Part shown: positions 1-61,958 of the stretch, one piece after another | How positions within the stretch are numbered: the first letter of the stretch is position 1 | Layout: each line of letters opens with the position of its first letter | Assembly: GCA_964579765.1 (NCBI GenBank) | Contig: CAZOIK010000267.1 | Span: 1-61,958, forward strand | Length of the DNA stretch: 61,958 bases | Direction: 5' to 3' | DNA from: an uncultured Bifidobacteriaceae bacterium | Lineage (GTDB): Bacteria; Acidobacteriota; Vicinamibacteria; Vicinamibacterales; CAVVIG01 | Notes under the pieces: generated by a model | Database searches by the model: none | The model's input: only the letters and a program-made list of their open reading frames with translations | Told to the model about the DNA's origin: nothing | Made by a program: the position numbers and the translations under genes

Positions 1-453
1 CGCGATCAGGAAGTCGAGCGTCCCAGACTCCAGATCGTCGCTGGCGCGCTTGCCGACGCGCCGGAGCTCGAACGTGAGGGCCGGCGCCTTGCCGCGGACG
101 TCACGCAGGAAGTCCACCATGAGCACGTTCGTGACGTAGTCGGACACCGCGATGGTGAAATGGCGGGGCGAGACCGCAGGATCGAAGCGCGGCTTGGTCG
201 CGATCGTCGCCTGCACCTGCAGCAGCACGTCTCGCACGGGCTGCGCCAGATCCTCGGCCAGCGGCGTCAACACCATCGTCCGGCCCACCAGCACGAGCAG
301 CTCGTCCTGAAAGAAGTCGCGGAGGCGCGCGAGCGCGGCGCTCGTCGCGGACTGGCTGAGGTTGAGGCGCGCACCGGCTCGCGTGACGTTCTTCTCGGTC
401 AGCAGCGCGTCAAGAGCGACGAGCAGGTTCAGGTCGAAGCGTTGCAGGTCCAT
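1..453 (-). CDS. LysR-family transcriptional regulator (N-terminal part only; C-terminus lies beyond the left edge)
   Basis: Not in the ORF track because it runs off the window. Reverse translation from ATG (cat at 451-453) gives MDLQRFDLNLLVALDALLTEKNVTRAGARLNLSQSATSAALARLRDFFQDELLV..., a canonical LysR/NodD-type N-terminal HTH. Confidence 0.85.
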   Translation of the reverse strand, partial: MDLQRFDLNLLVALDALLTEKNVTRAGARLNLSQSATSAALARLRDFFQDELLVLVGRTMVLTPLAEDLAQPVRDVLLQVQATIATKPRFDPAVSPRHFTIAVSDYVTNVLMVDFLRDVRGKAPALTFELRRVGKRASDDLESGTLDFLIA

Positions 454-538
454 CGGCCGGCGTCCTCCGGCCGTCAATACTAACGATAGGTTTCCACTCT
501 GCGACGGGCTTTTGTGATGCCACATGGGCCTGGCCCGG

Positions 539-2143
539 CTACCGGCCCGTCCCTTCGACGACCGAGGACGGCGCCTTCACGGGACAGCCAGGACCGAACA
601 CGCCGGCCGACTGCATGCGCGCGCACAACTCCTCGGCGGCCTTCGTCTGGCGCGCGATGTCCTGCATGACCTCCGCGATCGGCAGGACACGCCCGTGCAC
701 CGGCACGTCCGTGTCCACCTGGAGATGGCGGTACGCGATGTTGTCCGCGTACGTCTTCTGCCACCAGTAGAGCTCCCAGCCCACGTCGAAGAAATCGCCT
801 TCGACGAGCAGCCGGGCCGCCGGCACGTACGCGAACAGGCCCTCCGCCATGTGGCTGTTCGACACCACGTGATACAGATCGACCTCCATCGCCGCGTCTT
901 TCAGCTGCAGATGGTCGTCCACCGCTCTGAACTTCAACGGCTTCGGGTTCGCGCCGATGGCATCGGGAGCGATGGTCCCCCTGCGCGCCGCGATTTCGCG
1001 GAACAAGCCCTCGGTGCCCTTGTGCGCGATGATCGTCAGCCCCTGGGCCATCGCCTCGCGGATGCCGCCCGTGTGGTCGAAATGGTGGTGCGACACGACG
1101 ACCTCGGTGACCGGCTTGCCGGGGACGGTGGCGCGCGCGCGATCGAGCACGGCTTTCGTCCACGCCTGATTCGACGGCGCCTCGAAGAGCGTGAGGTGAT
1201 CGGCGAACTCGAACAAGATGGAGTTGGCGCCGCCCTGGCCGTGGATCAGCCAGACGCCGCGGCTGACTGGCGTCGCGTCGGCGCCAAGCGTCCGCGGCGG
1301 CGGAGGCGGCGACGACCTGACGCCGGCGGGCGCCGACAGATCGTCGATGGACTCATCGACGGCGTTCCTGTCCACATACAGCTTGTTCTGCACCACGCCG
1401 CGGAAGTCGATGACCGTGGCGTAACCCATCGGCAGCAGGACGCCCTTCACCGGCAGATAGCCGGTGAATGCCGTCTGGAACGTGACATCGCCGAGATTCT
1501 CGTCGTGCGCCATCCAGCGCACCCACGCGGGCAGGCCCGAGGCCGCATCGACCGCCAGCGTCATCCTCTCGCCGGTCGCAAACCTGAGATCGGCCGCCTG
1601 CCGCGCGCCGTCGCGACGAACGTTGCTGACCGCCGGCGACGTGTCGAGCGCCGCGCGCACGAGCGCGACCGGGTTGTTGAACATGTCGATGCGGCGCGCG
1701 CGCCTCGTCTGATCGTTCGCGCGAACGAGCCGGTGGTTCTGTCCCGCGGTCCAGGCGACGTCGCCGTCCAGGTAGGTCACCGCAGCGTTGGGCGCGCCGA
1801 GATAGCCGCCGATGCCCGCGAAGACGAAGTTCTGATGGTTGCGCTGCCGGACGCGCATGCGCCCGTGCTCGAGATCGATCGTCTTCTCGTACTCCGGAAC
1901 GCTGATCCATTTCTGCGGCGCGTCCGGCGACGCCGAGATGTTCCCGCCGCCGTTCATGTAGGCGGTCTCTCCGTAGCCGGCGACCGTGATGTTCTTGACG
2001 GCCCGAATGCGAGCGACGCCTCCGAGCGCTTCGGCGGCGCGCATGAGGAACGCGTCGGGCGACTGCCCAGCCGCGTGCAGGTGCAGCACGGCAACGGCGA
2101 CAAGACTGGCCGCGGCCGCGGCGGGAATCCTTCTCACATGCAT
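539..2143 (-). CDS. exported metallo-beta-lactamase-fold hydrolase
   Basis: ORF 539..2179. The likely start is the internal Met (MHVRRIPAAAAASLVAVAVL, signal-like). It carries the HxHxDH zinc motif SHHHFDHTGG. Confidence 0.8.
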   Translation of the reverse strand: MHVRRIPAAAAASLVAVAVLHLHAAGQSPDAFLMRAAEALGGVARIRAVKNITVAGYGETAYMNGGGNISASPDAPQKWISVPEYEKTIDLEHGRMRVRQRNHQNFVFAGIGGYLGAPNAAVTYLDGDVAWTAGQNHRLVRANDQTRRARRIDMFNNPVALVRAALDTSPAVSNVRRDGARQAADLRFATGERMTLAVDAASGLPAWVRWMAHDENLGDVTFQTAFTGYLPVKGVLLPMGYATVIDFRGVVQNKLYVDRNAVDESIDDLSAPAGVRSSPPPPPRTLGADATPVSRGVWLIHGQGGANSILFEFADHLTLFEAPSNQAWTKAVLDRARATVPGKPVTEVVVSHHHFDHTGGIREAMAQGLTIIAHKGTEGLFREIAARRGTIAPDAIGANPKPLKFRAVDDHLQLKDAAMEVDLYHVVSNSHMAEGLFAYVPAARLLVEGDFFDVGWELYWWQKTYADNIAYRHLQVDTDVPVHGRVLPIAEVMQDIARQTKAAEELCARMQSAGVFGPGCPVKAPSSVVEGTGR

Positions 2144-2175
2144 GGTGGCTCCTGCCTCCGTCGTCCGAGCGCGCC

Positions 2176-2580
2176 TCATCGCGCGGGCACGGGAGCGCCG
2201 AGAAGCTCCTCGCCCTTCTCGTTTTCGATCTTAAGCACCAGCGCCACGTCGCCACCCTTGCGCGACGGCACGACGGTGACGACAATCGGCGTCCCGTACC
2301 GCAGCGCCTCGACCGAGCGCTTCTTCGTCCAGCCGTTTCTGATGAGCTGCGCCGGGTTCGGCAGCAGCTCTCCGCTCCAGTGCGTGACCTTGCCGCTGTC
2401 GTCGGTGACGTCGAAGAACAGCTGCGCGTGCGGGTTGACGTACTTGAATTCCCGCACGACGGCCTTCGCGGTCCACTGCTTCGAGCGGTCGTAGTTGATG
2501 AGCGTGCCGTGGTGCGCGGCGATGCCCGCCGTCGCGAGCCACATACCCGCGAAGAGCGCCGCGAGCATCCGCGCGTTCAT
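2176..2580 (-). CDS. small exported protein, DUF6152-like (family name from memory)
   Basis: Only the last 134 aa of track ORF 2176..3546 look protein-like (MNARMLAALFAGMWLATAGIAAHHGTLINYD...). It is a paralog of 3719..4111. Its ATG (cat 2578-2580) overlaps the upstream gene stop by 4 nt. Confidence 0.7.
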   Translation of the reverse strand: MNARMLAALFAGMWLATAGIAAHHGTLINYDRSKQWTAKAVVREFKYVNPHAQLFFDVTDDSGKVTHWSGELLPNPAQLIRNGWTKKRSVEALRYGTPIVVTVVPSRKGGDVALVLKIENEKGEELLGAPVPAR

Positions 2581-3554
2581 CCTTGCCGTCCTCCCCGGCC
2601 CGGCGCCGGCTGCGCCGGTTTGCCCGTGCCGGCGGGATCGCGAATCACGCGGTTGAACTCGTTCTCGTTCGCCGGCGCGCAGAGGTCCTCGAGCAGCGAC
2701 GCCCAGCCGGACGACTTGATGAAGTCTTTCGGCAGCAGGTGCATGCGCTTCGTCTCGCCCACCCACGGCTTCGCGTAGTACTTCGGATCGGTGACGGTCA
2801 TCTTCAGCTCGAGCGTGTCGAAGTTGATCCGCGTGTACTCCTCGTGCAGCACCATCTGATCGCTGTGGGGATAGCCGAAGTAGTCGATCCACGTCCGCTC
2901 GTCGTACCCGGTGGACTCGACCACGAGGGTGTTCCCCTGCCAGCGACCCGTGGCATAGCCCCACCAACGCGCGAGGTCGATGTCGTCCGGCTTCGGAAGC
3001 GGCCGGCCGTCCATCCACACCGTGCGGAGGCCGTAGCCCCACTCGAAGTGCTGATAGATGCGATCGGGAAGGACGATGAACTCGACGGGATCCGGATACA
3101 GAATCGCGCGGGGCATCCCCATCGGATTGCACGTGCCGTACGTGTCGTTGCCGAGTGCGGGCGGCTGCGCCCGGCGGCGCCCGATATGCTCCTCGGGATG
3201 CGCCTTCGCGTCGGCGCTGTCCTTGGCGCGTCCGTACGACGGGATGTTGCGGTCGAACACCGCCTGACCCGCCGGTGTGAACACCGGCCACTCGAAGCTG
3301 TAGCCGCGATCGCCGCAATCGCGGCAGCGGCCGCCCCCGCCGAAGCCGTTGGCGTTGGGCGACCAGATGCCCGCGAGATCGTGCGGATCGAACGGCAGGT
3401 TCGAGTCGAAGAGCTTCAGGTACCCCGGGCCTGAGCCGCGCCCACGTCCCGGCGGCTGCGCCGCCGCGCCTCGTCCGCGCTCCTGAGCGCGCGGCGTTCC
3501 GGCCAGCATTCCGACGGCCGCGAGCACCACCGCCGTCTTCCGGCACATCGTCAT
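2577..3554 (-). CDS. conserved exported protein of unknown function (GRWxGNTLVV family, paralog 1)
   Basis: ORF 2577..3653; likely start MTMCRKTAVVLAAVGMLAG (signal peptide). It shares ...GRWQGNTLVVESTGYDERTWID...TVTDPKYYAKPW with the genes at 4108..4902 and 52489..53478. Confidence 0.7.
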   Translation of the reverse strand: MTMCRKTAVVLAAVGMLAGTPRAQERGRGAAAQPPGRGRGSGPGYLKLFDSNLPFDPHDLAGIWSPNANGFGGGGRCRDCGDRGYSFEWPVFTPAGQAVFDRNIPSYGRAKDSADAKAHPEEHIGRRRAQPPALGNDTYGTCNPMGMPRAILYPDPVEFIVLPDRIYQHFEWGYGLRTVWMDGRPLPKPDDIDLARWWGYATGRWQGNTLVVESTGYDERTWIDYFGYPHSDQMVLHEEYTRINFDTLELKMTVTDPKYYAKPWVGETKRMHLLPKDFIKSSGWASLLEDLCAPANENEFNRVIRDPAGTGKPAQPAPGRGGRQG

Positions 3555-3630
3555 GAATGGATTCCCACCGGCGGCGGCCATTATGCGGGCGGCGATCACG
3601 AAGCGGTCAACGCACTGTTTGGATGCGAGG

Positions 3631-3647
3631 TATCGGCCCCGCCGATA
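3631..3647. promoter_or_regulatory. perfect 7-3-7 palindrome TATCGGC-CCC-GCCGATA, central in a divergent promoter region
   Basis: Read directly. It lies about 77 bp from the ATG at 3554 (-) and about 72 bp from the ATG at 3719 (+). Candidate operator; function unknown. Confidence 0.3.
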
Positions 3648-3718
3648 GGTCACGACCGATCGAGAATCACTCCGTCGTCGTTGACTCGCGCGGGGCGTTC
3701 GGCAACCATTACGACCCC

Positions 3719-4111
3719 ATGTTCATCCTGCTTCTGGTGGCGCTGCTCCATCACTCGTTCGGCGCCGAGTACGACGTCAACAAGCCGATCACGCTGACCG
3801 GCACGGTCACCGCGATCGAGTGGACCAACCCGCACACGCACGTCTACCTCGACGTGAAGGACGCGCACGGCAACGTCGTCAACTGGAAGTTCGAGGGCTA
3901 CAACCCGAGCGTCCTGCAGCGCACCGGCTGGAAGCGCAACGCGACGATGAAGGTGGGCGATGTGATTACGGTCTCCGGCTGGCGCGCGCGCGACGGCGGC
4001 AACTGGGCGCACTCGCGGGCAATCACGCTGGCCAACGGCCGGAAGATGTTCTTCGGTCCGCCCGCCGGCACCGGCGACGGCGGGAGCCAGCCGGCGGTGG
4101 AGATCAAGTGA
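3719..4111 (+). CDS. small exported protein, DUF6152-like
   Basis: Internal Met of ORF 3557..4111: MFILLLVALLHHSFGAEYDVNKPITLTGTVTAIEWTNPHTHVYLDVKD...GWKRNATMKVGDVITVSGW. Paralog of 2176..2580. Confidence 0.7.
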   Translation: MFILLLVALLHHSFGAEYDVNKPITLTGTVTAIEWTNPHTHVYLDVKDAHGNVVNWKFEGYNPSVLQRTGWKRNATMKVGDVITVSGWRARDGGNWAHSRAITLANGRKMFFGPPAGTGDGGSQPAVEIK

Positions 4112-4902
4112 CGCGCGCCTCGCTTGCCGTCGTCTTCGCCATGATCGCGCAGGCCGCCTTCGCGCAGGTGCCGCGGCTGGCCGGCCATCCGGATCTCACC
4201 GGCGTGTGGCAGGGCGGCAGCACGACGCCCGGCCCGTGGGAAGAGGCCAACGGCGGCACGGGCGTCGGCGGCACGGGGAAGAATCCCAATGCGCCCGTGG
4301 TGCTGTCGTCGAACGATCGCCCCGCGGGCCGCGAGGGCGCGCCGTATCAGGACTGGGCGGCAAAGAAGGTGATCGAAGCGTACAACCGCCGCGGCATCGA
4401 CGATCCCACCGCGCAGTGTCTGCCCGCCGGCATTCCGCGGACGGTGACGCTCGGACTGTTTCCGCAGCAGTTCGTCCAGACGCCGACGCAGATCGTGATG
4501 CTGTACGAATACATGAACACGTTCCGCGTGATTCCGTTCACGTCCGCGCATCCCGACGACCTGCTGCCTTCGTATCTGGGGAACGCCATCGGCCGCTGGG
4601 ACGGCAACACGCTCGTCGTGGACAGCGTCGGGTTCAACGACAAGACGTGGCTGGCCGGCACCGGGACGTTTCATTCGGAGGCGCTGCACACCGTGGAGCG
4701 CTTCACGCGCGTCAGCAAGGAGCGGATCGACTATCAGATTGTCATCGAGGACCCGAAGGCCCTGACGAAGCCGTGGACGCTCACCTCGTCGCTCATGCTG
4801 CGCGAGGGCACGCGCCTCGAGGAATACATCTGCGCCGAGAACAACCTCGACCCGGGACGGTACGAGCATCTGCTCAAGGACGGCGTGAAGTTCACGCGGT
4901 AG
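4108..4902 (+). CDS. conserved exported protein (GRWxGNTLVV family, paralog 2)
   Basis: GTG at 4108 overlaps the upstream stop (GTGA). It starts VTRASLAVVFAMIAQAAFAQ (signal) and contains ...GRWDGNTLVVDSVGFNDKTWL...VIEDPKALTKPW. The N-terminal part of track ORF 3820..4902 is a shadow. Confidence 0.7.
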   Translation: MTRASLAVVFAMIAQAAFAQVPRLAGHPDLTGVWQGGSTTPGPWEEANGGTGVGGTGKNPNAPVVLSSNDRPAGREGAPYQDWAAKKVIEAYNRRGIDDPTAQCLPAGIPRTVTLGLFPQQFVQTPTQIVMLYEYMNTFRVIPFTSAHPDDLLPSYLGNAIGRWDGNTLVVDSVGFNDKTWLAGTGTFHSEALHTVERFTRVSKERIDYQIVIEDPKALTKPWTLTSSLMLREGTRLEEYICAENNLDPGRYEHLLKDGVKFTR

Positions 4903-4917
4903 GGAGAAGAACACCCG

Positions 4918-5694
4918 ATGCACAGGCTGGTTCGCACCTTTCTCGCGCTGACGTTCGCGGGCGGCGTCGCAGTATCTGTCGTGGCCCAGCAACCCTCGCC
5001 GCCGCATCCCAGAGGAGTTCCTAAACCACCGGACCCCGGCCCCCTGTTCTTCAGCGAGCACTGGCGGAATCCCAAGACCTACGCAGCCGACGCGCTCCCC
5101 CTGACCAGCGTGACGCAGGACGTCGTGACGAATCCTGATTTGGTGTTGACCGTCTACGATCCGAACGCGAAGTACATCCCCGAATACAGGAAGACGTTGC
5201 GCCCGGGGTCGTGGCCAGAGGACTGGGCCGGTCCGACCTGCCTGCTGATCTACGGCGTCGAGCGGCCCGAGCTCTGGGCCGGCTCGTGCGGCGCCGTCAC
5301 CGTCACGCTGCGTCACAAGACGAACTTCGTCGATCTCTCGAACCGCGGTCGCGTCATCTGGGGGACGTACGTCTCAGGGCTTCACGTCGCCAGACTTGTG
5401 GTGAAGCTGGCGGACGGGACGTTTCTCGTCGGCGATCCCGGGACCGGCGCACCCAACGTCTCTCATGTCGAGAACGAGGTCGTGTTGTCGTCGCTTCGGT
5501 GGCTGAAGCTCGACGTGCCCCAGACGGTCACGCGCGGCACCTGGGTGGAGCATCCGGATCTCTCGAAGGTGGACGAGATTGGCTGGACTCAACTCATGCC
5601 GGGTTCGGGCCACGGCGTCGGCGGCTTCGTCTCCGTCTCCAAGTTCGAGGTCTGGGGCAAGCCCGTTCCGCGAACCGCTGCGTCGGCGCGTTGA
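4918..5694 (+). CDS. hypothetical exported protein
   Basis: ORF with a signal-like N-terminus MHRLVRTFLALTFAGGVAVSVVAQQ and ordinary amino-acid composition. I recognise no family. Confidence 0.6.
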   Translation: MHRLVRTFLALTFAGGVAVSVVAQQPSPPHPRGVPKPPDPGPLFFSEHWRNPKTYAADALPLTSVTQDVVTNPDLVLTVYDPNAKYIPEYRKTLRPGSWPEDWAGPTCLLIYGVERPELWAGSCGAVTVTLRHKTNFVDLSNRGRVIWGTYVSGLHVARLVVKLADGTFLVGDPGTGAPNVSHVENEVVLSSLRWLKLDVPQTVTRGTWVEHPDLSKVDEIGWTQLMPGSGHGVGGFVSVSKFEVWGKPVPRTAASAR

Positions 5695-5697
5695 GTC

Positions 5698-6156
5698 GTG
5701 CCGCCAGCTCTCGAGTTTGAATTCCGCATGCGCGTGCAGATTGGCGCGCCGCTCGACCAGGGCACCTGGGACGGCCAGCACCGGCGCGTCATGCCTATCG
5801 TCGGCGGGGCGTTCGACGGACCACGATTCTCAGGCACCATTCTGCCCGGCGGCGCAGACTGGCAGTCGGTGCGCGTGACCGACGGCGTCGCGCGGATCGA
5901 CGCGCGCTACACGCTGCGGCACGACGACGGCACGCTGGTCACGATGGTGGATCGCGGCGTACGGCGCGGGCCGCTCGAGGTCATGGCGCGGCTCGCGGCC
6001 GGCGAGGTCGTCGAGCCGTCGCAGTACTACTTCCGCACGACACCCCGATTCGAGGTTCAGGACGGCCCGCATCGGTGGCTCGCCGAGCACGTGTTTGTCT
6101 GCCAGGGACAGCGCCGCCCCGATGCGGTCGAACTCGAGATCTTTCGCGTGCGCTGA
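5698..6156 (+). CDS. DUF3237-family protein
   Basis: GTG start. The stretch ...VMPIVGGAFDGPRFSGTILPGGADWQSVRVTDGVARIDARYTLRHDDGTLV... matches my memory of the DUF3237 pattern. Confidence 0.65.
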   Translation: MPPALEFEFRMRVQIGAPLDQGTWDGQHRRVMPIVGGAFDGPRFSGTILPGGADWQSVRVTDGVARIDARYTLRHDDGTLVTMVDRGVRRGPLEVMARLAAGEVVEPSQYYFRTTPRFEVQDGPHRWLAEHVFVCQGQRRPDAVELEIFRVR

Positions 6157-6175
6157 CGGGCTACCCGCAGTCCAC

Positions 6176-7477
6176 TCACACTGTCGCGACGCCGGCGACG
6201 CGTGCGCCGGGCGCGATCGTGGCCGGCGCTCGGTTGAGCGTCTCCATGGCGAATCCTGCGGCGGCCTTGTAATCGGCCATGTACGCCCTGCGCTCCTCGG
6301 GCGGAATCACCTCGTCGATGTCGTCGAATCGGCCGCTGCAGCGCTCGTCCACCAGATTCAGCAGACCGAAGGGCCCAGCGCCGCGGTTGCGCAGGACGAG
6401 CCGGGAGATCGGCCCGCACACGCGCGCGTCGTAGGCCGCAAACGCCGTGGGCGTCGCGCCGTGCTCGCACATCAGCGCACCCAGCACGCGCGCATCGACG
6501 ATGGCCTGGCTGGCGCCGTTCGAACCCGTCGGGTACATGGCGTGCGCCGCGTCGCCGAGCAGCGCCACCGGGCCATCCACCCACGTCGGCACAGGGTCGC
6601 GGTCAATCATCGGGTTCTCGAACGCGAACTCACCGCCGCCGATGAGCGCCGGCACGTCCAGCCAGTCCCAGGTCCAATCCGCGAAGTGGTGCACGAATGT
6701 CTCGATCGGCACCGGGCGGAACCAGCCGCCGAGCTGCGTCTCGTCGGCGTGGTCCCAGGTCACCTCGGCGATCCAGTTGATCAGGGCGAGCCCGGTCTCC
6801 GGACTCGGGTGGGAGATCGGATAGAAGACGATGCGGTGCTTGTGCGTGCCCAGGCCGACGAACGACGCGCCGGTGCGGATCGGTTTCGCCCATGTCACGC
6901 CGCGCCACATGATGCTGCCGCCCCAGTGGATCGGCGGCTGGTCCGGGTGCATCTGCGCACGCACGGCTGAGTGGATGCCATCGGCGCCGACGAGCAGTGC
7001 GGCCGGAAAATCCGCGCGGGCGCCGTCAGCATACGCGACCAGGACGGACACGCCTCCGTCCGGCAGCCGCCGGTACCCCGCGACGCGCGCGCCGAGTCGC
7101 ACGGCATCTGCGCCAATCCGCTCCACGACCTTGCGGTACAGGAGCATCTGCAGCTGGCCGCGGTGTACGGCGTACTGCGGCCAGCGATAGCCGGCGAGCC
7201 GCCCGCGCGTCTCCGAGTAGATGTCGTTGCCGTTCAGGCCCACCAGCGCCCACTCTTTCGCGGGCACGCCGATCTCGTCGAGCTCTGCTTCCGTGATGCC
7301 GAGGTCGTAGAGTTCGCGCACGGCGTTGGGCTGCAGGTTGATGCCGACACCGAGCGGCTTCATCTCGCGCGCGGACTCGAACACCAGGCACGGCACGCCG
7401 ATCTGGTGAAGCGTGAGGGCCGTCGCCAGCCCGCCGATCCCGCCCCCGGCAACGACGACCAGAGGTGGCGCGATCAT
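6176..7477 (-). CDS. FAD-dependent aromatic-ring monooxygenase (salicylate/3-hydroxybenzoate hydroxylase-like)
   Basis: GxGxxG VVVAGGGIGGLATA, GADGIHSAVR, and GDAAHAMYPTGSNGASQAIVDA. These are the classic class A flavoprotein monooxygenase fingerprints. Confidence 0.85.
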   Translation of the reverse strand: MIAPPLVVVAGGGIGGLATALTLHQIGVPCLVFESAREMKPLGVGINLQPNAVRELYDLGITEAELDEIGVPAKEWALVGLNGNDIYSETRGRLAGYRWPQYAVHRGQLQMLLYRKVVERIGADAVRLGARVAGYRRLPDGGVSVLVAYADGARADFPAALLVGADGIHSAVRAQMHPDQPPIHWGGSIMWRGVTWAKPIRTGASFVGLGTHKHRIVFYPISHPSPETGLALINWIAEVTWDHADETQLGGWFRPVPIETFVHHFADWTWDWLDVPALIGGGEFAFENPMIDRDPVPTWVDGPVALLGDAAHAMYPTGSNGASQAIVDARVLGALMCEHGATPTAFAAYDARVCGPISRLVLRNRGAGPFGLLNLVDERCSGRFDDIDEVIPPEERRAYMADYKAAAGFAMETLNRAPATIAPGARVAGVATV

Positions 7478-8439
7478 CGTGCCGCTGCGGGGAACTGCTT
7501 ACGCTGCAGCGCCCACTGTGCGTCGCGGCAGAGCCCGCAGTTCTCACCCACGAACCGTTCGGCGGCCTTCGGATCGCCGCGAAGTTGCCAGTCGAGCCAG
7601 CTCGCGGCCACCGACGCCGCCGCCCCGCCGTTCGGCTCGAAGTACGTGCCGCCGTGGCCGACCGGCAGGTTCGCCACCGCGACCGGCACGTGATTGATCC
7701 GCGCGAAGTCGTCCATGCCGTTCTCATACGCGATGTCTTTCGGCCCGCCGAGGATGTAAAGCGTCGGCGTGTGCAGCGCCGCCAGCACGTCCTTGCGCAC
7801 GTCCATACCGGGAATGGCGCTCCCGCCGGTGTTGAACACCCCGGTGTTCTGCAACACCATCGTCTTCACGCGCGGATCCTTCGCGACCTGCAATGCCTGC
7901 AGGCCGCCGCAGCTCCAACCGGACAGTGCGACCAGCGCGGGATCGATGCGTCCGAAGAACGGGCTGCCGGGTCGGGTGTTCTCGGCGAGCGCCCAGTCGA
8001 TCGCGTCCGTCAGGTCGGACGCCTTCGTGCGCGGCGGCGGGATCTGGACCGGCTGGCCTGGCTGCGCCGCCGGACGCGGCGCTCGCGGCGGGGCGCCCGG
8101 CCCGCTGAGGATGCGGCCGCTCGCGATCACGAGATAGCCGTGCGATGCGATCTCGAGCAGATGCAGCCGCGTGCTCGCGCCGTCGTCGGAACATCCGCCG
8201 TTGCCCCAGGCCACCACGCCCAGTTTCAGGGCGCCGAGGGCGGCGAGATCCCTCGGACGGTAGACCACGTGTGCCGGCAGCGACACGACTTCCTCTTTGA
8301 TCGCGGGGAAACGGCCGGTGCCCGGCGTGTCTGGCCGGCTGTCGGCGTCGGCCGGCTGTTGTGCGGCCGCGACGGAGACGGACACACACGCGGCGAGGAG
8401 CGAATAACATACAGCGCGGCGGATGTCGTGGCTGTTCAT
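7474..8439 (-). CDS. exported alpha/beta hydrolase, cutinase/PETase/dienelactone-hydrolase-like
   Basis: Internal Met of ORF 7474..8631 (MNSHDIRRAVCYSLLAACVSVSVAAAQQ). Nucleophile elbow GWSCGG, then ASHGYLVI, PTLYILGGPKDIAY (Asp) and VGHGG (His). A 4-nt ATGA overlap links it to the monooxygenase gene. Confidence 0.75.
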   Translation of the reverse strand: MNSHDIRRAVCYSLLAACVSVSVAAAQQPADADSRPDTPGTGRFPAIKEEVVSLPAHVVYRPRDLAALGALKLGVVAWGNGGCSDDGASTRLHLLEIASHGYLVIASGRILSGPGAPPRAPRPAAQPGQPVQIPPPRTKASDLTDAIDWALAENTRPGSPFFGRIDPALVALSGWSCGGLQALQVAKDPRVKTMVLQNTGVFNTGGSAIPGMDVRKDVLAALHTPTLYILGGPKDIAYENGMDDFARINHVPVAVANLPVGHGGTYFEPNGGAAASVAASWLDWQLRGDPKAAERFVGENCGLCRDAQWALQRKQFPAAAR

Positions 8440-8470
8440 GCGCGGCAGTATCGCATGTGAGGAACGAGCG

Positions 8471-10090
8471 ATGAGCATGAAGCTGTCGTTTCTGGTGGCG
8501 GGCGCGGCGGTGCTGGCGGTTGCGGCGGGCACGGGCGATGTGGGCCGCGCCGCGGCCGATGCGGCCCCCGGCGATACCTCCTGCGCCGCGCTCGCCACGA
8601 CGTCATTTCCCGGCGTGACGGCGCTGCGCACGACCTACGAGGCCGGCTCGGCGACCCAGCCGGCCCACTGCGTCGCCCGCGGATCGGCAGCCCCTCGCAC
8701 GGGCGCAGACGGCAAGCCGTACGAGACGCGTTTCGAACTGCGCCTGCCGACGAGGTGGAACGGACGGTTTCTGTATCAGGGCGGCGGTGGGAACGACGGC
8801 ACCGTCGCGCCGGCCGTCGGCCGCGACACCGGATCGTTCCCGGACACGGGCCTCCAGCGCGGCTTCTCCGTCGTCACGACCGATGCCGGTCACCAGGGCG
8901 CCACCGCGGAGTTCGGCGTTGATCCCGTTGCGCGCGTCGATCACGCGTATGCCGCGCACGAGCGCACGTACACGATCGCGATGGCCATCCAGTCGCGCTA
9001 CTACGGCCGCGCGCCGGATCATAAGTACTTCGTCGGATGCTCGGGCGGCGGACGTCAGGGCATGATGTTCGCGCAGCGCTACCCTGCGTACTTCGACGGC
9101 ATCGCCATCTGCGCGCCGGCGATGAGCGTGTCGAGCGGCGCGACGATCGCCGCGGCCTGGGACACGCAGACGTACCTCGCCGCCGCTCCCGTCGATGAGA
9201 CCGGCCAGCGCGTGCTCAGCCGCGCGTTCAACGACGCCGATCTGGCGCTCGTCGCGCGCGGCATCACCAGCGCCTGCGACGCGGCCGACGGCGCGACCGA
9301 CGGCATGGTGCTCCGCCCCGACGCCTGCCGCTTCGATCCGAAGACGCTGCAGTGCCGTGGTGATAAGGATGCGAGCTGCCTGACGTCCGATCAGGTCGCG
9401 GCGCTCCGCCGTGCGTTCGGCGGGCCGCGCACCTCGTCCGGGCGCGCGCTGTATGTCGGACAGGCCTGGGATCCGGGCATCGCCGCGCCCGGGTGGCGGC
9501 AGTGGAAGCTGGGCTCGTCGCAAACCGGGACGCCCAACTCCGCGAACACGACGCTCATGGCGGGCGCGCTCGCGTACGAGTTCGTCACGCCGCCCGATCC
9601 GTCCCTCTCGATCACGCGGTTCGACTTCGATCGCGATCCCGCCCGGATGCAGGCGTTCTCAGAGGTCTACGACACCTATCGCGACGCGACGCTCGCGGCC
9701 TTCCATGCGCGCGGCGGCAAGCTGCTCGTCTTCCACGGCACGGCCGATCCGATCTTCTCGGCGCTCGAGTCGATCGACTACTACCAGCGGCTCACGCGCA
9801 ATAACGGCGGGGCGGACGCCACGGCACGGTGGGCGCGCCTGTTCCTCGTCCCGGGCATGAACCACTGCGCGGGCGGTCCCGCGACCGACAGCTTCGACGG
9901 CCTCGGCGCGATCGTGGACTGGGTGGAAACGGGCGCGGCGCCCGCGCGCATCGAGGCATCGGCGCGGCCGGGCACGGCGTTCGCCGGGCGGACGCGTCCG
10001 CTCTGCCCGTATCCGGCGTACGCGCGCTACTCGGGGACGGGCAGCCTGGACGACAGCGCGAACTTCACGTGCGTCGCGCCGGCCAACTGA
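8471..10090 (+). CDS. tannase/feruloyl-esterase family hydrolase (MHETase family)
   Basis: ATG at 8471 preceded by GAGGA. Signal peptide MSMKLSFLVAGAAVLAVAAG, GCSGGGRQG nucleophile motif, and C-terminal VPGMNHCAGGP. Confidence 0.85.
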   Translation: MSMKLSFLVAGAAVLAVAAGTGDVGRAAADAAPGDTSCAALATTSFPGVTALRTTYEAGSATQPAHCVARGSAAPRTGADGKPYETRFELRLPTRWNGRFLYQGGGGNDGTVAPAVGRDTGSFPDTGLQRGFSVVTTDAGHQGATAEFGVDPVARVDHAYAAHERTYTIAMAIQSRYYGRAPDHKYFVGCSGGGRQGMMFAQRYPAYFDGIAICAPAMSVSSGATIAAAWDTQTYLAAAPVDETGQRVLSRAFNDADLALVARGITSACDAADGATDGMVLRPDACRFDPKTLQCRGDKDASCLTSDQVAALRRAFGGPRTSSGRALYVGQAWDPGIAAPGWRQWKLGSSQTGTPNSANTTLMAGALAYEFVTPPDPSLSITRFDFDRDPARMQAFSEVYDTYRDATLAAFHARGGKLLVFHGTADPIFSALESIDYYQRLTRNNGGADATARWARLFLVPGMNHCAGGPATDSFDGLGAIVDWVETGAAPARIEASARPGTAFAGRTRPLCPYPAYARYSGTGSLDDSANFTCVAPAN

Positions 10091-10114
10091 CCCAGACCTC
10101 CCGCGAGCGCCGGT

Positions 10115-11116
10115 TCATGGCATCGACAGCCGCTGCGCCTCCGCGCAGTCGGCGCCCATCTCGAAGTACCGCTGCACGGTCGCCACGTCGGTTTCGTACG
10201 GATGCTTTTCGCCGGCCGCGCGCGGCAACTGCGCCAGCCGCGCGCGATCGTAGGCGCGGTCGAACTCGCTGTGGTTCGACATCACGACGGTCGCGCCGGC
10301 GGCCGCGGCCGCCTTCGCCATCGCGCGCTGGCTGTCGCGGTAGATCGCGAAGTTCTCCGCCCGGCGCGGGAAGTTGAATGCCGTGCCGCCGGAGTACGCG
10401 ACGACGATCGAGCGTCCCGAGTCCTTCACCGGGAAGATGTACGACAACGTCCCCGGCGTGTGGCCGGGCGTGGCGATCACATCGACGGTCGTGTCGCCGA
10501 GCGTGATCTTCGTGCCTTCGGGCCCGACGACGACGTCGCGCGTCGGGACGCCGCCGGGCGCCGACGCGGGACGCTGGAGCGTGGACGCCCAATCGGCCGC
10601 GCCCATGACAATCTTCGCGTGGTACCGGCTCTGGAGCAGCGCCGCGCCCTGATCGTGATCGCCGTGCGCGTGGCTGATCAGCACGTACTTGATGCTGCGC
10701 GGATCGAGACCGAGCGTCGTCAGGCCCTCGACGATCTCGGGCTCGACGGCGTAGTCGAACAGCGTGTCGATGAGGATGACGCCCTCGCTGGTCGTCAGCG
10801 CCCAGGACGAGTGGATCTTCGTGCCGACGAAGTAGAGGTTGTCGAAAACTTTGTAGGGCTTCGCGTACCAGAGCGCGCGGTCGGGCACGCTGCGCGCAGC
10901 AGGCGGCGCTGCGCCACGAGCTGCGCCTCGCCCTGCACCGCCCCCGAGGTTGTCGGGCGCCACGCAGATGCGCAGGAATGTGCCGGCGAAGTCGAGACCC
11001 GCCGCGCGCTTGGCGGCTCTCACGAGCCCTTCGGCGGTGGCCGGAGCAGGCGTCTGCGCGTGAACCGTCAGCGTTATCGCGCCGGCAACTGCCAGGAACA
11101 GTAGACAGCCCTTCAT
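10115..11116 (-). CDS. exported subclass-B3-like metallo-beta-lactamase-fold protein
   Basis: Internal Met MKGCLLFLAVAGAITLTVHAQ. Contains YFVGTKIHSSWALTTSEGVILIDT, SHAHGDHDQG and TPGHTPGT. Confidence 0.8.
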   Translation of the reverse strand: MKGCLLFLAVAGAITLTVHAQTPAPATAEGLVRAAKRAAGLDFAGTFLRICVAPDNLGGGAGRGAARGAAPPAARSVPDRALWYAKPYKVFDNLYFVGTKIHSSWALTTSEGVILIDTLFDYAVEPEIVEGLTTLGLDPRSIKYVLISHAHGDHDQGAALLQSRYHAKIVMGAADWASTLQRPASAPGGVPTRDVVVGPEGTKITLGDTTVDVIATPGHTPGTLSYIFPVKDSGRSIVVAYSGGTAFNFPRRAENFAIYRDSQRAMAKAAAAAGATVVMSNHSEFDRAYDRARLAQLPRAAGEKHPYETDVATVQRYFEMGADCAEAQRLSMP

Positions 11117-11138
11117 CACGCTCTCCTCTCGCGCCACG

Positions 11139-13205
11139 TCAGTCGCGCGGCCCGTAATGCGGCGGCGCCTGGCCGACTTCGAGCGCACCGAGGTCGGGAG
11201 CCGCGCCGGCGAATCCGTCCGTGACGTTCGGCAGCGCCGTTCCGCGATCGACCGCATCGGATCCCGGCTTCAGCCTGAAGTCGAACGACTCCGCCTTGTA
11301 GACCTTCTGGACGGTCGCAACGTCCTGCGCGTCGAGCCTCGGGACGTTCATGAACACGTCGTAATCGACGAGCACGCTGTGCTGATCCTGATGCGTGGCG
11401 CGGCTGTACTCCTCGAGCGTGCGGTACTGCCGCGTTTCAAGCGACGACGGCACAGCGGCGGGCCGCGCGCCGCGTCCACGCAGCAACGGACTGTAGTCGG
11501 CAGCCGTCTCCCACGGCGGCGAGTTCCAGGCGAACGAATACGGCGCGCCGGCGTTCGGCCTGAAGCCGTTGTAATCCGACGAGGAGTAATTGGTGAACGT
11601 GTTGACGGCGAAAATAGCCGGCGACGAGTTCTCGCCGAGAAACAGGTTGTTCGCCCAGTGGACGTTCGAGGCGCCCTGCGCCTGCGTCTCCGAGAGCACG
11701 GTGTTGTTGTAGAAGATCGCGCCCGCCGAGCCGCCGGTCAGCCTCGTCGATCCGCCAGGCATGTGATACACGATGTTTCGAATCCAGTACACGGGCCCGC
11801 CGATCGCCGGCTGATTGCAGAACGCGTGCGACGCGGAGTTGATCATCATGTTCCGCATCACCCGCACGTTGTGCATGCTGCCGTCCACCTCGAACGGGTT
11901 GTCGTGGAAGTTGGTCATGTAGTTGTTGTAGTAGTCGATCGAGACCGTGCGCCGGTCGAAGTACTCGCGCGTCGGGTAGCTCGGTCCGCCCACTGCCGCC
12001 GAGCCGTCGGGATTGCCGTAGGTTTCCGTGTCGATGCCGTCGTGAAAATTCGCGACGTAGTTGTACGCGATGACGTGTCCCGGCCCGTACACCTTGACCG
12101 CGATGTACGATCCCATCACGGGCGGAAACTTCTGCCCGTCCTTGCCGTCGAACTTCTTCCAGAAATCGCCCGCCCAGCCGATGACGTGATTGGGATCGTG
12201 CCGGCCGATGAAGTAGTTGTCGGCGATGTAGAAGTTGCTCGAGCCCGAGTAGTTCGTGAACACGCCGGCCCCGATGTCCTCGAACCGGCAGTGTTTCACC
12301 GTGATGCCCTTGGCGCCGGCCAGGAACTGCGTGCCGGCGAGAATCGCGTAGTCGGTGTTCCGGAACGTCAGCCCCTCGAAGTACGTGTAGTCCGCGGCGC
12401 GCACGTCGAACAGCGTGAAGTTGCCGGCGCCGTCGAAGATCGCGGGACCGTCGCCCGCGCCCTTGATGACGATCGGCTTCTCGGCCGTGCCCTTCGCGAG
12501 CAGGTAGTACGTGCCGTCGAGCGGCGTCGTGCGGTTGACGGCCGGATTGTTCGTATATTCGTAGCGGTTGTATTTGTAGACGCCGGCATGCACGAGGATC
12601 GTGTCGCCGGCCTTCACGCGCGGCCGGCCGGCCGTCGCCCAGTCGGTACCGGCACACGTGAGGTTGTAGGCGCACATGAGGCCCTCGAACGACGGTTCGG
12701 TCTTCGCGCCCTTATAGCCCGGGGGATACACGTGATAGACGTGTCCGCCCGCGGCCGGCATCGGCTCGGGACGCGTTCTCACCGTGACGGTCTTCGCCGC
12801 CTGGCCGCTCACGCCGTCGGGATCGCGGAGCACGAACCGCGCTTCGTAGGCCGTATTCGGTTCAAGATCGAGGATGCTGCCGGCGAACATGTTCGGCGAG
12901 ACGACGTCGAGCTGATCGCCCTGCTTGATGCGCTCGCCCTGAAGCCGCAGCAGCGGCAGCGCCGACTTCCACTCGGTCGTGCCCTGCTTCCGGTACGACA
13001 CGTCCACCGACGCGTTCCGGTTGTCGTCGCCCTGGACGAACCACTCGAAACCGAGGTTGATCAGCGTCGGCGGATCGACGATGAATTCGCCAGCGGCAAC
13101 CGCCCTGCCCGCTGTGGCGGCAGCGACCCGGTGCCGGAGCCATCCGCCGATGACGACGCTGAACACGAGCGTGAGTGAAAGCGTTCGGAGTGCGGCTGTC
13201 TTCAT
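11139..13205 (-). CDS. exported right-handed parallel beta-helix repeat protein (pectate-lyase-fold; glycosidase/lyase-like)
   Basis: 688-aa ORF with a signal-like N-terminus. It has repeated ...NxxIxxN/G-type beta-helix-like segments (FRNTDYAILAG, ITVKHCRFEDIGAGVF, NFYIADNYFIG, VRVMRNMMINS). Confidence 0.65.
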   Translation of the reverse strand: MKTAALRTLSLTLVFSVVIGGWLRHRVAAATAGRAVAAGEFIVDPPTLINLGFEWFVQGDDNRNASVDVSYRKQGTTEWKSALPLLRLQGERIKQGDQLDVVSPNMFAGSILDLEPNTAYEARFVLRDPDGVSGQAAKTVTVRTRPEPMPAAGGHVYHVYPPGYKGAKTEPSFEGLMCAYNLTCAGTDWATAGRPRVKAGDTILVHAGVYKYNRYEYTNNPAVNRTTPLDGTYYLLAKGTAEKPIVIKGAGDGPAIFDGAGNFTLFDVRAADYTYFEGLTFRNTDYAILAGTQFLAGAKGITVKHCRFEDIGAGVFTNYSGSSNFYIADNYFIGRHDPNHVIGWAGDFWKKFDGKDGQKFPPVMGSYIAVKVYGPGHVIAYNYVANFHDGIDTETYGNPDGSAAVGGPSYPTREYFDRRTVSIDYYNNYMTNFHDNPFEVDGSMHNVRVMRNMMINSASHAFCNQPAIGGPVYWIRNIVYHMPGGSTRLTGGSAGAIFYNNTVLSETQAQGASNVHWANNLFLGENSSPAIFAVNTFTNYSSSDYNGFRPNAGAPYSFAWNSPPWETAADYSPLLRGRGARPAAVPSSLETRQYRTLEEYSRATHQDQHSVLVDYDVFMNVPRLDAQDVATVQKVYKAESFDFRLKPGSDAVDRGTALPNVTDGFAGAAPDLGALEVGQAPPHYGPRD

Positions 13206-13222
13206 CGTGGTCCCTCACCCAG

Positions 13223-14857
13223 TCAACGGCCGCTCGGACGACCGCCGTCCGCGCGGTAGGCGTCCAACGCGCGCCGCTCTTCTCCATACGGGTCGCTGAC
13301 CGCACGACATTCTCTGTCGAACACCATCGTCGAGCGACCGGTAGCGTCGAAGGCGGGCCACTCGGCAAGGCCGGCGTGGTTGGGATTTCCGGTCCGTGCG
13401 AACGACACCCACGCCTCCGCCATCTTCGCGGCGAGCGCGTAGCGGTCGGCGCCGTGCCCGGTCATGAAGCTGCAGTCGTCCACGTGATCGAAGATGAACG
13501 GGATCTCCATGGCATGCATCGATCGCAGCTTGCCGCCGTTGACCGGCGAACGCCACGTGAACAGGTACGTGTACACCGGCGCCTGGCCCTGTGCCGCCTT
13601 GCGCTCGGCGATGGCGTGCGCCGACCGCCGCAGCGGGCCGTTGTCCGAGGCGATGATGAGCGCGAGGTCGCCTCGACTGTCTGCGGGCCGGTGCGACCGG
13701 TACAACGCGATCAGCCGATCGGCGGCGGCATCGTCGATTCGGATCGCGCGCTTGACGGCGTCGCGCAGCGCCGCGTCATCGGCGATCTCGCTCGTCCAGA
13801 ACGGATCGTCCGGGTTCGCGTACGGGACGCTTTCGGTTTCGTTCGAGCCACACATCATCGGCACCGACGCCGACAACGCCGAGGCCGTCGGTTCGAACGG
13901 GTGCACGGTGACCGTTCGACCGTCCTTGACCGGGACGTACCGCGTCGAGATGTCGCCGGGCGCACTCAGAGCCGCGATCAGACGCTCCTGCGGCATCGCC
14001 TGGAGCTGGCCGACCTCGCCGGGCTTCACGCCCACCCTGGCCAGAAACATCTCCGCCGCCGTGGACGCCTCGCCAATCTCCGTCGCGGTGATCGCGGTAT
14101 CCCACAAGGTGCTCTGGATGATCGCGCGATGGAACAGGCCTTTGGCCGCCGGCATTCCGTTGAGCATCGCTGTCTTGCCGCCGCCGCCCGACTGGCCGAA
14201 GATCGTCACAGCGCGGGGGTCGCCGCCAAACGCGTCGATGTTGTCGCGCACCCATTCGAGCGCCAGCACCAGGTCCAGCATGCCGACGTTGCTCGCCTGC
14301 CGAAAGCGCTCTCCGCCGATCTCGGCCAGATGCAGGAAGCCGAACACGTTGAGGCGGTGCGTCACCGTCACGACGACGACGCCGTGCTTCTGGGCGAGAG
14401 ACTTGCCGTCGTAGAAGACCGAGTTGCCGGAGCCGGTACGGAATCCGCCGCCATGGAACCACACCATGACGGGCCGGCGCTGGTTGTGCGCCGGCCCTGG
14501 CGTCCACACGTTGAGGAGCAGGCAGTCCTCACTCACGGGACCCGGACCGACGAATGCGTCGCCGATTTCGGGCACCATGCGTCGGAACGGCTGGGGCGCA
14601 CGGGGGCCGTACGACGTCGCCTCGCGAATCCCGGCCCAGGGCTTCGGCCTCGACGGTGGGAGGAACCGCGCAGATCCTGCCGTGGACGCGCCGTAACGCA
14701 CGCCCTTGAACGCGTGGACGCCGTCGTCCACGTAGCCACGGACTTTTCCCAGAGTCGTCTCGACGGTCGTTTGACGACCCGAGGTCTGCGCGAAGACGTG
14801 GCGTGCCGCGCTGGCAATCGTCGCGCCGCCCACGGCGAGAAACGATCGTCGATTCAT
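13223..14857 (-). CDS. type-B carboxylesterase/lipase (para-nitrobenzyl-esterase-like), Tat/Sec exported
   Basis: MNRRSFLAVGGATIASAA, GVRYGAST, LLLNVWTP, VMVWFHGGGF, and FGQSGGGGK (GxSxG). Textbook COesterase family. Confidence 0.9.
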   Translation of the reverse strand: MNRRSFLAVGGATIASAARHVFAQTSGRQTTVETTLGKVRGYVDDGVHAFKGVRYGASTAGSARFLPPSRPKPWAGIREATSYGPRAPQPFRRMVPEIGDAFVGPGPVSEDCLLLNVWTPGPAHNQRRPVMVWFHGGGFRTGSGNSVFYDGKSLAQKHGVVVVTVTHRLNVFGFLHLAEIGGERFRQASNVGMLDLVLALEWVRDNIDAFGGDPRAVTIFGQSGGGGKTAMLNGMPAAKGLFHRAIIQSTLWDTAITATEIGEASTAAEMFLARVGVKPGEVGQLQAMPQERLIAALSAPGDISTRYVPVKDGRTVTVHPFEPTASALSASVPMMCGSNETESVPYANPDDPFWTSEIADDAALRDAVKRAIRIDDAAADRLIALYRSHRPADSRGDLALIIASDNGPLRRSAHAIAERKAAQGQAPVYTYLFTWRSPVNGGKLRSMHAMEIPFIFDHVDDCSFMTGHGADRYALAAKMAEAWVSFARTGNPNHAGLAEWPAFDATGRSTMVFDRECRAVSDPYGEERRALDAYRADGGRPSGR

Positions 14858-14949
14858 ACGCTATGGTATGCGCCTCGGTCCCCGGACGCGCGCGGAAATC
14901 GCGCCGCGGGTCTTCGTGTCGGACTCGCCTCCTGCCCTTGTGCCTGATT

Positions 14950-14974
14950 TGGTGCCGGGGCGGGAATCGAACTC
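14950..14974 (-). other. tRNA 3'-end-like fragment (T-loop + acceptor 3' strand + CCA), not an intact tRNA
   Basis: The reverse complement reads GAGTTCGATTCCCGCCCCGGCACCA. The upstream sequence does not supply a matching acceptor 5' strand, T-stem 5' strand, D-arm or anticodon arm. Confidence 0.5.
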
Positions 14975-15157
14975 TAAAGAATGCGTTCCTAAGTTGGTGA
15001 TGGCGCGCGACTTTTGGCGATAAATTTTTCAAATCAATAGAGTTACGTTGAGGTTACTCGTACACCGGGGTCCCCTGCTGTCCGCGAGATTCCGCCGTTG
15101 GCGTGGAGACATTCTGGAGAGCTCTTCCGCACGAGGATCGTCTCTTAGCGCTCAGCG

Positions 15158-15625
15158 TCAGTGCGCGCTCGTGTGACTGACATCGTTGCGGATCCCGGAC
15201 GTCCAGCGATCCAGCGCCAGGAGGCTTCCGAGCACCAGCAGAAGACCTCCGATCGCCAGCACCATCAGCGGAGCCGACTCTCGTCCCGTGAGCGTCAATT
15301 GATTCACGGTGGTCACAATTGTGGTCTCCATGACGAGGGCGACGCTGACCCGATGCTCACGAAGATAGAAGATCAGAGTGCGGTAGAGCTCGGTCAGGAT
15401 CAGAATGTACAGAATCTGCGACAGCACGACCGACGGGCTCGCGGTCCTCAGGACCGCCGTGCGAAACAACGTCATCACGGCGGAGATCGCGATGCCGAGC
15501 AGCACGACCATCAGGCCGATAATGACGACGTCCTGGGCATTCTCGAGCACGCGCCTCAGAAGATGATGGACCTGCGTGTGCGGCGGCGGAACCCGCTGTT
15601 CCGCGTTCGTCGAGTCGTGCATCAT
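15158..15625 (-). CDS. psiE: PsiE-family (phosphate-starvation-inducible) membrane protein
   Basis: 155 aa with 4 predicted TM segments. The core ILYILILTELYRTLIFYLREHRVSVALVMETTIVTTV resembles PsiE. Confidence 0.65.
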   Translation of the reverse strand: MMHDSTNAEQRVPPPHTQVHHLLRRVLENAQDVVIIGLMVVLLGIAISAVMTLFRTAVLRTASPSVVLSQILYILILTELYRTLIFYLREHRVSVALVMETTIVTTVNQLTLTGRESAPLMVLAIGGLLLVLGSLLALDRWTSGIRNDVSHTSAH

Positions 15626-15640
15626 GCGCGGGCGTGATGG

Positions 15641-17530
15641 CTAACGATGATCGGCGGTTTCCACGGGTTCCGCGTCAATCACTTCTCCTTCCTTCGGCGC
15701 GCCCGGCCCGGGCTGGGACTGTTGCTGTGACTGCTGCTGATAGAGCGTCTGCGCCAGCGCATGCGCGGCGTGCTGCAACGCCTCGGTGGCCGTCCTCATC
15801 GCCCCCGGATCGTCGCCCTGGGACACCTTTCGCACGTCTTCGATCATCGATTCGATTCGACTGAGTTCTCCGACAGGAATTTTCTGGCGGTTGTCGCTGA
15901 TCGTCTTCTCGACGCTGTAGGCGAGCGCGTCGGACGCGTTGCGCGCCTCAATCAGCTCCCGCCGGCGCTGGTCTTCGCCCGCGTGCTCCTGCGCGTCCTT
16001 GACCAGCCGATCGACGTCCTCTTTCGTCAGGCCGCTCGTGGACGTGATCGTGACCTTCTGCTCCTTCGCGGTGGCGAGATCTTTCGCCGAGACGTTCACG
16101 ATGCCGTTGGCGTCGATGTCGAACGTCACCTGGATTTGCGGCACGCCGCGCGGCGCCGGCGGAATGCCCACGAGCTGGAATCTCCCGAGCGTGCGGTTGT
16201 CCTTCGCCAAAGGCCGCTCCCCCTGAAGGACGTGGACTTCGACGTTGGCCTGGTTGTCGGTGGCCGTGGCGAACGTCTCGCTCTTCTGCGTGGGAATCGT
16301 GGTGTTTCGCGGGATCAGCACGGTCATCACACCGCCGAGCGTTTCGATGCCCAGCGACAGCGGCGTGACGTCGAGCAGAAGGATGTCTTTCACGTCGCCC
16401 GCAAGCACGCCGCCCTGCACCGCCGCGCCCACCGCCACTACTTCGTCGGGGTTCACGCCCCTGTGCGGCTCTTTCCCGAAGAAGTCCTGAACGAGCTGCT
16501 GGATCTTCGGCATGCGCGTCAAGCCGCCGACAAGCACGACCTCGTCGATCTCTTTGGGATCCACGCCGGCGTCGGCGAGGCATTTACGGACGGGCGCCAT
16601 CGAACGCTGCAGCAGGTCGTCGACCAACTGCTCGAGCTTCGCACGCGTCAGCCTGAGCTGCAGATGCTTCGGTCCATTCTGATCGGCGGTGATGAACGGG
16701 AGGTTGATGTCCGTCTCCATCGCCGATGAGAGCTCGATCTTCGCCTTCTCCGCCGCTTCCTTGAGGCGCTGCAGGGCCATGCGGTCGGTGCCGAGATCGA
16801 TGCCCTCACTCCTCTTGAACTCCTCGGTCAGCCACTGCATCACGCGATCATCGATGTCGTCGCCGCCAAGATGCGTGTCGCCGTTCGTGGCCTTGACCTC
16901 CACGACGCCGTCACCGACTTCGAGCACCGAGATATCGAACGTGCCGCCGCCGAAGTCGTACACGGCGATTGTCTCGTCGTTCTTCTTGTCGAAGCCATAG
17001 GCAAGCGCGGCCGCGGTCGGCTCGTTGATGATGCGGCGGACGTTGAGATCGGCGATCTTGCCGGCGTCCTTGGTGGCCTGTCGCTGCGCGTCGTTGAAGT
17101 ACGCCGGAACGGTGATGACCGCGTCGGTGACTTTCTCGCCGAGATGCGCCTCGGCGGCGTCTTTCAACTTTCGGAGGATGAGCGCCGAGATTTCCGGCGG
17201 TGAGTACTGCTTCCCCCGCACCTCCACCCACGCGTCGCCGTTCCTGGCGCGGACGATCTTGTACGGAACGCGTCTGGACTCGTCGGCGACTTCGTCGTAC
17301 TGGCGGCCCATGAACCGCTTGATCGAGAAGATGGTGTTCTCGGAGTTGGTGACCGCCTGGCGCTTGGCGACCTGGCCGACAAGCCGCTGGTTGTCCTTCG
17401 TAAACGCCACGACCGAGGGCGTCGTCCGGGAGCCCTCCTGATTCACGATCACCTCGGGCTGCGCGCCCTCCATGACGGCAACGACCGAGTTGGTCGTGCC
17501 GAGATCGATACCGATGACTCGATTGCCCAT
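15641..17530 (-). CDS. dnaK: molecular chaperone DnaK (Hsp70)
   Basis: [39 protein letters not shown] and a full-length Hsp70 layout. No grpE or dnaJ is adjacent. Confidence 0.95.
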
Positions 17531-17558
17531 GAATGTGTCTCCGCGTGATGCGTGGCCG

Positions 17559-18233
17559 TTAAGGACGCGACGAACTTCGCTGGCGTCCGGTGAACCGGAG
17601 GCCGAAGCTCACCGGCACCAGCGTCGTTGCGGTCGGTGTGGTTCTCGCGTAGTGATAGCGCACCTCGACGAACGCCGATGCACCGCTGTCGCCGAACGGG
17701 AACAGAAGGCCGCCGCCCGCATTTGCCCCGAAGGCGTCCTCGCTGACCGAGCCCAGGACCTGGTTCGCGGGAACAACGACGGGACCGATGTATCCCCACC
17801 ATGGATCGACGACGTCGATGACGCCGACCGTCGGCGCCGTAAATTCGACCGTTCGCCGGTACCAACCGAGGCTGCCGAGAACGTAGCCATGCAGCATTCT
17901 GGCGATCGGGAATCTCCAGATCGGTCCGGCGGTCAGGGAGAAGACCCGTCCGGTGCCGTTCGGCACCTGCAGCTGCTGCAGCACCGAGTCGCGCACGCCG
18001 AGGTGGTTGAAGGTGAACTCGCCGAAAAGGCCGAAGCCATTGTCGAATGCCGGCCCGCCGCGCAGATCGACGTCCCATCCTGTCCTGAGCCTGCTGCTGA
18101 TGTCACCCACCGTCGCCGATGCGCCAACGCCGAGATCGACGCTCCAGTTCGTCTCCGCTCGTGCCTGAGTGATCGAGAGCAGACAAACCAACGACACCGC
18201 AACGACCGAACCGAACAGCCTTTTCCAAGTCAT
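17559..18233 (-). CDS. outer-membrane beta-barrel protein (OmpW/OmpA-barrel-like)
   Basis: Internal Met [26 protein letters not shown] (signal). It has alternating beta-strand patterns and the terminal ...[10 protein letters not shown]-like strand. Confidence 0.6.
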
Positions 18234-18274
18234 GTGCTCGCTCCGCATGATGTGAGATACCTGCAGGCGGTCGT

Positions 18275-18288
18275 GCAACATGGCTGCC
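18275..18288 (-). promoter_or_regulatory. sigma54 -24/-12 promoter for the OMP-dnaK-psiE operon
   Basis: The reverse complement reads cGGCAGC-CATG-TTGCA (consensus TGGCACG-N4-TTGCW) with correct GG-N10-GC spacing. It lies about 42 nt upstream of the ATG at 18233. Confidence 0.55.
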
Positions 18289-18306
18289 GATCCGAGAACA
18301 TCACGC

Positions 18307-18320
18307 GGCAAGCTGCTTGC
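18307..18320 (+). promoter_or_regulatory. sigma54 -24/-12 promoter for hsp20
   Basis: cGGCAAG-CTGC-TTGCC with correct spacing, 62 nt upstream of the ATG at 18382. Confidence 0.6.
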
Positions 18321-18381
18321 CTCCCGTCGAACGTTCACACCACGTCAATCCGCGGACCGTTCGCGTAAGAGGAGGCATGAG

Positions 18382-18972
18382 ATGGCACAAACGGAAGTGA
18401 GACAGCAGGACAGCGCCACCGCACTGCAGCAGCGACAGGGACACAACAACCAGCAAAGACAGGGGGCCAACGATCAGATCGCGCGCCGGCAGGCGTACCG
18501 GTTCATGAGCCCGTTCGCGCTGCTTCAGCGCATGCTCACCGACGACATCGCGAACCTTTTCGATCAGCAAGGCAGCCGCGCCGGCGGTCAGATGGCCGGC
18601 ACGGGTCCGAGCACTGCAAGCGACATGGTGACCTGGTCGCCGAAAGTCGACGTCATGCAACGCGGAAACGATCTCGTGATTCGCGCGGATCTCCCGGGCG
18701 TGAAACCTGAAGACGTGTCTGTCGAAGTGACCGATGATGCGATCGTGATGTCGGGGCAACGCAAGGAAGAGCACGTCGAGGACTGGGGCAACGTCTACCG
18801 TGTGGAGCGGACCTACGGCGCGTTCTTCAGGGAGATTCCCCTGCCGGAAGGCGCGATCGTCGATCAGGCGAAGGCGTCGTTCACCGACGGCGTCCTCGAG
18901 GTGACGGTGCCGGCGCCGTCCGAACAGGCCGCGCGCGGCCGTCGTCTGGAAATCAACAGCAGTAAGCAGTAA
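18382..18972 (+). CDS. Hsp20/alpha-crystallin small heat-shock protein
   Basis: ATG at 18382 preceded by AAGAGGAGG. Alpha-crystallin domain WSPKVDVMQRGNDLVIRADLPGVKPEDVSVEVTDDAIVMSGQRKEE...FTDGVLEVTVP. Confidence 0.9.
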   Translation: MAQTEVRQQDSATALQQRQGHNNQQRQGANDQIARRQAYRFMSPFALLQRMLTDDIANLFDQQGSRAGGQMAGTGPSTASDMVTWSPKVDVMQRGNDLVIRADLPGVKPEDVSVEVTDDAIVMSGQRKEEHVEDWGNVYRVERTYGAFFREIPLPEGAIVDQAKASFTDGVLEVTVPAPSEQAARGRRLEINSSKQ

Positions 18973-19000
18973 CGCGATAAATCGCGAGTTCGCGACGGTT

Positions 19001-19037
19001 CGGCAGCTGCGGCGGTCTTCAACACCCGCGGCTGCCG
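19001..19037 (+). terminator. hairpin downstream of hsp20 (possible terminator)
   Basis: CGGCAGCTGCGG-N13-CCGCGGCTGCCG (12-bp stem, 1 mismatch). There is no clear U-tract. Confidence 0.3.
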
Positions 19038-19048
19038 GCCGCTCCGCG

Positions 19049-19062
19049 GGCACGCCGCTTGC
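19049..19062 (+). promoter_or_regulatory. sigma54 -24/-12 promoter for the HdeD-like gene
   Basis: gGGCACG-CCGC-TTGCC, an almost perfect consensus. It implies a very short leader to the ATG at 19080 or 19089. Confidence 0.65.
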
Positions 19063-19079
19063 CTTGGAGCCTTCCCGGG

Positions 19080-19616
19080 ATGCTATCCATGGATCAATCA
19101 AGTCTCCTGATCATCAGAGGGCTTGTCGGGATTGCCCTCGGCGTGCTGGCGATGTTCTGGCCCGGCATCACGCTCGTGATTCTCGTGGGCATCTTCGGCG
19201 TGTATGCAATTCTCGACGGGCTCGCGAATCTCCTGCTCGGCTTCAGGAGCTCGCACCGCCGCTCGTGGCCGCAGATCATCCAGGGCTTGGTGGGGATCGG
19301 TGCCGGCGTGCTGACGTTCATCTGGCCGACGGTCACCGCATTGGCGCTCGTGCTCTTCATCGGCGCCTGGGCGATCGTGACCGGCGTGCTCGAGATGGTT
19401 GCCGCCGTCCGTCTGCGCAAGATGATCAAGGGCGAGTGGCTGCTCGCGCTGAGCGGCATCATGTCCATGCTGTTTGGCGCGCTCGTCTTCGCCTTCCCGG
19501 CCGCTGGCGCCGTCGGCATCGCCTGGCTACTCGGCATCTATGCCGCTGCCGCGGGCGTCGTATTGGTGACGCTGGCGCTCCGCATCCGTACGCATCAGCC
19601 CATTCCGGCGACCTAA
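19080..19616 (+). CDS. HdeD-family / DUF308 acid-resistance membrane protein (copy 1)
   Basis: Six hydrophobic segments with the DUF308 repeat pattern (LLIIRGLVGIALGVLAMFWPG..., IIQGLVGIGAGVLTFIWP..., LLALSGIMSMLFGALVFAFP). Track ORF 19059 starts at TTG; ATG 19080 is preferred. Confidence 0.8.
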   Translation: MLSMDQSSLLIIRGLVGIALGVLAMFWPGITLVILVGIFGVYAILDGLANLLLGFRSSHRRSWPQIIQGLVGIGAGVLTFIWPTVTALALVLFIGAWAIVTGVLEMVAAVRLRKMIKGEWLLALSGIMSMLFGALVFAFPAAGAVGIAWLLGIYAAAAGVVLVTLALRIRTHQPIPAT

Positions 19617-19792
19617 ACATTGGAGAAGCTGTGGCCCGCGTCCTGACAGCCGGCGCCCTCGCCACGGGTTCGCGCTGGTGGGGAGTCAGGATCTCCTCAC
19701 CTCGACAGGGGTTCAGCTCGACGCCGGAAGGATCATGCCCCTCGGGATCGCCTTCGACCACACGGCTGCTGTGCCCTGCCCCAGCCATTTCG

Positions 19793-19806
19793 GGCACAGC
19801 CAATGC
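19793..19806 (+). promoter_or_regulatory. weaker sigma54-like promoter upstream of the atypical receiver gene
   Basis: GGCACA-GCCA-ATGC with correct spacing, but the -12 is ATGC. It lies 47 nt upstream of the ATG at 19853. Confidence 0.4.
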
Positions 19807-19852
19807 GTCACTCGCACGTGTCTCTCAACGCCGAGTCCCGACCATCCACTCA

Positions 19853-20425
19853 ATGCGTCCGGTCGCACTCCTCGTCGATCGCAGCGCCGACAACCGTCGC
19901 ATGTACGCGGAGTATTTACGATTTGTCTCGTGGCGCAGCGAGGAGGCGACGGACGGACGCGACGGCTTCATAAAGGCGCTCACGCGCCCTCACGATGCCA
20001 TCGTCATGGAGACGCGGCTGGCGTTCATCAGCGGGTTCGAACTGTGCCGCATCCTCAAGCACGATCGGCTCACGGCGGCCGTGCCGATCGTCTTCGTCAC
20101 CGGCGACGGCTTCCGTTCGAACGTCGAACACGCGCGCCGGGCCGGCGCCGACTCCGTGCTCGTCAAGCCCTGTCTGCCTTCGAGCCTGGCCGTCGAACTC
20201 AATCGGTTGCGTGTCCACCAACCGCCGGACAGGGTGGCGAGCGCCGGCCGAAGACGACTCGCGAAATTGACACGCTCACTCGTGCGATGCCCGTCATGCC
20301 ACGGCCGTCTCCTCGATCTCAGTCGCGCTGACGCTCTCGGGCGGTTCGACTACGTCTTCTGTAGCGTAGCCTGCGGCACCTTCGGCTACCGCCGCGAAGC
20401 GACGCGAGAGCGGAAGGCCTTGTGA
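19853..20425 (+). CDS. atypical response-regulator receiver (Glu at phospho-acceptor position) with C-terminal zinc-ribbon
   Basis: Last 190 aa of track ORF 19064..20425. MRPVALLVDRSADNRRMY...AIVMETRLAFISGFEL...VFVTGD...VLVKPC, then RCPSCHG...FCSVACG. Confidence 0.7.
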   Translation: MRPVALLVDRSADNRRMYAEYLRFVSWRSEEATDGRDGFIKALTRPHDAIVMETRLAFISGFELCRILKHDRLTAAVPIVFVTGDGFRSNVEHARRAGADSVLVKPCLPSSLAVELNRLRVHQPPDRVASAGRRRLAKLTRSLVRCPSCHGRLLDLSRADALGRFDYVFCSVACGTFGYRREATRERKAL

Positions 20426-20462
20426 GGCACCGGAGTTGCTCCTGGCGTGCCGGGAGGGACTC

Positions 20463-21206
20463 ATGAAGTTATCGCTTGTATTGGCGACGGCGCTGGCCGT
20501 CGCGGCAACGGCGCCCGAGAAGGCTGACCTGAAAGACGTCACACGCCATGCGGACAAATACATCGGCAAGACAATCGCCGTGGACGGCGAAGTCATGGAT
20601 GTGCTCGGACCGCATCTCTTCGTCGTGGACGCTCCGCGCTGGTTTCATCTCTTTGGCGGCATGGTCGTCGTCGTGCCGGAGCCGTTCGCGGCCATCGTGC
20701 GGCGGGATGCCCCGATTCACGTGACGGGGACCGTCGAGAAGGTCGTGTTGGCGGAAGCAAGGCGGAGGTGGGCGTTCCTGAGTGATCCCGCCATCGAGGT
20801 GGATCTCTTCGAGAAGCCGGTCATCGTCGCGAGCGAAGTGACGACCATCGCGCCGAGCGTCGTCAGCCTCAGGTTTCAACCTGGACAGCCCACGGCAGGT
20901 TCACGTGGCGACACGACGATTAAAGACGCCGGCACGATCGCGAAAGCCGGCGACAGCTCGATGGCCGGACGTCACGTCGACTTGAGCGGCACCGTGTCGC
21001 GTACGGTGGGCGAAGGATTCTGGCTGAAGACGATGTCTGGCGACGAAGTGTTCGTGCTTCCGGCATCGAAGACGTCCGTGCGGCCATCGCAGAGTGTCGC
21101 GGTGCAGGGTACGCTGCTCGAATCGCCGCGACGTTCGTCTGGCCAAGCTGCGCCCGCCACGAAACAGCCGACGTACGTGTATGCCGACAAAGTGACGCCG
21201 AAGTAG
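20463..21206 (+). CDS. hypothetical exported protein with two internally repeated modules
   Basis: MKLSLVLATALAVAATAP signal. The modules GKTIAVDGEVMDVLGPHLFVVD...IHVTGTV and GRHVDLSGTVSRTVGEGFWLKT...VAVQGTL look like a duplication. Confidence 0.6.
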   Translation: MKLSLVLATALAVAATAPEKADLKDVTRHADKYIGKTIAVDGEVMDVLGPHLFVVDAPRWFHLFGGMVVVVPEPFAAIVRRDAPIHVTGTVEKVVLAEARRRWAFLSDPAIEVDLFEKPVIVASEVTTIAPSVVSLRFQPGQPTAGSRGDTTIKDAGTIAKAGDSSMAGRHVDLSGTVSRTVGEGFWLKTMSGDEVFVLPASKTSVRPSQSVAVQGTLLESPRRSSGQAAPATKQPTYVYADKVTPK

Positions 21207-21226
21207 CCCGGCGGCAGCCGAGGACA

Positions 21227-22327
21227 CTACGACCGACCGAAGCGATAACGCTGCTTGTCGATGTTGTAGCGTCTAATCTTCGATTCGAGCGTCGACGGCG
21301 GGAGCCCCAGACGCGCGGCCGCGCCCGACAGACCAGACACGCGTCCTCCCGTTGCCGTCAGGGCGTCTTCAATCAGCCGCTGTTCGTTTTCCTCGAGCAC
21401 GGCGTCGAGGCGCGATCCGGGTTTCCGGACAGGGCGCTCAGCGAGAAGGCCCGCCGGGATTTCGAGCAGCGGCCCGTCACACAGAATGGCGCTCTGTTCG
21501 ACGATGTTTTCGAGTTGGCGGATGTTGCCCGGCCAGCTGAACGCCTCCATCCGTGCGAGCGAGTTCGGCTGGACGCCACTGAACTGTCGGCCAAGCTTCC
21601 GCTCCGCCTGACGTAGAAAATGGTACACGAGCGCCGGAATGTCCTCCGCGCGCTCGCGAAGCGCGGGCAGATGAATCGGGAACACGCTCAAGCGGTAGTA
21701 CAGGTCCACACGAAATCGCTGCTTCGCCACTTCGTCCTCCAGGTCACGGTTCGTCGCCGCGATCAGGCGAATGTCGACACGCTTGGTCTGCGAGCTGCCG
21801 AGGCGTTCGAACTCTCCTTCCTGCAGCACGCGCAGCAGCGCGACCTGCATCTCGTTCGACAACTCGCCGACTTCGTCGAGAAAGAGAGTCGCGCGATCGG
21901 CCTGTTCGAACCGCCCGATCCGGCGCTGCACCGCGCCGGTGAACGCGCCGTGCTCATGACCGAACAGCTCCGAGGAGATCAGCGTCTCGGGAATGGCGCC
22001 GACGTTCACCGCGAAGAACCGATGGCCCGCGCGCTGTGACCTGCGATGAATGGCCCTCGCGGCGAGCTCCTTGCCGGTACCGGTCTCCCCGGTGATCAGC
22101 ACCGTGGCGTTGGTCGGCGCCACGCGCTCGATGCGGTCGGACGCGTCTCGGAACGCTTGCGATCGGCTGGAAATACGATCCATCGACCGCCTGTCGCGCG
22201 CCGATTCATTCCGCTCCAGAGGGTGGGGCGTCGGACGTGGACCTGACCGTGTCGCATCGTCTTCTGACATCGCGTACATGCTTTCCTCCGGACGATCTGA
22301 ATCAGACTCGAACAGTACTGCGTCCAT
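21227..22327 (-). CDS. sigma54-dependent transcriptional activator (bEBP) lacking any N-terminal sensory domain
   Basis: AAA+ core [19 protein letters not shown], the GAFTGA loop in [13 protein letters not shown], and [15 protein letters not shown]-terminal Fis-type [23 protein letters not shown]. Only about 60 acidic residues precede the AAA+ core. Confidence 0.9.
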
Positions 22328-22364
22328 CGATGGCGCTCAAGCTCGTACAACTACGTGGCCTGGC

Positions 22365-24185
22365 TTACAGCAGAACGATGTGATGCTTGATCGCGTACTG
22401 CACAAGCTCGGCGATCGTGTGCAGGTCGAGCGACTTCATCGCCGCGTAGCGATGAAACTCAACGGTCCTAGGGGAGATCCCAAGTGCGGTGCTGATTTGT
22501 TTCGTACTTCGCCCTTCAGCGGCCAGCTGCACGACTTCTCGCTGCCGTCGAGACAGTCTGTCCAAGCCAGTCCGCGCAGCGCCACGACGATGAACGCTGG
22601 TCTCGATTGCCTGCTCGTTCACGGCCGACGACATGAAGCTGCGGCCGGCAAGCACTTCCCGAATGGCCGTCAGGATTTCAGTGCCTGCCGAGCTTTTGAG
22701 GGAGAGGCCATGAATGTCTTTCGCGAGTCCGCCAATCAGCTCGGTCACTTTCAACAGCGGGCCGGCGAGCGCCTGCCCGGACTGCCCCGACGCCTCTGAG
22801 ATCCGCGCGACCTCCATGCCGATCGCCGCGAGGCGCTGACTGAAGACGTCGTGCAGTTCGTGGGCCAGGTGCTTGCTCTGCACTTCCTGGCCTTCGATCA
22901 GCCTCATTGTCAGGTCCTGCAGTACGGCCGAGCTTCGCTTGGACTCGACCATCTCTGCCGCCTGCCTGGCGTACAGGTCGGTCATCCGAAGAACGAGAGC
23001 GTCCGGTCGATAGGGGCGCCGGAAGTACGTCGAGATCACGCCGAGCGGCTGCCGGCTTCCGCTCAACATCGGTGTCGAGTGTACGGCCCGTACCTGCGCG
23101 GCCAGCGCGGCCTGACGGTACGGAGCGAACGCGGGATCAGTTTCGACGTCTTCGACAATGACGTGCGTGTATTCGCGGAGAGCGCGGGCGTACGTGCTCC
23201 CGCCTTCGGCGCCACCATCAAGAAACGAGTCGAGGGACTCCGTCGCGATCCCTCGGTAGGCCAGTACCTCGAACCGCCCGCTTTCAGGGTTGTGGAGCTG
23301 GAGGGTGCCTGCATCGGCGCCCTGCAGAGCCACGATCGCCTCGAGCGCCTCGTCCAGCAGCTGGTCGAGATTCATTTCCGCGTAGAGCCGGGTGCTGAAC
23401 TCGTGAAGGCGCGTCATCGCCGCCAACCCCAGCGACAGGACGTTCTTCAGCGCGATCGTCTCCATTTCGGCGCGCCTCCGCTCGGTGATGTCCTGCACGA
23501 GGCCCACGAAGAAATCGACGCTCCCGTCGGCGCGCCGCTGGCATCGCGCGGCCATGATGCTGTCGATCACCTCTCCGTTCTTGCGGATCCATCGCTTGTC
23601 CATCGAATAGCCGTCGATCTCGCCGGCCATCACGCGAGTAAATTGCGCGAGATCGGCGGCGAGATCGTCGGGGTGGGTCATTTCCGCCCAGGTTTTCTGC
23701 AACAGCTCGCTTCGCTCGTAGCCGAGAATCCGGCACAGCTCGTTGTTGACTTCGAGAATGCCCTTCGATACCGACGTGATCGCCATGCCGACCATGCCGA
23801 TCTCGAAGCAGCGACGGAGGCGATCGTCGCTTTCGCGGAGGGCCAGCTGAGACTGTTTCTGATCGGTAATGTCGATTAGCGTGTTGACGGTGCTCAGAAG
23901 AGCGCCGGACGCGTCCCGCAGCGCTTCGGGATAACAGATGACGCTGCGGCGCGTGCCGTCAGGACGCTCGACGAGCAATTCCTCGCCGCGAACCTCGCGA
24001 TAGAGCTTGAATGACCCGCACCAGCGATCGGTATTCAGCTCGGGCGTGCGTCCCCATAATGCGCGCGCCGCTTCGTTATACAGCGTGATCCGCCCGTCGG
24101 CATCGCAGGTGTAGATCGCGACGGGCAGACTCTGAACAAGTAGAGAGTCTTGCTCGGTGCGCCGCGCGTGCTCTGGGGCGCCCAT
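22365..24185 (-). CDS. PAS-PAS-GAF-HisKA_3 :: LuxR(GerE) HTH chimeric regulator (no HATPase_c, no receiver Asp)
   Basis: Two PAS-like blocks, a GAF-like block, the H-box HLAHELHDVFSQRLAAIG, then directly ...LKSSAGTEILTAIREVLAGRSFMSSAV (tail of a NarL-type receiver). The C-terminus is the GerE HTH LSRRQREVVQLAAEGRSTKQISTALGISPRTVEFHR. Confidence 0.8.
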   Translation of the reverse strand: MGAPEHARRTEQDSLLVQSLPVAIYTCDADGRITLYNEAARALWGRTPELNTDRWCGSFKLYREVRGEELLVERPDGTRRSVICYPEALRDASGALLSTVNTLIDITDQKQSQLALRESDDRLRRCFEIGMVGMAITSVSKGILEVNNELCRILGYERSELLQKTWAEMTHPDDLAADLAQFTRVMAGEIDGYSMDKRWIRKNGEVIDSIMAARCQRRADGSVDFFVGLVQDITERRRAEMETIALKNVLSLGLAAMTRLHEFSTRLYAEMNLDQLLDEALEAIVALQGADAGTLQLHNPESGRFEVLAYRGIATESLDSFLDGGAEGGSTYARALREYTHVIVEDVETDPAFAPYRQAALAAQVRAVHSTPMLSGSRQPLGVISTYFRRPYRPDALVLRMTDLYARQAAEMVESKRSSAVLQDLTMRLIEGQEVQSKHLAHELHDVFSQRLAAIGMEVARISEASGQSGQALAGPLLKVTELIGGLAKDIHGLSLKSSAGTEILTAIREVLAGRSFMSSAVNEQAIETSVHRRGAARTGLDRLSRRQREVVQLAAEGRSTKQISTALGISPRTVEFHRYAAMKSLDLHTIAELVQYAIKHHIVLL

Positions 24186-24218
24186 TCCTTGTTATAGCGC
24201 ACTTACGCACCCGTCGGC

Positions 24219-24770
24219 CTAGCTTGCACGAATCTCTTCAGCGAGTTGGCGCAACCGCAGCGCGAGCGAGAGGACGATTAACGCAAACAACCAGACATAC
24301 GATCCAATGACCCACCCGGGATCAGGCACGCCGACGGGTGACAGCGCCAACACCCCGCACAGGATCGAAAGCAAACCGGCAAGCGGCAGCGGCCACTCAC
24401 CGCTGAGATCCTTGCGAAGCGCAATGGCTACCGCAATCGAGGCGGCGCCGCACAGTAGCGCCCACACGGCAAAGACATTCACCAGCCTGTATGCGGTGGC
24501 CGCGGGTGCGGCAAACACCACCGCCCCGACGACCACGCGGACGATTGCGTCGAAAAGAAAGCTGCCGAAGCCCTCGTGCCCCTTCACGCCGATCGCGATG
24601 ATCAACGCGATGACGCCGTCGGTCAGCGCGTATGCGCCGAACAGCCACGCCAATTGCGTCATGGTCAGATTGGGCCACCACGTCATCACGCCACCGAACG
24701 AGGCGGCGATCACGACGCGCAGCAGCACGAATCCCCAGTTGGCAGCAAGCGCAGCGAGCATTGCCAGCAT
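24219..24770 (-). CDS. HdeD-family / DUF308 membrane protein (copy 2)
   Basis: Last 183 aa of track ORF 24219..25112 (MLAMLAALAANWGFVLLRVVIAASFGG...). A GGAGGA lies just upstream; the alternative start is 24761. Confidence 0.8.
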   Translation of the reverse strand: MLAMLAALAANWGFVLLRVVIAASFGGVMTWWPNLTMTQLAWLFGAYALTDGVIALIIAIGVKGHEGFGSFLFDAIVRVVVGAVVFAAPAATAYRLVNVFAVWALLCGAASIAVAIALRKDLSGEWPLPLAGLLSILCGVLALSPVGVPDPGWVIGSYVWLFALIVLSLALRLRQLAEEIRAS

Positions 24771-24781
24771 TCCTCCGTCGG

Positions 24782-25462
24782 TTAGAACCCGATCGTGATG
24801 CGGTTGTCCACCTCGATTACGCCCGGCGCGGCCCACGCCTGACGAGCGGCTTCCTCCTTCTCCGCCCATGAGCGCACGGTCCCTCTCAGAGTCACCTTGC
24901 CACCGTCGACGTCCACGGTGATCTTCTGCGCGTCGCTCTGGGCCGTTCGCACCAGCGCGTCCTCGATCTTCTTCTTCAGGTCCGCAGGCGCCGGCCGGGC
25001 CTTCACTGTGATGAGGTTCGACACGCCTTTCACGCCGGTGAGACGGCGGACGACGCGCTCGGCGTCGTCGCGCTGGAACTGCCAGTCGACCTCGCCCTTC
25101 AGCGTCACCCACGCGTTCGAGACAGTGACGTCGAGCCGGTCAATCGGAAGGAACGCGTCCCACTCCAACGCGCGCACCGCGGCGGCCGCGATGTCCGCGT
25201 CCGTGCGTTTATCATCCTTCGACAGCCTGACCTCGACGTCGTTGGCCACGGCCGTGACGCCGCGCACGCGATGGGCCGCGTCTTCGGCCGCCCAGCGCTT
25301 GGTGTAGGAGTCCACCCATCCGGTCAACGTGACGACGCCGTCCTTGACGGAGACGCCAATCTCGCTTGCGTTGACCCGCGGCTCCCACTTCAGTTCGGCG
25401 AGCACGTCCTGCTGAATCTGCGTATCCGTTCGTGTCTCAGTTGCAAGTGCCATCGTAGTCAT
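24782..25462 (-). CDS. BON-domain protein (three BON repeats, OsmY-like)
   Basis: [20 protein letters not shown]..., with three repeats of ...[12 protein letters not shown]...K..AE.AA..V.GV..V.N.I.V. The start is 25462 or 25453. Confidence 0.85.
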
Positions 25463-25509
25463 TCCTTTCGGTTGTCGGTTGTGTCCGACGTCGTGAACAC
25501 GCTCGGAAC

Positions 25510-25523
25510 GCAATGCCCGTTCC
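25510..25523 (-). promoter_or_regulatory. sigma54-like promoter for the BON/HdeD operon
   Basis: The reverse complement reads cGGAACG-GGCA-TTGCG with correct spacing. It lies about 48 nt upstream of the ATG at 25462. Confidence 0.45.
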
Positions 25524-25587
25524 GTCATGCCCTCACGAATCTGCGAGGGGCGGGGCTTCATCACGGACCGGCCACGGCGTGCGAATG

Positions 25588-25605
25588 CTCGCGACCAATC
25601 GCGAG
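25588..25605. promoter_or_regulatory. perfect palindrome CTCGCGA-CCAA-TCGCGAG midway between divergent sigma54 promoters (candidate bEBP UAS)
   Basis: Read directly. It is 65 bp from the minus-strand -24 and 68 bp from the plus-strand -24. A related CGCGA-TAAA-TCGCG lies at 18973-18986, upstream of the promoter at 19049. Confidence 0.4.
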
Positions 25606-25672
25606 CGCGCGAATTTTCATGATCAGGGATCCCCAGCCGTGCGCGCGCGGCGCTGAATCGTCGGGACGCGGC

Positions 25673-25687
25673 TGGCACCGCAGTTGC
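25673..25687 (+). promoter_or_regulatory. sigma54 -24/-12 promoter for the second BON gene
   Basis: TGGCAC-CGCAG-TTGCC, a perfect consensus, 59 nt upstream of the ATG at 25746 (SD AAGGAG). Confidence 0.7.
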
Positions 25688-25745
25688 CCTTCCGTCGCGG
25701 CGCCGCGCGATAGGGCGCGGCGGTTCTCTTCCAAGGAGTTGCGAG

Positions 25746-26363
25746 ATGAAAAGCCGACTGGCGATTCTATTCGGCGGGCTAGGCCTGATCCTGTCAGCCG
25801 CGGCTGCGACGACACGCGCGCAGAATTCGGCAGTGGAGGCGATCCGCAAGGAGCTGTTACAGCTTCCGTACTATGGCGTCTTCGATTTTCTGGCGTTCAG
25901 TTACGACAGGGGGACCGTCACGCTCAAGGGCTATGCGTACGCCCCCGGGCTGAAGAAGGACGCCGAACACGCGGTCAAGCGCGCCGCAGGCGTCGATCAG
26001 GTCGTCGACATGATCGAGCAACTCCCTCCGTCCCAGGCCGACGACGAGCTCCGCTGGAAGACCTACTACGCGATTTACCGCGATCCGTTTCTCGCGAGGT
26101 ACGCGCCGGGCGGAGGCATGTTGTGGGGACACCGCCACGCGTTTTCCGGCCCGTTCTCTCCTATGGGAGCGGGGCCATTCCTCGCCTACGAGGCCGCGGG
26201 CGACTACCCGATCCACATCATCGTGAAGAACCTGCGTATCCTGCTGTTGGGCGTCGTGGACAACGGGAGCGACAAAATGCTGGCCGGTGTCCGCGCGCGT
26301 GACGTGCCTGGATCGCTCGGCGTCGACAACCAGCTGGTCGTCGAAGCCTCGCACACCAACTAG
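25746..26363 (+). CDS. exported BON-domain protein
   Basis: Signal [29 protein letters not shown]-like [35 protein letters not shown] and [42 protein letters not shown]. Confidence 0.8.
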
Positions 26364-26415
26364 ACGGCCCGAGCCATCGACACACGGGGTTCGTCCGTGT
26401 GCCGATGACACCTCG

Positions 26416-26799
26416 CTACTTGGTGCTCGGCTCGATGCGCGTCACGCTCTCGCAGTCGGTGAGCACCACGGGAACGCCGGCCGTCGGATGCACTGTCGGC
26501 TTGACCGCGCATGTGACATCCACTTTCTGACCGACCTTGACGTCACCAAGCTTCTCGCCGGTGGCCGCCGGCACCGGCAACGTGATCTCGACGGGCTTGC
26601 CCGGCGCCACGGGCACCGCGGCGACGTCGCGAACGGTAATCGTCTTCGCTTGCGGATCGACCGCGACGACCTCGACGGCGACCGGCGCGATGTCCGAGGC
26701 CGAGCTGCTTCTCTGCTGCTGCTGTCGCTGTTGGGCCGCGACGCCCTGCGCCAGGAATACCGCGACGCCGACGGTGATTGCGAAACCGAATGGCTTCAT
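26416..26799 (-). CDS. small exported protein, unknown function
   Basis: Signal MKPFGFAITVGVAVFLAQGVAA followed by a Gln-rich linker and a beta-rich C-terminus with two Cys. Confidence 0.55.
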   Translation of the reverse strand: MKPFGFAITVGVAVFLAQGVAAQQRQQQQRSSSASDIAPVAVEVVAVDPQAKTITVRDVAAVPVAPGKPVEITLPVPAATGEKLGDVKVGQKVDVTCAVKPTVHPTAGVPVVLTDCESVTRIEPSTK

Positions 26800-26889
26800 G
26801 CTGTCTCCTTGGGGAGCGATGCGGAGGCTCCCGAAAGGCGCGACTGTTCACAAACAACGCCAATCGCCTCGGAGATCGACCCCTTCTCG

Positions 26890-27357
26890 ATGCAGGCGTT
26901 TCGTGCAGAACCGCTCGTGATCGTTCGCGAATCCTCGGATTCTCGTGTTCGTCCGACGGTCCGATTCGTGCACTTTTCCGGCACTGAGATACTCGTGAAT
27001 CTCGAATATTTCAGACGGCGACTCGAGGACATCGAAGCCGAGCTTCTTCGGAAGCGCGAACGCGCTGTCGCGCAGGCCCCTCGCACGAGCGAAGGCGACG
27101 TCGCCGACTCCGGCGATCGCGCGGTCGTCGACGAGCTGAAGGACGAGTACTTCGCGTTCACGGAAGCAGACCTCGAAATCCTCGTGCAGGTCCGCGCCGC
27201 GCTCAGGCGCATCGACGATGGGACGTTCGGGTTATGTGCCGTCGATGGCCGGCCCATCGACGAGAAGCGCCTCGAGGCCCAGCCATGGACGCCCTATTGC
27301 CTGCAGCACCAGCGGGAACTCGAAGAGCGGCAGCGAGTGCGGACGCCGACGCTGTAG
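26890..27357 (+). CDS. DksA/TraR-family protein with degenerate zinc finger
   Basis: C-terminal part of track ORF 26287..27357. Coiled-coil region ...EYFRRRLEDIEAELLRK...EADLEILVQVRAALRRIDDGTFGLCAVDGRPIDEKRLEAQPWTPYCLQHQ. The start is uncertain (ATG 26890 or GTG 26995). Confidence 0.6.
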   Translation: MQAFRAEPLVIVRESSDSRVRPTVRFVHFSGTEILVNLEYFRRRLEDIEAELLRKRERAVAQAPRTSEGDVADSGDRAVVDELKDEYFAFTEADLEILVQVRAALRRIDDGTFGLCAVDGRPIDEKRLEAQPWTPYCLQHQRELEERQRVRTPTL

Positions 27358-27358
27358 T

Positions 27359-27621
27359 TCAGTACTCGGCAAAGACCTCGTCGTTGTAGCAGTACAGCAG
27401 CGCTCACCCGGCTCCGCCGACGCGATCACCGGATGATGGCTCGAGCGGGCGTGCTTGCTCGCGCGTTTATTGGGCGAGGAGTCACAGCACAGCGTCACGC
27501 CGCATGCCTGGCAAGTCCGCAGATGAACCCACGGATCGCCGGTCCTCATACACGCTTCGCAGACGTGGACGCGCGGCGGCTTAACCGTCGAGAGGTTTTC
27601 GATGTCGGCACACGCAGCCAT
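27359..27621 (-). pseudogene. UBP-type zinc-finger protein with a 1-nt frameshift near the 3' end
   Basis: CEACMRTGDPWVHLRTCQACGVTLCCDSSPNKRASKHARSSHHPVIASAEPGER, then the frame is lost. The -1 frame continues LYCYNDEVFAEY*, the expected family ending, stopping at 27359-27361. The present ORF instead reads on to 27232. Confidence 0.65.
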
Positions 27622-27657
27622 GCTGCGGGCCTGTGCATAAAAGCGCACCTGCGCAGC

Positions 27658-27671
27658 GGCTCACTGATTGC
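27658..27671 (+). promoter_or_regulatory. weak sigma54-like element upstream of the TrxR-like relic
   Basis: GGCTCA-CTGA-TTGCG with correct spacing, but only 15 nt from the ATG at 27686. Confidence 0.3.
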
Positions 27672-27685
27672 GCCACGCGAGCGTT

Positions 27686-28480
27686 ATGGCCGACGAGTCT
27701 CCGCCCACGCCGCCGAACGTCGTCAAGGTGCTCGGCAGGACCGCCTCGCCGCCGTGCTACGCGATACGCGACTTCCTCTACCGCAACGACGCGCCCTTCG
27801 AATGGATCGAAGTGAACAACCCCGACGCGCCGATGCCCGTGTGCGTGTTTGCGGACGGAACCCGGCTCGAGCGGGCCGACGTTCAGCGCATCAGCGACAA
27901 GCTGGGATGGTTTCACGACGTATCCCGGTCGGAATACGACGTCGCGATTTACGGCGCGGGACCGGCCGGGCTGAGCGTCGCCGTCTACGCTGCCTCCGAG
28001 GGATTGAAGACCGTCGTCGTCGAACGATGGGCGATCGGTGGACAGGCCGGCAGCAGTCCAAAGATAGAGAACTACCTGGGGTTTCCCCAAGGCATCAGCG
28101 GCGCGGAGCTGGCGGAGCGGGCGCGGGAACAGGCGTGCGCGTTTGGCGCAGAGACTCTGATCGCGCGCGAAGGAGTTCGAGGCGAGTTCACGGCGGGCAA
28201 GCGTGTCGGCTATCTCGCCGACGGCACGAAGGTCGTCGCACGGGCGGCGATTTGCGCGACCGGCATCGACTACCACCGGCTGAGCGTGCCGAACGAGGAG
28301 AACCTCCGGGGCGCGGGCGTCTACTACGGCGCAGGTGCGAGCGAAGCGCAGCTGTGCATCGGCCTCCCGTCGTCATCGCCGGCGGCGGCAATTCCGCGGC
28401 GCAGGCCACGCTGCACTTCTCGAAGTACTCACCACATGTCACGCTCGTGGTTCGCGGCAGCGGACTCAAGGATATGGTCG
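27686..28480 (+). pseudogene. glutaredoxin-like + thioredoxin-reductase-like flavoprotein, frameshifted (~28362) and 3'-truncated (~28480)
   Basis: Frame 1: VKVLGRTASPPCYAIRDFLYRNDAPFEWIEV...YDVAIYGAGPAGLSVAVYAA...GAGASEAQLCIG. Frame 2 continues PPVVIAGGGNSAAQATLHFSKYSPHVTLVVRGSGLKD. After that the similarity ends; the NADPH domain and C-terminus are missing. Confidence 0.7.
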
Positions 28481-28569
28481 ACAATCAGATCGTAGCCATC
28501 CGGATTCAGAAACCGCTGAAGCAGCTGAACCTGATCAACCGAATCGTCGATGACGAGGGCGCGAGGCAT
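28426..28569 (-). pseudogene. relic of a second response-regulator gene (first ~27 codons only)
   Basis: The ATG overlaps the upstream TAA by 1 nt (TAATG). MPRALVIDDSVDQVQLLQRFLNPDGYDLIV is a typical receiver N-terminus. It then runs into antisense TrxR-like sequence and stops. Confidence 0.55.
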
Positions 28570-29048
28570 TACGCGCGTCCTTCTACACATGCGGTGTCGT
28601 GATTGCGGCTGATGCGTCCGGTGGTCGCCAGCGACACCGCTTCAAGCAGTCCGTTGATCGTGCAGGGCTTGTCGAGGAAGGCTTCGTCCTCCCACAGCAT
28701 GGCGCGGTCTGCAAACAAACGATCGCTGAAGCCAGTCAGGTACAGCACCTTCAAGGCTGGATCGTCCCGCCGAAGCAGCCGCGCAAGTTCGTCGCCGTTC
28801 ATGTGCGGCATCTGCAGGTCCGTCAGCAGCAAATCGATTCCGTCGATTTCGTGGACCAGTCGAAGCGCCTCCTCGGCGCCAGCCGCGCTCCATGTGGTGA
28901 CACCTGCCCCATTCAGCACTTGTTGCACAAACTTACGCACAGGCTCCTCGTCGTCGACAACGAGCACTCTGAGCGGGTGCCGCTCGAATGCCTGCGAATG
29001 TCGAGTCGACGCGACGACCATCGACAGGGTCCGCGACAGTGACATCAT
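28569..29048 (-). CDS. single-domain CheY-like response regulator
   Basis: LRVLVVDDEEPVRKFV...IDLLLTDLQMPHMNGDEL...KVLYLTGF...FLDKP. Start at MMSLSR (29048/29045). Confidence 0.85.
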   Translation of the reverse strand: MMSLSRTLSMVVASTRHSQAFERHPLRVLVVDDEEPVRKFVQQVLNGAGVTTWSAAGAEEALRLVHEIDGIDLLLTDLQMPHMNGDELARLLRRDDPALKVLYLTGFSDRLFADRAMLWEDEAFLDKPCTINGLLEAVSLATTGRISRNHDTACVEGRA

Positions 29049-29292
29049 GTGAGTCTCTCGATCAGCGTTCCACAATCGAGGCACTCGCGAACGCTGGCCA
29101 CAAGTGCTTCCTTTCGTACGGGGCTTCCGCCCGACACAGCAGGATGTGTGCCACGTCGGTTGCCGCCGGCAGGAAGACATTTCATGAAAGGAAGCGGACT
29201 CCTCCGGGTTGTTTTCCCCAAGGCGCGGGAATTATTCGCGGCGCATCCAGGCCGCGCCATGCGCTCAAGGCCCAAAATCGGCCTTTCGGCGA

Positions 29293-29307
29293 TGGCACCG
29301 CGGTTGC
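29293..29307 (+). promoter_or_regulatory. sigma54 -24/-12 promoter for the hybrid kinase gene
   Basis: TGGCAC-CGCGG-TTGCC. It is identical at 17 of 18 positions to the promoter at 25673-25690. Confidence 0.7.
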
Positions 29308-29320
29308 CCTGCACGGGCCC

Positions 29321-32155
29321 ATGACCGTGTCGTTCCCACCTGCTCGCAGTCTTATGCGCGAACCCGTGTTCGGCGAATCGGCTGCCGGCGGCGGCCCGAC
29401 TGGCGATCGAGAGGCAAGCGCTCGTCGCCAGCGGGTGCGTGAGATGGCTCCTGACGATCCGCTGGACGTTCTGCTCGTCGATGACGGCTTGACCGCAGTC
29501 CTGCTCACCGAGGCGGCCCTGGCGCAGCAGGGCCGGTTCCGGTTGCGGCGTAGCAAGAGACTTGGCGAGGCGCTGGAGCTGCTCTCGAAGGCGCATTTTG
29601 ACGTGGTGCTTCTCGCCCTGGGTTTGCCGGACAGCCAGGGACTACGCACTCTGCAAACACTGCGGCACAAGAATCCGAAAGTTGCTGTCGTCGTGCTCAC
29701 CGAGAAGGACGACGAGGAGTTGTCGCTGCGGGCGCTTCAGGAAGGAGCGAACGACTATCTGGTGAAAGGGCCGGCAGCCACCGAGCAACTGAACCGGGCG
29801 ATCCGCTACGCCGTCGAGCGCGCCAAGAGCGACGAGGCGCTTCGGCAGAGCGAGGAAGTGTTCCGCGGAGCCTTCGAGAACACCAAGGTATCAATGGCCC
29901 TCGCGGGGCTGGACAATCGGTTCCTCCGCGTGAACGAGGCCTTTTCGCTTATGTTCGGCCATTCCAAGGAGGAAATGCTGCGGTTGTCCGTCGCCGACAT
30001 CACGTACCCCGATGACCTGGCCGAGAGCTACGCCTACAGGGAGCGGCTGCTTACCGGAGAGGGCCAGTTCTTCCAGATGGAAAAGCGGTTTCTCCACAGT
30101 GAAGGCCATGTCGTTTGGGGCTTGACGAACATTTCCCTGGTGCGGGGAACGTCCGACGAGCCGATCTACTACGTCGTGCAAGTGCAGGATGTGACGCAGC
30201 GGAAACTGGCCGAGGAGTCCCTGCGGAAGCGAGAGGAGCAAATCCGACTTCTGCTGGACTCGACGGCCGAGGCGATTTATGGAATCGACATGCACGGCAA
30301 CTGCACGCTTTCCAACCGGGCCTGCGCCCAGTTGCTCGGGTACGAGAGCGCTGACGACCTGCTCGGCAAGCACATGCACAACCTCATGCATCATACGAAG
30401 CCGGACGGCACGCCGAACCCCGAAGAGGGATGCCGCATCTATCAAGCGTTCCGGCGGGGAGAAGGGACGCATGTGGACGACGAACTCTTTTGGCGATCGG
30501 ACGGGACCAGCTTCCCCGCCGAATATTTCTCGTACCCGATCAAGCAGGGGGACAACCTCATCGGTTCGGTGGTGACGTTCCTGGACATCAGTGAGCGAAA
30601 GCACGCGGAAGAGAGTGCGCGCACGTTGGCTGCGGAGCGCAACCATCTCCTGGGACAACTCCGTTTGCAGATTGAACGGATGCCCCTTGTCTATCTCCTC
30701 TTCGACGCCGACTTTCGGATCACTGACTGGAATCCGGCGGCGCAACGGACCTTTGGATACACCAGAGAGGAGGCCCGCGGTAAGCAGCCCAACGAGCTGA
30801 TTCCGCCGTCGTTCCATCAGGATGCGGCGAGGATCCTCGAGCGCATTCGGGCGGGGGACATGGCGGCCCACTCCGTCAATGAGAACCTGACGAAAGACGG
30901 TCGAACGATCACCTGCGAGTGGTTCAACACGCCACTCTTGGCGGATGACGGGCGATTTGGCGGGTTGCTTTGCCTCGGGAGGGATGTCACAGACCAAAAG
31001 ACATTGCAGGCGCAGTTTCAGCAGGCGCAGAAGATGGAGGCGATCGGCCAACTGGCGGGTGGCGTGGCCCATGACTTCAACAACCTGCTCACGATCATTT
31101 CCGGCTACAGTGAGATGCTGCTCGCCACGCTGGGGGCGAGCGACCCGATGCGGGAGTCTGTCAAGGAAATCAGCGAAGCCGGTCATCGAGCCGCCTCGCT
31201 CACCCGCCAATTGCTCGCCTTCAGCCGGAAGACGGTCCTGGAGCCGAAGGTTCTTGACCTGAACGAGACCGTCCGTGAAACCGAGAAGTTTCTGCGGCGG
31301 CTGATCGGCGAGGACGTGTTGCTCACTGGCGTGCTCGATCCGAACATCAGTCGAGTGAAGGTCGACCCTGGCCAGTTGGGACAGGTGTTGATGAATCTGG
31401 CCGTCAACGCCCGTGACGCCATGCCCAGGGGCGGGACGCTTACGGTGGAAACCCGTAACGTCGAACTGGATCACGAATACTCACGCCTTCGCCCCGAACT
31501 CAAGCCGGGCCGCTACGTCCTGCTGTCGATCACCGACACCGGTAGCGGCATGACCGCGGACGTGAAGGCCAAGATTTTTGAGCCGTTCTTCACGACGAAG
31601 GGGGTCGGCAAGGGGACCGGGCTGGGGCTCGCGGTCGTCCTCGGCATCGTCAGGCAAAGCGGAGGGCACGTCGAAGTCGACAGCGAGCCTGAAGTTGGCA
31701 CCACGTTCAAAATCTACTTCCCAGCCGTGGAAGAACAGGTTTCCCCAACCAGAGGACTTGACGGCGGCAGGGATCCGCGGGGCACCGAGACGGTCCTGCT
31801 GGTCGAGGACGAGAACGGCGTGCGTGGACTGGCGGCGCTCGTGCTGCAAAGCTACGGCTACAAGGTGTTGACGGCGGGCAACGGCGTGGAAGCCGTCGAG
31901 GCCGTCGAGAAGCACCGGGGCGGGATCGACCTGGTGGTGACCGACGTCGTGATGCCCGGCATGGGCGGGCCGGACTTAGCGGAAGGCGTGCAGTCCCGTT
32001 TCCCCCAGGTGCGAGTGCTGTTCACAAGCGGGTACACGGACGACGCCGTAGTGCGGCACGGCCTCCTGTCCGAGAAGGTTGCCTTCCTTCAGAAGCCGTA
32101 CTCGCCCCTTGCGCTCGTCAGGAAAGTGCGGCACGTGTTGGACGAGCGTCGATAG
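29321..32155 (+). CDS. hybrid sensor histidine kinase/response regulator (REC-PAS-PAS-PAS-HisKA-HATPase_c-REC)
   Basis: DVLLVDDGLTAV... receiver, three PAS-like blocks, H-box GGVAHDFNNLLTII, N/G boxes NLAVNARDAM and GTGLGLAVV, and the C-terminal receiver TVLLVEDENGVRGL...VVTDVVMPGMGG. The start is uncertain: given the promoter at 29293, ATG 29354 or 29444 may be the real start. Confidence 0.9.
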   Translation: MTVSFPPARSLMREPVFGESAAGGGPTGDREASARRQRVREMAPDDPLDVLLVDDGLTAVLLTEAALAQQGRFRLRRSKRLGEALELLSKAHFDVVLLALGLPDSQGLRTLQTLRHKNPKVAVVVLTEKDDEELSLRALQEGANDYLVKGPAATEQLNRAIRYAVERAKSDEALRQSEEVFRGAFENTKVSMALAGLDNRFLRVNEAFSLMFGHSKEEMLRLSVADITYPDDLAESYAYRERLLTGEGQFFQMEKRFLHSEGHVVWGLTNISLVRGTSDEPIYYVVQVQDVTQRKLAEESLRKREEQIRLLLDSTAEAIYGIDMHGNCTLSNRACAQLLGYESADDLLGKHMHNLMHHTKPDGTPNPEEGCRIYQAFRRGEGTHVDDELFWRSDGTSFPAEYFSYPIKQGDNLIGSVVTFLDISERKHAEESARTLAAERNHLLGQLRLQIERMPLVYLLFDADFRITDWNPAAQRTFGYTREEARGKQPNELIPPSFHQDAARILERIRAGDMAAHSVNENLTKDGRTITCEWFNTPLLADDGRFGGLLCLGRDVTDQKTLQAQFQQAQKMEAIGQLAGGVAHDFNNLLTIISGYSEMLLATLGASDPMRESVKEISEAGHRAASLTRQLLAFSRKTVLEPKVLDLNETVRETEKFLRRLIGEDVLLTGVLDPNISRVKVDPGQLGQVLMNLAVNARDAMPRGGTLTVETRNVELDHEYSRLRPELKPGRYVLLSITDTGSGMTADVKAKIFEPFFTTKGVGKGTGLGLAVVLGIVRQSGGHVEVDSEPEVGTTFKIYFPAVEEQVSPTRGLDGGRDPRGTETVLLVEDENGVRGLAALVLQSYGYKVLTAGNGVEAVEAVEKHRGGIDLVVTDVVMPGMGGPDLAEGVQSRFPQVRVLFTSGYTDDAVVRHGLLSEKVAFLQKPYSPLALVRKVRHVLDERR

Positions 32156-32654
32156 TTGGAGAAGGCGCGCGTTTTGGGGGTGGTTTGCCCGCGAAGAATT
32201 GGGTCGGAGCCGTCAGTGACTGTAGCGTGGTTGGAGAACGACAATTCCTACACCTGACTATCGAACGATCATTTGGGCATCGAGTGAAATGTCGCTGCTC
32301 GAAGCGCAGAATGTGGCGGGGTTACACGCACTTCCGACACTCAGCTCGTGGTTGCCGCGCGATTATCGATCACTCGAGTTGTGACAGCTTCGGCCCTTCG
32401 TCGCGTGTGAGCTCAACGTTAGTATCGGGTCAGATTGGAAATGGACTGTGCAGGTTACTACTCGAAAACGCCGATACGTTTAGGAATCGTACGCACCGCG
32501 ATTCTCGGTGGGACCAGTCCCCCAGTCCGTTTTTGCGCGTTTTTCAGCGCATGTCACCTCGCGCCAGCCCATTCGAAAACCCGTGTGAATGTTGATAGTT
32601 TTCGCGCTCTGGCTGTTTCACGCGCGTTCACGACCATCCACCCTACACCGCGAT

Positions 32655-32676
32655 TGTGTTACCACTGTGTTACCAC
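32655..32676. repeat. perfect tandem duplication of the 11-mer TGTGTTACCAC
   Basis: Read directly: tgtgttaccac tgtgttaccac. Confidence 0.85.
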
Positions 32677-32687
32677 AGAACAGCCGG

Positions 32688-32752
32688 TCAAAGGGTCGGA
32701 TCGGCGCACCTGAGTGTCATTCAGAGGGTCGTGAGGCACAGTCAGAGGGTCG
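32688..32752. repeat. three direct iteron-like repeats TCARAGGGTCG
   Basis: Copies at 32688 (tcaaagggtcgg), 32721 (tcagagggtcgt) and 32742 (tcagagggtcgg), spaced 33 and 21 bp. Confidence 0.75.
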
Positions 32753-32878
32753 GGACATCGCCGCGGTGGGCGCCGGCGAAACGGACCGCGAGATCGGCGG
32801 ACGCCGCGGACCTTCATCAGTTCCTCGATCTTATTTTTGAGGATGATCGGCTCAATGTTTATGCGGGTAAACTCGAAG

Positions 32879-32929
32879 TGCGCCCACCAGCTGCGCCCAC
32901 CACTATGGGCCGATCTAGGAGATCGGGCC
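32879..32929. repeat. direct repeat TGCGCCCACCA x2 followed by the palindrome GGCCGATCT-AGG-AGATCGGGCC
   Basis: Read directly: repeats at 32879-32889 and 32892-32902, palindrome at 32908-32929. Confidence 0.65.
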
Positions 32930-33110
32930 AACGTGGAAGGCCCTTGGCGGCGTCTGGGTCGTGGCCCGCAATACGCTGGGGCGCCGGCACCCTTAGGTCC
33001 TGTTGGCGAGCAGCCCGAGTCGTGCGAGGAAGGCGAGACGATCTCCAGTGGCGAGCGGTAGACTGGCGGGCATCTACCGCCACCGTGAACCCTGAGTCTT
33101 CGAAGGACCT

Positions 33111-35708
33111 ATGGCGACAGCCAGTGCAGGAGAAGTCTATCGGGACATTCTGGAGTGGGGAGCCACGCTTCCTCTGTGGCAGCAAGAGCTTCTGCGTCGC
33201 GTCCTCCCCGAACGTGACCTAACCGTTGCCCAAATCGAAGAACTCGCGGCGGCTGCCGTGTCGGAAAGCGAGCAGCAGCCGTCTGCGTACGCGCCTCTTT
33301 CCCTTGCGGATCTCCCCGCTACGGCTTCAGTTCTTGACGCACGAGTACTCCTCGGCATAAGCAAGGTCCGGAGCGTCAACGCGCTGCGCTCTGATCAGCA
33401 CCTGACATTTGGACCGCAGCTGACGATCGTCTACGGCGACAACGGTTCCGGTAAATCGGGATACGCCCGGGTGCTGAAGAAGGTGTATCGCGCTCGAGTG
33501 GTTGACGACATCCTGGGCAATCTCGGCTCCGAGCAGCCTTCGCTTGACCCGTGCGCGGCGACATTCAGTACTAAAGGTGCTGATGGCGCCGCGGTTCTCG
33601 CCGAATGGCTGGACGGCAAGCCGCTCGAGAACGTCGGGCGCTTTGCTGTACTCGACACGGCCTGTGCGGGCACGTACCTCCGCGGAGGCGCCCTCGCGGT
33701 TGGTCCGTCCGGAATCGACGTCCCTCGGCGGTTCACCGAGGAACTTGACCGCGTCAAGAACCACATCGTGCGCCTGATGGCAGCGTCCGCTCCGAACAAG
33801 ACAGCACTCCAGCGTTTCGAGAATGACACTGAGGCCGGCCGGTTCGTCAAGGGCCTCTCGTCTGCCACAGCCGACGCAACCGTTGCGGCCTTCGAGACCT
33901 GGACCGAGGACGACGCGCAAAAGCTGCGTGAGTCCGAGCGTGCTATCGCCGAGGGGAAGGCGCAGGCGCCATCCGCGCGGCGTGCACAGATGAGGGCTCG
34001 GCTCAGGGCATTGGAGTCAATTCATTCGCGCTTAACCATGTGGCGCGACGCGGTCAACGACACCGCCATCGCCGCGGACCTTACAGCCGTGAAGGCTCTC
34101 GACGAAGCCGATGCAGTTCTGCGGGCGGTCCAGACGGTCGAAGATAAAGCGGTGCGAGGTGAGTTCGTGCAAGGAGCGCCATGGCTTCAGCTCCTCGCTG
34201 CCGCCGCCCAGTTCGTTAGCGCCCTGCCCGCGCACACGCAGGTAATGGCGCCGCTGTCGCTAGATGGCCGCTGCGTTTTGTGCTGGCAACCGCTCGACGA
34301 CGCAGCGCAGAAGCGCATGCAACGCTTTCAAGGGCACCTCGAAGGAACGGCCGTTAAGGCGCAGATGAGCGCGGCGGCGACAGTAACGGCGGCGATCTCA
34401 CGTGTCAACGGCATCCCCGATGCCCTGACGCCGGAGGATGAAGCTGTCCTAAACACAGCCCCTGGTGTCCTGTCGACCGTAAACGAGTCGCTGGCCGCCA
34501 TTCGTGGACGCCGGGACGCGGCTCGGACTCTCCTCAATACGCGAACGCCGCCCGTGAGCCTTCCCGCCCTAGACGACGCCGCGCTCGAATCGCTCCGGCA
34601 CGCGACCGACGCCGTGAAGACCGACCTCGCGGCGTTGCCAGCGACCGACGCTGATGCGCAGGGTCAACTGCAGGCGCTTGAGCGGATAGTGCTCGAACTG
34701 ACGACCCGGCGGTCGGTGGCTGAGTCGATCGCTTCCGTGCGCACCTTCATCGCGATGACACGGGAGCGTCAGCGGCTTGCCCAGGCGGAGCGTGCCATAA
34801 ACACGCGGGCCGCCTCCGTGAAGGCGTCGGACCTGCACAAGAAGCACATGACCACGCGCTACGCGGAACTCGTCAACGACGAACTCCGTGATCTGCGGTT
34901 CAGGCGCCGTCGGCCCATCCTCGCACAGGCAACTAACAAGGGCACCGTGCAGGTGACTCCTCTGGTCAGCGCCGAACTCTCACACATTCCGGCGGAAAAG
35001 GTATTCAGTGAGGGCGAGCGCACAGCGATTGCACTCGCCTGCTTCTTGGCGGAGCTGAGCGTCGGTGATGATCCGTCGGGACTCATTTTCGATGACCCGG
35101 TTTCTTCCCTGGACCATAACGTTCGCGAGCACCTCGCTCGCAGGCTGGTCGCGGCGGCGAAGACTCGCCAAGTGATCGTCTTCACTCACGACCTGGCCTT
35201 CCTGGCGGACCTGCGCGAGCAGGCCAAGAAAATCCAAGTCGTTGAATGCGCATTCCGTACGCTGACTGCGACCGACTACGATGCCGGGTTCGTTGAGGAC
35301 GAAGAGCCGTTCGGCGCTCGCGCCGGCGCAAAGCGTATAAAAGCGCGCCGGCCGCTGCTGGCCGAGATCGAGCGCGCCGCGAAGGCAGGCGAAATGGTCG
35401 CGTTCCGGCTCAACAGTAAGGATTTCTACGAACGGCTGCGCAGCACCTGGGAACGCTTCATCGAGGAGCGTCTCTTCGCTACCGTCGTCCAGCGCCTCGA
35501 GCGGAACGTCACCGCTGGCGCGCTGTCGAAGGTGGCTTATACCCCAGAGCTCGGCGAAAAGGTTCACGAGGGTTGGCGGCGCTGCTCAAACGCCCTCGAA
35601 GCCCACGACCACGCACCGGGGGCGGGCGGGCAAAGCTATTCGGTCGAGGATATGAAGGCGGATTTCCAGTGGCTCCTCGATGTCGAAGCGGCAACCCCCA
35701 AGACCTGA
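33111..35708 (+). CDS. RloC-like AAA_13-family ATPase (Rad50/SMC-like head, long coiled coil with CxxC hook, candidate anticodon-nuclease C-terminal domain)
   Basis: SD AAGGA plus ATG at 33111. Walker A YGDNGSGKSG (aa 108-117). About 500 aa of Ala/Leu/Arg/Glu-rich helical insert with GRCVLCWQPL (C388/C391) near its midpoint. Signature-like FSEGERTAI, Walker B/D-loop GLIFDDPVSSLD, H-loop VIVFTHD. The C-terminal ~160 aa carry RSTWERFIEERL ... WRRCSNALEAHDH. Confidence 0.75.
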   Translation: MATASAGEVYRDILEWGATLPLWQQELLRRVLPERDLTVAQIEELAAAAVSESEQQPSAYAPLSLADLPATASVLDARVLLGISKVRSVNALRSDQHLTFGPQLTIVYGDNGSGKSGYARVLKKVYRARVVDDILGNLGSEQPSLDPCAATFSTKGADGAAVLAEWLDGKPLENVGRFAVLDTACAGTYLRGGALAVGPSGIDVPRRFTEELDRVKNHIVRLMAASAPNKTALQRFENDTEAGRFVKGLSSATADATVAAFETWTEDDAQKLRESERAIAEGKAQAPSARRAQMRARLRALESIHSRLTMWRDAVNDTAIAADLTAVKALDEADAVLRAVQTVEDKAVRGEFVQGAPWLQLLAAAAQFVSALPAHTQVMAPLSLDGRCVLCWQPLDDAAQKRMQRFQGHLEGTAVKAQMSAAATVTAAISRVNGIPDALTPEDEAVLNTAPGVLSTVNESLAAIRGRRDAARTLLNTRTPPVSLPALDDAALESLRHATDAVKTDLAALPATDADAQGQLQALERIVLELTTRRSVAESIASVRTFIAMTRERQRLAQAERAINTRAASVKASDLHKKHMTTRYAELVNDELRDLRFRRRRPILAQATNKGTVQVTPLVSAELSHIPAEKVFSEGERTAIALACFLAELSVGDDPSGLIFDDPVSSLDHNVREHLARRLVAAAKTRQVIVFTHDLAFLADLREQAKKIQVVECAFRTLTATDYDAGFVEDEEPFGARAGAKRIKARRPLLAEIERAAKAGEMVAFRLNSKDFYERLRSTWERFIEERLFATVVQRLERNVTAGALSKVAYTPELGEKVHEGWRRCSNALEAHDHAPGAGGQSYSVEDMKADFQWLLDVEAATPKT

Positions 35709-35747
35709 CGCGGGCAAGCGCTTGCTTCCACAGAAACGGAGTTGCTG

Positions 35748-36200
35748 ATGCCCGTTGAGATTCCGACCTTCGACGCCCCCGAAAAGTACGAGCAGTACGC
35801 GCTGAACGTGGAGGCTCGAGCGCCAGAGAAGGCGCAAGAGGCTCGGCGACTGGCAGTCAAACTCCGTGCGACACGAGACGGTGCGAAGAGCGATGTCGAA
35901 CGCGAATGCCTTGAGGCCATCTACGCATACGAGTGGACGCTGTTCAAGAAGCACGGCAAGCGGCAACGGGCGTCATACACATGGCGAATGGTGGATGAGC
36001 GCGGGATCATTCCCGCTGTTGAGCACGCCGTAACGCGACCGAAGGAGACGGCGGGTTACCGTGGTCTGGAGGCCGAGGGAATGCTCGACATGGCCTTCGA
36101 GGCGGTCGTGCTGAGGCACAAAGACGTGTTCAGCGCCGCGGCCGTGAAGAAGTCGCAGGAGCGGCTCGCCGAGTGGCGCTCCAGCGGCGGCGGGGGTTGA
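35748..36200 (+). CDS. hypothetical 150-aa protein co-oriented with the RloC-like gene
   Basis: GGAG 6 nt upstream of ATG 35748. MPVEIPTFDAPEKYEQYAL...RASYTWRMVDERGIIPAVEHAVTRPKETAGYRGLEAEGMLDMAFEAVVLRH. I recognise no family. Confidence 0.6.
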   Translation: MPVEIPTFDAPEKYEQYALNVEARAPEKAQEARRLAVKLRATRDGAKSDVERECLEAIYAYEWTLFKKHGKRQRASYTWRMVDERGIIPAVEHAVTRPKETAGYRGLEAEGMLDMAFEAVVLRHKDVFSAAAVKKSQERLAEWRSSGGGG

Positions 36201-36212
36201 GATTGTCGCGTG

Positions 36213-36734
36213 TCACGTGAGGGTGAACGCTGAGCGGATCGGGTCCCACTCGGCGGTTACAACTGGTATTGGTCGCTCCCTTCTGCTCGCCATCTCTCTG
36301 ACGCGTTGTGCGTTCTCTTTCGTCATGTCCTCGCCCAGGATCACGCGCGTCAACAAGTCTGGGCCTACGTCAAAGGCAGGACCGCCCTGCCGCCGCGCAA
36401 GGACCAAGCGGAGTTCTTCCTCGTTGCTCCACTCTGGATATTTGTAGAAAAACCACGACGAAGATGTCGCGTTCGAGAGGTCGGTGAGATCATAGGCCGG
36501 TGGTCGTTCGTAAACGACGTCACGAACGTCTACGAACAATCCTGTCCTGGCGAATTCGAGGCAATAGCCCGTCTGCCGTGCGGCGTACCACTCCCACATT
36601 GACAGATTGTCCCAGCGTTTAGACAGGCAGTAGATATGGTGATTCTGTGTCTTCTCGTGCCAGCCTATCGTCGCCATCTCGTAAATCTTCGGCGCGCCGA
36701 TATCAGCAACTATTTCGTCCAAGTCGAACGACAT
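36213..36734 (-). CDS. DUF2971-like protein (short, lacks the usual N-terminal region)
   Basis: Last 173 aa of track ORF 36213..37187. IYCLSKRWDNLSMWEWYAARQTGYCLEF ... FFYKYPEWSNEEELRLV matches my memory of the DUF2971 core. Its ATG overlaps the upstream TGA (TGATG). Confidence 0.65.
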   Translation of the reverse strand: MSFDLDEIVADIGAPKIYEMATIGWHEKTQNHHIYCLSKRWDNLSMWEWYAARQTGYCLEFARTGLFVDVRDVVYERPPAYDLTDLSNATSSSWFFYKYPEWSNEEELRLVLARRQGGPAFDVGPDLLTRVILGEDMTKENAQRVREMASRRERPIPVVTAEWDPIRSAFTLT

Positions 36735-38725
36735 CACAACGCTCCGGCCGCGACCTGGTCGAAGTACGACACCTGCGGCCCGAGGTAGTACGGTTTGAGA
36801 TAGCACCGCGTCGGCGGCAGCGGATTGAAGCCATCGTACGGCAGGACAATCGCCTGCGCGTTCTGCAGTTCGGTGAACGCCTTCGGCTGGAACACGTAGT
36901 CGAGCGACAGGCTGTACGTCTTGGCAGCACTGACGGTGGTCCGGTGCGCCGCCGGGCGGCCGGTCAGCATGCTCACGCGCGCATCCTGCCCCGCCTCGGT
37001 CAGGGCATAGCTCGGTTTGAGACGCTCCGCCTTCCCGCACAGCTCCGCGGCGATGTGCGCGCTGAAGTCGTCGGAGAGGGCCAGGAAGATCTTCGTCCGG
37101 AGTCCTTGGAGGAGCGTCCGCCACGCCTCGCCTGGCAGCGTTGACCGCAACGAGCTGAGGCTCTGGGTCGCGACGATCGGAATGCATCGCGCCTGCCGCG
37201 CCAGCGAGAAGAACTTCTCATCCCCAGAGGGCTCGTTCTCGCCCGTCGTCGCGAACGCCTGATACTCGTCGCAGACAAAGAAGACCGGGCGCCGGCTGGC
37301 CTCGCTCTGATCGAGCTTTTGGATCCGATTGAGCACCGCGCGCTGAAAGTCCTGCTTCAGCATCGTACCCAGCGCGCGGGCCAGGCCGGGATTCATGGCG
37401 ATCGGAAAATTGAGCGCGATGACCTTGCCCTGTTCGATCAGGTCGGCGATCGGCGGCAGCGACACGCCGTGCCGGCCGTCGTGATTCGCCGTGGCGTCGT
37501 ACGTGTCTTTCGGGGGGCAGAACGTGTGCTTCACGCGTGGGTTGTCGTCGAACAGCGAGAGAAACACGCTGATGCCCTCGACGATGGACGTGCGGAGCTT
37601 CGGCTCCATGCGCATCCAGTCGTCCTCGAACCAGCGCTTCACGGCCTCGAACTGGGCGGTCTTCTCGCGGTCGCGGGCATCAAGGTGCCCGCCCTCCACA
37701 TGGTACGGAATGGTGGCCTCTCTGAGGGACTCCTCGACGTCCCGATCCCAGTGCGTCCACGTGTGCAGCGTATCGTTCGTGACGTGCCAGTCCCAGGCCT
37801 TCAGTACATCGCTGAGCAGGTGCTCCCGTTTGTCCACGACAATGCGCCGGTTGTGCGCGGTGAAGCGCCGCTCCCCGTCCGCGATCTTCGCGCGCAGCTT
37901 GTCCGGGTTGATGACGTGCTCGTACACTTGGAACAAGGTGACGTAGTCGTCGAGCACCTGGTGCAGCAGGATCACGAACGTGACAAGATTCGTGCTCGCC
38001 TGCTGCCAGAACGGTTCCTTGCCGCGGCCAAAGAGATTCGTCATCAACATGGCAATGCCGTACGCCAGGGCGTAGGCATCGAGGTCATTGTGCAGCGGGT
38101 TGTACCGGTACGGGGAGGTAAGGCTAACCTCGATGTAGTCGTCGCCGCGGCCGTACCGCTCGAGCAGCTGCCGGACGTGCGCGCAGAAGTCGCCTTTCAC
38201 TTCGAGCACCAGGCCACCGATCTTCCGCGCAGGCTCGCTCGCGCGATAGCCCACCAGCTGCTCGACATAGGGATACATGCACGCCGAGGTCTTGCCCGTG
38301 CCGATGGCGCCCACGATGATCGTGCCCGTGTAGAGCCCGCGCTCAGGGATCGCCAGCCACCGCGGCTCCGCCGCGGGCAGCGGCGAGATCTGACGGTGCT
38401 GTTCGCCGAGGATCACAAAGAGCGCGTCTCGATCCTGGGGCCGCGGATACGGCGGGAGCGCCGCCTTGGGCACGCGACGATCCGTGCGGGCCACGAAGAT
38501 GTACACGAACGCGCTCACCATCGTGAGTAGCAAGAACGGCGTGCTGAACCACAGGGTCGCGTAGGCGTACACGAACCCGGCGTACACCGTCGGCTGGCTC
38601 GCGTGGATCAACCCGAGGAGCGGCTGCTCGGTGGGGAACGGCCACGCCTGCAGCCCGGCGACGCCAATGACCTCGGCCAGCGCGAGGCTGATGACGAACC
38701 GGTACTCGATCAGGACGCGTGCCAT
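36734..38725 (-). CDS. membrane-anchored type IV coupling protein-like ATPase (TraG/TraD/VirD4 family, FtsK/HerA superfamily)
   Basis: 663 aa. N-terminal TM helices (VISLALAEVIGVAGL, YAGFVYAYATLWFSTPFLLLTMVSAFVYIFV), Walker A IIVGAIGTGKTSACMYPY, Walker B-like RRPVFFVCDEYQAF, and IPIVATQSLSSL. Confidence 0.8.
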   Translation of the reverse strand: MARVLIEYRFVISLALAEVIGVAGLQAWPFPTEQPLLGLIHASQPTVYAGFVYAYATLWFSTPFLLLTMVSAFVYIFVARTDRRVPKAALPPYPRPQDRDALFVILGEQHRQISPLPAAEPRWLAIPERGLYTGTIIVGAIGTGKTSACMYPYVEQLVGYRASEPARKIGGLVLEVKGDFCAHVRQLLERYGRGDDYIEVSLTSPYRYNPLHNDLDAYALAYGIAMLMTNLFGRGKEPFWQQASTNLVTFVILLHQVLDDYVTLFQVYEHVINPDKLRAKIADGERRFTAHNRRIVVDKREHLLSDVLKAWDWHVTNDTLHTWTHWDRDVEESLREATIPYHVEGGHLDARDREKTAQFEAVKRWFEDDWMRMEPKLRTSIVEGISVFLSLFDDNPRVKHTFCPPKDTYDATANHDGRHGVSLPPIADLIEQGKVIALNFPIAMNPGLARALGTMLKQDFQRAVLNRIQKLDQSEASRRPVFFVCDEYQAFATTGENEPSGDEKFFSLARQARCIPIVATQSLSSLRSTLPGEAWRTLLQGLRTKIFLALSDDFSAHIAAELCGKAERLKPSYALTEAGQDARVSMLTGRPAAHRTTVSAAKTYSLSLDYVFQPKAFTELQNAQAIVLPYDGFNPLPPTRCYLKPYYLGPQVSYFDQVAAGAL

Positions 38726-38732
38726 GGGCGCA

Positions 38733-39002
38733 CTACCGCCGGCTCTCGCTCGAGACCGCAGCCGTGGAGGTGGCGTCGCGCCGAGGCGACTTCAGCGCGG
38801 GTTCGTCCGGATGCTCGGCGCGCCACGCGAGGAACTCGCGATCCTTCGCGATCGTGGAGTCGATCAGTTGATTGAGGACGTAATCCGGCGTGTCGCCGAT
38901 GAAGCGCGCATAGAGCATGAGCGCATCACGATCGGGCTCCTGCAGACGAGAAATGTGGCGCACCGATTTGACGCGGTTCGTGCGCGGTTTGATCAGCGGC
39001 AT
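38733..39002 (-). CDS. small 89-aa protein, DUF2274-like (conjugative-element accessory protein pattern)
   Basis: Only the last 89 aa of track ORF 38733..39935. MPLIKPRTNRVKSVRHISRLQEPDRDALMLYARFIGDTPDYVLNQLIDSTIAKDREFLAWR. It ends 7 nt upstream of the T4CP-like start. Confidence 0.5.
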   Translation of the reverse strand: MPLIKPRTNRVKSVRHISRLQEPDRDALMLYARFIGDTPDYVLNQLIDSTIAKDREFLAWRAEHPDEPALKSPRRDATSTAAVSSESRR

Positions 39003-39051
39003 GGGTTCTCTCCTGTCGTCATCTGTGTCTCCTTCGTGCTGTGCAGCCGGG

Positions 39052-39100
39052 CGAGGGGGAAGCCACTCCCACGATGGGGGTGGGGGTCGCTCCCCCCTCG
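39052..39100. promoter_or_regulatory. extended GC-rich stem-loop in the leader/promoter region of the small-protein/T4CP-like operon
   Basis: CGAGGGGGA ag CCACTCCC acgat GGGGGTGG gggtcgc TCCCCCCTCG: nested inverted repeats (outer 9 bp, inner 8 bp with one G-U). Confidence 0.5.
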
Positions 39101-39142
39101 CTTCTGACCCGGCTGCGGGACGAGTGTGACGCTGGCCCCGGC

Positions 39143-39803
39143 TCATGCTACCCCGGGCAACGAGCCGAATTGCTCGTAGGCGAACGGCAACGTCTCCAAC
39201 AGGAGCGTGCTGGTCGAGTCGCCCGTGGGCGACGCGGGGGTCGCCGCGCCGATGCGACCGGTCCGGCACCACTCCGTGTACAGCGCCTGGTGCGCCGGCG
39301 AGTCGAAGCGCTGCCGCAGTTCGCGGTAGCGGCGCAGGTCGACCGGAGACCTGCCCGAGGTCGCCTCGGTCGACGTGCTGCGTCGCTCGAAGTACCACTG
39401 GAGGTCGCGTGCCCTGCTCGGAGCGTCGACGCCACGGACGCGAGGAACCGGTCAAGCACCGCCGGGCCACCGCCGGCGCGACGCTGACGGCGACGATCGT
39501 CCACGTCGGCACGCACCGGAGCAGCGTCGCGTGATCGTGCAGAAACGCCGTGAAGGGATCGGGACTGCCCGTCGGTCGCCAGGTAGACGAAATGCGGCGT
39601 CGGCCGATCCAGCGGCAGAAAGATCGGGAGCTTGTGGACGAAGTGGCGGGCGGTGCTGTCACCGCCATCGGCGGACGCGAACGTCCGCGTCGGCAGCACG
39701 TGCGGCGACACGCTGCACTGCGCGACGAAGAGTTGGACCTTGTCGTGCTCGGTGGCGACCCTGCTTGGCAGCCTACCGTGAGGAGAGCCGACGGCTCGAC
39801 GCG
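39143..39803 (-). pseudogene. multiply frameshifted relic of an unidentified gene
   Basis: Protein-like segments sit in three different minus frames. They are ...HDKVQLFVAQCSVSPHVLPTRTFASADGGDSTARHFVHKLPIFLPLDRPTPHFVYLATDGQ, then PDPFTAFLHDHATLLRCVPTWTIVAVSVAPAV, then VLDRFLASVASTLRAGHA, then LQWYFERR...DLRRYRELRQRFDSPAHQALYTEWCRTGRIG...LLLETLPFAYEQFGSLPGVA*. Confidence 0.5.
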
Positions 39804-39804
39804 A

Positions 39805-40758
39805 TCAACGCACGTAGTGGCCCGAGCGGTAGATTTCGTCGTAGACGAGCGAGACGTTCTCCTGCGCCTTCGAGAGCACGATCGCGTAGCCCGGATACTT
39901 CGCCGTGAGCATCTTCGTGATCTCAGCCGCCACATCGTCCGCCTTCCTGCGCGCTCGAAGGCCTTCCTGCGCGGCCATCACGAAATCGTGGTTCATGCGG
40001 ACGAACTCCTCCAGGTCGGCCCAGGACATCAGCGAGGTGCTATGGCCGGTGATCACCGTGTCGACGCCTTTGATGGTCGCGACGGCCTGCTCCAGCGTAT
40101 GCAAATGTCCGAGAATCGTGCCGCCGTCCGTCGTCATGATGTTCGGGAGCGTCTTGCGCGCGAAGAGATCGGCAAAGTGCGCCGTCCTCGCGGCGGGAAA
40201 CACGACAATCGCGTCACCGCTCGTGTGCGCCGGCCCGAAGTTGTAGAGCTCGACGCGATCCTTGCCGTCGCCGAGCCGCATGCGATCGGTGAAGGTCGTC
40301 TTCGGCAGATAGCGCGTCTTTTCGCCAGACAGGAAGCCGCAGTTGGCGATCGGCTCGCAGACGTCCTTCGACAGGTTCGCGCGCGTGTTCTCCTGCACGA
40401 TGAACCGGACGCCGGCGGAGAATTCCTGATTGCTGCCGGTGTGATCGCGGTGCGTGTGCGTGTTGATGATCGTCGTGACCGGTTTGTCGGTCACAGTTCC
40501 GATCAGTCGCTGGATCTCCGCCCCCCACCCAGGATTCTTCGTGTCGACGAGTACGACGCCATCGCCCGTCACGAAGACGGCAAGATTGCTCGCGCCTGCG
40601 GCGCCGGTCCCCTCGGTGATCCAGTACAGGTTGTCACGCACGCGCTCGATCCGCGCGATCTTTGGCCGTTCCGCGCCTCCGCGTCCCTGCCCGGCCGGAC
40701 GGACGGACAGCACGCCGGCGACGGCGATCACCGCACCCACCACGACTCGTTTGTTCAT
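39805..40758 (-). CDS. exported metallo-beta-lactamase-fold hydrolase
   Basis: Internal Met MNKRVVVGAVIAVAGVLSV with GGAGGC upstream. INTHTHRDHTGSN motif. Confidence 0.8.
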   Translation of the reverse strand: MNKRVVVGAVIAVAGVLSVRPAGQGRGGAERPKIARIERVRDNLYWITEGTGAAGASNLAVFVTGDGVVLVDTKNPGWGAEIQRLIGTVTDKPVTTIINTHTHRDHTGSNQEFSAGVRFIVQENTRANLSKDVCEPIANCGFLSGEKTRYLPKTTFTDRMRLGDGKDRVELYNFGPAHTSGDAIVVFPAARTAHFADLFARKTLPNIMTTDGGTILGHLHTLEQAVATIKGVDTVITGHSTSLMSWADLEEFVRMNHDFVMAAQEGLRARRKADDVAAEITKMLTAKYPGYAIVLSKAQENVSLVYDEIYRSGHYVR

Positions 40759-40838
40759 GCGTGCCTCCGCATTGTCCGGAGCCACCGATTCTAAGACAGA
40801 CGTTCGCAATCTGGGCTGCGGCGATCGTAATCGTCGAA

Positions 40839-40858
40839 GAATACTCAAAATTGGGTAT
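40839..40858. promoter_or_regulatory. AT-rich 7-2-7 inverted repeat GAATACTCAA-AA-TTGGGTAT (site A)
   Basis: Half-sites TACTCAA / TACCCAA. The centre is 32.5 nt upstream of a GATAAT -10 box (40882-40887) for the PQQ dehydrogenase gene. Confidence 0.55.
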
Positions 40859-40900
40859 GCGGCCTCGATGGTTGTCGGTTAGATAATTCGCGCCATCCCT

Positions 40901-42631
40901 ATGACCAAGTACCTCGCACTCGCCCTTGCATTGTCGGCCGCGATCGCGGCCACCGCGCAGAACAAGAGCAGCAACGGTGTGACGACCGACAACCTCGAAC
41001 GTCCGGCGCCCGAGGACTGGCTGATGTACAGCCGGACGTACGACGCGCAGCGCTACAGCCCCCTCGAATTCATCAATCGCCGGAACGTCCCGACGCTGAA
41101 GACGGCGTGGACCAAGCCGCTGCCCAACGGCGCCCAGGAAAGCATTCCGATCGTGCACAACGGCGTGATGTACCTCGTCGAGCCCGGCGCCGCCGTCATG
41201 GCGCTGAACGCGGCGACCGGCGACACGATCTGGGAGTACAAGCGGGACACGTCCCTCGCGTCGCGCACGAAGACGCTCGCCATCTACCGCGACCTCATCT
41301 ACTACGCCGCGCCCGACGGATTCATCGTCGCGCTCGATGCGGCAACCGGCAAAGTCCGCTGGGAGACGAAGACCGACGGCGGCATGACTTCCGGTCCCGT
41401 CGTCATCGAAGGCAAGGTGCTGACCGGGCGTACCTGCGCGCGGTCGCGGAAGAACTGCTACATCTCGGCACAGGACGCGCTCACCGGTGCGGAGGCATGG
41501 AAGTTCTACACGGCCGCCGGCGACGACGATCCCGGCGGCGCGAGCTGGGCCGGAGCGCCGGAAGACAAACGGTTCGCGTCGACCTGGGGACTGCCGGGCA
41601 ACTACGACCCCGTGCTGAAGTTGATCTACTGGGGAGTCGCCAACCCGACGCCGAACACCCGGATGGAGCGGCACGGCGGCAACGCCGAAGCCATTCCGTT
41701 CACGGCGCCCGCCGATCTGTACAGCAACTCGACGCTCGCGCTGAATCCCACGACGGGCAAGCTGGCGTGGTACTACCAGCACCTTCCCGGCGACGACTGG
41801 GACGAAGACTACACGCACGAGCGGACGCTGCTGCACACGCGCGTGCGGCCCGATCCGAAGTTCGTCAAGTGGATCAACCCGGACATCCGCCGCGGCGAAC
41901 AGCGCGATGTCGCGGTGATGGTGGGCGAAGGCGGCGGCATCTTCACGCTCGACCGACGTTCGGGCCAGTTCCTCTGGGCGAGCCCCTTCCCCTTCGACGC
42001 GCCGAACTTCCTGATCTCGAACGTCGACGGCAAGACCGGACGCGTCACCATCAACAAAGATCTGGTCTTCACCGGCCCGGGCCAGCATCACGTCATCTGC
42101 TACTGGAACACGCGCAGCTACTGGCCGACGGCCTATCACCCCGGGCAGAACGCGCTGTTCGTGCCCTGGGTCGACAACTGCCTCGACAACACGTCGGCAA
42201 TCCCCGCCGCCGACGGCAAGCCCGCGGTACCCGCGAAGCGCGCCGGCATTCAGCGTGAGGGCGGCAAACCCGAGGAGTTCGGCGGCCTCGCGAAAATCAA
42301 CATGGAGACCGGCCAAATTCAGCACATCTACAAAGGCAGGGCGCCGGGCAACGGCGCGGTGCTGACGACGGCCGGCGATCTGGTGTTCTGGGGCGATCTG
42401 GACGGCAAATTCCGCGCGTTCGATGCCGCGAGCGGCAAGATGCTCTGGGAAACGACCCTCGGAGGCGCGGTGGACAACAGCACGATCTCCTACGCCGTCA
42501 ACGGCAAGCAGTACATCGCCGTGCTGAGCGGCGAAGGCCTGTTGACCGGCGGGCTGATTACGCAGGCCGGCATCTCGCCGCCTCGCCGCCACAACGAGCT
42601 GTACGTCTTCGCGCTTCCCGATCAGCGCTGA
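40901..42631 (+). CDS. PQQ-dependent dehydrogenase (methanol/ethanol family beta-propeller), exported
   Basis: Signal MTKYLALALALSAAIAATAQ. DWLMYSRTYDAQRYSPLEFINRRNVPTLKTAW, then repeated propeller W-motifs (ALNAATGDTIWEY, ALDAATGKVRWE, AFDAASGKMLWE). Confidence 0.85.
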   Translation: MTKYLALALALSAAIAATAQNKSSNGVTTDNLERPAPEDWLMYSRTYDAQRYSPLEFINRRNVPTLKTAWTKPLPNGAQESIPIVHNGVMYLVEPGAAVMALNAATGDTIWEYKRDTSLASRTKTLAIYRDLIYYAAPDGFIVALDAATGKVRWETKTDGGMTSGPVVIEGKVLTGRTCARSRKNCYISAQDALTGAEAWKFYTAAGDDDPGGASWAGAPEDKRFASTWGLPGNYDPVLKLIYWGVANPTPNTRMERHGGNAEAIPFTAPADLYSNSTLALNPTTGKLAWYYQHLPGDDWDEDYTHERTLLHTRVRPDPKFVKWINPDIRRGEQRDVAVMVGEGGGIFTLDRRSGQFLWASPFPFDAPNFLISNVDGKTGRVTINKDLVFTGPGQHHVICYWNTRSYWPTAYHPGQNALFVPWVDNCLDNTSAIPAADGKPAVPAKRAGIQREGGKPEEFGGLAKINMETGQIQHIYKGRAPGNGAVLTTAGDLVFWGDLDGKFRAFDAASGKMLWETTLGGAVDNSTISYAVNGKQYIAVLSGEGLLTGGLITQAGISPPRRHNELYVFALPDQR

Positions 42632-44529
42632 GCGGCGGCCAGCGCCGCGTCCAGTTCGCGACGCACCGCCGGCCAGTCGGGTCGAAGCCGCAGCGCCCGC
42701 CGATACTCGGCAATCGCGTCGGTCAGGCGCCCCTGCTGCTTCAGGACGAGCGCGAGGCCGTAGTGCGCGTCCGGCAGCGCCGGGTTCAGGCGAACGGCCT
42801 CGCGATATTCCTCGAGCGCCTGGTCGCTCCGTCCCGTCGACTGGAGAAACACCGCGAGGTTGTGATGGCTCATCGCGTCCCGCGGCGCGAGCGCGATCGC
42901 CTTGCGGTATTCGCTGAACGCCTCGTCGAGGCGGCCGGTCTGCTGCGCGATCACGCCAAGACTCCGATAGGCGTTGGCGTAGGTCGGATCGAGCGCGACG
43001 GCCTTCTCGAACCAGTGCCGCGCCTCGTCGAGATTCGATTGCCGCAGCCGTACCGTGCCGAGGTTGTACGCCGCCGCGGCGGAGTCGGGAGCGAGCCGCA
43101 CGACTTCGGCGAAGTGGCGCGCGGCGCCATCCACGTGCCCGGCCTGCGCGTACAGTTCCGCGGCATCGTTGCGCAGCGACACGTCGTCAGGATTCGCCGC
43201 AATCATCGCCTCGTACCCGGCAAGATTCTGATCCTGGATGCTCGCGGCGAGGCTCCTCACCAGCCGGTCGCGATCCGCGGCGTTACGCGGATACACCTGG
43301 AACCACAACTCGGACATCTCGTCAGACGTCCGCTGCCCGAACGTCACCCGCCGCGGCGGCCGTGTCGGATTGACGGGGTTGTCTTCCGAGTTGTCGTAGG
43401 TCCACTTCATCGTGACCGTCGTGCCGGCCGGCAGCGCCACGGGCGTGCGGTATCGATAGACGTCCTGCCAGTTGAAATCCCAGTGGGCGATCGCGATGAG
43501 CGTGCGCTTCGTGCCGTTCGGCAGCGTCGCCACGGCTTCGACGGCGCGCGCCAGGTAGTGCGCGTGGGGCTGCACGGTGTACACGTCGACGCCGACCGGC
43601 AGCCTGTACGAACTGGTCACGACATGCTGGCGCTCGCCTGCCTCGATGACGAAGTCCTGGCGCGTGAGCCGCAGCATCGCCGGCACTCGAGTCGGCGGCG
43701 TCTCGGAGAAGTACAGGCCGACGCTCACCTGCACCGTTTCCGGCTTCCCGCTGGGCCGCAGGTGCAGCATGAGCACGAGATCGCTGCCCTTGTCGATGGG
43801 AAACGACATGTTCTCCGGCGCGACGTACGGCGTGTGGCCGGGGGCCCAATCGAGGAAGAACCCGTCGAGCCTGGTCACCGTGTGGGCGATCAGTCCTTCG
43901 TAGCCAGGCTCGGGGTCCTGCGCGTCGAGCGCGCGCGACGTGCCCGTCGGATCGATCTCCATCGTCGCGTGATGCACGACCCTCGTGTTGCTGACGCGCA
44001 ACTCCCACGCCTTGACGTAGCGCGTGCGCGAGATCGGCACGGGCAGCACGAAATGGCGATACATGTCCTCGCCCGCGGCGCGCAGCGTGTACGGCGCGTC
44101 CATCGCGAGCACGAGATCGGGCTCGCCGAGCGTCCAGGTGCTACTCCACGTCGGCAGGCGCGGCAGCGCCGAGGGGTCGCCTTCGACGGCGCCGCCGTCG
44201 ACCCATCGCTGAATGAGATCGATTTGCGCATCCGTCAGCCGGCGCACGCCTTCGAAATCGCCCGCGCCGGGGTCAGGCTTCCACGGCGGCATGTACCGCC
44301 GCCTGGTGGTGTCCACGATTGCCCGCGCGTGGCGCTTGACCTCGCGATATGTCAGGAGATCGAACGGCGCAGAGCCGCCAGGCCGGTGACAGTCCGCGCA
44401 TTGCGAGAACACAATCGGGGCGATGTCCGCCGTAAAGGTCGGCGGCGCGGGGGGCGCCGCCGCGGCGGACGCAACGGCGCCCCACGCACACGACAGGGCG
44501 GCAAGAAGAATCGCGAACGGTCTGATCAT
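42622..44529 (-). CDS. exported multidomain protein: CxxCH haem-binding N-domain, copper monooxygenase (PHM/DBH)-like middle, C-terminal TPR repeats
   Basis: Internal Met MIRPFAILLAALSCAWG. SQCADCHRPGGSAPF...RYMPPW. His/Met pattern VVHHATM ... LHL ... VQPHAHYLA ... VTMKWTYDN. At least 5 TPR-like repeats (AELYAQAGHVDGAARHFAEVVRLAPD...). Confidence 0.6.
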   Translation of the reverse strand: MIRPFAILLAALSCAWGAVASAAAAPPAPPTFTADIAPIVFSQCADCHRPGGSAPFDLLTYREVKRHARAIVDTTRRRYMPPWKPDPGAGDFEGVRRLTDAQIDLIQRWVDGGAVEGDPSALPRLPTWSSTWTLGEPDLVLAMDAPYTLRAAGEDMYRHFVLPVPISRTRYVKAWELRVSNTRVVHHATMEIDPTGTSRALDAQDPEPGYEGLIAHTVTRLDGFFLDWAPGHTPYVAPENMSFPIDKGSDLVLMLHLRPSGKPETVQVSVGLYFSETPPTRVPAMLRLTRQDFVIEAGERQHVVTSSYRLPVGVDVYTVQPHAHYLARAVEAVATLPNGTKRTLIAIAHWDFNWQDVYRYRTPVALPAGTTVTMKWTYDNSEDNPVNPTRPPRRVTFGQRTSDEMSELWFQVYPRNAADRDRLVRSLAASIQDQNLAGYEAMIAANPDDVSLRNDAAELYAQAGHVDGAARHFAEVVRLAPDSAAAAYNLGTVRLRQSNLDEARHWFEKAVALDPTYANAYRSLGVIAQQTGRLDEAFSEYRKAIALAPRDAMSHHNLAVFLQSTGRSDQALEEYREAVRLNPALPDAHYGLALVLKQQGRLTDAIAEYRRALRLRPDWPAVRRELDAALAAAQR

Positions 44530-44533
44530 CTCC

Positions 44534-45616
44534 TCAGTGCGTCGCTCGCTCGTCGAGCCAGGCGTACAGCCGGCGCACGCCGCGGATATCCGCGCCCGGG
44601 CGCCGGATCGACGGGAAGTCCTTCGCATGCGACGTCAGGTCCATGCGCTCGGCCGCCTGATCGGCTGACACACCCTGCTTCTTCAACTCGGTTCCCTGCC
44701 GGACGACGTCGGTGAGATACGCTTGAAAGGCGGTGATCAGCGCCTTGTCATGGAACGGCGTGCCATGGCCGGGCAGGTCGGTCTGCCAGTCGAGCTTCTT
44801 CAACTCGTCGAGCGTCTTCACCCACTCGTCGAATTGCGCATCGCCCATGTAGGCAATGCCCGATTCCATCAGATCGCCGGTGCAGACGATCTTCTCTTTC
44901 GGCAGATAGACGACGGTGTCGCCGTTCGTGTGGCCGCGGCCGAGGAACAGCAGCCGCACGTCGTGCGGGCCGACCTTCAGATCGAGCCGTTTGGCGTAGG
45001 TCCGCGTCGGCGGCGTCGGTCTGACTTCCTTCAGCGCCTCCCAGCCCTGCTCGGCAGACGCGAGCTGCCGCTCGAGCGTGGCTTTCCTCGCCGGGTCCTG
45101 CGTCTCGCCGATCTGCGTCTTGAGCGCGGCGATTCGGTTCGGCACGTTCGTGAGCTGTGACGTCACGTACGGTTCGCGATGGAGCACGTCGAGCTTCTCG
45201 ATCGCGTACTTGACGTACTCGTGCCCGATGATCTCCGCCGTGCCCGCATACACCTGGTTGCCGTTGGTGTGATCGTAGTGGAAATGCGTGTTCACGACGT
45301 AGCGGACCGGCTTCGGGCTGATGAGCTTCACGTCCTCCACCATGGCGCGCGCCGCCGCCGGCGAGGTTCCCGTGTCCACCACCAGCAGTGAATCGTCGCC
45401 GACGATGACGACGTTGTTGCTGCCGGTCGCCATCGTGCCCCCCGACGTCGCGTAGAACACGCCGTCGGCAATCTTCTCGAACTTGTACGCGTGCCCGGTG
45501 ATGACCGGGCCGGACGGCGGCGCGGCTGACTGGCCGCGCTGGGCCGTCGCGACGTGCCCGAGCGACAGCGTCGCGGCCAACCCGACGAGTGCGGCGATCT
45601 TGCGTGTGGTTGTCAT
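44534..45616 (-). CDS. exported metallo-beta-lactamase-fold hydrolase
   Basis: Internal Met MTTTRKIAALVGLAATLSLG. VNTHFHYDHTNGN motif and GRGHTNGD. Confidence 0.8.
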   Translation of the reverse strand: MTTTRKIAALVGLAATLSLGHVATAQRGQSAAPPSGPVITGHAYKFEKIADGVFYATSGGTMATGSNNVVIVGDDSLLVVDTGTSPAAARAMVEDVKLISPKPVRYVVNTHFHYDHTNGNQVYAGTAEIIGHEYVKYAIEKLDVLHREPYVTSQLTNVPNRIAALKTQIGETQDPARKATLERQLASAEQGWEALKEVRPTPPTRTYAKRLDLKVGPHDVRLLFLGRGHTNGDTVVYLPKEKIVCTGDLMESGIAYMGDAQFDEWVKTLDELKKLDWQTDLPGHGTPFHDKALITAFQAYLTDVVRQGTELKKQGVSADQAAERMDLTSHAKDFPSIRRPGADIRGVRRLYAWLDERATH

Positions 45617-45642
45617 AGGTGCACTCCAGAGATGCAGACACG

Positions 45643-45664
45643 AAAGGCGGCCGCAGCCGCCCTT
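45643..45664 (-). terminator. possible hairpin terminator after the TonB receptor gene
   Basis: AAAGGCGGC-CGCA-GCCGCCCTT (bulged 8-9 bp stem) with only a weak T-tract on the minus strand. Confidence 0.3.
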
Positions 45665-45698
45665 CGTGTGCAAACGTGACAGGACTCCGCGCCCCGCG

Positions 45699-48545
45699 TC
45701 AATACGTGATCGTCACCCCGATGCGGACGAGGCGGCCCGGCAGGATGGCCGTGACGCGGTCGAGCGTCGGCCCGTAGGAATTGATCTGCGCGGTGACTGG
45801 GCTCGCGTTGAGCGCGTTGAAGATCCCGAGCTCGGGTCGAACGTTGATCCCATGGGCGCGAACGGTCTTCGAGAAATTGAGATCGACCTGATTCACCCTG
45901 TCGAGAAACACGGTGTTCGGCGGCACGAGCGGCGTCGTGACCGATGCCTGCGTCAGCCCGGGCACCTGGGCGCGCGTCACCACGTACGTGATCGACCGCG
46001 CGTTGCCGGGAATGCTCTGAATCACCGCGCTGGCGCGGATGTCGTACGGCAGCACGAACGTGCCGGACAGCCGCGCGAGCGTTCTGAAGGGCACGTCGTA
46101 CGTGGTCTGGTCGCAGAAGCGCTGGCTGTTCGGATCCTGGACGTCGCAGATTGTGGCGATGGTCCGCCCTGTGGACGTCCCGCCGTTCAACGTCACGCTG
46201 CGCCACCGGACGTTGAGGGTGACGTCGACTCCAGAGTAGTGCTGGCGGTTGTTCGACGAGTTGGAGTCGAGCAGGTTGACGCCGCCGAGCGCAGACGGCA
46301 GCAAGTTGTAGATCGGGATCGTCTCTCCGGCGACCAGCGGGTTCGCCACGGACGCGAGCGTGTACGACGAGAACGGCGCCGCCAGGTTCTGCGTGTAGAT
46401 CAGATCGTAGAAGTTCCGACGGTTGTAGCTGACCGACACGCCGACGCCGTTGCGGATCTCGTGCTGCACCGCGATGTCGAACACCCACTGATGCGGCCGG
46501 TTGATGTTCGGATCGAAGGTCTGATTCTGCTTGATGCCGAAGTTCCGGTTGCTCGTCGGACCGAGTTCGTTCTCTTCCGCGATGTCGTCGTGATTCAGGT
46601 CGTTCCAGGTGCGGACGTCGGTTGAGATGAAGACCGGGTTGTACGTCGCGGCGAACCCGGTGCCCTGCGACTGCACGTAGGAACCGAGCGTCCCCTTGAT
46701 CGCCGTCTTCCCGGTGCCGAACAGATCCCACGACACGCCGAGGCGCGGCGACACGTTCTTCCAACTGACCAGATCCGGAATGGCCGCGAACTGGCGCTCG
46801 GGCACGAAGCGCCCGGCGAGCACTGTCTGCGCCGGAATCGACGTGCGGAAGTAGTCGAAGCGAACGCCAGGACTCAGCGTCACGCGGCTCTTCGTCCACA
46901 CGTCCTGCACGTACAGGCCGAGATCGGCGTCGACGTTGTTCTGGAACGTCGTCGGCGTGTTGAAGACCGTCACCTGCGTCGCGACGCCGTTGCGGTACTG
47001 CTGGTTCAGGTCGCCGTTGATGCCGGAGCGCGTGTCGCGTTGCCAGCCGAACCGATCCTGCACGCCCACTTTGAGCGCGTGCGAACCGGTCACGTACGAC
47101 AGCGAGGAGACCACGTAGTGGCTCATCGTCGGCATCAGCTCGGGTCCGGTCTGGACGCCGGTGCCGGTGACGGCGGCGACGGTCTGGGTGCCGAGGACGA
47201 GGTCCTGGTGCGCGATGCTTCCGTAGCCGGTGCCGGACGGGCACAGGTTGTACGCCGTATGACAGAGGCCGATGATCACCTGCGGCTCGTACTGATACTT
47301 CGCGTTGTTGAAGGTCTGGTTGTAGCCGGCTTCGAACAGCAGGTGGCTGGTGATCGTCGAGGTCCATCGCCCCTGCGCGATGTGCTGCGCCGGCTGCGAC
47401 TGCGTGAGGCTCGCCTCGGGCGCGATGGTGCCGGACAGGTTGGCGTGCCCGCGGACCTTGTCGGACCAGTCGAACATGGCGGTGAACTTGTTCTTCGGGG
47501 TGACCTGCGTCGTCACGCGCCCGATGAACGCTTTGATGTTGTTGTCGTCGACCGCCTGCGTGCCGTCGGCATTCACGGCGCCGCCCACGTAGTTGTTGTA
47601 CGCCCAGTTGCGCCCGGAGAGGAAGAACCAGAGGCGATCCTTCTTGAGAGGCCCGCTCACGGTGTAGTTGATGTCGTACTGCCGGTACAGCTTCGCCGGC
47701 AGCGTGAAGCCGCGCGCCGCGAGATCGGCGTTGGTGTTCTGGCTCGACAGATTCGTGTTCGCGAAGTTGCTGAGGAACTCCACGTCGTACTTGTTGCCGC
47801 CGGTCTTCGGAATCCGGTTCACCAGCACGCCGGACAGCTGGTTCTCCGCCGCGCCGCCGCTCACCTGCACCGCGATTTCCTGCGTCTGCGCCTCGTTGTC
47901 GTACACGCACGAGCACTGGCCGCCCGAGAACATCGCGTCGGCGACCATGCCGTCGATGAGCGTGCGCGAATCGCCGTTGAGCGAGCCGTGCACCGTCAGG
48001 CTGCCACCGACCCACATCGTCGTCGAGCCGCCGACGTCGTACTGGCCGGTCAGCACGGCGGGCACCGTGCCGGCCATGGTCACGAAGTTGCGTCCCGTCG
48101 GCAGCGACTGGAGCAGCTCGTTGTTGACCACCTCGCGCCGCTGGCTCGACTGCACGTCGACGATCGGCGTCTCGCCGGTGACGGTGATGCTCTGCTCGAT
48201 GTTCCCGACCGCCATCTCGACGTTCAGCGGCGCGACGAAGTTCGACTCGAGCACGATGCCCTGGCGGACGACCGTGTTGAAGCCCGCGAGCGTGAACGTC
48301 ACGCTGTACGTGCCCGGACGCAGATCGACGAGGCGATACTGCCCCGTTTCGTTCGTGACGCCCGTGCGGGTCTTTTCAATCAGCGCCGGACTGCTGGCTT
48401 CGACCGTGACACCGGGAAGCACGGCGCCGCTGGAATCGCGCACCACGCCCGCGATGGCGCTCTGGCCGGTCGTTTGCGCGAACAGCGCCGCCGGCGCCCA
48501 GAGGGCGAACACGAGACCCAAACTTCCCCTCAGTAGTCTTGGCAT
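45699..48545 (-). CDS. TonB-dependent receptor with N-terminal carboxypeptidase-regulatory-like domain
   Basis: Signal plus GVVRDSSGAVLPGVTVEASSPALIEKTRTGVTNETGQYRLVDLRPGTYSVTFTLAGF. It is a long beta-barrel with the terminal ...RLVRIGVTITY. Confidence 0.9.
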   Translation of the reverse strand: MPRLLRGSLGLVFALWAPAALFAQTTGQSAIAGVVRDSSGAVLPGVTVEASSPALIEKTRTGVTNETGQYRLVDLRPGTYSVTFTLAGFNTVVRQGIVLESNFVAPLNVEMAVGNIEQSITVTGETPIVDVQSSQRREVVNNELLQSLPTGRNFVTMAGTVPAVLTGQYDVGGSTTMWVGGSLTVHGSLNGDSRTLIDGMVADAMFSGGQCSCVYDNEAQTQEIAVQVSGGAAENQLSGVLVNRIPKTGGNKYDVEFLSNFANTNLSSQNTNADLAARGFTLPAKLYRQYDINYTVSGPLKKDRLWFFLSGRNWAYNNYVGGAVNADGTQAVDDNNIKAFIGRVTTQVTPKNKFTAMFDWSDKVRGHANLSGTIAPEASLTQSQPAQHIAQGRWTSTITSHLLFEAGYNQTFNNAKYQYEPQVIIGLCHTAYNLCPSGTGYGSIAHQDLVLGTQTVAAVTGTGVQTGPELMPTMSHYVVSSLSYVTGSHALKVGVQDRFGWQRDTRSGINGDLNQQYRNGVATQVTVFNTPTTFQNNVDADLGLYVQDVWTKSRVTLSPGVRFDYFRTSIPAQTVLAGRFVPERQFAAIPDLVSWKNVSPRLGVSWDLFGTGKTAIKGTLGSYVQSQGTGFAATYNPVFISTDVRTWNDLNHDDIAEENELGPTSNRNFGIKQNQTFDPNINRPHQWVFDIAVQHEIRNGVGVSVSYNRRNFYDLIYTQNLAAPFSSYTLASVANPLVAGETIPIYNLLPSALGGVNLLDSNSSNNRQHYSGVDVTLNVRWRSVTLNGGTSTGRTIATICDVQDPNSQRFCDQTTYDVPFRTLARLSGTFVLPYDIRASAVIQSIPGNARSITYVVTRAQVPGLTQASVTTPLVPPNTVFLDRVNQVDLNFSKTVRAHGINVRPELGIFNALNASPVTAQINSYGPTLDRVTAILPGRLVRIGVTITY

Positions 48546-48573
48546 TCTCCAATCCCTTCTATAGGTAAACGAA

Positions 48574-50085
48574 CTAGCTCCTGGTGTTCAGCGTCAAGTG
48601 CACGAGCGCGTCCGCGCGCTGCTCGCCCTCGAGCGCGCGGCAGGCGCCAATCAACTGCTCGAACTGCGCGGGCGCCATCGACAGCCCGGGCACAATCGCC
48701 CGAATGCGCCGGGCCTCTTCCTCGAAATCCCAGATGAACTCGCGTCCCGTCGCCTGCTTCGTGAAGCTCCGGCCGTCTTTGAGCACGATGGTGATCCGCG
48801 GTCCGAAGAGCGTCATCCGGTGTGACGGGATGATGCGAACGCGTTTCATCAGCTCGAGCACCGCCGGCGGATCCGGCGTGCCGGGGAGCATGGGGTAGCC
48901 GCGCGTCACGACGGCGTACGCGCTGTAATAGCGCGTGCTCCCGCGCCGCGGGGCGTCGGTGGTGTCTTCGCGCTGCGTGGGAAACGCCGGGCTGGGATAC
49001 TGCGTCTCGAGCCAGTTCACGACGGCTTCGACGTAGTCGACGTCCTCGTACCGGATGTCGTGCTCCTCGCACAGCTTCGCGGTCACGTCGATGTGGGCGA
49101 TGTTGTATCCGGGAATCGAGTAGATCCGGTACAGCGTCTCGAGCAGCATCCAGTCGGCGCCGAGATGGTCGGTGAGCTTCTGCAGCGACGTGTGCGTGTC
49201 GCCGGTGAAGCTGTACGTCAGCTCGCCGGTGTTGTTGCCCGCGTAGGCGCGATAGAACCCTGCCGGGCCCTCCAGCACCGCGTCGCCGCCGCCGATCGTG
49301 CCGTGGCGCGCAAGGCCGACCGCGAGCATCGCGTTCCGCGCCGCCGCGCCCTCGCGCAGCGCCCGGCTCTCGAGATTGCTGCCCGCCAGGTTCGTGCAGA
49401 GCGAGATCACCGCGTGCAGTTGATCGGCGGTGAAGCCCATGATCTTCGCCGCCGCGACCGCGGCGCCAAACAGGCTGAACACGGGACCCGCATGAAAGCC
49501 CCGCGCCATGACCGTCGGAATCCAGTCGCCGCCCATGCGTTCCATCACCTCGTAGCCCGCGGCAACGCCCGTGATGAAGTCGCGCCCGGATGCGCCCTCA
49601 GTCTCCGCGGCGGCCAGCGCGGCGGGGATGATCACCGTGCCCGGATGCGTCAGCATCCGGAAGGTGTCCCATTTGCCGCCCGCATACATCATTTCGGAGT
49701 TGGCGAAGGCCGCGCCGCCGGTCGTGACGCGCTGCCCCGACGCGATCAGCGTGGCGCCCCGCGCGACGCCGCTCTCTTCGTCGAGGATGAACTGCGCCGC
49801 CTGCTGCCCCGACGCGGTCCGCGATCCGAGCAGCGCAGAAGAGATGTTCTGGAGCGTGAGGCCCTTCACGCGATCGACGACGCCGGCCGGCAGATCGTCA
49901 TAGCGGAGGCCGGCCACCCAGCGGGCGAACTGCCGGCTGAGCGACGGCGAGGAGGACGGGGCCGGTCGCGTCCGCTGCTGCGGCACGCCCGCCAGCGCCG
50001 ACACCGGCGCCGCAAGCAGCCCGGCCGCTGCCGACGCCGAGGTCCGAAGGAAGCGCCTGCGATCGCAGTGGAACACGGCTGCCAT
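48574..50085 (-). CDS. MmgE/PrpD-family protein with twin-arginine signal peptide
   Basis: MAAVFHCDRRRFLRTSASAAAGLLAAPVSALAG, then FARWVAGLRYDDLPAGVVDRVKGLTLQNISSAL..., a typical MmgE/PrpD N-domain. Confidence 0.8.
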   Translation of the reverse strand: MAAVFHCDRRRFLRTSASAAAGLLAAPVSALAGVPQQRTRPAPSSSPSLSRQFARWVAGLRYDDLPAGVVDRVKGLTLQNISSALLGSRTASGQQAAQFILDEESGVARGATLIASGQRVTTGGAAFANSEMMYAGGKWDTFRMLTHPGTVIIPAALAAAETEGASGRDFITGVAAGYEVMERMGGDWIPTVMARGFHAGPVFSLFGAAVAAAKIMGFTADQLHAVISLCTNLAGSNLESRALREGAAARNAMLAVGLARHGTIGGGDAVLEGPAGFYRAYAGNNTGELTYSFTGDTHTSLQKLTDHLGADWMLLETLYRIYSIPGYNIAHIDVTAKLCEEHDIRYEDVDYVEAVVNWLETQYPSPAFPTQREDTTDAPRRGSTRYYSAYAVVTRGYPMLPGTPDPPAVLELMKRVRIIPSHRMTLFGPRITIVLKDGRSFTKQATGREFIWDFEEEARRIRAIVPGLSMAPAQFEQLIGACRALEGEQRADALVHLTLNTRS

Positions 50086-50088
50086 CGT

Positions 50089-51729
50089 CTACGGCCGAAG
50101 CGCGAATGCGTACAGCGAGCTGCCTGCACACACCGCGATGAATTGACGTCCGTCGACCGAGTAGGACACCGGACTCGATTGCACCGGCCCGCCGGCGGTA
50201 AAAGTCCACAACAGCGCGCCGCTGCGCGCATCGAGCGCGTAGACGTACCCTTCGCGTCCGCCGCTGAACAGGAGATCCGTCGCGGTCGTCAGGACGCCGG
50301 CTTCGGTGAAGTCGGTCATCTTGAACTCCCACTTGCGCCGTCCCGTGAGTGGATCGATCGCGAGGACGGCGCCGTACCCTTCTTCGTCCATGCGGAGGTT
50401 GTTCGTGGCCGTCCGCAGTCCCTGTGCGTCGGTCGCGCGGCCCTCGCCGCCGCCGAAATACTGGCCTTCGATGTACGTCTGCGGTCGCTTGATGAAGATC
50501 GATCCGTAGTTCACCCACGCCGGGACGTAGAACAGACCCGTACGGGGGCTATAGGAAGGGCTGTACCAGTTGGTCGCCCCCTGATTCCCCGGGAACACGA
50601 GCGTGCCGAGCGGCGTGGCCTCCTGACCCGGCACTCGCTTCGGCCGCCCCTTCTCGTCGAACCCGTCGGCCCATGTCACGCGCACGAACGGGGTGCCCGA
50701 CAGGAACTCGCCGCTCAGGCGATCGAGCACGTAGAAGAAGCCATTTCGATTGGCCCAGAGCATCACCTTGCGCGGCTGTCCGCGCCAGCGAACCTCCGCC
50801 AGCACCGGCACCTGCACCGCATCCTGATCGAACTCGTCGTGCGGGGAAAACTGATAGTGCCACTTCAACTGCCCCGTGTCCGGGTCGAGCGCGACGACCG
50901 ACGCCGTGTACAGGTTGTCGCCGGGCCGCGACTCTCCATTCCGATCCGGCCCCGCGTTGCCGATGCCCCAGTACGTCAGGTTCGCATCGGGATCGTACGA
51001 GCCCGTCACCCAAATCGAGCCGCCGCCGGTCTTCCACGAGTCGCCGCCCCAGCTCTCGCGTCCGGGCTCGCCGGGCCCCGCGACGGTCGAGAACCGCCAG
51101 ACTTCCTTGCCGGTCTTCGCGTCGAAGGCGGCCAGAAACCCGCGAATGCCGTACTCGCCGCCCGCCGGCCCGACGATCACTTTGTCTTTGACAACGAGCG
51201 GCGCGAGCGTCAGCGAGTAGCCGGCCTCGGGCCGTGAAAGCTTCACGTCCCACACGAGTCGTCCGGTTTTGTCGTCGACGGCGATCAGATGTCCGTCGAT
51301 GGTGCCCATGAACAGCGTGTCGCCGAGGATGGCGAGTCCGCGATTCACGCGCCCGCAGCACAATCTCGAGAGTGGCGATGGGCGATGCGAGTAGCTCCAG
51401 TAGACGCGGCCCGTCGCCGCATCGAGCGCCACGATGTCGTTGGGCGCCTGGACCGTATACATGACGCCGTCGACGACCAGCGGGCTGGCCTCGAACTTCT
51501 CGAGCGACCGTGCCTGGAACACCCACTCGGGTCCGAGCCGCCGCACGTTATCCGGCGTGATCTGGGACAGCGTGGTGTACCGCTCGCTGCGGAAACTGCC
51601 GGAATACGTCAGCCAGTTCTGCGGCTCGCGGTCCGCGTGCAGCAGACGGTCGAACGACACCTGCGCGTGCAGGGATGCGCCGGCGAGCAGCGCGGCGAAG
51701 ACGGATGCCGCCGTGCGCGTGCTCCTCAC
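50089..51729 (-). CDS. PQQ-dependent alcohol dehydrogenase (type I quinoprotein-like), exported
   Basis: GTG at 51729 overlaps the upstream TGA (GTGA). NWLTYSGSFRSERYTTLSQI..., vicinal Cys LCCGRVNRGLA, and propeller repeats (ALDAATGRVYWSY, AVDDKTGRLVWDV, ALDPDTGQLKWHY, ALDARSGALLWTF). Confidence 0.85.
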   Translation of the reverse strand: MRSTRTAASVFAALLAGASLHAQVSFDRLLHADREPQNWLTYSGSFRSERYTTLSQITPDNVRRLGPEWVFQARSLEKFEASPLVVDGVMYTVQAPNDIVALDAATGRVYWSYSHRPSPLSRLCCGRVNRGLAILGDTLFMGTIDGHLIAVDDKTGRLVWDVKLSRPEAGYSLTLAPLVVKDKVIVGPAGGEYGIRGFLAAFDAKTGKEVWRFSTVAGPGEPGRESWGGDSWKTGGGSIWVTGSYDPDANLTYWGIGNAGPDRNGESRPGDNLYTASVVALDPDTGQLKWHYQFSPHDEFDQDAVQVPVLAEVRWRGQPRKVMLWANRNGFFYVLDRLSGEFLSGTPFVRVTWADGFDEKGRPKRVPGQEATPLGTLVFPGNQGATNWYSPSYSPRTGLFYVPAWVNYGSIFIKRPQTYIEGQYFGGGEGRATDAQGLRTATNNLRMDEEGYGAVLAIDPLTGRRKWEFKMTDFTEAGVLTTATDLLFSGGREGYVYALDARSGALLWTFTAGGPVQSSPVSYSVDGRQFIAVCAGSSLYAFALRP

Positions 51730-52508
51730 CGTGCCGCTCCCGTCCCCTTGAGCGTCGCCAGGTAGCCGACGAGATCGGCGATCTCGTCGGGCGTCAACTT
51801 CCCCCGGTACGAGGTCTTTGGTGACGCCTCGACAATCGTCAGCTCGCGCAGACTGCGCGTCGCGAACGTCCGGAGCTGCTCGCGCGTATCGAGCACCTGC
51901 ACGGTCAGCATGTCGTGATTGAGCAGCCGTCCCGTCACCGTCTGCCCGTCGCGGGTGACGAGCCGCACGCCGCGATTCTGCGGACGCACGGTCGGCGCCG
52001 GATCCAGCAGCGCCTTTTCGAGTTCGGCCGTCCGGCGGATGCGCCCGACCTCGCTGATGTCGATGCCGAGCCGCGGCCCCTCGCCGTTCACGCTGTGGCA
52101 CGTCAGGCACTGCCCCTTGCCCTCGAACAACGCCCGGCCGCGCCGCGCGTCGCCGCGCGCGACGGTTGCCTGCCTCGATGCGGCCTGCGTGCGAAGGAAG
52201 GCGACAATCTGCGTCGCCGCCGTATTCGAGTAGTTCCCCGGCGGCATCGCCGTGCCCGGAATGCCGCGGCGGATGATGTCGATCAGCTCGCCGTCCGACG
52301 ACGCGCGCCTGAACTGCCCGTGTTCGAGATCGACCCCGGGCACGACGTCACCGTCGGGCCCGTGGCAGTTCGCGCACGAGTTCATGAAGAGACGCTCCCC
52401 GTCCTGCGCGTCGGCCGGCGAGTAGGCCGGCGCCTGCGCGGCGGCCACGCCCGCGAGACACAACGTCGCGACGACGGCGAACGCCCACTCAGCGCACGTC
52501 GTGGTCAT
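51726..52508 (-). CDS. dihaem c-type cytochrome
   Basis: Signal MTTTCAEWAFAVVATLCLAGVAAAQA and two CxxCH motifs (CANCHG, CLTCHS). Confidence 0.85.
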   Translation of the reverse strand: MTTTCAEWAFAVVATLCLAGVAAAQAPAYSPADAQDGERLFMNSCANCHGPDGDVVPGVDLEHGQFRRASSDGELIDIIRRGIPGTAMPPGNYSNTAATQIVAFLRTQAASRQATVARGDARRGRALFEGKGQCLTCHSVNGEGPRLGIDISEVGRIRRTAELEKALLDPAPTVRPQNRGVRLVTRDGQTVTGRLLNHDMLTVQVLDTREQLRTFATRSLRELTIVEASPKTSYRGKLTPDEIADLVGYLATLKGTGAAR

Positions 52509-53478
52509 GCGCGCGCGCAACCTCGAGCATGTCCTTGAGACCGATATTTCCTTCGTGGCACTCGTACGGCATGATCGCTTCGCTGTTCATGATCGTGAGC
52601 GGCATGCCGAACGTCCACGGCGACACCCACGTCTTCGGATCGTCGACCGTTACCGTCCACAGAATCTTGTCCGGCGCCGTGCGCGTGAAGCGCTCGACGA
52701 GCGTCAGCGCCGACGCGTCGGCGTTTCTGTAGGCGCTCCGCTGCGTGAAGTTCGTCGTCTCGACGACGAGGGTATTGCCCTCCCAGTGGCCTCTCGCGTC
52801 TCCCATGTCCAGACGAATACCCGCGCCGACGTGCGGCCGCCCGTCGAGCGGAACGAGACGCGTTTCGTGAATCATCTCGTACCGGATCGCGACCATCCCC
52901 GGCGCCTGGGAAATCTGGTACGAGTTGCCGTAGATCGCCGGCATCAGCGAGCCCGGGCCGCCGCGTGTGATGCAGCGGTCGTACAGCGTGAAGTCTTCAG
53001 GACCGCGCCAGCTCGAGTCTTCGGCATAGCTGCCGCGCACGGTCCCGGCGGCGGCGCGGCGGCGCCCCGCATCGGTCAGCACCGGGATCTTTCCATCCGG
53101 CGGGTCGATCACGAACCACGCGGCGCCGCCCTTCCTCAAGTCGTACACGTCCTGCCACCAGTGATCAGGACCATGGAGCGGGCCCTCGAAGTTGTCGCGC
53201 GTGCGTTGCTGCAGCGACGCGCGGAATCGCGCGAGTTCCTCGCCCTTGACGTCGTCGCGCCGGCGCCCCGCGAACTGCTCGGGCCGCTCGAACGGAGTGC
53301 TCGCCTCGAAGACGTTCGTGAGGTTGCCGGAAATGTCGGGATCGCCCCATGGTGTCTTCGGCGCCGTCCATCGCGTCTGCGCCGACACGCCCGTCATGGC
53401 CACACACGCGGCGACGAGCGCCCGCACCAGCCTTCGAGACGCTGAGATTGCAGAATCGCTCTGGGTTCGCACGCCCAT
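52489..53478 (-). CDS. conserved exported protein (GRWxGNTLVV family, paralog 3)
   Basis: Internal Met MGVRTQSDS...LVAACVAMTGVSAQ. ...GHWEGNTLVVETTNFTQRSAY...TVDDPKTWVSPW. Confidence 0.7.
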   Translation of the reverse strand: MGVRTQSDSAISASRRLVRALVAACVAMTGVSAQTRWTAPKTPWGDPDISGNLTNVFEASTPFERPEQFAGRRRDDVKGEELARFRASLQQRTRDNFEGPLHGPDHWWQDVYDLRKGGAAWFVIDPPDGKIPVLTDAGRRRAAAGTVRGSYAEDSSWRGPEDFTLYDRCITRGGPGSLMPAIYGNSYQISQAPGMVAIRYEMIHETRLVPLDGRPHVGAGIRLDMGDARGHWEGNTLVVETTNFTQRSAYRNADASALTLVERFTRTAPDKILWTVTVDDPKTWVSPWTFGMPLTIMNSEAIMPYECHEGNIGLKDMLEVARAHDHDVR

Positions 53479-53581
53479 CGTCCACCTCGAACAGCGGCAC
53501 ACGTCACCGCGAGACACCTTTCCGATGGACTCGGACCGACGGCAACGGTGGCGCATCCTAGCCCGATGCGCTCCGACGTGT

Positions 53582-53600
53582 GAATACTCAATATTGAGTA
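53582..53600. promoter_or_regulatory. AT-rich 7-2-7 inverted repeat GAATACTCAA-TA-TTGAGTA (site C, perfect 16-bp palindrome)
   Basis: The centre is 32.5 nt from a minus-strand TAGGAT -10-like hexamer (53560-53555), upstream of the operon starting at 53478. Confidence 0.55.
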
Positions 53601-53613
53601 GAACGCGCGCGCG

Positions 53614-54264
53614 TTACTCGATGTGTACGATGCCCCGGCGAATCGCCACGTGCACGGCCGCCGTACGCTCGTTCACCTTGAGTTTGGCGAAGATGTTCTT
53701 GATGTGGACGGCGACGGTCGTCTCGGTGATCCCGAGCTCGGTCGCGATCACTTTGTTCCGCATGCCTCTCGAGATCAACTCGAGCACCTCGACTTCGCGC
53801 GGCGTCAGCGCCGGCTGGCCCGCCCGCTCGTCGAGCTTCGCCCTGACGTCGTCCTGCAGAGGGTGCTCGCCCGCATACACGTCGCGGACCGTGCGAACGA
53901 GTTCGTCGGGCAGCGCTTCTTTCAGCAGATAGGTCGTCGCTCCGGCTGCCAGCGCCTGGTGGATATCCTCGTCGCCGACGTACATCGTCAGCACGATGAT
54001 CCGGGCGTTTGGATCGTGCTTGCGAATCTCGCAGATCGCGTCGAGGCCGCTCATCGCCTTGAGGCGAAGGTCCATCAGCGTGATGTCCGGGCGGTGCCGC
54101 GCGAACATCGCGACGGCTTCTTCGCCGCTCGCCGCGCGCGCGACCACTTCGAAGTCGGGCTCGCGCGAGAGGATGAGCGCAATGCCTTCGCGGACGATTC
54201 GATGATCGTCGACGCACAGCACACGGATTCGCGGTGTGACAGGCGCGGACACGGCTGCGCTCAC
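53614..54264 (-). CDS. NarL/FixJ-family response regulator (REC + GerE HTH)
   Basis: RVLCVDDHRIVREG...DITLMDLRLKAMSGLD...IIVLTMY...YLLKEA, then LTPREVEVLELISRGMRNKVIATELGITETTVAVHIKNIFAKL. Confidence 0.9.
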   Translation of the reverse strand: MSAAVSAPVTPRIRVLCVDDHRIVREGIALILSREPDFEVVARAASGEEAVAMFARHRPDITLMDLRLKAMSGLDAICEIRKHDPNARIIVLTMYVGDEDIHQALAAGATTYLLKEALPDELVRTVRDVYAGEHPLQDDVRAKLDERAGQPALTPREVEVLELISRGMRNKVIATELGITETTVAVHIKNIFAKLKVNERTAAVHVAIRRGIVHIE

Positions 54265-57200
54265 GCGGGTATCGCCCGGCGAAACGGCGGCTCTGTCGGC
54301 ACGCTCACCTCGACGACCGTACCGCGGCCGACGGCGGTCGTGATGCGCAGCACGCCGTGAAGCTCTTCGGTGCGCTCCCGCATGGTGATCAGGCCATAGT
54401 GATCGTCGGGCACGGCCCGCGGATCGTACACGAACCCTGCCCCGTCGTCCGTCACGCGCATGATCACGATCTCGCCCGTAAGATCCAGCGAGAGATCGAT
54501 GTGACTGGCGCCCGCATGCCGTACCGCGTTGGTGATGGCTTCCTGGCCGATCCGGAAGAGCTCGCTCTCGATGTCGTGCGGCAGCACGGCGGTCCCCGTC
54601 ACGGCCACGGCGAACGTGGCCGACGTGTGGCCCACGGCTTCGCGACCGAATTCCTGGAGCGCCGTGGCGAGGCTGCGGGCCTTCAGCAGGGGCGACCGCA
54701 GGTTCTTGATCGACTCGCGCGCTTCGCGGACGTAGGCTTCGACCTGCCGCCTGACGCGGTTGATCTGATTGCGCGCGACGATCGGCTCGGCGGCGACGGT
54801 CTTCGCGATCGGCTCGAGCTGCAGCACGACGCCGACCAGGCTCTGAAGCAGCGTGTCGTGCAGTTCGCGGCTCAGCCGCACGCGTTCGGCGAGCACGAGG
54901 GAGAACTCACGTTTGACGAGCCCGATGCGGAACCGCCAGATGCCCCAGATGACGCCCAGCGCGGCCGCCACGCACAACGCGTAGAACCAGGCGGTCTGGT
55001 AGAACGCGGGCTCGATCGTCACGCCGAGCTCCGCCTTCGACGTGTTCCACACGCCCTCTTCCGCGCTCGCTTCGACGTGGAATCGATAGGTGCCCGGCGA
55101 GAGATTCGTGTACACGGCCGCACGTTGCGTGTCGGCCTCGATCCAGGTCGAATCGACGCCGGCCAGCCAGTATCGGAAGCGAATCTTGTTCGGCGCACTC
55201 AACATCACCGCCGTGTAGTTGATCTGCACGCGGCCGATGCCGTGCGGCAGCGACAGCGTCCGGACCGGCGACAGCACGCGCGTACTCGACGTGAGGACTG
55301 ATTCGATGTACACGGGCGCGACAAGCGACGTGAAGTCTTCCCGGATGTCGGCGGGGTCGACTCGCGTCAATCCCCCGCCTTGAATGAACCACAGGCTTCC
55401 GTCGTCGCCGCGCGCGGAGCTGACGTGACCGAAGGCGCCGCCGGCGAGGCCGTCAAGCGCGTCGTACATCCGGTACTGCACCCGGTAGCCCGGCGCGGCG
55501 AGGGCGTTGTCGAACTCGCGGCGATCGAGACAAATCAAGCCTCGATCGACGCTGAGCCAGAGCCGATCCTGCCCGTCCATCACGACGGACGAGATCGCGC
55601 CGCCCTGCAATCCGTGCTCGCGACCGATGGCCGCATAGCGGCCGTCCTTGATTCGGCCCAGCCCGTTGCCGGCGCCGACCCAGACGTCGCCGGCGGGATC
55701 CTCGAACACCGCATGAACGGCGCCGCGTGCATCGACGTGGAATCCCTCGTCGCGTCCAAGGAGATGCACCGCGCCGGCTTCGTCGACGAACCCCAACCCG
55801 CCGGACTCCGACGCGATCCACAGGCGGCCCGACCGATCGAGTTGCATGTACGTGATGCGGCCGAACGACGAGACGCCGACGTCCAGGGGAACGAGACGCC
55901 GGCCGTCCCAATGGAACACCCACGCCCCGTCGGAGAGCCACAGCGATCCTCCGGGCGCCGGTGCGATCGACGTGATCTGCGGCCGGCTGCGCCGCGGCAA
56001 CGCGACCTGCATCAGCGTGCTGCCGGCGAGTCGGAACAGACCTTCGGTCGCGCCGATCCACAGCGTCCCGCGGCGATCGTCGTACAGACTCCTGACGTCC
56101 GGACGCGTCGACGCGACTTCGGCGGGGCCCCAGCGATGTGGATAACGCGCAAAGTGGATGACGCCCGTCGTGGTGCCGACCCACATGCCGCCGTCCGCAT
56201 GCGTCGACGCCGCGATCGCGTACCCCAGATCCTCGAGCGGGGTGACGCGGCGGCGGGTCAGCCGATGCAGCCCGCCGGAGGAGCCCACCCAGACGTTGCC
56301 GTCGTGATCTTCGAAGATCGCCTGAATCAGATCGCTCGACAGGCCGGTGCGAAGGCCGGCGCGGTAGACCGTCCGGCGGTCGGCCGGGCCGTCGACGCTC
56401 ACCTGCCAGAGGCCGGCTCCGTACGTGCCGATCCACAGGTGGCGCTCGTGATCGAACATCACGCGGTACCCGGCGCCCGAATGGGCGGTCGACGCCGGCT
56501 GGTCGATGCGCCGGAATCCGTGGGCGATGTCGGTCGTCCAGATTCTGCCGTCGGCGTCTTCGGCGACGCCCCACGCGACGTTCGACGCGATGCGATCGAA
56601 GCCGGTCCCCTGCGCGCCGCGTTCGAACGTACCGAGCCAGGTGCCCGCGAGAATGTGTCCGTTGCGGCGCACGACGACCTGGCGCACGCGCGCGTCGCGG
56701 CCGCCGCCGACCAGCCTGACCCGGTGCCAGCCTCCGTCGTCGAACTGATAGAGAACGCCGTCCCCGACCGCCCAAACCGCCCCGCGCGGATCCTGGGCCA
56801 AGTCGCTCACCGACGCCGGCGCCCCCGCGCGAGGCAGCGCCTCGACGTGTCCGTCACGAATACGCCGCACGGGCGAATCGTCCGCGAACCCGACCCACAG
56901 CGTGCCGTCCGCGCTCAGGCACAGCGCCGTGACCCCGGTCTTCGGCAGCGGTGTGTCGTTGATGTCGTCGGAGGTCGTGAAACGTGAGCCGTCGAATCTG
57001 AACAAGCCGGCATCGGCGCCGATCCAGAGATACCCGCGGCGATCCTGAACGATCGCGTAGACCGCGCCGAACGGACGGCCGTCGCCCTCGTTCCAAGTCG
57101 TGACGGAATACCCGCTGAGGAGATCTTCCTGCTCGGCGCCGTGCGCGAATGCGGCGGCGACGAGCAGGGCACAGACACACTGCGCGGCGAGCTGCGCGCA

Positions 57201-57284
57201 GCGTCGGATCGGACCACACTGGCGGAAACTGCAGTGACGCACGGGCGGGTGTCCGCCGGTATTATGGCGCAGGTGCCGAGGCAC
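54261..57284 (-). CDS. sensor histidine kinase with periplasmic two-component-regulator-propeller / Y_Y_Y domains, HisKA_3 + HATPase_c
   Basis: GTG start. Many repeats of the ...G.LW[IV]G[TA]..GL..[FL]... type, then a TM segment FYALCVAAALGVIWGIW. H-box LSRELHDTLLQSL and ATPase IGQEAITNAVRHA...DDGAGF. A 4-nt overlap links it to the regulator gene. Confidence 0.85.
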   Translation of the reverse strand: MPRHLRHNTGGHPPVRHCSFRQCGPIRRCAQLAAQCVCALLVAAAFAHGAEQEDLLSGYSVTTWNEGDGRPFGAVYAIVQDRRGYLWIGADAGLFRFDGSRFTTSDDINDTPLPKTGVTALCLSADGTLWVGFADDSPVRRIRDGHVEALPRAGAPASVSDLAQDPRGAVWAVGDGVLYQFDDGGWHRVRLVGGGRDARVRQVVVRRNGHILAGTWLGTFERGAQGTGFDRIASNVAWGVAEDADGRIWTTDIAHGFRRIDQPASTAHSGAGYRVMFDHERHLWIGTYGAGLWQVSVDGPADRRTVYRAGLRTGLSSDLIQAIFEDHDGNVWVGSSGGLHRLTRRRVTPLEDLGYAIAASTHADGGMWVGTTTGVIHFARYPHRWGPAEVASTRPDVRSLYDDRRGTLWIGATEGLFRLAGSTLMQVALPRRSRPQITSIAPAPGGSLWLSDGAWVFHWDGRRLVPLDVGVSSFGRITYMQLDRSGRLWIASESGGLGFVDEAGAVHLLGRDEGFHVDARGAVHAVFEDPAGDVWVGAGNGLGRIKDGRYAAIGREHGLQGGAISSVVMDGQDRLWLSVDRGLICLDRREFDNALAAPGYRVQYRMYDALDGLAGGAFGHVSSARGDDGSLWFIQGGGLTRVDPADIREDFTSLVAPVYIESVLTSSTRVLSPVRTLSLPHGIGRVQINYTAVMLSAPNKIRFRYWLAGVDSTWIEADTQRAAVYTNLSPGTYRFHVEASAEEGVWNTSKAELGVTIEPAFYQTAWFYALCVAAALGVIWGIWRFRIGLVKREFSLVLAERVRLSRELHDTLLQSLVGVVLQLEPIAKTVAAEPIVARNQINRVRRQVEAYVREARESIKNLRSPLLKARSLATALQEFGREAVGHTSATFAVAVTGTAVLPHDIESELFRIGQEAITNAVRHAGASHIDLSLDLTGEIVIMRVTDDGAGFVYDPRAVPDDHYGLITMRERTEELHGVLRITTAVGRGTVVEVSVPTEPPFRRAIPA

Positions 57285-57292
57285 CCGCGCCG

Positions 57293-58633
57293 CTACAGCG
57301 TCTCGATGTTCAGCTTGCCCGTACTATCGCCGAGCTTGTCCAGCGGGACGCCGACCTTGTCGAGCACCGACAGCAGCAGGTTCGTCATCGGCACATCCTG
57401 CCGGCGGATGTGCCGGCCCGTCTTCAACGCGCCGCCGCCTTTGCCGAACAGCAGCGTGGGTATGTCGACGAAGTTGTGCTGGTTGCCGTCGCCCATCGCG
57501 GACCCATACACGATGATCGAGTGGTCGAGGAGCGTGCCGTCGCCGTCGGGCGTCGACTTCAGCTTGTCGAGGAAGTACTTCAGCACCATCATGTGATAGA
57601 TGTCGATCTGAACCTTCTGCTCGATCAAGCCCGGGTCGTGGCGGTTGTGCGTGATGATGTGGTGCTGTTCCGACTGCCCGAGGTTCTTGAACACGTGGCT
57701 GCTGAGCTCGCGCCCCATCATCAAACTGAACACGCGCGTGACGTCGCCCTGATACGCGAGCGTCTGCAGATCGAACATGATCCGGGCGCGATCTTCCCAC
57801 TCGGCGGGCACGTCCACGGGCCGCTCCGGCAGGTCGAGCGTCGTCGCGGTCTGCTCTTCGGCGAGGCTGATGCGGCGCTCGACGTCGCGGACCGATTCCA
57901 GATATTCGTTGAGACGCTGCCGGTCGCTCGGACCGAGCTGGCTCTGCAGACGCGCGGCGTCTTCGGCGACCGAGTCGAGGATGCTGGCCCGCCATCTGGC
58001 GTCTTCCCGGCGCTGGTCGGCGCTGCCGCCCTCGCCGAACAGGCGCTCGAACACGGCGCGCGGCTGCGCCTCCATCGGCACGGGCGTCGTCGCGTTCTTC
58101 CACGACAGCGTGTTCGAGAAGATGCAGGTGCCGCCTTCGCAGTTGAAGACTGAGGGCGGCTCGAGCTCCATGCCAAGCGAGCCAACGGCCGTGTCCCTGC
58201 CGAGTCTTTCGGCGGCGATTTGATCCGCCGTCGGGCCGAGCCGCACTTCGGCGCCGACCTGCGTCACGGCCGCGGCGTGCAGGCCGCTCAACCACACGGC
58301 GCTGGCGCGGGGATGCGGGTAGCTGCCGTCGCCCTTGGACCCGCCTTCGTTGTGGCACAGTCCCGTGACGACCATCATGTGCTCGCGCAGCGGCTCGAGC
58401 GGCGCGAGAATCCGCGACATCTCGAAGTTCGTGCCCTCGGCTTTGGGCGTCCACTGGTCGTAGATCGTTCCCATCGGGTGGTACATGAACCCGATGCGCG
58501 GCACCGGCCGTGCGGCGGTCTTGACGATGGGCGTCAGCGCCGGCACCATCGCGTCGAGGAGCGGCAGGGCGAGCGTCGCTCCGACTCCGCGAAGGAACGT
58601 CCGGCGCTCGATGGCCATTTTCGAAATAAACAT
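57293..58633 (-). CDS. DUF1552-family protein (Tat-exported), partner of DUF1592 proteins
   Basis: Internal Met with GGAGGA upstream. MFISKMAIERRTFLRGVGATLALPLLDAMVPA... The upstream part of track ORF 57293..59539 overlaps the DUF1592 gene and is a shadow. Confidence 0.8.
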   Translation of the reverse strand: MFISKMAIERRTFLRGVGATLALPLLDAMVPALTPIVKTAARPVPRIGFMYHPMGTIYDQWTPKAEGTNFEMSRILAPLEPLREHMMVVTGLCHNEGGSKGDGSYPHPRASAVWLSGLHAAAVTQVGAEVRLGPTADQIAAERLGRDTAVGSLGMELEPPSVFNCEGGTCIFSNTLSWKNATTPVPMEAQPRAVFERLFGEGGSADQRREDARWRASILDSVAEDAARLQSQLGPSDRQRLNEYLESVRDVERRISLAEEQTATTLDLPERPVDVPAEWEDRARIMFDLQTLAYQGDVTRVFSLMMGRELSSHVFKNLGQSEQHHIITHNRHDPGLIEQKVQIDIYHMMVLKYFLDKLKSTPDGDGTLLDHSIIVYGSAMGDGNQHNFVDIPTLLFGKGGGALKTGRHIRRQDVPMTNLLLSVLDKVGVPLDKLGDSTGKLNIETL

Positions 58634-58662
58634 CGGTCCTCCTCTGCCCCCACTCTTCCCGA

Positions 58663-61101
58663 TCAGCGACGCGCCTCGGCGACGGTTGCGGCCGGCGGCG
58701 CCTGTTTCATGCGGAACGACGGGCTGTTCACGATGCCGAGCAGCACCGCGTCGAACGAGTAGTCTTTCGGCGCCGCGTCGCGCATGATCGCGCGGATGAC
58801 GGGCTGATCGACCGCGTCGAGCGGCCGTCCGAGCGCATACGCCATGAGCTTCGAGACCACCGTATACACCAATTCCGTGTCGAAGGGGTGTCGAAGCAGC
58901 ACGGCGCGCAGCCCGGTGACGCCGTTGAACGTCGCGCCGTTGGCGAGCGTGCCCGAGTTGTCGATCGGCTGGTTCGATTCGCCGGTCGTGCGCCATCGGC
59001 CGACGGCGTCGAAATTCTCGAGCGCGAAGCCGAGCGGATCCATCTGCTTGTGGCAACTCGCGCACGCGGGGCTCTTGCGGTGCTGCTCCATGCGCGCGCG
59101 CATCGACAGCACCGTTCCCTTCGCATCGGTGTCTTTGAGCGACGGCACGTTCGCCGGCGGCGGCGGCGGGGGCATCGAGAGAAGCGTTTCGAGGATGAAC
59201 TTGCCCCGATTCACCGGCGACGTGCGGTTCGCGTACGACGTGATCGTCAGCACGCTGCCCTGGCCGAGCAGGCCGCGGCGCGGGCTGTCGTTCGGCAGCG
59301 TGACGCGGCGGAACTGCGTGCCGTGCACGTTCGGAATGCCGTAGTGCTGCGCGAGCCGTTCGTTGAGGAACGTGTAATCGGCCCGCAGCAGGTCGAGCAC
59401 GCTGCGATGCTCGCGCACGAGGCTCTCGAAGAACAGCTCCGTCTCGCGCCGCATCGACGCCTGCAGACCCTCGTCGAAATCCGGGAACAGCCGATCGTCG
59501 GGATGCTTCACGCCCGTCAGGTCGCGCAGGTACAGCCACTGGCCGACGAAGTTGTCGGTGAGCGCGCGCGATCGCCCATCGGCCAGCATGCGATGCACCT
59601 GCTGGGCGAAGACCGCGGGCGTGTGCAGCCGGCCCGCGCTGGCGACGTCGAGCAGTTCGTCGTCGGGAATGCTACTCCACAGGAAGAACGAGAGGCGCGA
59701 GGCCAGCTCCAGATCGGTCAGCGCGACGGGACCCGAGATCCCCGCCTGCGGCGGCGCTTCCACTCGGAACAGGAACTCGGGGCTGACGAGCAGGCGTTCG
59801 AGCGAGCGCCGGATGCCGAATTCGAAGCCGGCTTCGGCGCGTCCCTTCCGGTAGAACGTCAGCAGCGGCTCGACGTCGCGGGGCGTCACCGGACGTCGAT
59901 ACGCGCGCCTGGCGAGCGCCGTCATGATCTTCGTCGCGCACGGGAGCTCGTCGGCCTCGGCGCGCGGACGGCAGATGAAGATCCGGCGCCTCGAGGGAGT
60001 GTCGCCGACGCTGACAGCCTTGCTCGGCCCGCTGATGGTCAGCGCCGCGATCGCGGCGCGCTCGACGCCGAGACTTCGACGATACGGCACGACCAGCGAT
60101 TCGACGGGCGCGGCGGCATCGGCGATGAAGGCAATCCCGACGTCGTGCGGGCCGGCCGACATGGCGACGGTCGCCTGAAGCGGCGACGCCGCACCGCGCC
60201 CGCGCCGTCCGCCGCCCCCGGCCTGCTGCGTGAAGACCTTGACGCGTTCGCCGTCGATCGTCAGCTCGATCCGATACGGCGGCGCGTCCTTGTTCGGCTC
60301 GAACGCGCCGCCCTGGGCGACCTGCACGGCGAACGTGTACTCGCCGTCGAGCGGGAACGTGCGCGCGATCAACATGCCGCCGCGCGTGCCGAAGGGCAAC
60401 CCCTCGACGTGTATGTCCTGCGGCATCTGTCCGGACGCACGGTACGTGTCGACGATCGACGGCGCCGACACATCGCCCACCGCGAGACGGCTGATCTTGT
60501 CGGCGGCGCCCACGAACCGCTCGATCAGCGTCGGCGACACGTACAGCGCGTCCGCCATGTTGTCGAACCCGCCGCCGCTGTCGTCGGGCGGCAGCAGCAC
60601 CGAGATGTCGAGTTCCTTCGGGAAGCTCTCGATGCCCAGCAGATCGCGGATCGCGTTGCTGTACTCCGTCCGATTCAGCCGGTGGACCGCCGGCACGTGT
60701 CCGATGCTCGGATGCGCCTGCGCCGCCCGGTCGAGCACCGTTTGCAGGTCGGCCACGAACGCGTCGGCCGCCGGGCGGTCGGGCTGCCGCGCTCCCGAGG
60801 GCGGCATCACGCCGACGCGGACCTTGCGAATGACCTTCTCCCAGGTCGGCGCGTCGTGATCCGCGTGCGCCGGGTCGAGGCCCTCGAGCACGAGATCCGC
60901 CGTGTGCAGGCGTTTGCTGTGGCAGGTGACGCAGTACCGATCGACGAAGCCCGGGCCGCCCGCGGGGGGCGCGGGCGGGCCGGACGACTGCCCGGGAGCG
61001 GCCATGCACAGTGCCGGCGCGACCAGGAGCGCCGCGGTCAAAATGCCGTGTCGAGCCACCCGTCGGCGGGGATACCGGTCGCTCGAACGCGCGCGGTGCA
61101 T
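58663..61101 (-). CDS. DUF1592/DUF1595/DUF1588/DUF1585-type multidomain protein with CxxCH motifs
   Basis: Internal Met MHRARSSD... RYCVTCHSKRLHTADLVLEGLD, VMPPSGARQPD, and the C-terminal CASCHKQMDPLGFALENFDAVGRWR. Confidence 0.8.
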   Translation of the reverse strand: MHRARSSDRYPRRRVARHGILTAALLVAPALCMAAPGQSSGPPAPPAGGPGFVDRYCVTCHSKRLHTADLVLEGLDPAHADHDAPTWEKVIRKVRVGVMPPSGARQPDRPAADAFVADLQTVLDRAAQAHPSIGHVPAVHRLNRTEYSNAIRDLLGIESFPKELDISVLLPPDDSGGGFDNMADALYVSPTLIERFVGAADKISRLAVGDVSAPSIVDTYRASGQMPQDIHVEGLPFGTRGGMLIARTFPLDGEYTFAVQVAQGGAFEPNKDAPPYRIELTIDGERVKVFTQQAGGGGRRGRGAASPLQATVAMSAGPHDVGIAFIADAAAPVESLVVPYRRSLGVERAAIAALTISGPSKAVSVGDTPSRRRIFICRPRAEADELPCATKIMTALARRAYRRPVTPRDVEPLLTFYRKGRAEAGFEFGIRRSLERLLVSPEFLFRVEAPPQAGISGPVALTDLELASRLSFFLWSSIPDDELLDVASAGRLHTPAVFAQQVHRMLADGRSRALTDNFVGQWLYLRDLTGVKHPDDRLFPDFDEGLQASMRRETELFFESLVREHRSVLDLLRADYTFLNERLAQHYGIPNVHGTQFRRVTLPNDSPRRGLLGQGSVLTITSYANRTSPVNRGKFILETLLSMPPPPPPANVPSLKDTDAKGTVLSMRARMEQHRKSPACASCHKQMDPLGFALENFDAVGRWRTTGESNQPIDNSGTLANGATFNGVTGLRAVLLRHPFDTELVYTVVSKLMAYALGRPLDAVDQPVIRAIMRDAAPKDYSFDAVLLGIVNSPSFRMKQAPPAATVAEARR

Positions 61102-61138
61102 GCTGCAGTGGATGCTAACTCGATAGCGCGCACGCCGT

Positions 61139-61158
61139 GAATACTCAAAATTTGGTAT
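61139..61158. promoter_or_regulatory. AT-rich 7-2-7 inverted repeat GAATACTCAA-AA-TTTGGTAT (site B)
   Basis: 19 of 20 positions identical to site A. The centre is 32.5 nt upstream of GATAAT (61182-61187) on the + strand and 32.5 nt from TAGCAT (61117-61112) on the - strand. Confidence 0.55.
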
Positions 61159-61194
61159 CTCCAACATTCTATTGATCTTGTGATAATCACCGCC

Positions 61195-61958
61195 ATGTCC
61201 TTACGCGCTTCGGCCGTTTCTCTGGCGCTCGCGCTGTTCGCCCTTCCGGTGGCTGCTGCGCCGCCCGAACAACCGCTGATCGAGGCGATCAAGACCAACG
61301 ACACCGCCGCGGTCCGCACCTTGGTGCAGCAGAAGCATGTGAACGTCGACGCCGCCGATGCGGACGGGACGACGGCGCTGCACTGGGCCGCGCGTCAGGA
61401 CCGGCCCGACATCGCCGACATCCTGATCGCGCACGGCGCCAACGCGAACGCGCGCAATCGGTACGGCGTCACGCCCCTTCACCTCGCCGCGCTCAACGGC
61501 AGCAGCGCGATGGTCACGCGTCTGCTCGACGCGGGCGCCGACCCGAATTCGGCGATGGACAACAGCCAGACGGTGCTCATGACGGCGGCCCGCGCCGGGA
61601 ATGCCGAGGTGGTGAGAAAGCTGCTCGTCTACGGCGCGGACATCGACGCGAAAGAGACCCGCCGCGGCACGACCGCGCTCATGTGGGCCGCGGAAGACAA
61701 CCGGGCGGACGTCGTGCGGCTCCTGCTCGAAGCGGGCGCGCAGGTGAAGACGCGTTCGAAAGGCGACTACAGCGCGCTGCTGATCGCCGCCCGCGCCGGC
61801 AGTCTCGACGCCGCACGCGCGCTCGTGGCCGCCGGCGCCGAGGTCAACGACACCGCGCCGCCTGGCGATCCGCGGGAGTCGAACAGCCTCGGCGTGGGCC
61901 GCCCCCCCCCAAAAATAAAGGCGTACGGGCCCCACGACCCCCGCCCGGGCCGGACCAC
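61195..61958 (+). CDS. exported ankyrin-repeat protein (3' end beyond the window or in degraded sequence)
   Basis: Not in the track (no stop in the window). ATG at 61195: MSLRASAVSLALALFALPVAAAPP..., then at least 5 ankyrin repeats (DGTTALHWAARQDRPDIADILIAHGANANA, YGVTPLHLAALNGSSAMVTRLLDAGADPN, ...). Confidence 0.8.
   Translation, partial: MSLRASAVSLALALFALPVAAAPPEQPLIEAIKTNDTAAVRTLVQQKHVNVDAADADGTTALHWAARQDRPDIADILIAHGANANARNRYGVTPLHLAALNGSSAMVTRLLDAGADPNSAMDNSQTVLMTAARAGNAEVVRKLLVYGADIDAKETRRGTTALMWAAEDNRADVVRLLLEAGAQVKTRSKGDYSALLIAARAGSLDAARALVAAGAEVNDTAPPGDPRESNSLGVGRPPPKIKAYGPHDPRPGRT

Follow-up and report, generated by a model that had tools for sequence, protein, structure and literature searches.

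The locus described here raises the question of how clustered chaperone and envelope-stress genes, encoding DnaK, Hsp20, BON and HdeD-like proteins, are controlled in a soil acidobacterium, the source being a metagenome-assembled genome of the Vicinamibacterales (Acidobacteriota). The earlier note on this DNA had proposed a battery of sigma-54 promoters with a resident enhancer-binding protein (bEBP), that is, a heat-shock logic other than the usual sigma32 and HrcA. The window, by which is meant the whole stretch of 61,958 nucleotides that was analysed, has a G+C content of about 65%. It contains no CIRCE operator, which agrees with the departure from the usual logic, and the Rfam search of the window returned no thermosensor. 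The proposed sigma-54 control is supported by conserved promoter elements, a phased candidate enhancer (UAS) and the invariant GAFTGA motif of the activator: the cluster lies behind predicted sigma-54 promoters, accompanied by a conserved enhancer-like UAS and an activator that has no sensor. Because the matching layout was found again in related genomes, the regulon is judged to be real, and it is quite likely that the island forms a stress regulon of Acidobacteriota that depends on sigma-54 and is activated by its resident bEBP via the UAS. The regulon itself was previously undescribed, while its type (sigma-54 plus an enhancer-binding protein) is well known. The rpoN gene is not visible inside the window; RpoN is encoded by all three Acidobacteria genomes surveyed (PMC3372290).

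Gene Content of the Island

The features of the island are collected in Table 1. The cargo listed in the earlier note was recovered by Pfam for PsiE, DnaK, Hsp20, both DUF308 proteins, both BON proteins, zf-UBP, the DksA/TraR-type protein and the bEBP, but not for the "OMP", whose product has neither a Pfam or NCBIfam match nor a homologue in the related loci. The presumed thioredoxin-reductase (TrxR) relic is indeed a truncated Pyr_redox_2 protein by Pfam, and its full-length orthologues have 406 aa (L042) and 645 aa (L001). DnaK scores above the NCBIfam DnaK equivalog cut-offs (1008 vs 648 bits), with orthologues of 75–79% identity in six related loci; psiE begins 15 bp after dnaK, and in L046 PsiE likewise closes the dnaK operon. 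Orthologues were also found for DUF308a (58–75% identity, six loci), BON2 (62–71%, five loci) and the secreted protein at 20463 (41–71%; L036, L037, L040 and L041).

On the basis of GC3 frames, ORF 19678–20331 was rejected as a gene in favour of the receiver/zinc-finger gene. The DksA-like gene is placed at 26995–27357(+), and ORF 26796–27257(−) is probably not a gene. The start of the hybrid kinase was placed from the N-terminus of its receiver domain, and 22279 is most likely the start of the bEBP. The GC3 of the island is below that of its flanks, and mobile-element and defence genes adjoin it.

Table 1. Genes, promoter-like elements and UAS copies of the island, in order of position.
Feature	Position	Strand	Basis
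psiE, last gene of OMP-dnaK-psiE	15158..15625	−	Pfam PsiE 40 bits
dnaK (canonical Hsp70)	15641..17530	−	Pfam HSP70 875 bits
Putative secreted/outer-membrane protein, first gene of dnaK unit	17559..18233	−	signal peptide; RBS before ATG 18233
Sigma-54-type promoter, OMP-dnaK-psiE	18274..18289	−	cGGCAGccatgTTGCA; PWM 13.4 bits
Sigma-54-type promoter, hsp20	18306..18321	+	cGGCAAgctgcTTGCC; PWM 18.2 bits
hsp20	18382..18972	+	Pfam HSP20 77 bits; RBS AGGAGG before ATG 18382
UAS-1, candidate enhancer of DUF308a promoter	18972..19006	−	nhmmer E=2.9e-6; conserved block, alignment A2
Sigma-54-type promoter, DUF308a	19048..19063	+	gGGCACgccgcTTGCC; PWM 16.5 bits
DUF308/HdeD-like membrane protein a	19080..19616	+	Pfam DUF308 103 bits
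Weak sigma-54-like element	19792..19807	+	GGCACagccaATGCG; A replaces T at −14
Receiver + treble-clef zinc-finger protein	19853..20425	+	GC3 frame analysis; Pfam Response_reg 45.5 bits, weak VATC match
Candidate sigma-54 promoter, secreted-protein gene	20425..20440	+	aGGCACcggagTTGCT; absent from earlier list
Secreted protein, weak DUF5818 match	20463..21206	+	signal peptide
bEBP	21227..22279	−	Pfam Sigma54_activat 234 bits, HTH_8 32 bits
Conserved box + sigma-70-like −35/−10, upstream of bEBP gene	22312..22357	−	CACGTAGTTGTACGAGC
PAS-PAS-GAF-(partial HisKA_3)-GerE/LuxR regulator	22365..24185	−	Pfam
DUF308/HdeD-like membrane protein b	24219..24770	−	Pfam DUF308 53 bits
Three-BON-domain protein (BON3)	24782..25453	−	Pfam BON 177 bits; 71% identity to L001 orthologue
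Sigma-54-type promoter, BON3-DUF308b (possibly also LuxR-bEBP)	25509..25524	−	GGAACgggcaTTGCG / cGGAACgggcaTTGCG; PWM 13.3 bits
UAS-2, common to divergent BON3 and BON2 promoters	25587..25618	+	nhmmer E=3.7e-6; conserved block, alignment A3
Sigma-54-type promoter, BON2	25673..25688	+	TGGCACcgcagTTGCC; PWM 14.0 bits
Secreted BON-domain protein (BON2)	25746..26363	+	Pfam BON 50 bits
Small secreted protein	26416..26799	−	signal peptide, RBS; L036 orthologue 68% identical
UAS-3, orphan	26913..26947	+	nhmmer E=1.1e-3
DksA/TraR-type zinc-finger protein	26995..27357	+	Pfam zf-dskA_traR 26 bits, cut-off 24.9
zf-UBP protein	27232..27648	−	Pfam zf-UBP 27.1 bits, cut-off 22.7
Weak sigma-54-like element	27657..27672	+	GGCTCactgaTTGCG / cGGCTCactgaTTGCG
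Truncated thioredoxin-reductase-like flavoprotein	27686..28495	+	N-terminal part of Pyr_redox_2 only
Stand-alone response-regulator receiver	28569..29048	−	Pfam Response_reg 77 bits
Candidate sigma-54 promoter, response regulator	29138..29153	−	TGGCACacatcCTGCT; absent from earlier list
Candidate sigma-54 promoter, hybrid kinase	29293..29308	+	TGGCACcgcggTTGCC; other-loci PWM 15.5 bits
Hybrid histidine kinase (REC, three PAS, HisKA, HATPase, REC)	29444..32155	+	Pfam

Sigma-54-Type Promoter Elements

All eight −24/−12 elements claimed previously are present, at most 1 nt from the positions given for them, intergenic, facing genes and with the exact GG-N10-GC pattern, and three additional candidates were found. 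In DNA of 65% G+C, such matches might be due to chance, the genes being driven instead by sigma-70-type promoters under NarL/LuxR two-component systems, as in a DosR-like dormancy regulon. The bare pattern TGGC-N8-TGC is in fact unenriched in the window (9 observed vs 11.9 expected), and LuxR-type regulators and PAS/GAF kinases adjoin (nearly) all loci. With position-specific scoring, enrichment is seen: a position weight matrix (PWM) made from the sites of other loci only gives 8 window matches of at least 12 bits, vs 2.6 ± 1.7 in 200 dinucleotide shuffles. Seven of these eight lie within 18.2–29.4 kb, six being canonical elements upstream of genes and the seventh (29149–29164) being without the GG; the sole match outside the island, at 13095–13110, falls inside coding sequence, as chance would allow. 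With the consensus PWM used first, which is the author's approximation of a published compilation, 8 of the 19 matches of at least 8 bits have the right orientation and fall within the roughly 1.75 kb of intergenic DNA that the island has, and none is in the roughly 5 kb of non-island intergenic DNA of the window. The "family" sites were picked with this consensus PWM, so that their scoring is partly circular; the UAS evidence is independent.

Moreover, GG-N10-GC elements are located upstream of the dnaK, hsp20, DUF308, BON2 and BON3 orthologues, at similar distances from the start codons. The dnaK element has its counterpart upstream of dnaK in L001, L037, L040 and L041; the hsp20 element, which contains the palindromic cGGCAAGctgCTTGCC, is kept in L037, L040 and L041, the DUF308a element in L041, L042 and L043, and the BON2 element in L036, L037, L042 and L043, while the GGAAC variant of the BON3 promoter is also found upstream of BON3 in L040 and L045. 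The retention of these elements despite diverged spacers, their clustering in island intergenic DNA in the correct orientation, the quantised spacing between them and an independent motif that is likewise conserved (see below) and the presence of a GAFTGA-bearing bEBP in every case make a chance origin extremely improbable.

The weak members of the battery at 19793 and 27658 have neither a UAS nor an orthologous site in related loci and are unsupported, and the same two features are missing for the pair at about 29.1–29.3 kb: no UAS is near either promoter, and the hybrid-kinase element was not found before the L040 orthologue. The response-regulator element is the window's top match to the consensus-derived PWM (13.4 bits). 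The candidate at 20425, 23 nt ahead of the RBS and ATG 20463, also has no UAS or conserved counterpart in related loci, where the orthologous gene sits behind DUF308 in an operon.

The Candidate Enhancer

A conserved UAS of about 35 bp, TCGCGA-N4-TCACGAA-N2-CGCGATTTTTCG, was found, which is made of short palindromic units (TCGCGA, TTCACGAA and CGA-N4-TCG). A model built without window sequence matches the window exactly three times, each time between genes of the island, and has no match below E = 0.05 in 586 kb of control loci; the module of UAS plus promoter was seen again in L045, L046 and L047, which had been left out of model building. A flanking sigma-54 PWM match of at least 7 bits accompanies 15 of the 18 UAS copies, vs 9.3% of random positions. 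The spacing between UAS and promoter is quantised, with 52–54 nt on one side (nine cases) and 75–78 nt on the other (nine cases), and the outliers are off by steps of about 10–11 nt. In the island, the distance from the UAS reference base is 54 nt for DUF308a, 76 nt for BON3 and 75 nt for BON2. Divergent promoter pairs are often served by a single UAS, and in the alignments the UAS and the −24/−12 element are the sole conserved blocks of otherwise diverged spacers. UAS-3 has no canonical promoter alongside; the best flanking element, TTGGCGttgttTGTGA at 26863–26846(−), is at the usual distance, with GA replacing GC at −12.

Since LuxR-type regulators accompany the bEBP in (nearly) all loci, the UAS is not assignable to the bEBP by co-occurrence alone. 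The sigma-54 promoters could be genuine and the UAS be bound by a LuxR/GerE-type regulator or another factor, with the bEBP binding elsewhere or acting from solution; short palindromic units would suit dimeric HTH proteins. However, a centre at about −85 to −95 together with helical phasing is typical of bEBP enhancers, for whose position and phasing the NtrC, PspF and ZraR sites are the established models. The orthologues of the bEBP hardly differ in HTH_8, whereas different loci have different sets of GerE regulators, and a separate conserved box that adjoins the GerE gene would make a better LuxR site. Binding of the UAS by such a regulator or another factor is accordingly considered improbable, and the bEBP is taken as its probable ligand.

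The Activator and Its Control

The bEBP consists of an AAA+ domain, in which the GAFTGA loop is intact, and of HTH_8; a sensor or other N-terminal domain is absent. Neither GAFTGA nor the Walker A and B motifs vary among the orthologues (alignment A1). The protein falls below every NCBIfam cut-off for named bEBPs, and the ZraR structure (1ojl) is among its best PDB sequence matches. In 9 of 11 other loci its orthologues (65–85% identity) adjoin HSP70, HSP20, BON or DUF308 genes; the nearest non-acidobacterial relatives (Flavobacterium, 43–50% identity) have no homologues of the island cargo within 10 kb.

In the proposed mechanism, RNA polymerase with sigma-54 would wait in closed complexes on the −24/−12 promoters of at least five units (OMP-dnaK-psiE, hsp20, DUF308a, BON3-DUF308b and BON2), and probably also of the response-regulator/kinase pair and of the gene encoding the secreted protein that starts at 20463. 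The bEBP most likely binds the UAS, centred on a constant helix face some 85–95 bp before the start site, and would then open the promoters through ATP hydrolysis. As the sensor domain is absent, the amount of bEBP that is made most likely determines its output, and two routes to this appear likely. The bEBP gene would be expressed from a sigma-70-type promoter of its own, with a conserved operator beside the LuxR-type regulator gene; the box concerned occurs in five loci that have a GerE-type regulator gene ahead of the bEBP gene. In addition, transcription from the sigma-54 BON3 promoter would read through into the bEBP gene, so that positive feedback would result. In relatives, a PAS kinase and a GerE response regulator are encoded as separate genes, matching the fused regulator gene of the island. 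The inducing signal is probably proteotoxic, osmotic or desiccation stress.

The dnaK/hsp20 Arm

Compared with L037, L040 and L041, a segment of about 112 bp bearing the UAS is missing here between dnaK and hsp20 (alignment A4), so that the activation of this pair is uncertain. It is possible, if rather unlikely, that this arm is decoupled, its two sigma-54 promoters, 16 bp apart, being silent or weakly activated, and that the island is partly a relic. No UAS was detected within 600 bp of them, the TrxR-like gene is truncated, the fused PAS-GAF-LuxR gene would also fit, and the OMP and receiver/zinc-finger genes are inserted relative to the layout of the relatives. Nevertheless, both promoters and both reading frames are intact, DnaK still passes its equivalog cut-offs, and UAS-1 is present in cis about 650 bp away, as the nearest copy. 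The enhancers of bEBPs can act across hundreds of base pairs via DNA looping, as is known for NtrC, and UAS-1 may therefore still serve the pair.

Comparison with Known Systems

The PspF/psp system of Enterobacteria resembles the island in its bEBP, which has no parts beyond the AAA+ domain and a C-terminal HTH and is not controlled by a domain of its own, as well as in its sigma-54 promoters, its envelope/stress cargo and an enhancer in a divergent intergenic region. It differs in that pspA, pspB and pspC are absent from the island by Pfam, where the cargo is DnaK, Hsp20, BON and DUF308, in the UAS sequence, in the score of the island bEBP (258 bits vs the PspF equivalog cut-off of 443.55) and in the number of promoters, many in the island vs one or two for PspF.

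HrpR and HrpS of Pseudomonas syringae are bEBPs that have no sensor either; transcription of their own genes, under upstream two-component systems, largely determines their output. This control matches the cascade that the conserved promoter and box suggest for the island. Unlike the island, they form a hetero-hexamer, act on a single promoter (hrpL) and have virulence cargo, and their anti-activator HrpV has no counterpart identified in the island.

Sigma-54 control of chaperone genes has precedents, both in E. coli and in heat-shock regulons predicted elsewhere. The periplasmic chaperone ZraP is driven by ZraR and sigma-54, and, much as proposed for the island, a central enhancer is common to the divergent zraP and zraSR promoters. 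A chaperone gene, as is also proposed for the island, is driven by sigma-54 in the case of E. coli ibpB, encoding the small heat-shock protein IbpB (PMC2831329, PMC4591121). However, ZraR, being a response regulator, carries a receiver domain, which the island bEBP does not have, and E. coli dnaK is under sigma-32. In Bacteroidota and Planctomycetota, position matrices predict sigma-54 promoters upstream of groEL, groES, grpE, dnaJ, dnaK and ibpA (PMC12316311); these are other phyla, Acidobacteria being unmentioned in that text, and the predictions describe neither activator nor enhancer.

The overlap with the enterobacterial tLST (transmissible locus of stress tolerance, or locus of heat resistance) that the earlier note had drawn holds only at the level of Pfam families, small heat-shock, HdeD-like (DUF308), PsiE and thioredoxin-related families being clustered in both. 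The clusters of relatives add a DegP-like protease (L001) and ClpS-ClpA (L047), and the low GC3 and the neighbouring genes of the island also recall the tLST setting. The overlap does not extend to the ClpK/ClpG disaggregase, YfdX and KefB, which are absent from the window, nor to regulation, and the island PsiE has detectable similarity to only two cyanobacterial ones among the plasmid-borne copies. That is to say, the resemblance is one of analogy and not of shared ancestry.

The DosR regulon of mycobacteria has similar cargo, namely an alpha-crystallin-type Hsp20 and BON proteins, to which L046 adds a Usp protein, and NarL/GerE-type regulators with PAS/GAF HisKA_3 kinases adjoin the island genes as well. 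DosR acts directly on sigma-70-type promoters, whereas the island would interpose a layer of sigma-54 and bEBP between regulator and cargo.

Gene content of the island

The genes of the island (see the table below) were called by codon-position G+C and annotated with Pfam and NCBIfam, by which the stress and chaperone cargo named in an earlier note proved correct, several ORF boundaries having been amended. The G+C content of the window is about 65%. Between roughly 15 and 36 kb the genes have a GC3 of 0.70-0.85, compared with 0.82-0.91 for those of the flanks. Moreover, gene order varies among the related loci and the modules of promoter and upstream activating sequence (UAS) persist. Acquisition or rearrangement of the island is plausible. 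No tRNA gene or integrase was found by tRNA scan and annotation of the window. The hybrid kinase is followed by about 1 kb with few genes and 61% G+C (32156-33110). The right flank (33111-38725) then has a full-length match, with E = 7e-150, to PDC-S06, an AAA_13 ATPase listed by PADLOC as a candidate defence protein; next come a 152-aa ORF without matches and a TraG/TraD-like coupling protein.

Several single genes have peculiarities of their own. The receiver of the 19853-20425 protein, fused to a C-terminal treble-clef zinc finger, apparently has Glu in place of the phospho-accepting Asp (…AIVMETRL…); its gene is not found in the related loci and looks inserted between DUF308a (one of the two HdeD-like membrane proteins) and the secreted-protein gene. 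The PAS-PAS-GAF protein at 22365-24185 ends in a GerE HTH and contains only a fragment of HisKA_3, without HATPase and without receiver; in L037 and L040 (L numbers denote related loci with orthologues of the resident activator) its two parts correspond to a kinase gene and a response-regulator gene that stand apart, so a fusion or a deletion seems to have produced it. The 3′ ends of the convergent DksA-like (+) and zf-UBP (-) frames overlap by 126 bp (27232-27357), and the ORF 26796-27257(-), which spans the region of UAS-3, is probably no gene, its codon composition being non-coding-like. At the very start of the predicted transcript of BON2, a secreted BON protein, there is a G+C-rich hairpin (25701-25722; 8 pairs, all G-C) followed by a T-rich run, whose conservation in orthologous leaders is not obvious.

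Genes of the island, additional promoter candidates, UAS copies and the box preceding the activator gene (bEBP, bacterial enhancer-binding protein)
Feature	Position	Strand	Remark
psiE	15158-15625	-	
dnaK	15641-17530	-	
Signal-peptide protein	17559-18233	-	no family match
hsp20	18382-18972	+	
DUF308a	19080-19616	+	
Receiver and zinc-finger protein	19853-20425	+	
Secreted protein	20463-21206	+	
bEBP	21227-22279	-	
PAS-GAF-LuxR protein	22365-24185	-	
DUF308b	24219-24770	-	
Three-BON protein (BON3)	24782-25453	-	
Secreted BON protein (BON2)	25746-26363	+	
Small secreted protein	26416-26799	-	
DksA/TraR-type protein	26995-27357	+	
zf-UBP protein	27232-27648	-	
Thioredoxin-reductase-like protein	27686-28495	+	truncated
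Receiver protein	28569-29048	-	
Hybrid kinase	29444-32155	+	
New -24/-12 candidate aGGCACcggagTTGCT	20425-20440	+	just before secreted-protein gene
New -24/-12 candidate TGGCACacatcCTGCT	29153-29138	-	before receiver gene
New degenerate candidate TTGGCGttgttTGTGA	26863-26846	-	usual spacing to UAS-3; GA instead of GC at -12
UAS-1	18972-19006		E = 2.9e-6
UAS-2	25587-25618		E = 3.7e-6
UAS-3	26913-26947		E = 1.1e-3
CACGTAGTTGTACGAGC box with sigma-70-like element	22357-22312	-	
CACGTAGTTGTACGAGC box, L001	~9915-9965		
CACGTAGTTGTACGAGC box, L039	~9766-9816		
CACGTAGTTGTACGAGC box, L040	~9898-9948		
CACGTAGTTGTACGAGC box, L041	~9839-9889		

Sigma-54-type promoter elements

The eight -24/-12 elements claimed by the earlier note were all recovered by direct reading, within 1 nt of where it had placed them and with exact GG-N10-GC spacing. 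Three further candidates, listed in the table, were read in the same way. The reported elements have GG at -25/-24 and GC at -13/-12 with exactly 10 nt between them, in a TGGCAC/TTGC-like context; they are intergenic, co-oriented with the downstream gene and more frequent than expected by chance. The loose -24/-12 pattern is not enriched in the window, and position-specific scoring is. A consensus matrix, which is our own approximation of the published consensus, gave 19 matches of at least 8 bits in the window, eight of them in the right orientation in the roughly 1.75 kb of island intergenic DNA and none in the roughly 5 kb of intergenic DNA elsewhere in the window. With a matrix made from the sites of other loci only, eight window matches of at least 12 bits were obtained against 2.6 ± 1.7 in shuffles, and seven of the eight lie within 18.2-29.4 kb. 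The match at 29149-29164 was discounted as a promoter because the GG is missing, and the strong match at 13095-13110, the sole one outside the island, falls in coding sequence, where a 688-aa protein has its signal peptide, and was rejected as a promoter. A scan for E. coli-type sigma-70 promoters and terminators was uninformative (one site, 2.5 expected). As for the sigma factor itself, RpoN is encoded in all three Acidobacteria genomes of a survey (PMC3372290).

A protein assigned to a Vicinamibacterales (Acidobacteriota) MAG is 100% identical to the window bEBP. The activator belongs to a large family of proteins of about 350 aa from soil metagenomes, with 61-85% identity among the best 120 matches, and 11 other loci, collected by protein search and contig look-ups, were compared with the window. 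Genes for HSP70, HSP20, BON or DUF308 proteins adjoin the bEBP in nine of these 11 loci; in L047 its neighbours are DsbA-ClpS-ClpA instead. L039 has the bEBP orthologue and no UAS, promoters or cargo within 10 kb. When metagenome contigs were scanned with peptides of the bEBP, nothing closer than distant NtrC-type relatives came up. When the orthologous intergenic regions were aligned, only two blocks proved conserved, the -24/-12 element and a second motif farther upstream. The element is conserved upstream of dnaK (GGCA(G/A)-N5-TTGCA), of hsp20 (palindromic GGCA(A/G)G-N3-CTTGCC), of DUF308a (GGCAC-N5-TTGCC), of BON2 (TGGCAC-N5-TTGC(G/C)) and of BON3 (an unusual GGAAC-N5-TTGCG). Upstream of hsp20 in L043, whose contig has fragmented genes and possibly sequence errors, there is a UAS with no recognisable -24/-12 element.

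The elements at 19792, 20425, 27657, 29138 and 29293 are not conserved upstream of orthologous genes or have no counterpart there. Among them, the weak ones are those at 19792 and 27657, for which there is no support; the candidate promoters of the response regulator and the kinase (29138, 29293) are excellent sequence matches, with neither a UAS nor a conserved counterpart in the relatives.

The cargo behind the promoter-UAS module differs among loci: BON, a ClpP-like SDH protease, three Hsp20, DnaK, a DegP-like protease and a 645-aa TrxR-like protein in L001 (11357-19348); DsbA, ClpS and ClpA in L047 (5079-8630); and DnaK, Hsp20, BON, DUF308, Usp and PsiE in L046 (1-4415). The dnaK genes of L001 and L046 are split by frameshifts, which are possibly assembly errors.

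A putative upstream activating sequence

The second conserved motif is a putative UAS of about 35 bp with the consensus TCGCGA-N4-TCACGAA-N2-CGCGATTTTTCG. A profile built without any window sequence found three copies in the 62-kb window, all of them in island intergenic DNA; the 586 kb of control loci searched yielded none with E < 0.05. In three loci outside the model building the profile also found new copies beside new promoter matches. Pairs of TCGCGA hexamers were rejected as an enhancer signature, the hexamer being common (3 observed, 2.9 expected), and the full 35-bp profile was used instead.

Fifteen of the 18 UAS copies have beside them an outward-facing sigma-54 match that scores 7 bits or more, compared with 9.3% of random positions. 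With one base of the UAS taken as reference, the distances to the G at -25 are 44, 44, 52-54 (nine cases), 66, 76 and 85 nt on the TCGCGA side and 65, 75-78 (nine cases) and 88 nt on the TTTTCG side, so that they are quantised in steps of about one helical turn. A single UAS is frequently common to a divergent promoter pair, such as BON3/BON2 in the window. The geometry of these predicted sites is as expected of a bEBP enhancer.

In the window, a UAS is present for DUF308a, BON3 and BON2. UAS-3, between the genes of the small secreted protein and the DksA-like protein (26800-26994), adjoins no canonical -24/-12 element. In the dnaK/hsp20 and response-regulator/kinase intergenic regions, the UAS search returned only an insignificant fragment (E = 22), and no notable inverted repeats were found there.

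Alignment with L037, L040 and L041 showed that the window keeps both the dnaK and the hsp20 promoter and lacks the UAS-bearing segment of about 112 bp that lies between them in these three loci. The two promoters stand back to back, 16 bp apart (18290-18305, compared with 12364-12491 in L037), and the nearest UAS is about 650 bp off. Activation of this arm by looping is possible, and the arm may instead be weakened or silent in the window genome.

The activator and its probable control

The bEBP has a Sigma54_activat AAA+ domain (Pfam, 234 bits), whose Walker A and B motifs and GAFTGA loop are invariant in the alignment of orthologues, and a C-terminal HTH_8 (32 bits, cut-off 22) in a region nearly invariant among them. 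Some 45 variable residues are all that stands ahead of the AAA+ domain, with no sensor domain, so control in trans or by synthesis is to be expected.

First of all, the window, L001, L039, L040 and L041 have a GerE-type regulator gene ahead of the bEBP gene, and exactly in these loci a nearly invariant CACGTAGTTGTACGAGC box lies between the GerE/LuxR-type gene and the bEBP gene, abutting a sigma-70-like TTGAG(G/C)-N17-TAnnnT. Box and element together are a candidate operator and promoter for activator synthesis. In addition, the bEBP gene is co-oriented with and downstream of the sigma-54-driven three-BON gene in the window, L037 and L040, with short gaps, and read-through from the three-BON promoter would give positive feedback. 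Six other loci have, directly ahead of the bEBP gene, a gene for a stand-alone receiver, which suggests a split NtrC-like arrangement of the two; in the window no clear orthologue of this receiver was found. A recurrent cassette immediately upstream of the bEBP gene in L036, L037, L042, L043, L045 and L046 consists of an ETR1_N-HisKA kinase, with an ethylene-receptor-type sensor domain, a GerE response regulator and the stand-alone receiver (124-136 aa, with a weak FleQ-type match in L046).

Interpretation and significance

The earlier note had taken the island for a battery of sigma-54 promoters with stress and chaperone cargo, and this is supported by the conserved elements, the UAS and a bEBP with the GAFTGA loop, the dnaK/hsp20 arm being without a UAS. 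All functional statements on the regulon are inferred from sequence. On that footing the window locus belongs among the sigma-54/bEBP regulons; its enhancer motif is newly defined here, and its cargo is unusual in including a canonical DnaK.

A more far-reaching reading, which we regard as rather unlikely, is that the sensor-less sigma-54 activator is the master switch of proteostasis and envelope stress in Acidobacteriota, in place of sigma-32, HrcA or HspR. As a master switch, it may command a regulon of heat, desiccation or dormancy stress, canonical DnaK included. A circuit of two tiers could set its activity. In one tier, gas-, redox- or light-sensing PAS/GAF/ETR1_N kinases could govern activator synthesis via NarL-type regulators. 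DnaK titrates sigma-32 and PspA titrates PspF, and by analogy the activator may be titrated by chaperones of its regulon, DnaK and Hsp20. If the reading is true, the enhancer-promoter geometry on one helix face (53 or 76 nt) would be a tractable model of a short-range enhancer, and what the mobile tLST stress island is elsewhere, the cluster could be by analogy in soil bacteria.

Few groups of soil bacteria are as abundant as the Acidobacteriota, and how they regulate their genes has hardly been studied. With its promoter set, its enhancer motif, an activator and the cargo, the locus is a concrete regulon that can be tested. It ties sigma-54 to a canonical DnaK, to small heat-shock proteins and to envelope proteins of the BON and HdeD-like kinds; confirmation would add one more phylum to those in which sigma-54 is known to act in stress protection. 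The motif pair of UAS and -24/-12 element can be used for regulon annotation in metagenome-assembled genomes, and the unusually regular enhancer-promoter spacing is offered for mechanistic work.

Comparison with known systems

Sigma-54 with a bEBP is a classical mechanism. Among the nearest analogues is PspF of the psp system, likewise a sensor-less activator with stress cargo and without an N-terminal domain. The bEBP scores below the cut-off of every named bEBP equivalog, PspF included (258 bits, TIGR02974 cut-off 443.55), and no island protein matches the PspA family in Pfam. HrpR/HrpS, sensor-less activators under a transcriptional cascade, are a further analogue. ZraR/zraP of E. coli represents sigma-54-driven chaperone genes, to which the island is alike, as it is to ibpB. 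The ibpB promoter of E. coli is sigma-54-driven (PMC2831329, PMC4591121), and for Bacteroidota and Planctomycetota a survey of 2025 places predicted sigma-54 promoters before heat-shock genes, its text making no mention of Acidobacteria (PMC12316311). No description of the island's regulon, activator family or UAS was found in the literature searched.

With regard to classical heat-shock control, the CIRCE inverted repeat of HrcA (TTAGCACTC-N9-GAGTGCTAA) does not occur in the window even when 3 mismatches are allowed, and no Rfam thermosensor or cis-regulatory RNA family (e.g., ROSE) reaches the gathering score there.

The enterobacterial tLST comprises the ClpK/ClpG disaggregase, sHsp20, sHsp-GI, YfdX, HdeD-GI, Trx-GI, KefB, PsiE-GI and DegP. 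Its overlap with the island, proposed in the earlier note, holds for the HSP20, DUF308 and PsiE families only, no Clp ATPase (ClpK/ClpG included), YfdX or KefB being present among the island proteins by Pfam; the analogy is one of families. In tblastn against plasmids, PsiE gave just two Acaryochloris matches (34% identity), and as far as sequence tells it is unrelated to the plasmid copies searched. When the island was compared with plasmids by megablast, the matches were confined to housekeeping dnaK genes, such as that of a Sphingomonas record with dnaJ, grpE and hrcA, and gave no evidence of a plasmid-borne island. DegP-like and ClpA genes are present in the related loci.

Follow-up and report, generated by a model that had tools for sequence, protein, structure and literature searches.

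The sigma-54 activators PspF and HrpR/HrpS, which carry no sensory domain, need control in trans according to reviews (PMC7057263). PspF, known together with PspA from the phage shock response of E. coli, consists of the AAA+ core and the helix-turn-helix (HTH) domain only and serves a stress regulon. HrpR/HrpS of P. syringae, a tandem co-dependent pair with the partner HrpV, also lack a cis-regulatory domain (PMC7057263, PMC3105312). In Erwinia, Pantoea and Dickeya, the gene of the sensor-less HrpS adjoins the HrpX/HrpY two-component system, which comprises a PAS kinase and a FixJ/NarL-type regulator with a GerE HTH. Control is exerted there via synthesis of the activator: HrpX/HrpY activates hrpS in Dickeya, and the targets are hrpL and type III secretion (PMC2494611). 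The AAA+-only protein DctD250 was found to be constitutively active (PMC3844500).

We analyzed a stretch of 61,958 nucleotides (the window) harboring a single sensor-less sigma-54 activator gene in an island with chaperone and envelope genes. As in the HrpX/HrpY-HrpS systems, the activator gene adjoins genes for a PAS kinase and a regulator with a GerE HTH, an arrangement that points to control via activator synthesis. Judging from the sequence and from this analogy, we give a probability of roughly 0.6 to a transcriptional cascade of the HrpX/HrpY-to-HrpS type, with an activator that would be active once made. The locus differs from those systems in its predicted targets, which are dnaK, hsp20, BON and HdeD-like genes instead of hrpL and type III secretion, in its operator, which is new, and in the fusion of kinase and regulator to one another; furthermore, among named relatives, a metagenome-assembled genome (MAG) of the Acidobacteriota is closest.

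The activator was also compared with other described systems. The activator shares with PspF the reduced architecture, and its core aligns from PspF residue 6, but its score of 257.8 bits, against a cut-off of 443.55 for the NCBIfam model TIGR02974, places it outside the PspF family. In addition, it has an extra N-terminal tail of 32 residues, and PspA (PF04012) is absent from the whole 5.04-Mb assembly, which extends the observation of an earlier note, made from the sequence alone, that no PspA-like gene is present in the island. In contrast to HrpR/HrpS, the activator is encoded by a single gene, and no small conserved partner resembling HrpV was detected in the locus. By sequence, the closest AAA+ cores are those of the GAF-containing activators of the NifA/FhlA type (PDB 9qq6 for NifA). 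However, the scores for NifA (337.9 bits) and FhlA (329.4 bits) are far below the equivalog cut-offs, none of which was reached by the activator in NCBIfam, and the activator has no GAF domain. A description of this family of sensor-less activators was not found in the literature.

Domain content and start of the activator

The activator gene is located on the minus strand and has the following parts.

21227..22279, minus strand: sensor-less enhancer-binding protein, probable coding sequence of 350 aa from M17, based on homologue starts and the Shine-Dalgarno sequence
22183..22279, minus strand: N-terminal tail M17-S48, low-complexity and without a domain (alignment, Pfam)
21671..22168, minus strand: AAA+ sigma-54 interaction domain, residues 54-219 (PF00158), with the Walker B DE
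21266..21397, minus strand: Fis-type HTH_8 DNA-binding domain (PF02954, E 9e-8)

The maximal open reading frame (21227..22327) translates into 366 aa. Pfam analysis revealed Sigma54_activat at residues 54-219 (E 7e-70), AAA_lid_14 at 224-289 and HTH_8 at 311-354 (32.2 bits, cut-off 22), and the sequence contains GETGTGKE, GAFTGA and LFLDEVGE. Thus, the protein combines an AAA+ core having Walker A, Walker B and GAFTGA with a C-terminal Fis-type HTH, as expected for an enhancer-binding protein, and the genome provides the matching context, with rpoN on contig C300 and -24/-12 promoters with enhancers near the activator gene. Alignment with 23 relatives showed that the activator is intact, every family-invariant residue being present. 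It yielded the only PF00158 match in the window, in agreement with the view of the earlier note that it is the sole enhancer-binding protein of the island; the assembly contains 39 such matches.

No Pfam match to REC, GAF, PAS or V4R was detected in the 366-aa frame, and with no N-terminal regulatory domain the protein falls into group V, the sensor-less enhancer-binding proteins. The possibility that an upstream start codon adds a sensor was examined: an in-frame TGA is located at 22339-22337, 12 nt upstream of M1, and a longer start is therefore impossible. Furthermore, the N-terminal 60 residues gave no Pfam match even at E<=10, and the tail between M17 and the core varies among 23 homologues and has low complexity. 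Together, the upstream stop, the Pfam search and the alignment rule out both an earlier start codon and an undetected domain at the N terminus. In the AlphaFold model, calculated with the alignment of 24 sequences, residues 1-49 had a pLDDT below 50; with a mean pLDDT of 58, the model was poor overall, and it supports disorder of the tail only weakly.

The protein is most likely shorter than 366 aa. In an alignment, the N termini of 23 close homologues, which have 339-362 aa and 61-85% identity, coincide with the M17 position or lie near it. This codon, ATG at 22279, is preceded by the Shine-Dalgarno sequence GGAGGA at 22289-22284, while M1 has no Shine-Dalgarno sequence and its ATG falls within the 17-nt spacer of a conserved promoter (see below). 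Since these three observations favor M17, the true product is most likely a protein of 350 aa with a tail of 32 residues. Hence, of the 366-aa activator with a leader of about 60 residues described in the earlier note, the absence of a sensor stands, whereas the start most likely has to be moved. The database gene call begins at M49 (22183) and gives 318 aa; compared with this call, too, the homologues and the Shine-Dalgarno sequence favor M17.

Regulator gene, operator/promoter element and related loci

The activator belongs to a large family of sensor-less activators of soil bacteria. The best 120 database relatives are 308-412 aa long, and none of them has a sensory Pfam domain. We compared 12 loci found via the protein, namely the window, L001 (the Acidobacteriota MAG, with an activator 72% identical), L026-L031 and L095-L098. 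In 11 of them (10 of the 11 relatives, usually together with a kinase gene), a gene for a GerE-type regulator precedes the activator gene on its own strand, one or two genes ahead of it. Two layouts were observed. In type A (window, L001, L028, L031 and L095), the regulator gene is directly followed by the activator gene. In type B (L026, L027, L030, L096, L097 and L098), the order is kinase with an ETR1_N domain, GerE regulator, stand-alone receiver and activator; ETR1_N is an ethylene-receptor-like domain. The receiver gene of this row encodes REC only (124-136 aa) and lies upstream of the activator gene in 6 of the 12 loci, at a distance of 18-90 nt, or 600 nt in L030.

In the type A locus L095, the leader that separates the activator gene from the operator/promoter (5840-5990) still encodes the C-terminal end of a stand-alone receiver (KAMEAGAICYLAKPFREGDLLDG). 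The deletion at this locus evidently took out the second kinase, the second regulator and most of REC. This receiver remnant suggests that type A loci were derived from type B by deletion.

In the window, the gene preceding the activator gene and the region between the two genes contain the following features.

22365..24185, minus strand: chimera of 606 aa, PAS-PAS-GAF-DHp(HisKA_3)::alpha5-GerE (Pfam, pairwise alignment)
22336..22356, minus strand: ACGTAGTTGTACGAGCTTGAG, the conserved operator/promoter element of 21 nt, with 0-3 mismatches in its copies at 14 other loci
22312..22340, minus strand: predicted sigma-70-type promoter, with -35 TTGAGC at 22340-22335, a 17-nt spacer and -10 TACTGT at 22317-22312

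The chimera gene shares the strand of the activator gene, and 38 nt separate its end from M1. Residues 401-495 correspond to residues 74-162 of the L001 kinase (58% identity) and residues 496-606 to residues 103-213 of the L001 regulator (70%), which places the junction at residue 495/496, around nt 22700. The protein lacks HATPase_c and the receiver Asp, the receiver being missing up to helix 5; the fusion is in frame, and the dimerization helix and the HTH are kept. From this alignment we conclude that, in this genome, kinase and regulator are fused by what reads as an in-frame deletion. The same architecture was not found elsewhere in a database of 5.8 billion proteins, where the nearest sequence was a complete kinase of 656 aa; the chimera sequence itself is recorded on two contigs. 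The fused regulator may be inactive here. Because the fusion has neither the ATPase nor the receiver Asp, synthesis of the activator is probably either locked on or directly governed by the PAS/GAF modules.

The element ACGTAGTTGTACGAGCTTGAG starts 8 nt past the stop codon of the chimera (GerE) gene. It contains the palindrome CGTA-N4-TACG (22355-22344), which abuts the -35 sequence TTGAGC. We place the transcription start near 22305, so that the center of the palindrome would lie about 44 bp upstream of it. Class II activators of the LuxR/FixJ type bind at this position. The predicted promoter emerged solely from conservation between loci; a scan with a generic sigma-70 consensus gave no match in the interval from the GerE gene to the activator gene. 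Since a terminator was not found in this interval either, read-through co-transcription may contribute to activator expression.

Conservation of the element is high. Via the loci found by protein, copies with up to three changes were detected in L001, L026, L027, L028, L031 and L095. A metagenome scan for the element alone returned 62 loci, mostly chance matches with other spacers; we counted only the form ACGTAG..TAC[GC]AGCTTGAG with a -10 sequence, which added L038, L044, L051, L075, L081, L084, L087 and L089 (L092 is the same contig as L028). The window copy is letter-perfect, and 10 of the 14 other copies are identical over the 17 fixed letters; in L031, the palindrome is a perfect 12-mer. 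In 14 of the 15 copies, the TTGAGN end is followed by 17-18 unconserved bases and TAnnnT, and the layout in L095 is the same; the flanks and the spacer are not conserved across loci. Eleven other loci have enough flanking sequence, and in each of them the element follows a REC-GerE gene at a distance of about 30-45 nt; in nine of these, the short activator or its operon lies downstream. The distance from element to activator is 160-280 nt, except in L026 and L027, where the element is followed by an operon of second kinase, second regulator, REC and activator.

The element was detected in all seven loci found via the protein that have an adjacent PAS/HisKA_3 kinase pair (including the window), and it was absent from L029, L030, L096, L097 and L098, of which the type B loci L030, L096, L097 and L098 have no adjacent HisKA_3 pair. 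A transcriptional cascade based on this element is thus not universal in the family. The sequence CGTAGGTGTACG of L029 was not counted, as it lacks AGCTTGAG. In the 5-Mb assembly to which the window belongs, the 21-nt element is present in a single copy. CGTAGTTGTACG recurs exactly at 12056-12067, within a gene for 688 aa that gave no Pfam match; since the AGCTTGAG half is missing there, this second copy probably reflects chance. Furthermore, L089 harbors a second full element with a -10 sequence on the opposite strand (oriented position 9329), facing away from the regulator gene. The regulator of L089 may have a second target there; the gene downstream is cut by the contig end.

Several genes travel together with the activator gene: a dnaK paralogue, a DUF308 gene, two BON genes and a gene for a small secreted protein. 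The convergent gene downstream of the activator (20436-21206) encodes 256 aa with a weak DUF5818 match in its extra part; its counterparts in L027, L031, L051 and L089 encode a secreted protein of 155-164 aa with 57-59% identity over about 113-124 residues. A sigma-54-like element lies near this gene, at 20425-20440. The GC3 of the island (about 15000-32000) is 0.70-0.80, compared with 0.85-0.90 in the flanks.

In the 40 nearest genomes, neither an orthologue of the activator nor the 21-nt element was found. The best match showed 53% identity, and the open reading frames of the matches were all at least 434 aa long, with one exception of 349 aa. Owing to this absence, the activator module looks patchily distributed, which is consistent with an acquired island; the lower GC3 points in the same direction.

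Sigma-54 promoters and enhancers of the predicted targets

A strict scan for TGGCAC-N5-TTGCW gave no exact match, and the sigma-54 promoters were located by a relaxed scan.

25589..25604: enhancer (UAS) TCGCGACCAATCGCGA between the divergent BON promoters, at 86 and 90 bp from the respective -12 elements
25509..25524, minus strand: sigma-54 promoter heading the row of BON3, DUF308b, chimera and activator genes
18972..18987: enhancer (UAS) ACGCGATAAATCGCGA, located upstream of the HdeD-like promoter at 82 bp from its -12
19048-19063: sigma-54 promoter of the HdeD-like (DUF308) gene
18289-18274, minus strand: sigma-54 promoter of OMP-dnaK-psiE
18306-18321, plus strand: sigma-54 promoter of hsp20, back to back with the preceding one

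The enhancers follow the motif TCGYGA-N4-TCRCGA, which is distinct from the operator palindrome. The distance of this motif from the -12 of GG-N10-GC promoters is 62-64 or 80-92 bp, both in the window and in eight or more relatives. The motif was detected at corresponding places in L001, L026-L031, L051 and L089, including the region between the divergent hsp20 and dnaK genes. The motif represented by TCGCGACCAATCGCGA occupies the equivalent place in L026-L030, and the arrangement of enhancer and promoter at the HdeD-like gene is repeated in L028 and L029. The earlier note had predicted sigma-54 promoters for the genes of chaperones and envelope-stress proteins, and these promoters look real.

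The hsp20 and OMP-dnaK promoters of the window are separated by only 16 bp (within 18274-18321). In L027, L028, L031 and L089, this region is about 110 bp longer and contains a shared enhancer (CGAAAAATCGCGGCTTCGTGAATCGTCGCGA), which suggests that the shared hsp20/dnaK enhancer was deleted in this genome. The order sigma-54 promoter, BON3, kinase, regulator, activator recurs in L031, L051 and L089. Since the sigma-54 promoter heads a row containing the regulator and the activator genes, a positive feedback loop is possible.

Proposed control by synthesis of the activator and alternative explanations

Taken together, the data point to control by the amount of activator, probably not by chaperones. 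We propose that the NarL/FixJ-type two-component system beside the activator gene senses a signal and that its response regulator binds CGTA-N4-TACG via the GerE HTH, switching on the activator gene from the weak sigma-70-type promoter. Once made, the activator would be intrinsically active, like other AAA+ cores without regulatory domains. It would then bind TCGYGA-N4-TCRCGA via its Fis-type HTH and remodel the sigma-54 holoenzyme at the -24/-12 promoters, the putative targets being the dnaK paralogue, hsp20, the two BON genes, the HdeD-like gene and the gene for the small secreted protein. The presence of two distinct conserved palindromes fits two DNA-binding proteins, and we infer the assignment of the promoter-proximal one to the regulator and of the distal one to the activator; the candidate operator could also be bound by a protein other than the GerE regulator. 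The earlier note had proposed control in trans, possibly by the coregulated chaperones. Control in trans is likely; given the adjoining GerE gene and the conserved operator/promoter, it is most probably transcriptional and does not run via a chaperone partner.

According to the chaperone titration model, the DnaK paralogue or Hsp20 silences the activator until unfolded proteins accumulate, perhaps as a second layer of control. Other bacteria are known to use DnaK feedback on sigma-32 and HspR. Here, dnaK is the most tightly linked of the conserved cytoplasmic genes, its product being 76-84% identical in 6 of 10 relatives and 52% identical in a seventh; at least two complete Hsp70 genes, this one included, as well as fragments are present in the genome. 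It is also in line with titration that PspA is absent and that comparison with the relatives revealed no conserved gene of unknown function fit to be a dedicated anti-activator in the locus; two island frames of 127 and 153 aa were rejected as anti-activators, as they are not conserved beside the relatives. However, if dnaK is itself a target, equipped with a sigma-54 promoter and an enhancer, its linkage is to be expected and needs no further explanation, and the N-terminal tail of the activator, the possible docking site, is not conserved. With nothing in its favor beyond the linkage, we regard chaperone titration as very unlikely. In the relatives, a stand-alone receiver appears to be a better candidate for a protein partner than the chaperones. 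The corresponding explanation is a split NtrC, in which the receiver, phosphorylated by a neighboring kinase, gates the AAA+ ring in trans. The REC-only gene in the type B row and the REC remnant in the activator leader of L095 argue for it, and they hint at an additional input at the protein level in half of the relatives. This input is absent in the window: it contains no REC-only orthologue, the best matches being generic, with 27-30% identity to unrelated receivers, and the receiver at 19853..20425 is not conserved beside the relatives. A REC-only partner of the window activator is thus rejected, and a split NtrC cannot explain control in this genome; we hold it to be highly improbable.

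The circuit in this genome looks damaged by the fusion and by the missing hsp20/dnaK enhancer, and it could be decaying altogether, as part of a degenerating acquired island in which the activator is constitutive or absent and no meaningful control is left. In line with this are the lack of any counterpart to the chimera, the loss of about 110 bp with the shared enhancer in comparison with four relatives, and the absence of activator and element from the nearest genomes. On the other hand, no family-invariant residue of the activator is lost, the operator/promoter shows no change, two enhancers remain intact, as do the corresponding sigma-54 promoters, and the in-frame fusion retains both the dimerization helix and the HTH. 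We therefore consider complete decay unlikely. A broader reading, decidedly doubtful in our view, combines these elements into a mobile stress switch of soil genomes with two tiers that reinforce each other, with a split NtrC and possibly DnaK feedback in its ancestral form and a stripped-down, deletion-locked version in the window. In this switch, the sigma-54 promoter would drive BON3, kinase and regulator, and the regulator would drive the activator; in the ancestral form, a stand-alone receiver would also gate the AAA+ ring in trans.

The preferred reading, a transcriptional cascade that sets the amount of a sensor-less activator, bears on a group of organisms that is abundant in soil and genetically almost unstudied: the Acidobacteriota, here with 39 sigma-54 activator hits in one assembly. 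The analysis yields a large family of sensor-less activators, two precisely predicted DNA sites and a candidate proteostasis and envelope-stress regulon. The lesions in this genome constitute a natural experiment on a collapsed sensing tier. In a wider context, the logic of HrpXY-to-HrpS control may reach beyond the secretion systems of plant pathogens.

What the first reader, a model, noticed from the sequence alone, without database searches (positions are those of the whole stretch)
32156..39803. 7.6-kb accessory segment wedged between a hybrid kinase gene and an MBL gene: mobile-element/defence-island relic with no integrase
The 32156-39803 interval changes character compared with its flanks. 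It holds a 955-bp non-coding, visibly more A+T-rich, repeat-dense stretch, the RloC-like pair, the convergent T4CP-like operon, a strong stem-loop, and a gene relic broken into three frames that abuts the stop codon of the MBL gene at 39805. Conjugation-type proteins (T4CP-like, DUF2274-like) plus defence-type proteins (AAA_13, DUF2971) plus decay signatures fit a degraded integrative element carrying defence cargo. I could not find flanking direct repeats or a recombinase.
Basis: partly seen in the sequence, partly recalled or inferred. Interest (0 to 1): 0.6.

Follow-up and report, generated by a model that had tools for sequence, protein, structure and literature searches.

The report
Decayed conjugative element with defence cargo
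This 7.6-kb stretch of a soil Vicinamibacterales genome is the broken leftover of a conjugative DNA-transfer element, cut down by at least two deletions and still carrying candidate anti-phage genes; this is an ordinary kind of genomic scar, here mapped to the base.

Summary

**What is there**
- Window 36.7-39.8 kb is a fragment from the middle of a VirB/Trb-type type IV secretion operon. Twelve related loci share the order ...VirB8-98aa-~290aa-~326aa-inverted repeat-89aa-T4CP-VirB11-cargo.
- The window keeps only part of this: the last two thirds of the 326-aa gene, the inverted repeat (decayed), the 89-aa gene and an intact T4CP.
- The 326-aa gene survives as residues 123-335, split over three frames and cut off 48 nt or less from the MBL stop.

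**The deletion scar**
- The "DUF2971" ORF is a chimera. virB11 codons 1-4 (MSFD) are fused in frame at 36723|36722 to codon ~81-84 of a ~254-aa DUF2971 cargo gene.

**Cargo and spacer**
- An intact AAA_13 ATPase matches PADLOC candidate PDC-S06 over its full length.
- A 150-aa ORF has no family match.
- The 955-bp, 58.7% GC spacer holds one copy of an 83-nt dispersed repeat.

**Limits**
- No integrase, tRNA gene, att repeats or other T4SS genes were found.
- No empty site was found, so the left boundary is unproven. Low-GC composition runs left to about 15 kb.

This is an ordinary finding: a new member of a known kind.

The parts
32156..33110 (.). 955-bp non-coding spacer, 58.7% GC, between the kinase stop and the AAA_13 start. 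Similarity to the closest kinase homologue ends at 32148.
32822..32904 (+). One copy of an 83-nt dispersed repeat of the family, 203 nt upstream of the AAA_13 start. It has sharp ends and unrelated flanks elsewhere.
33111..35708 (+). Intact 865-aa AAA_13 / ABC-type ATPase with a CxxC in the predicted coiled-coil region. It is a full-length match to PADLOC candidate PDC-S06.
   Evidence: (E 6.9e-150, residues 11-855)
35748..36200 (+). 150-aa ORF with no family match. It is not conserved next to AAA_13 homologues.
36213..36734 (-). 173-aa chimeric ORF. virB11 codons 1-4 (MSFD) are fused in frame to the C-terminal two thirds of a ~254-aa DUF2971 cargo gene. Its ATG overlaps the T4CP stop by 1 nt.
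36722..36723 (-). Internal deletion junction. virB11 homology ends at 36723 and DUF2971 DNA homology begins at 36722.
36734..38725 (-). Intact 663-aa type IV coupling protein (T4CP) homologue with Walker A GAIGTGKTS. It is 85% identical to a homologue inside a complete T4SS cluster.
38733..39002 (-). 89-aa conserved partner gene that always lies just upstream of the T4CP in this element family. It has no Pfam family.
39051..39101 (-). Decayed copy of the family's conserved 19-bp inverted repeat (core GAGCGACC / GGTCGCTC). The spacer is shrunk to 7 nt and the core has two mismatches. Candidate oriT or operator.
39146..39756 (-). Pseudogene of the ~326-335-aa element gene. Residues 123-335 survive in three frames: 39756-39562, 39557-39474 and 39424-39146. 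The N-terminal 122 residues are deleted.
39757..39804 (.). Right-hand junction. These 48 nt lie between the relic and the MBL stop (39805-39807) and include a short hairpin, GAGCC-GTC-GGCTC, directly after the MBL stop.

Best explanation
The segment is the non-functional remnant of a Vicinamibacterales conjugative element of the VirB/Trb (MPF-T-like) kind, joined to cargo genes of the defence-candidate type.

Shown:
- The intact element family has the order TrbC-VirB3-VirB4-VirB9-VirB10-DUF4141-VirB6-VirB8-98aa-~290aa-~326aa-[19-bp inverted repeat]-89aa-T4CP-VirB11-cargo.
- The window retains only the 3' two thirds of the 326-aa gene (frameshifted at least twice), the inverted repeat (decayed), the 89-aa gene and the T4CP.
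- A second deletion removed virB11 from codon 5 onward, together with downstream cargo, up to codon ~81-84 of a DUF2971 gene. This left an in-frame virB11'-'DUF2971 chimera.
- No other T4SS gene is detectable in this genome.

Inferred:
- An element once sat here entire, and one deletion took out the channel genes and presumably the integration module, down to the 3' end of the MBL gene.
- The AAA_13 (PDC-S06) gene, the 150-aa ORF and the spacer belong to the same cargo region.
- The fragment can no longer transfer DNA.
- The only part likely still to work is the intact PDC-S06 ATPase, as a single-gene abortive-infection-type defence. That role is itself untested.
- The decay is recent, because the relic is no more diverged from its homologues than intact copies are from each other.
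For: - Twelve loci place the T4CP directly before virB11 and after the 326-aa and 89-aa genes, inside T4SS clusters.
- The relic maps to residues 123-335 in three frames.
- Junction sequences: intact elements read ...GAL* then ATGAGCTTCGAC(GTC...) = MSFDVILPFLRP. The window reads ATGTCGTTCGAC|TTGGACGAA = MSFD|LDEIVADIG.
- DUF2971 homologues of 252-257 aa are 76-79% identical from residue ~84 onward, and the conserved N-terminal HFYRYGS...FNDLRD block is missing in the window. DNA homology stops at 36722.
- Full-length DUF2971 genes sit beside integrase/IS21/PIN genes, or beside TrwC relaxase/T4CP/VirB11/AlpA genes.
- The AAA_13 homologue in G087 (69% identity) lies about 3 kb from a VirB4-like gene.
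- The T4CP is in 7 of 31 relatives.
- VirB6, VirB8, VirB9, VirB10, DUF4141 and the 98-aa and ~290-aa genes are absent from the whole assembly.
- Composition: GC at the 0.7th percentile and tetranucleotide distance at the 99.3rd percentile.
- The inverted repeat is conserved with 7 of 19 compensatory pairs, and two of the four unpaired cells (the two in the invariant core) and the only G-U pair are attributable to the window's copy.
- Relic identity to homologues is 42-46%, against 45% between intact copies at the same T4CP distance.
Against: - No integrase, att repeats or tRNA target were found on the contig.
- No empty site exists in any available relative. The kinase's closest homologues (87% and 82% nt identity) sit in other contexts, and the same-genus genome lacks the kinase, the MBL gene and this arrangement.
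- The left boundary is therefore not demonstrated, and odd composition continues left to about 15 kb.
- The T4CP and the 89-aa gene are intact and show no rate acceleration. This fits recent decay but also fits retention by selection.
- The genome is a 495-contig MAG.
Confidence: 0.85

Rival explanations
1. The 89-aa gene, the orphan T4CP and the truncated DUF2971 form a functional, exapted three-gene module. It would be, for example, a membrane ATPase-based defence or DNA-handling system retained by selection after loss of the secretion channel.
For: - The T4CP (1,989 nt) and the 89-aa gene are intact, while the adjacent 610-nt relic has at least 2 frameshifts. If disruptions fell at random over these 2,869 nt, both landing in the relic has probability of about 0.045 (own arithmetic).
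- There is no protein-level rate acceleration.
- Pairwise dN/dS is 0.18-0.21.
- The start-stop overlap with the downstream ORF is preserved.
Against: - The arrangement is unique: all 12 other loci have virB11 after the T4CP.
- The start-stop overlap is simply inherited from virB11.
- The DUF2971 part lacks its conserved N-terminal ~82 residues.
- The relic is no more diverged than intact copies, so the decay is recent and intact neighbours are expected by chance.
- dN/dS of window pairs is slightly higher than for intact pairs, which give 0.14-0.16.
Confidence: 0.08
2. The junctions and frameshifts are artefacts of metagenome assembly or binning, so the contig is chimeric and no real deletion scar exists.
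For: The genome is a MAG of 495 contigs with 5.43% estimated contamination. Reads could not be inspected.
Against: - The virB11'-'DUF2971 junction is in frame and leaves an open 173-codon ORF.
- Both sides of each junction have the genome's general high-GC style.
- The same order is present in the 75-kb NCBI record of this contig, although that is probably the same assembly.
- Chimeric joins normally occur at shared repeats, and none lies at these junctions.
Confidence: 0.05
3. The locus is ancestral and vertically inherited, not of mobile origin.
For: No integrase or att sites were found. T4CP homologues are numerous in Vicinamibacterales metagenomes, with 5,820 hits.
Against: - The distribution is patchy: 7 of 31 relatives, absent from the same-genus genome, and two copies in one genome.
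- T4CP identity is 81% to another genus, whereas the neighbouring MBL is at most 49% identical.
- Composition is atypical.
- The canonical context is a T4SS cluster with variable cargo.
Confidence: 0.02

Closest known systems
Integrative conjugative elements or conjugative plasmids with a VirB/VirD4-type (MPF-T-like) type IV secretion system, and their decayed remnants in chromosomes
   Same: The relatives carry TrbC/VirB2, VirB3, VirB4, VirB9 (CagX), VirB10 (TrbI), VirB6 (TrbL), VirB8, VirB11 (T2SSE) and a T4CP, followed by variable cargo. The window keeps the T4CP and two adjacent genes as a truncated remnant.
   Different: - The T4CP is distant from curated families: TraG-D_C and TrwB only at about 1e-7, and NCBIfam conju_CD1115 at 32 bits against a cut-off of 250.
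- No recognisable relaxase was seen in the loci read.
- The ~290-aa, ~326-aa and 89-aa genes have no family.
- The window has no channel genes, integrase or att sites.
PADLOC phage defence candidate PDC-S06 (single-gene AAA_13 ATPase). It is one of 145 untested candidates predicted by guilt-by-embedding (bioRxiv 10.1101/2024.01.29.577857).
   Same: Full-length profile match: E 6.9e-150, residues 11-855 against profile positions 5-846 of 858.
   Different: Defence activity has not been tested for this candidate class. Here the gene is not embedded in a known defence system but lies in element cargo.
RloC / PrrC anticodon nucleases (AAA_13-type ABC ATPase with a Rad50-like zinc hook and a C-terminal nuclease)
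   Same: It has an ABC ATPase head split by a long insert, with a CxxC (CVLC, seen in the translation) near the middle.
   Different: The PrrC profile matches only the ATPase signature region, residues 659-709, at E 2.9e-4. No nuclease domain was detected, there is no match among solved structures, and no restriction-modification genes are adjacent.
DUF2971 (PF11185) / PADLOC candidate PDC-S31
   Same: Pfam DUF2971 scores 22.6 bits on the 173-aa ORF. PDC-S31 profiles match at E 8e-19.
   Different: Only the C-terminal two thirds is present, and the first four codons come from virB11.

Membership tests
Integrative conjugative element (T4SS type) | Type IV coupling protein | tested here: met
   663-aa intact ORF with TraG-D_C and TrwB_AAD_bind matches. 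It is 85% identical to a T4CP inside a full T4SS cluster.
Integrative conjugative element (T4SS type) | Mating-pair-formation genes (VirB4 ATPase, VirB6/8/9/10 channel, VirB11) | tested here: not met
   tblastn with VirB6, VirB8, VirB9, VirB10, DUF4141 and VirB11 from relatives finds nothing of this cluster in the window or the whole assembly. There are only weak hits to other T2SSE ATPases. VirB4 itself was not queried.
Integrative conjugative element (T4SS type) | Integrase or recombinase, and flanking att direct repeats | tested here: not met
   PF00589 gives 10 hits in the genome and none on this contig. There is no tRNA gene and there are no flanking repeats beyond chance. Serine and DDE recombinases were not searched genome-wide.
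Integrative conjugative element (T4SS type) | Relaxase and oriT | tested here: inconclusive
   No relaxase family was detected in the element genes scanned. A conserved 19-bp inverted repeat with 7 compensatory pairs lies upstream of the 89-aa gene and could be oriT or an operator. The window's copy is decayed.
Genomic island (horizontally acquired segment) | Atypical composition relative to the genome | tested here: met
   GC is 63.6% against 67.7% (0.7th percentile) and tetranucleotide distance is at the 99.3rd percentile. The anomaly is not confined to the interval.
Genomic island (horizontally acquired segment) | Empty site in a close relative | tested here: inconclusive
   No relative with the kinase next to the MBL gene was found. 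The available relatives are too distant or have other contexts.
PADLOC PDC-S06 | Full-length match to the candidate's profile | tested here: met
   E 6.9e-150 with coverage of residues 11-855 of 865.
PADLOC PDC-S06 | Protection against phage | not testable with these tools
   The source paper lists the PDC systems as untested candidates.
DUF2971 / PDC-S31 | Complete protein, including the conserved N-terminal block | tested here: not met
   The alignment with nine homologues, eight of them 252-268 aa long, shows that the first ~82 residues are missing.
RloC-type anticodon nuclease | C-terminal anticodon-nuclease domain | tested here: inconclusive
   The PrrC profile matches only the ATPase part. 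There is no solved-structure relative. No fold prediction was run.
   There is no Pfam family at E <= 0.1, and no NCBIfam or PHROG match.

The most novel reading that the evidence does not exclude
The orphan T4CP, its 89-aa partner and the virB11'-'DUF2971 fusion are kept by selection as a new channel-independent module. This would be a coupling-protein ATPase recruited for defence or DNA handling, not a recent scar. Separately, the 83-nt dispersed repeat in the spacer may mark an undescribed small mobile or regulatory element of this bacterial family.
Probability: 0.1. Interest if true: 0.55.

Novelty: new member of a known kind. Interest (0 to 1): 0.25.

Why it matters
Remnants of conjugative elements with defence cargo are common, so the biology here is ordinary. 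The value is descriptive.

- It defines, in poorly studied soil Acidobacteriota (Vicinamibacterales), a widespread T4SS element family. The family has a fixed backbone, a conserved inverted repeat (candidate oriT) and a cargo slot after virB11 that collects defence-like genes.
- It shows a base-precise deletion scar that created a chimeric ORF. Automated annotation would call that ORF a DUF2971 protein.
- It warns against reading the T4CP-DUF2971 pair as a new system.

Tried and rejected
**Empty-site search**
- The MBL protein has 28 paralogous matches in the own genome and at most 49% identity in relatives, so it is useless as an anchor.
- An 18-kb DNA query across 101 family genomes found only isolated genes.
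- The same-genus contig with the PQQ orthologue lacks the MBL gene.
- The two closest kinase homologues have other neighbours.

**Reads**

**'Extra decay' of the relic as evidence for long neutral evolution, and so for selection on the T4CP**
- I first thought the relic was more diverged than expected.
- A like-for-like comparison showed that the C-terminal part of this gene is only 45% identical even between intact copies whose T4CPs are 81% identical.
- The argument was dropped.

**AAA_13 plus the 150-aa ORF as a conserved pair**
- Rejected: the 150-aa ORF is absent beside homologues in G087 and the Polyangiaceae MAGs.

**Other negative results**
- Terminator-like sites are not enriched: 5 found against 5.6 expected.
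- Rfam gave no match in the interval or in copies of the 83-nt repeat.
- RNAalifold on the 83-nt repeat found no covariation because the copies are too alike.
- The 83-nt repeat does not look like an integron attC site, because it is not a long imperfect palindrome. This was not pursued.


Full report
**Source and layout**

The window is contig C267 of a 5.04-Mb, 495-contig MAG. An identical T4CP gene lies on NCBI record DASZQU010000583.1 of GCA_035549475.1 with the same gene order. Homologues named by their sources are Vicinamibacterales.

The interval holds:
- a 955-bp gap with no family-matching ORF;
- an 865-aa AAA_13 gene (33111-35708, +);
- a 150-aa ORF (35748-36200, +);
- converging on them, a minus-strand operon of an 89-aa gene (38733-39002), a 663-aa T4CP-like gene (36734-38725) and a 173-aa DUF2971 ORF (36213-36734);
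- a hairpin (39051-39101);
- about 660 bp without one open frame, up to the MBL stop at 39805.

**The T4CP operon is a fragment of a T4SS element**

The T4CP has thousands of homologues of nearly constant length, the closest 85% identical. It occurs in only 7 of 31 related genomes. It is absent from the one same-genus genome and present twice in another.

In every other locus examined it is embedded in one conserved cluster. These loci are:
- eight from genomes G010, G026, G015 (two copies), G008, G027, G047 and G065;
- four metagenomic contigs carrying P0002, P0012, P0008 and P0010.

The cluster order is TrbC, VirB3, VirB4, CagX/VirB9, TrbI/VirB10, DUF4141, TrbL/VirB6, VirB8, a 98-aa membrane protein, a ~270-290-aa protein, a ~326-aa protein, the 89-aa protein, the T4CP, and a VirB11-type ATPase whose start overlaps or lies a few nt after the T4CP stop. 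Variable cargo follows.

That cargo often looks defence-related. Examples are DUF4365 plus a helicase, DUF3800 plus a kinase and a methyltransferase, and Prok-JAB/AAA_15/Prok-E2/ThiF. None of the channel genes is detectable anywhere in the window's genome.

**Right-hand boundary**

The ~326-335-aa protein of relatives aligns to the window only from residue 123 onward, in three minus-strand frames:
- 39756-39562;
- 39557-39474;
- 39424-39146, ending in the family's C-terminal ...LPF.YEQFG.L.GV motif.

The N-terminal 122 codons are gone. Only 48 nt, including a short hairpin directly after the MBL stop, separate the relic from the MBL gene. That gene's alignments to paralogues run to within a few residues of its end.

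**Internal deletion scar**

- The closest DUF2971 homologues (76-79% identical) are 252-257 aa long. The window's ORF aligns to them only from about their residue 84 and lacks a conserved N-terminal block.
- In intact elements the T4CP ends ...GAL* and virB11 begins ATGAGCTTCGACGTC... (MSFDVILPFLRP).
- In the window the T4CP ends in the same way, and the next ORF begins ATGTCGTTCGAC|TTGGACGAAATAGTT... (MSFD|LDEIVADIG).
- DNA similarity to full-length DUF2971 genes stops exactly at 36722.

The ORF is therefore a virB11'-'DUF2971 fusion made by one deletion. Its 'translational coupling' to the T4CP is inherited from virB11. Full-length DUF2971 homologues lie beside an integrase, IS21 and PIN genes, or beside a TrwC relaxase, T4CP, VirB11, AlpA and a toxin-antitoxin pair.

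**The stem-loop**

All six aligned elements carry, between the 326-aa and 89-aa genes, a 19-bp inverted repeat with an invariant core GAGCGACC/GGTCGCTC.
- 96% of cells pair, and 7 of 19 pairs show compensatory changes.
- No shuffle reached the observed covariation score (0 of 500), and slid controls drop to about 50% pairing.
- In the window the ~50-nt spacer between the arms is reduced to 7 nt, and the arm alignment attributes the two unpaired cells in the invariant core and the single G-U pair to the window's copy.
- It still folds strongly: -45.9 kcal/mol, z -3.9.

I read it as a decayed copy of an element site, either oriT or an operator. That function is inferred, not shown.

**Cargo**

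- The AAA_13 protein matches PADLOC candidate PDC-S06 over its whole length at E 6.9e-150. PDC systems are untested candidates.
- Its best family-level homologue (69%, G087) lies about 3 kb from a VirB4-like gene.
- Homologues of 56-58% identity occur in Polyangiaceae MAGs of another phylum.
- The 150-aa ORF is not found beside any of these and matches no library.

**How old is the decay?**

- The T4CP's terminal branch (0.15) is like those of its siblings. Relative-rate tests show no consistent excess.
- Pairwise dN/dS is 0.18-0.21, against 0.14-0.16 for intact pairs.
- The relic is 42-46% identical to its homologues. This is the same as between intact copies at equal T4CP distance, 45%.
- The scars are therefore recent, which is enough to explain why the T4CP and the 89-aa gene are still open. 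Selection on them cannot be excluded. Both frameshifts falling in the relic has probability of about 0.045 under uniform decay. No other evidence points to selection.

**Left side and composition**

- The interval is atypical for the genome, but so is everything from about 15 kb onward. The kinase gene is the most deviant piece.
- The kinase is shared, as a gene-sized block of 87% and 82% nt identity, with two metagenomic contigs that have entirely different neighbours. Similarity ends at 29423 and 32148.
- No empty site exists in the data at hand, so 32156 is a plausible but unproven left edge.

**The spacer**

- Besides the tandem 11-mers, it contains one copy (32822-32904) of an 83-nt repeat.
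- blastn finds the repeat in 53 of 118 family genomes. Near-exact copies occur in 18 genomes of 12 genera, up to 13 per genome, with no hits to the reversed control pattern.
- The copies have sharp ends and unrelated flanks.
- They often form same-orientation arrays spaced 1-8 kb apart.
- They have no Rfam match.
- Its nature is unresolved.

**Verdict**

This is a recently decayed, transfer-dead fragment of a conjugative element with defence-candidate cargo. The separate idea of a new three-gene T4CP module is not supported.

Noticed in passing
window 32822-32904; also L045-L071: An 83-nt dispersed repeat (TCCTCGATCTT...GCGCCCACCAC). It is present in 53 of 118 family genomes by blastn. Near-exact copies occur in 18 genomes of 12 genera, up to 13 per genome, with sharp ends and arrays in one orientation spaced 1-8 kb apart. 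On the opposite strand it reads GGRTWWAHFEFTRINIEPIILxKKIEE, and in a few copies it continues into a ComEA-like helix-hairpin-helix ending. No Rfam match. Nature unknown.
   Followed up: partly
L022, L023, L024, L030, L031 intergenic region upstream of the 89-aa gene; window 39051-39101: A conserved 19-bp inverted repeat with invariant core GAGCGACC/GGTCGCTC and 7 compensatory pairs in a Vicinamibacterales T4SS element family. It is a candidate oriT or operator.
   Followed up: partly
window ~15000-39000: A 24-kb block of low GC (0.61-0.65, at or below the 5th percentile) with odd tetranucleotide content. It is wider than the finding and most extreme over the hybrid kinase gene at 28.5-33 kb.
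   Followed up: partly
window 29423-32148; L032, L033: The hybrid histidine kinase gene occurs at 87% and 82% nt identity in two metagenomic contigs with entirely different neighbours. Similarity ends at the ends of the gene.
   Followed up: partly
P0002 contig, L072, L073, L074 (downstream of virB11): The position directly after virB11 in this element family is a variable cargo slot with defence-like genes: DUF4365 plus a helicase; DUF3800, a protein kinase and a D12 methyltransferase; ankyrin; Prok-JAB/AAA_15/Prok-E2/ThiF.
   Followed up: no
own genome contig C372:29613-32952: An intact paralogue of the ~326-aa element gene (31-38% identity) lies about 2 kb from a tyrosine integrase at the end of another contig. 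This may be a second mobile element.
   Followed up: no
L034, L035 (Polyangiaceae MAGs): AAA_13/PDC-S06 homologues of 56-58% identity occur in another phylum (Myxococcota), which fits horizontal spread of this gene.
   Followed up: no
window 39805-40848 and genome-wide: The MBL-fold gene next to the segment belongs to a large paralogous family: 28 matches in this genome and up to 47 in relatives.
   Followed up: no

Follow-up and report, generated by a model that had tools for sequence, protein, structure and literature searches.

The 865-residue protein encoded on the forward strand at positions 33111–35708 of the window (the whole 61,958-nucleotide stretch of DNA analysed here) adds a member to a widespread and already catalogued family of RloC-like candidate phage-defence proteins. 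Our best explanation, which we favour with moderate confidence, is that the gene moves horizontally and encodes a stand-alone defence protein with the build of RloC, whose C-terminal domain would act as a tRNase. The open reading frame is a real gene and not a chance one, as revealed by its translation, its full-length homologues and its match to the PADLOC model PDLC04891 of PDC-S06 (E=6.9e-150), which extends over residues 11–855 of the protein and positions 5–846 of the 858 in the profile. Three further PDC-S06 models, 04893, 04888 and 04892, also match. PDC-S06 is defined as a single-gene candidate; the window protein matches its profile as a single gene and is structurally no different. 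All of the motifs named in the original prediction are present in the translation at the residues assigned to them. In scans for promoters, terminators and repeats, no signal near the gene rose above background, and no tRNA genes were found in the window.

The PDC-S06 label takes in both classical RloC, through models such as 04890 and 04886, and the long-form clade represented here; the RloC orthologue of the Shewanella ANA-3 plasmid, taken from the 2008 list, matches it with E=2.9e-266. A word-indexed search recovered more than 130 full-length homologues of the window protein, with identities down to 23%, and at least 562 loci of the ATPase family were confirmed by tblastn among GTDB species genomes. 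Proteins of the long-form clade are about 850–900 residues long and, when clustered at 50% identity, form at least 432 groups. Across many phyla the distribution of the family is patchy, and it was found on 327 plasmid records, of which 142 are conjugative; Klebsiella and Pseudomonas are among the genera in which many conjugative plasmids carry long-form members. JGI labels the long-form clade as EcfA2 or RecF-like and the RloC clade as 'wobble nucleotide-excising tRNase'.

The core of the protein is an ABC head of the SMC/Rad50 type, which is split, in the predicted structure, by a 411-residue helical insert carrying an invariant central CxxC. The ABC motifs that characterize RloC are all present and invariant or nearly so, as counted over 68 homologues with identities down to 23%. 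In the Walker A motif YGDNGSGKSG (residues 108–117; 33432–33461, forward strand, as are all features below), six residues (G109, N111, G114, K115, S116 and G117) are invariant. The signature FSEGER (residues 632–637; 35004–35021) retains G635 and E636 in all 68 sequences and S633 and E634 in 67, whereas D661, D662 and P663 of LIFDDP (residues 658–663; 35082–35099), which spans Walker B and the start of the D-loop, and T692 and H693 of the H-loop FTHD (residues 691–694; 35181–35192) never vary. The split, Rad50-like AAA_13 head that had been proposed is borne out by a Pfam AAA_13 match (E=1e-16) and by Foldseek, in which the full-length AlphaFold2 (AF2) model (pLDDT 84) found SMC/Rad50 heads with coiled coil as its best matches (E=5e-10). 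Sequence searches of the PDB returned matches to the ABC motifs only, and the PDB searched held no RloC or PrrC structure.

The insert (residues 192–602; 33684–34916), delimited by AF2 and Foldseek, is modelled as twelve helices that separate the two ABC lobes. At its centre lies CVLC (34272–34283), within GRCVLCWQPL; the two cysteines, C388 and C391, stand close to the insert midpoint at residue 397, in agreement with the central position foreseen for them, and would form a candidate zinc hook like that of RloC. Conservation here is complete for C388, L390 and C391 (68/68) and nearly so for Q393 (66/68). Ahead of the head is a predicted three-helix domain (residues 1–75; 33111–33335) with helices at 6–17, 22–31 and 39–53 (pLDDT 84–94) and two invariant tryptophans, W16 and W23. 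It has no Pfam match and is absent from classical RloC, where the hhalign alignment begins at residue 103 of the window protein versus residue 25 of RloC. This extra N-terminal domain is specific to the long-form clade.

The C-terminal domain (residues 733–865; 35307–35705) is a candidate HEPN-like RNase effector, as suggested by AF2 modelling and conservation. Modelled alone (pLDDT 85.5, pTM 0.79), it is predicted to form a four-helix bundle, with helices at residues 739–758, 762–788, 812–830 and 845–861 and an insert between helices 2 and 3. E781 (codon 35451–35453) lies in helix 2, R824 (35580–35582) and S826 lie in helix 3, and H832 (35604–35606) is at the end of helix 3. In the HEPN layout, an acidic residue sits in helix 2, an insert separates helices 2 and 3, and a histidine is found at the end of helix 3 (PMC3710099); in the predicted model, the placement of E781 and H832 corresponds to this active-site layout. 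Both residues are present in all 68 homologues, spaced 48–53 residues apart across the ATPase family, and W780 (66/68), R782 (61/68) and S826 (61/68) are also well kept. The other two residues named in the original prediction fared less well: R777 (codon 35439–35441), which shares the RSTWE motif with E781, is kept in 39 of 68 homologues (57%) and replaced by Ser in the remaining 29, and H834, which lies with H832 in NALEAHDH, is kept in 25. An Arg or Lys is present four or six residues before the glutamate in 60 of the 68. A reading of H832-D833 as part of an HD phosphohydrolase was rejected, as there is a single invariant His and no match to an HD-domain fold.

The likeness to HEPN toxins (HepT of MntA-HepT, 7bxo and 6m6u; Csx1; RnlA) lies in the predicted four-helix bundle, the helix 2–3 insert and the positions of Glu and His. 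HepT toxins were the top Foldseek matches of the isolated domain, led by 7bxo_D (E=0.33, not significant; probability 0.92; TM 0.51/0.54), and the further matches, to 6m6u, 1wol, 8y7g, 2hsb, 1o3u and 7ae6, were also non-significant and interleaved with generic four-helix bundles; a Foldseek search against viral structures gave nothing. The domain differs from the HEPN toxins in having no sequence similarity to them and in carrying R824-x7-H832 instead of the canonical Rx4-6H. Within the ATPase family, Rx4-6H occurs in 16 of 68 members, and 43 of 68 have an Arg eight residues before the His.

In overall build the protein resembles RloC (COG4694 / Pfam AAA_13), as described from Geobacillus kaustophilus and Acinetobacter baylyi. 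Both are single polypeptides in which a helical insert interrupts the Rad50-like head and carries a central CxxC followed by Q (RCvLCxQxL...R..RF here versus CPFCQQxI in RloC), and both end in a helical domain with R-x3-E-x(36-52)-H. The published RloC triad is R-x3-E-x36-52-H (Davidov & Kaufmann 2008; PMC2610378), which is fitted by R777-x3-E781-x50-H832 of the window protein, and its length of 865 residues falls inside the published RloC range of 658–897 residues. Full-length hhalign of the ATPase family against 119 RloC sequences gave a probability of 95.4% (E=1.7e-8), with an identity of only about 14% in the profile alignment; the insert alone gave 69% (E=4e-5), with CVLC aligned on CPFCQQ of RloC.

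The similarity does not extend detectably into the C-terminal domain. When this domain was aligned by hhalign with the RloC nuclease domain, homology was not detected (probability 0.15%, E=0.39), in a comparison of limited sensitivity because the RloC set is 46–100% identical to one query. The family profile aligned with a single RloC sequence likewise gave no C-terminal similarity, nor did profile–profile alignment in local or global mode; the isolated domain matched neither RloC nor PrrC in PADLOC, and the catalytic residues are out of register in the full-length profile alignment. The AAA_13 model spans true RloC completely (1–713 of 713), whereas its best stretch on the window protein is the ABC part (profile 496–583); similarly, in Shewanella RloC the match to the PADLOC PrrC model extends as far as the catalytic His (residues 412–694, E=1.6e-13), but in the window protein it covers only residues 659–709 (E=2.9e-4). 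Further differences from RloC are the additional length of about 100 residues with the N-terminal three-helix domain, and a triad Arg that 57% of the members retain. Thus, of the Arg/Glu/His set likened to that of PrrC and RloC, the motif and its invariant Glu and His stand, while R777 and H834 are variable and profile homology is missing. Because no C-terminal homology is detectable and the HEPN fold matches are non-significant, the tRNase reading rests on architecture and motifs.

The same observations bear on a competing explanation, in which a Rad50/SMC-like defence ATPase senses DNA while its C-terminal domain serves regulation or protein interaction, or is an effector of other chemistry, and the likeness to the RloC triad is convergent or coincidental. 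The missing profile homology to the RloC nuclease domain, the absence of any significant structural match to a HEPN protein and the poor conservation of the Arg in both candidate motifs all speak for it, as does the confinement of the domain to the long-form family in phmmer searches, so that nothing ties it to a characterized nuclease. (Short phmmer matches were considered as PrrC-like short forms and rejected, being fragments of long-form proteins without Walker A.) However, the invariance of Glu and His, placed by the model exactly at the HEPN active-site positions and kept down to 23% identity, argues for catalysis. The single-gene organization means that the effector must lie in the same polypeptide, and RloC itself has no canonical Rx4-6H, the Shewanella protein reading WINDGSH. 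We regard a non-RNase domain as somewhat unlikely. The literature search found no experimentally tested member of the long-form clade.

If the C-terminal domain is indeed a tRNase, a mechanism may be sketched by analogy with RloC of Geobacillus and Acinetobacter (PMC2610378, PMC3458546, PMC3874168), a wobble-nucleotide-excising tRNase that is switched by a DNA-dependent ATPase and a zinc hook (PMC2610378, PMC3458546). A zinc ion bound by the four hook cysteines would join two protomers, and the ATPase head would sense DNA ends or breaks that arise when a phage attacks or under genotoxic stress. The C-terminal domain might then be freed from self-inhibition by ATP hydrolysis, allowing it to cut tRNA anticodon loops as a metal-independent HEPN-type RNase, whereupon translation would stop and the infection would be aborted. 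More tentatively, and in our estimate rather improbably, the long-form clade may be a sister lineage of RloC and not its orthologue, having combined the same Rad50-like CxxC sensor with a C-terminal effector acquired independently and an N-terminal sensor domain peculiar to the clade. Were this the case, the RNA target or the trigger would differ from the excision of the wobble nucleotide after DNA breaks.

The genomic surroundings are in keeping with a gene that works alone. As had been noted, no restriction–modification (R-M) genes lie within about 6–10 kb, as judged from the scanned ORFs and the annotation of an identical sister contig. This absence had been read against the premise that RloC is classically linked to R-M loci, which is mistaken: only 8 of 73 RloC genes are so linked (PMC2610378). 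Since RloC is rarely R-M-linked, their lack around the 865-residue gene is nothing out of the ordinary. When 2638 flanking ORFs from 80 loci of the ATPase family were clustered all against all, no conserved neighbour emerged, with no gene common to more than 8 loci; the commonest were HsdR (8), integrases (6 and 4), a serine recombinase (5), RadC (5), HsdM (4) and HsdS (4). The contexts are variable, often mobile or defence-rich, and resemble those listed for RloC in Table S1 of PMC2610378: like RloC, with which it shares PDC-S06, the family is seldom R-M-linked and has integrases, recombinases and RadC nearby. Near the 865-residue gene, the window also contains stress-response genes encoding DnaK, Hsp20 and regulators.

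The gene is followed by an adjacent ORF for a 150-residue protein (35748–36200), which was originally proposed as an antitoxin, immunity factor or regulator in a two-gene system. In favour of this, the second gene is on the same strand, starts with an ATG 39 nt past the ATPase stop and has its own GGAG 8 nt upstream, and three further contigs of this lineage retain both genes. However, because both proteins are 100% identical in those contigs, the contigs add no independent evidence. The 150-residue protein belongs to a real family with 261 homologues, although it has no Pfam, PADLOC, NCBIfam or PDB match. Its gene is missing from all 80 ATPase loci searched by tblastn and, in the contexts inspected, from beside homologues of the ATPase that are 88% and 71% identical; its own homologues adjoin ADP-ribosylglycohydrolase or carboxylesterase genes, with no AAA_13 gene near. 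Conserved co-occurrence across homologues, the mark of a toxin/immunity pair, is therefore not found, and the partner claim is refuted. We conclude that the 150-residue gene is a chance neighbour that plays no part, a two-gene system being highly improbable. The idea of a stand-alone abortive-infection tRNase with a new partner thus survives in its stand-alone organization and RloC-like architecture, whereas the partner has been abandoned as a lead and the candidate nuclease domain has no detectable homology to that of RloC.

A housekeeping role in DNA repair, of the SbcC/Rad50/RecN type, also deserves consideration, as the head fold and CxxC hook resemble Rad50/SbcC and the window neighbours just mentioned include DnaK and Hsp20. 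Yet no Mre11/SbcD-type nuclease partner was found in the 80 loci, the family is scattered over phyla and plasmids as described above, and its context differs even between homologues that are 88% identical. R-M genes, integrases and recombinases are its most frequent neighbours, and the GC3 of the window gene is below that of the core genes of the window. A repair function appears quite unlikely. Rad50/SbcC/SMC proteins, among them the defence relatives LmuB of Lamassu and JetC of Wadjet, have the same head fold as the window protein (Foldseek E=5e-10 to 1e-6) and likewise a long helical insert, and the candidate CxxC hook is shared with Rad50/SbcC. The window protein differs from this group in its much shorter insert and its fused C-terminal effector-like domain, and in that it lacks an Mre11/SbcD, a kleisin or any separate effector as partner.

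PrrC has an unsplit ATPase of about 400 residues without a CxxC insert and always sits inside a type I R-M locus, by which it is kept silent. Like PrrC of the E. coli EcoprrI locus, the window protein joins an ABC-type NTPase to a helical C-terminal domain with an Arg/Glu/His triad and may follow the same abortive-infection logic; unlike PrrC, it has 865 residues with a 411-residue insert, and hsd genes are absent around it.

The appropriate label for the gene is a long-form RloC-like (PDC-S06) candidate defence gene, and not EcfA2, RecF or a generic 'AAA family ATPase'. It belongs to a large, plasmid-borne clade that shares the sensor architecture of RloC, while its effector domain has drifted past sequence recognition. 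The activity of a single long-form member would tell whether tRNase function spans the whole of PDC-S06.

The ATPase gene at 33111..35708 (+) is a member of an already catalogued kind, RloC-like and covered by the PADLOC candidate defence family PDC-S06, and lies within a clade of long-form proteins distinguished by an additional domain at the N terminus and by divergence of the candidate effector domain. Translation of the ORF yields an 865-aa protein in which all motifs named in the original prediction were found at the residues assigned to them: Walker A YGDNGSGKSG (aa 108-117), the ABC signature FSEGER (aa 632-637), Walker B LIFDDP (aa 658-663), the H-loop FTHD (aa 691-694), the CxxC motif CVLC (aa 388-391), RSTWE (R777 and E781) and AHDH (H832 and H834). 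In the full-length AlphaFold2 model (pLDDT 84.3), an N-terminal three-helix domain (aa 6-53) is followed by the ABC head N-lobe, a run of twelve helices (aa 204-594) that includes, near CxxC, a short beta-hairpin-like segment, the head C-lobe (aa 603-729) and a C-terminal helical domain (aa 739-861). With the insert spanning aa 192-602, CxxC is located at its centre in the predicted model. In a Foldseek comparison of the full model with the PDB, the heads of SMC, Rad50, JetC and LmuB were retrieved at E=5e-10 to 1e-6; the PDB copy searched contained no structure of RloC or PrrC.

The protein matched Pfam AAA_13 (E=1.1e-16), SMC_N and AAA_21. The expected AAA_13 assignment was thus obtained, but its best stretch covers only aa 628-707, corresponding to profile positions 496-583 of 713. 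NCBIfam returned nothing specific. PADLOC analysis revealed that the PDC-S06 model PDLC04891 spans the full length of the protein (aa 11-855, E=6.9e-150) and that three more PDC-S06 models also match, while the PrrC model aligned with aa 659-709 only (E=2.9e-4). PDC-S06 is a candidate single-gene system, encountered in our literature search only as a PADLOC prediction without experimental validation. A word-indexed search recovered more than 130 full-length homologues; at least 562 loci of the family were confirmed in GTDB species genomes from many phyla, and matches occur in 327 plasmid records, 142 of them conjugative.

The 2008 definition of RloC (PMC2610378) combines ABC ATPase motifs with a helical insert bearing a CXXC, the motif Arg-X3-Glu-X36-52-His and a length of 658-897 aa. 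The window protein carries every one of these motifs, the Arg-Glu-His set reading R777-x3-E781-x50-H832. For a direct homology test, we used one orthologue from the 2008 list, encoded on plasmid 1 of Shewanella sp. ANA-3 and 746 aa long (NC_008573; L096:30255-32495, minus strand). It matched the PDC-S06 model PDLC04890 (E=2.9e-266), the whole of the Pfam AAA_13 profile aligned with it (1-713 of 713, E=3.9e-178), and the PrrC model aligned with aa 412-694, taking in the catalytic His (E=1.6e-13). Since this RloC matches both PDC-S06 and AAA_13, PDC-S06 is the PADLOC label for the RloC/AAA_13 superfamily, of which the window protein represents a different, deep sub-clade. The Shewanella gene lies ~0.75 kb from a divergent type I R-M operon (methyltransferase, S and R subunits), is adjoined by an IS200/IS605 tnpA, and has a Qat system ~10 kb away; the R-M operon and Qat mark the region as a dense defence island.

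A 68-sequence long-form alignment was further compared, profile to profile, with one of 119 RloC-clade sequences (hhalign). The full-length profiles aligned with a probability of 95.4% (E=1.7e-8), and the insert alone with 69% (E=4e-5), placing RCvLCqQ-L on CPFCQQ-I. The C-terminal domain alone gave 0.15% (E=0.39), with the catalytic residues out of register. The RloC-like reading of the original prediction is supported for architecture and motif, by which the window protein qualifies as RloC-like, but homology of the effector domain to RloC was not demonstrable by sequence in this comparison. In the 2008 list, several entries of 844-897 aa carry the mark 'poor ACNase triad' (PMC2610378); these probably belong to the long-form clade. 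In JGI, the RloC clade is labelled 'wobble nucleotide-excising tRNase' and the long-form clade EcfA2, RecF or oligopeptide-transporter ATPase.

Residue conservation was counted in the alignment of 68 sequences, in which identity falls to 23%. The ABC core (G109, N111, G114, K115, S116, G117, G635, E636, D661, D662, P663 and H693) is invariant, as are W16, W23, W358, C388, L390, C391, E781 and H832; S633 and E634 are kept in 67 sequences. W780 is found in 66/68, R782 and S826 each in 61/68, and R824 in 50/68. Among the proposed functional residues, both cysteines, E781 and H832 were thus confirmed as conserved, but R777 occurs in 39/68 (Ser in the remaining 29) and H834 in 25/68. Of the 68 long-form sequences, 60 have an R or K at E-4 or E-6, 43 have an R at position -8 and 16 have Rx4-6H. 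RloC also departs from the canonical Rx4-6H, the Shewanella protein having WINDGSH with R651-x3-E655 upstream.

Modelled alone, the C-terminal domain is predicted to form a four-helix bundle (pLDDT 85.5, pTM 0.79) composed of helix 1 (aa 739-758), helix 2 (aa 762-788, holding W780 and E781), an insert (aa 789-811), helix 3 (aa 812-830, holding R824 and S826), directly followed by H832, and helix 4 (aa 845-861). This predicted layout is that described for HEPN RNases, in which helix 2 bears an acidic residue, helices 2 and 3 are separated by an insert and the catalytic His ends helix 3 (PMC3710099). Foldseek of the domain gave nothing significant (best E=0.33), and nothing in the viral structure library. 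The top non-significant matches were HEPN proteins, namely the HepT structures 7bxo and 6m6u (TM 0.51-0.54, prob 0.92) as well as 1wol, 8y7g, 2hsb, 1o3u and 7ae6, intermingled with generic helical bundles. A phmmer search with this domain of 1.84 billion representative proteins yielded at least 432 clusters. Most full-length matches among the best 150 measured 844-900 aa; seven shorter ones were inspected and proved to be fragments of such proteins without Walker A, so the domain looks specific to the long-form clade.

The 150-aa ORF begins with an ATG at 35748, 39 nt past the ATPase stop codon and preceded by GGAG, and ends at 36200 (+). It belongs to a real conserved orphan family of 261+ homologues of about 146-156 aa, with invariant residues including P11, N20, R40, Y61, E62, W79 and R139, and had no match in Pfam, PADLOC, NCBIfam or PDB. 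Its proposed role as a regulator or immunity partner was refuted: by tblastn the gene was missing at all 80 genome loci of the ATPase family, and its homologues lie in unrelated contexts, adjoining an ADP-ribosylglycohydrolase in one lineage (a neighbour listed in 124 contig-collection blocks) and a carboxylesterase in another, with no AAA_13 gene nearby. The pair is kept only in three same-lineage contigs, whose proteins are 100% identical. An 88%-identical ATPase homologue has a DndB-like gene on one side and an ABC permease on the other, and a 71%-identical one is flanked by genes for an AlpA-like protein and an MmeI-type R-M enzyme.

When the 2638 flanking ORFs from the 80 loci were clustered, no neighbour was common to more than eight loci. 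The commonest were HsdR (8), tyrosine integrases (6 and 4), serine recombinase (5), RadC (5), HsdM (4) and HsdS (4), a pattern in agreement with that described for RloC in 2008 and with PDC-S06 being defined as a single-gene system; the ATPase is a single-gene unit in mobile and defence-rich contexts. The supposedly unusual lack of R-M genes was a mistaken premise, since R-M linkage was reported for only 8/73 RloC orthologues (PMC2610378) and HsdR is similarly rare here, which makes the absence of R-M genes beside the window gene ordinary.

In the window, the ATPase gene and 150-aa ORF are bordered by a hybrid histidine kinase on one side and a convergent minus-strand pair on the other. This pair encodes a 173-aa PDC-S31/DUF2971-like protein (36213-36734; PADLOC PDC-S31 E=8e-19, DUF2971 weak), 12 nt from the 150-aa ORF, and a 663-aa TraG-D_C/TrwB-like coupling-protein (TraG/TraD-like) ATPase (36734-38725), and may represent another defence or mobile module. 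The 71%-identical homologue (P0003) is likewise adjoined by a TraG-D_C protein of similar kind (649 aa), along with a T2SSE ATPase and AlpA. GC3 is 0.725 for the ATPase gene, 0.77 for the kinase, 0.755 for the 150-aa gene and 0.68 for the PDC-S31-like gene, against 0.85-0.89 for the DnaK, PQQ dehydrogenase, carboxylesterase and TraG-like genes. The lower value of the ATPase gene relative to core genes of the window is compatible with horizontal acquisition, and the low-GC3 stretch (28988-36734) suggests that this segment was acquired more recently. In the ~950-nt gap upstream of the ATPase gene lie two 21-nt direct repeats in tandem (32711-32752; TGAGTGTCATTCAGAGGGTCG and TGAGGCACAGTCAGAGGGTCG, 81% identical), together with small ORFs lacking a family match. 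Further upstream, 13223-28602 holds stress and regulatory genes, including DnaK (15641-17530, minus strand), a sigma-54 activator (21227-22327, minus strand; strong PADLOC match to the AAA+HTH part of RtcR/PspF-type models), carboxylesterase, Hsp20, a response-regulator protein, a PAS-GAF-LuxR regulator, a triple-BON protein and a DksA/TraR zinc-finger protein.

We give the RNase or tRNase step of the window protein moderate confidence, about an even chance, on the basis of the invariant Glu/His pair in HEPN-like geometry rather than demonstrable homology. By analogy with Geobacillus and Acinetobacter RloC (PMC2610378, PMC3458546, PMC3874168), two protomers would pair via the zinc hook, and an ATPase responsive to DNA ends or breaks would activate the C-terminal RNase. 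This domain would cut tRNA anticodon loops, with translation arrest as the abortive outcome.
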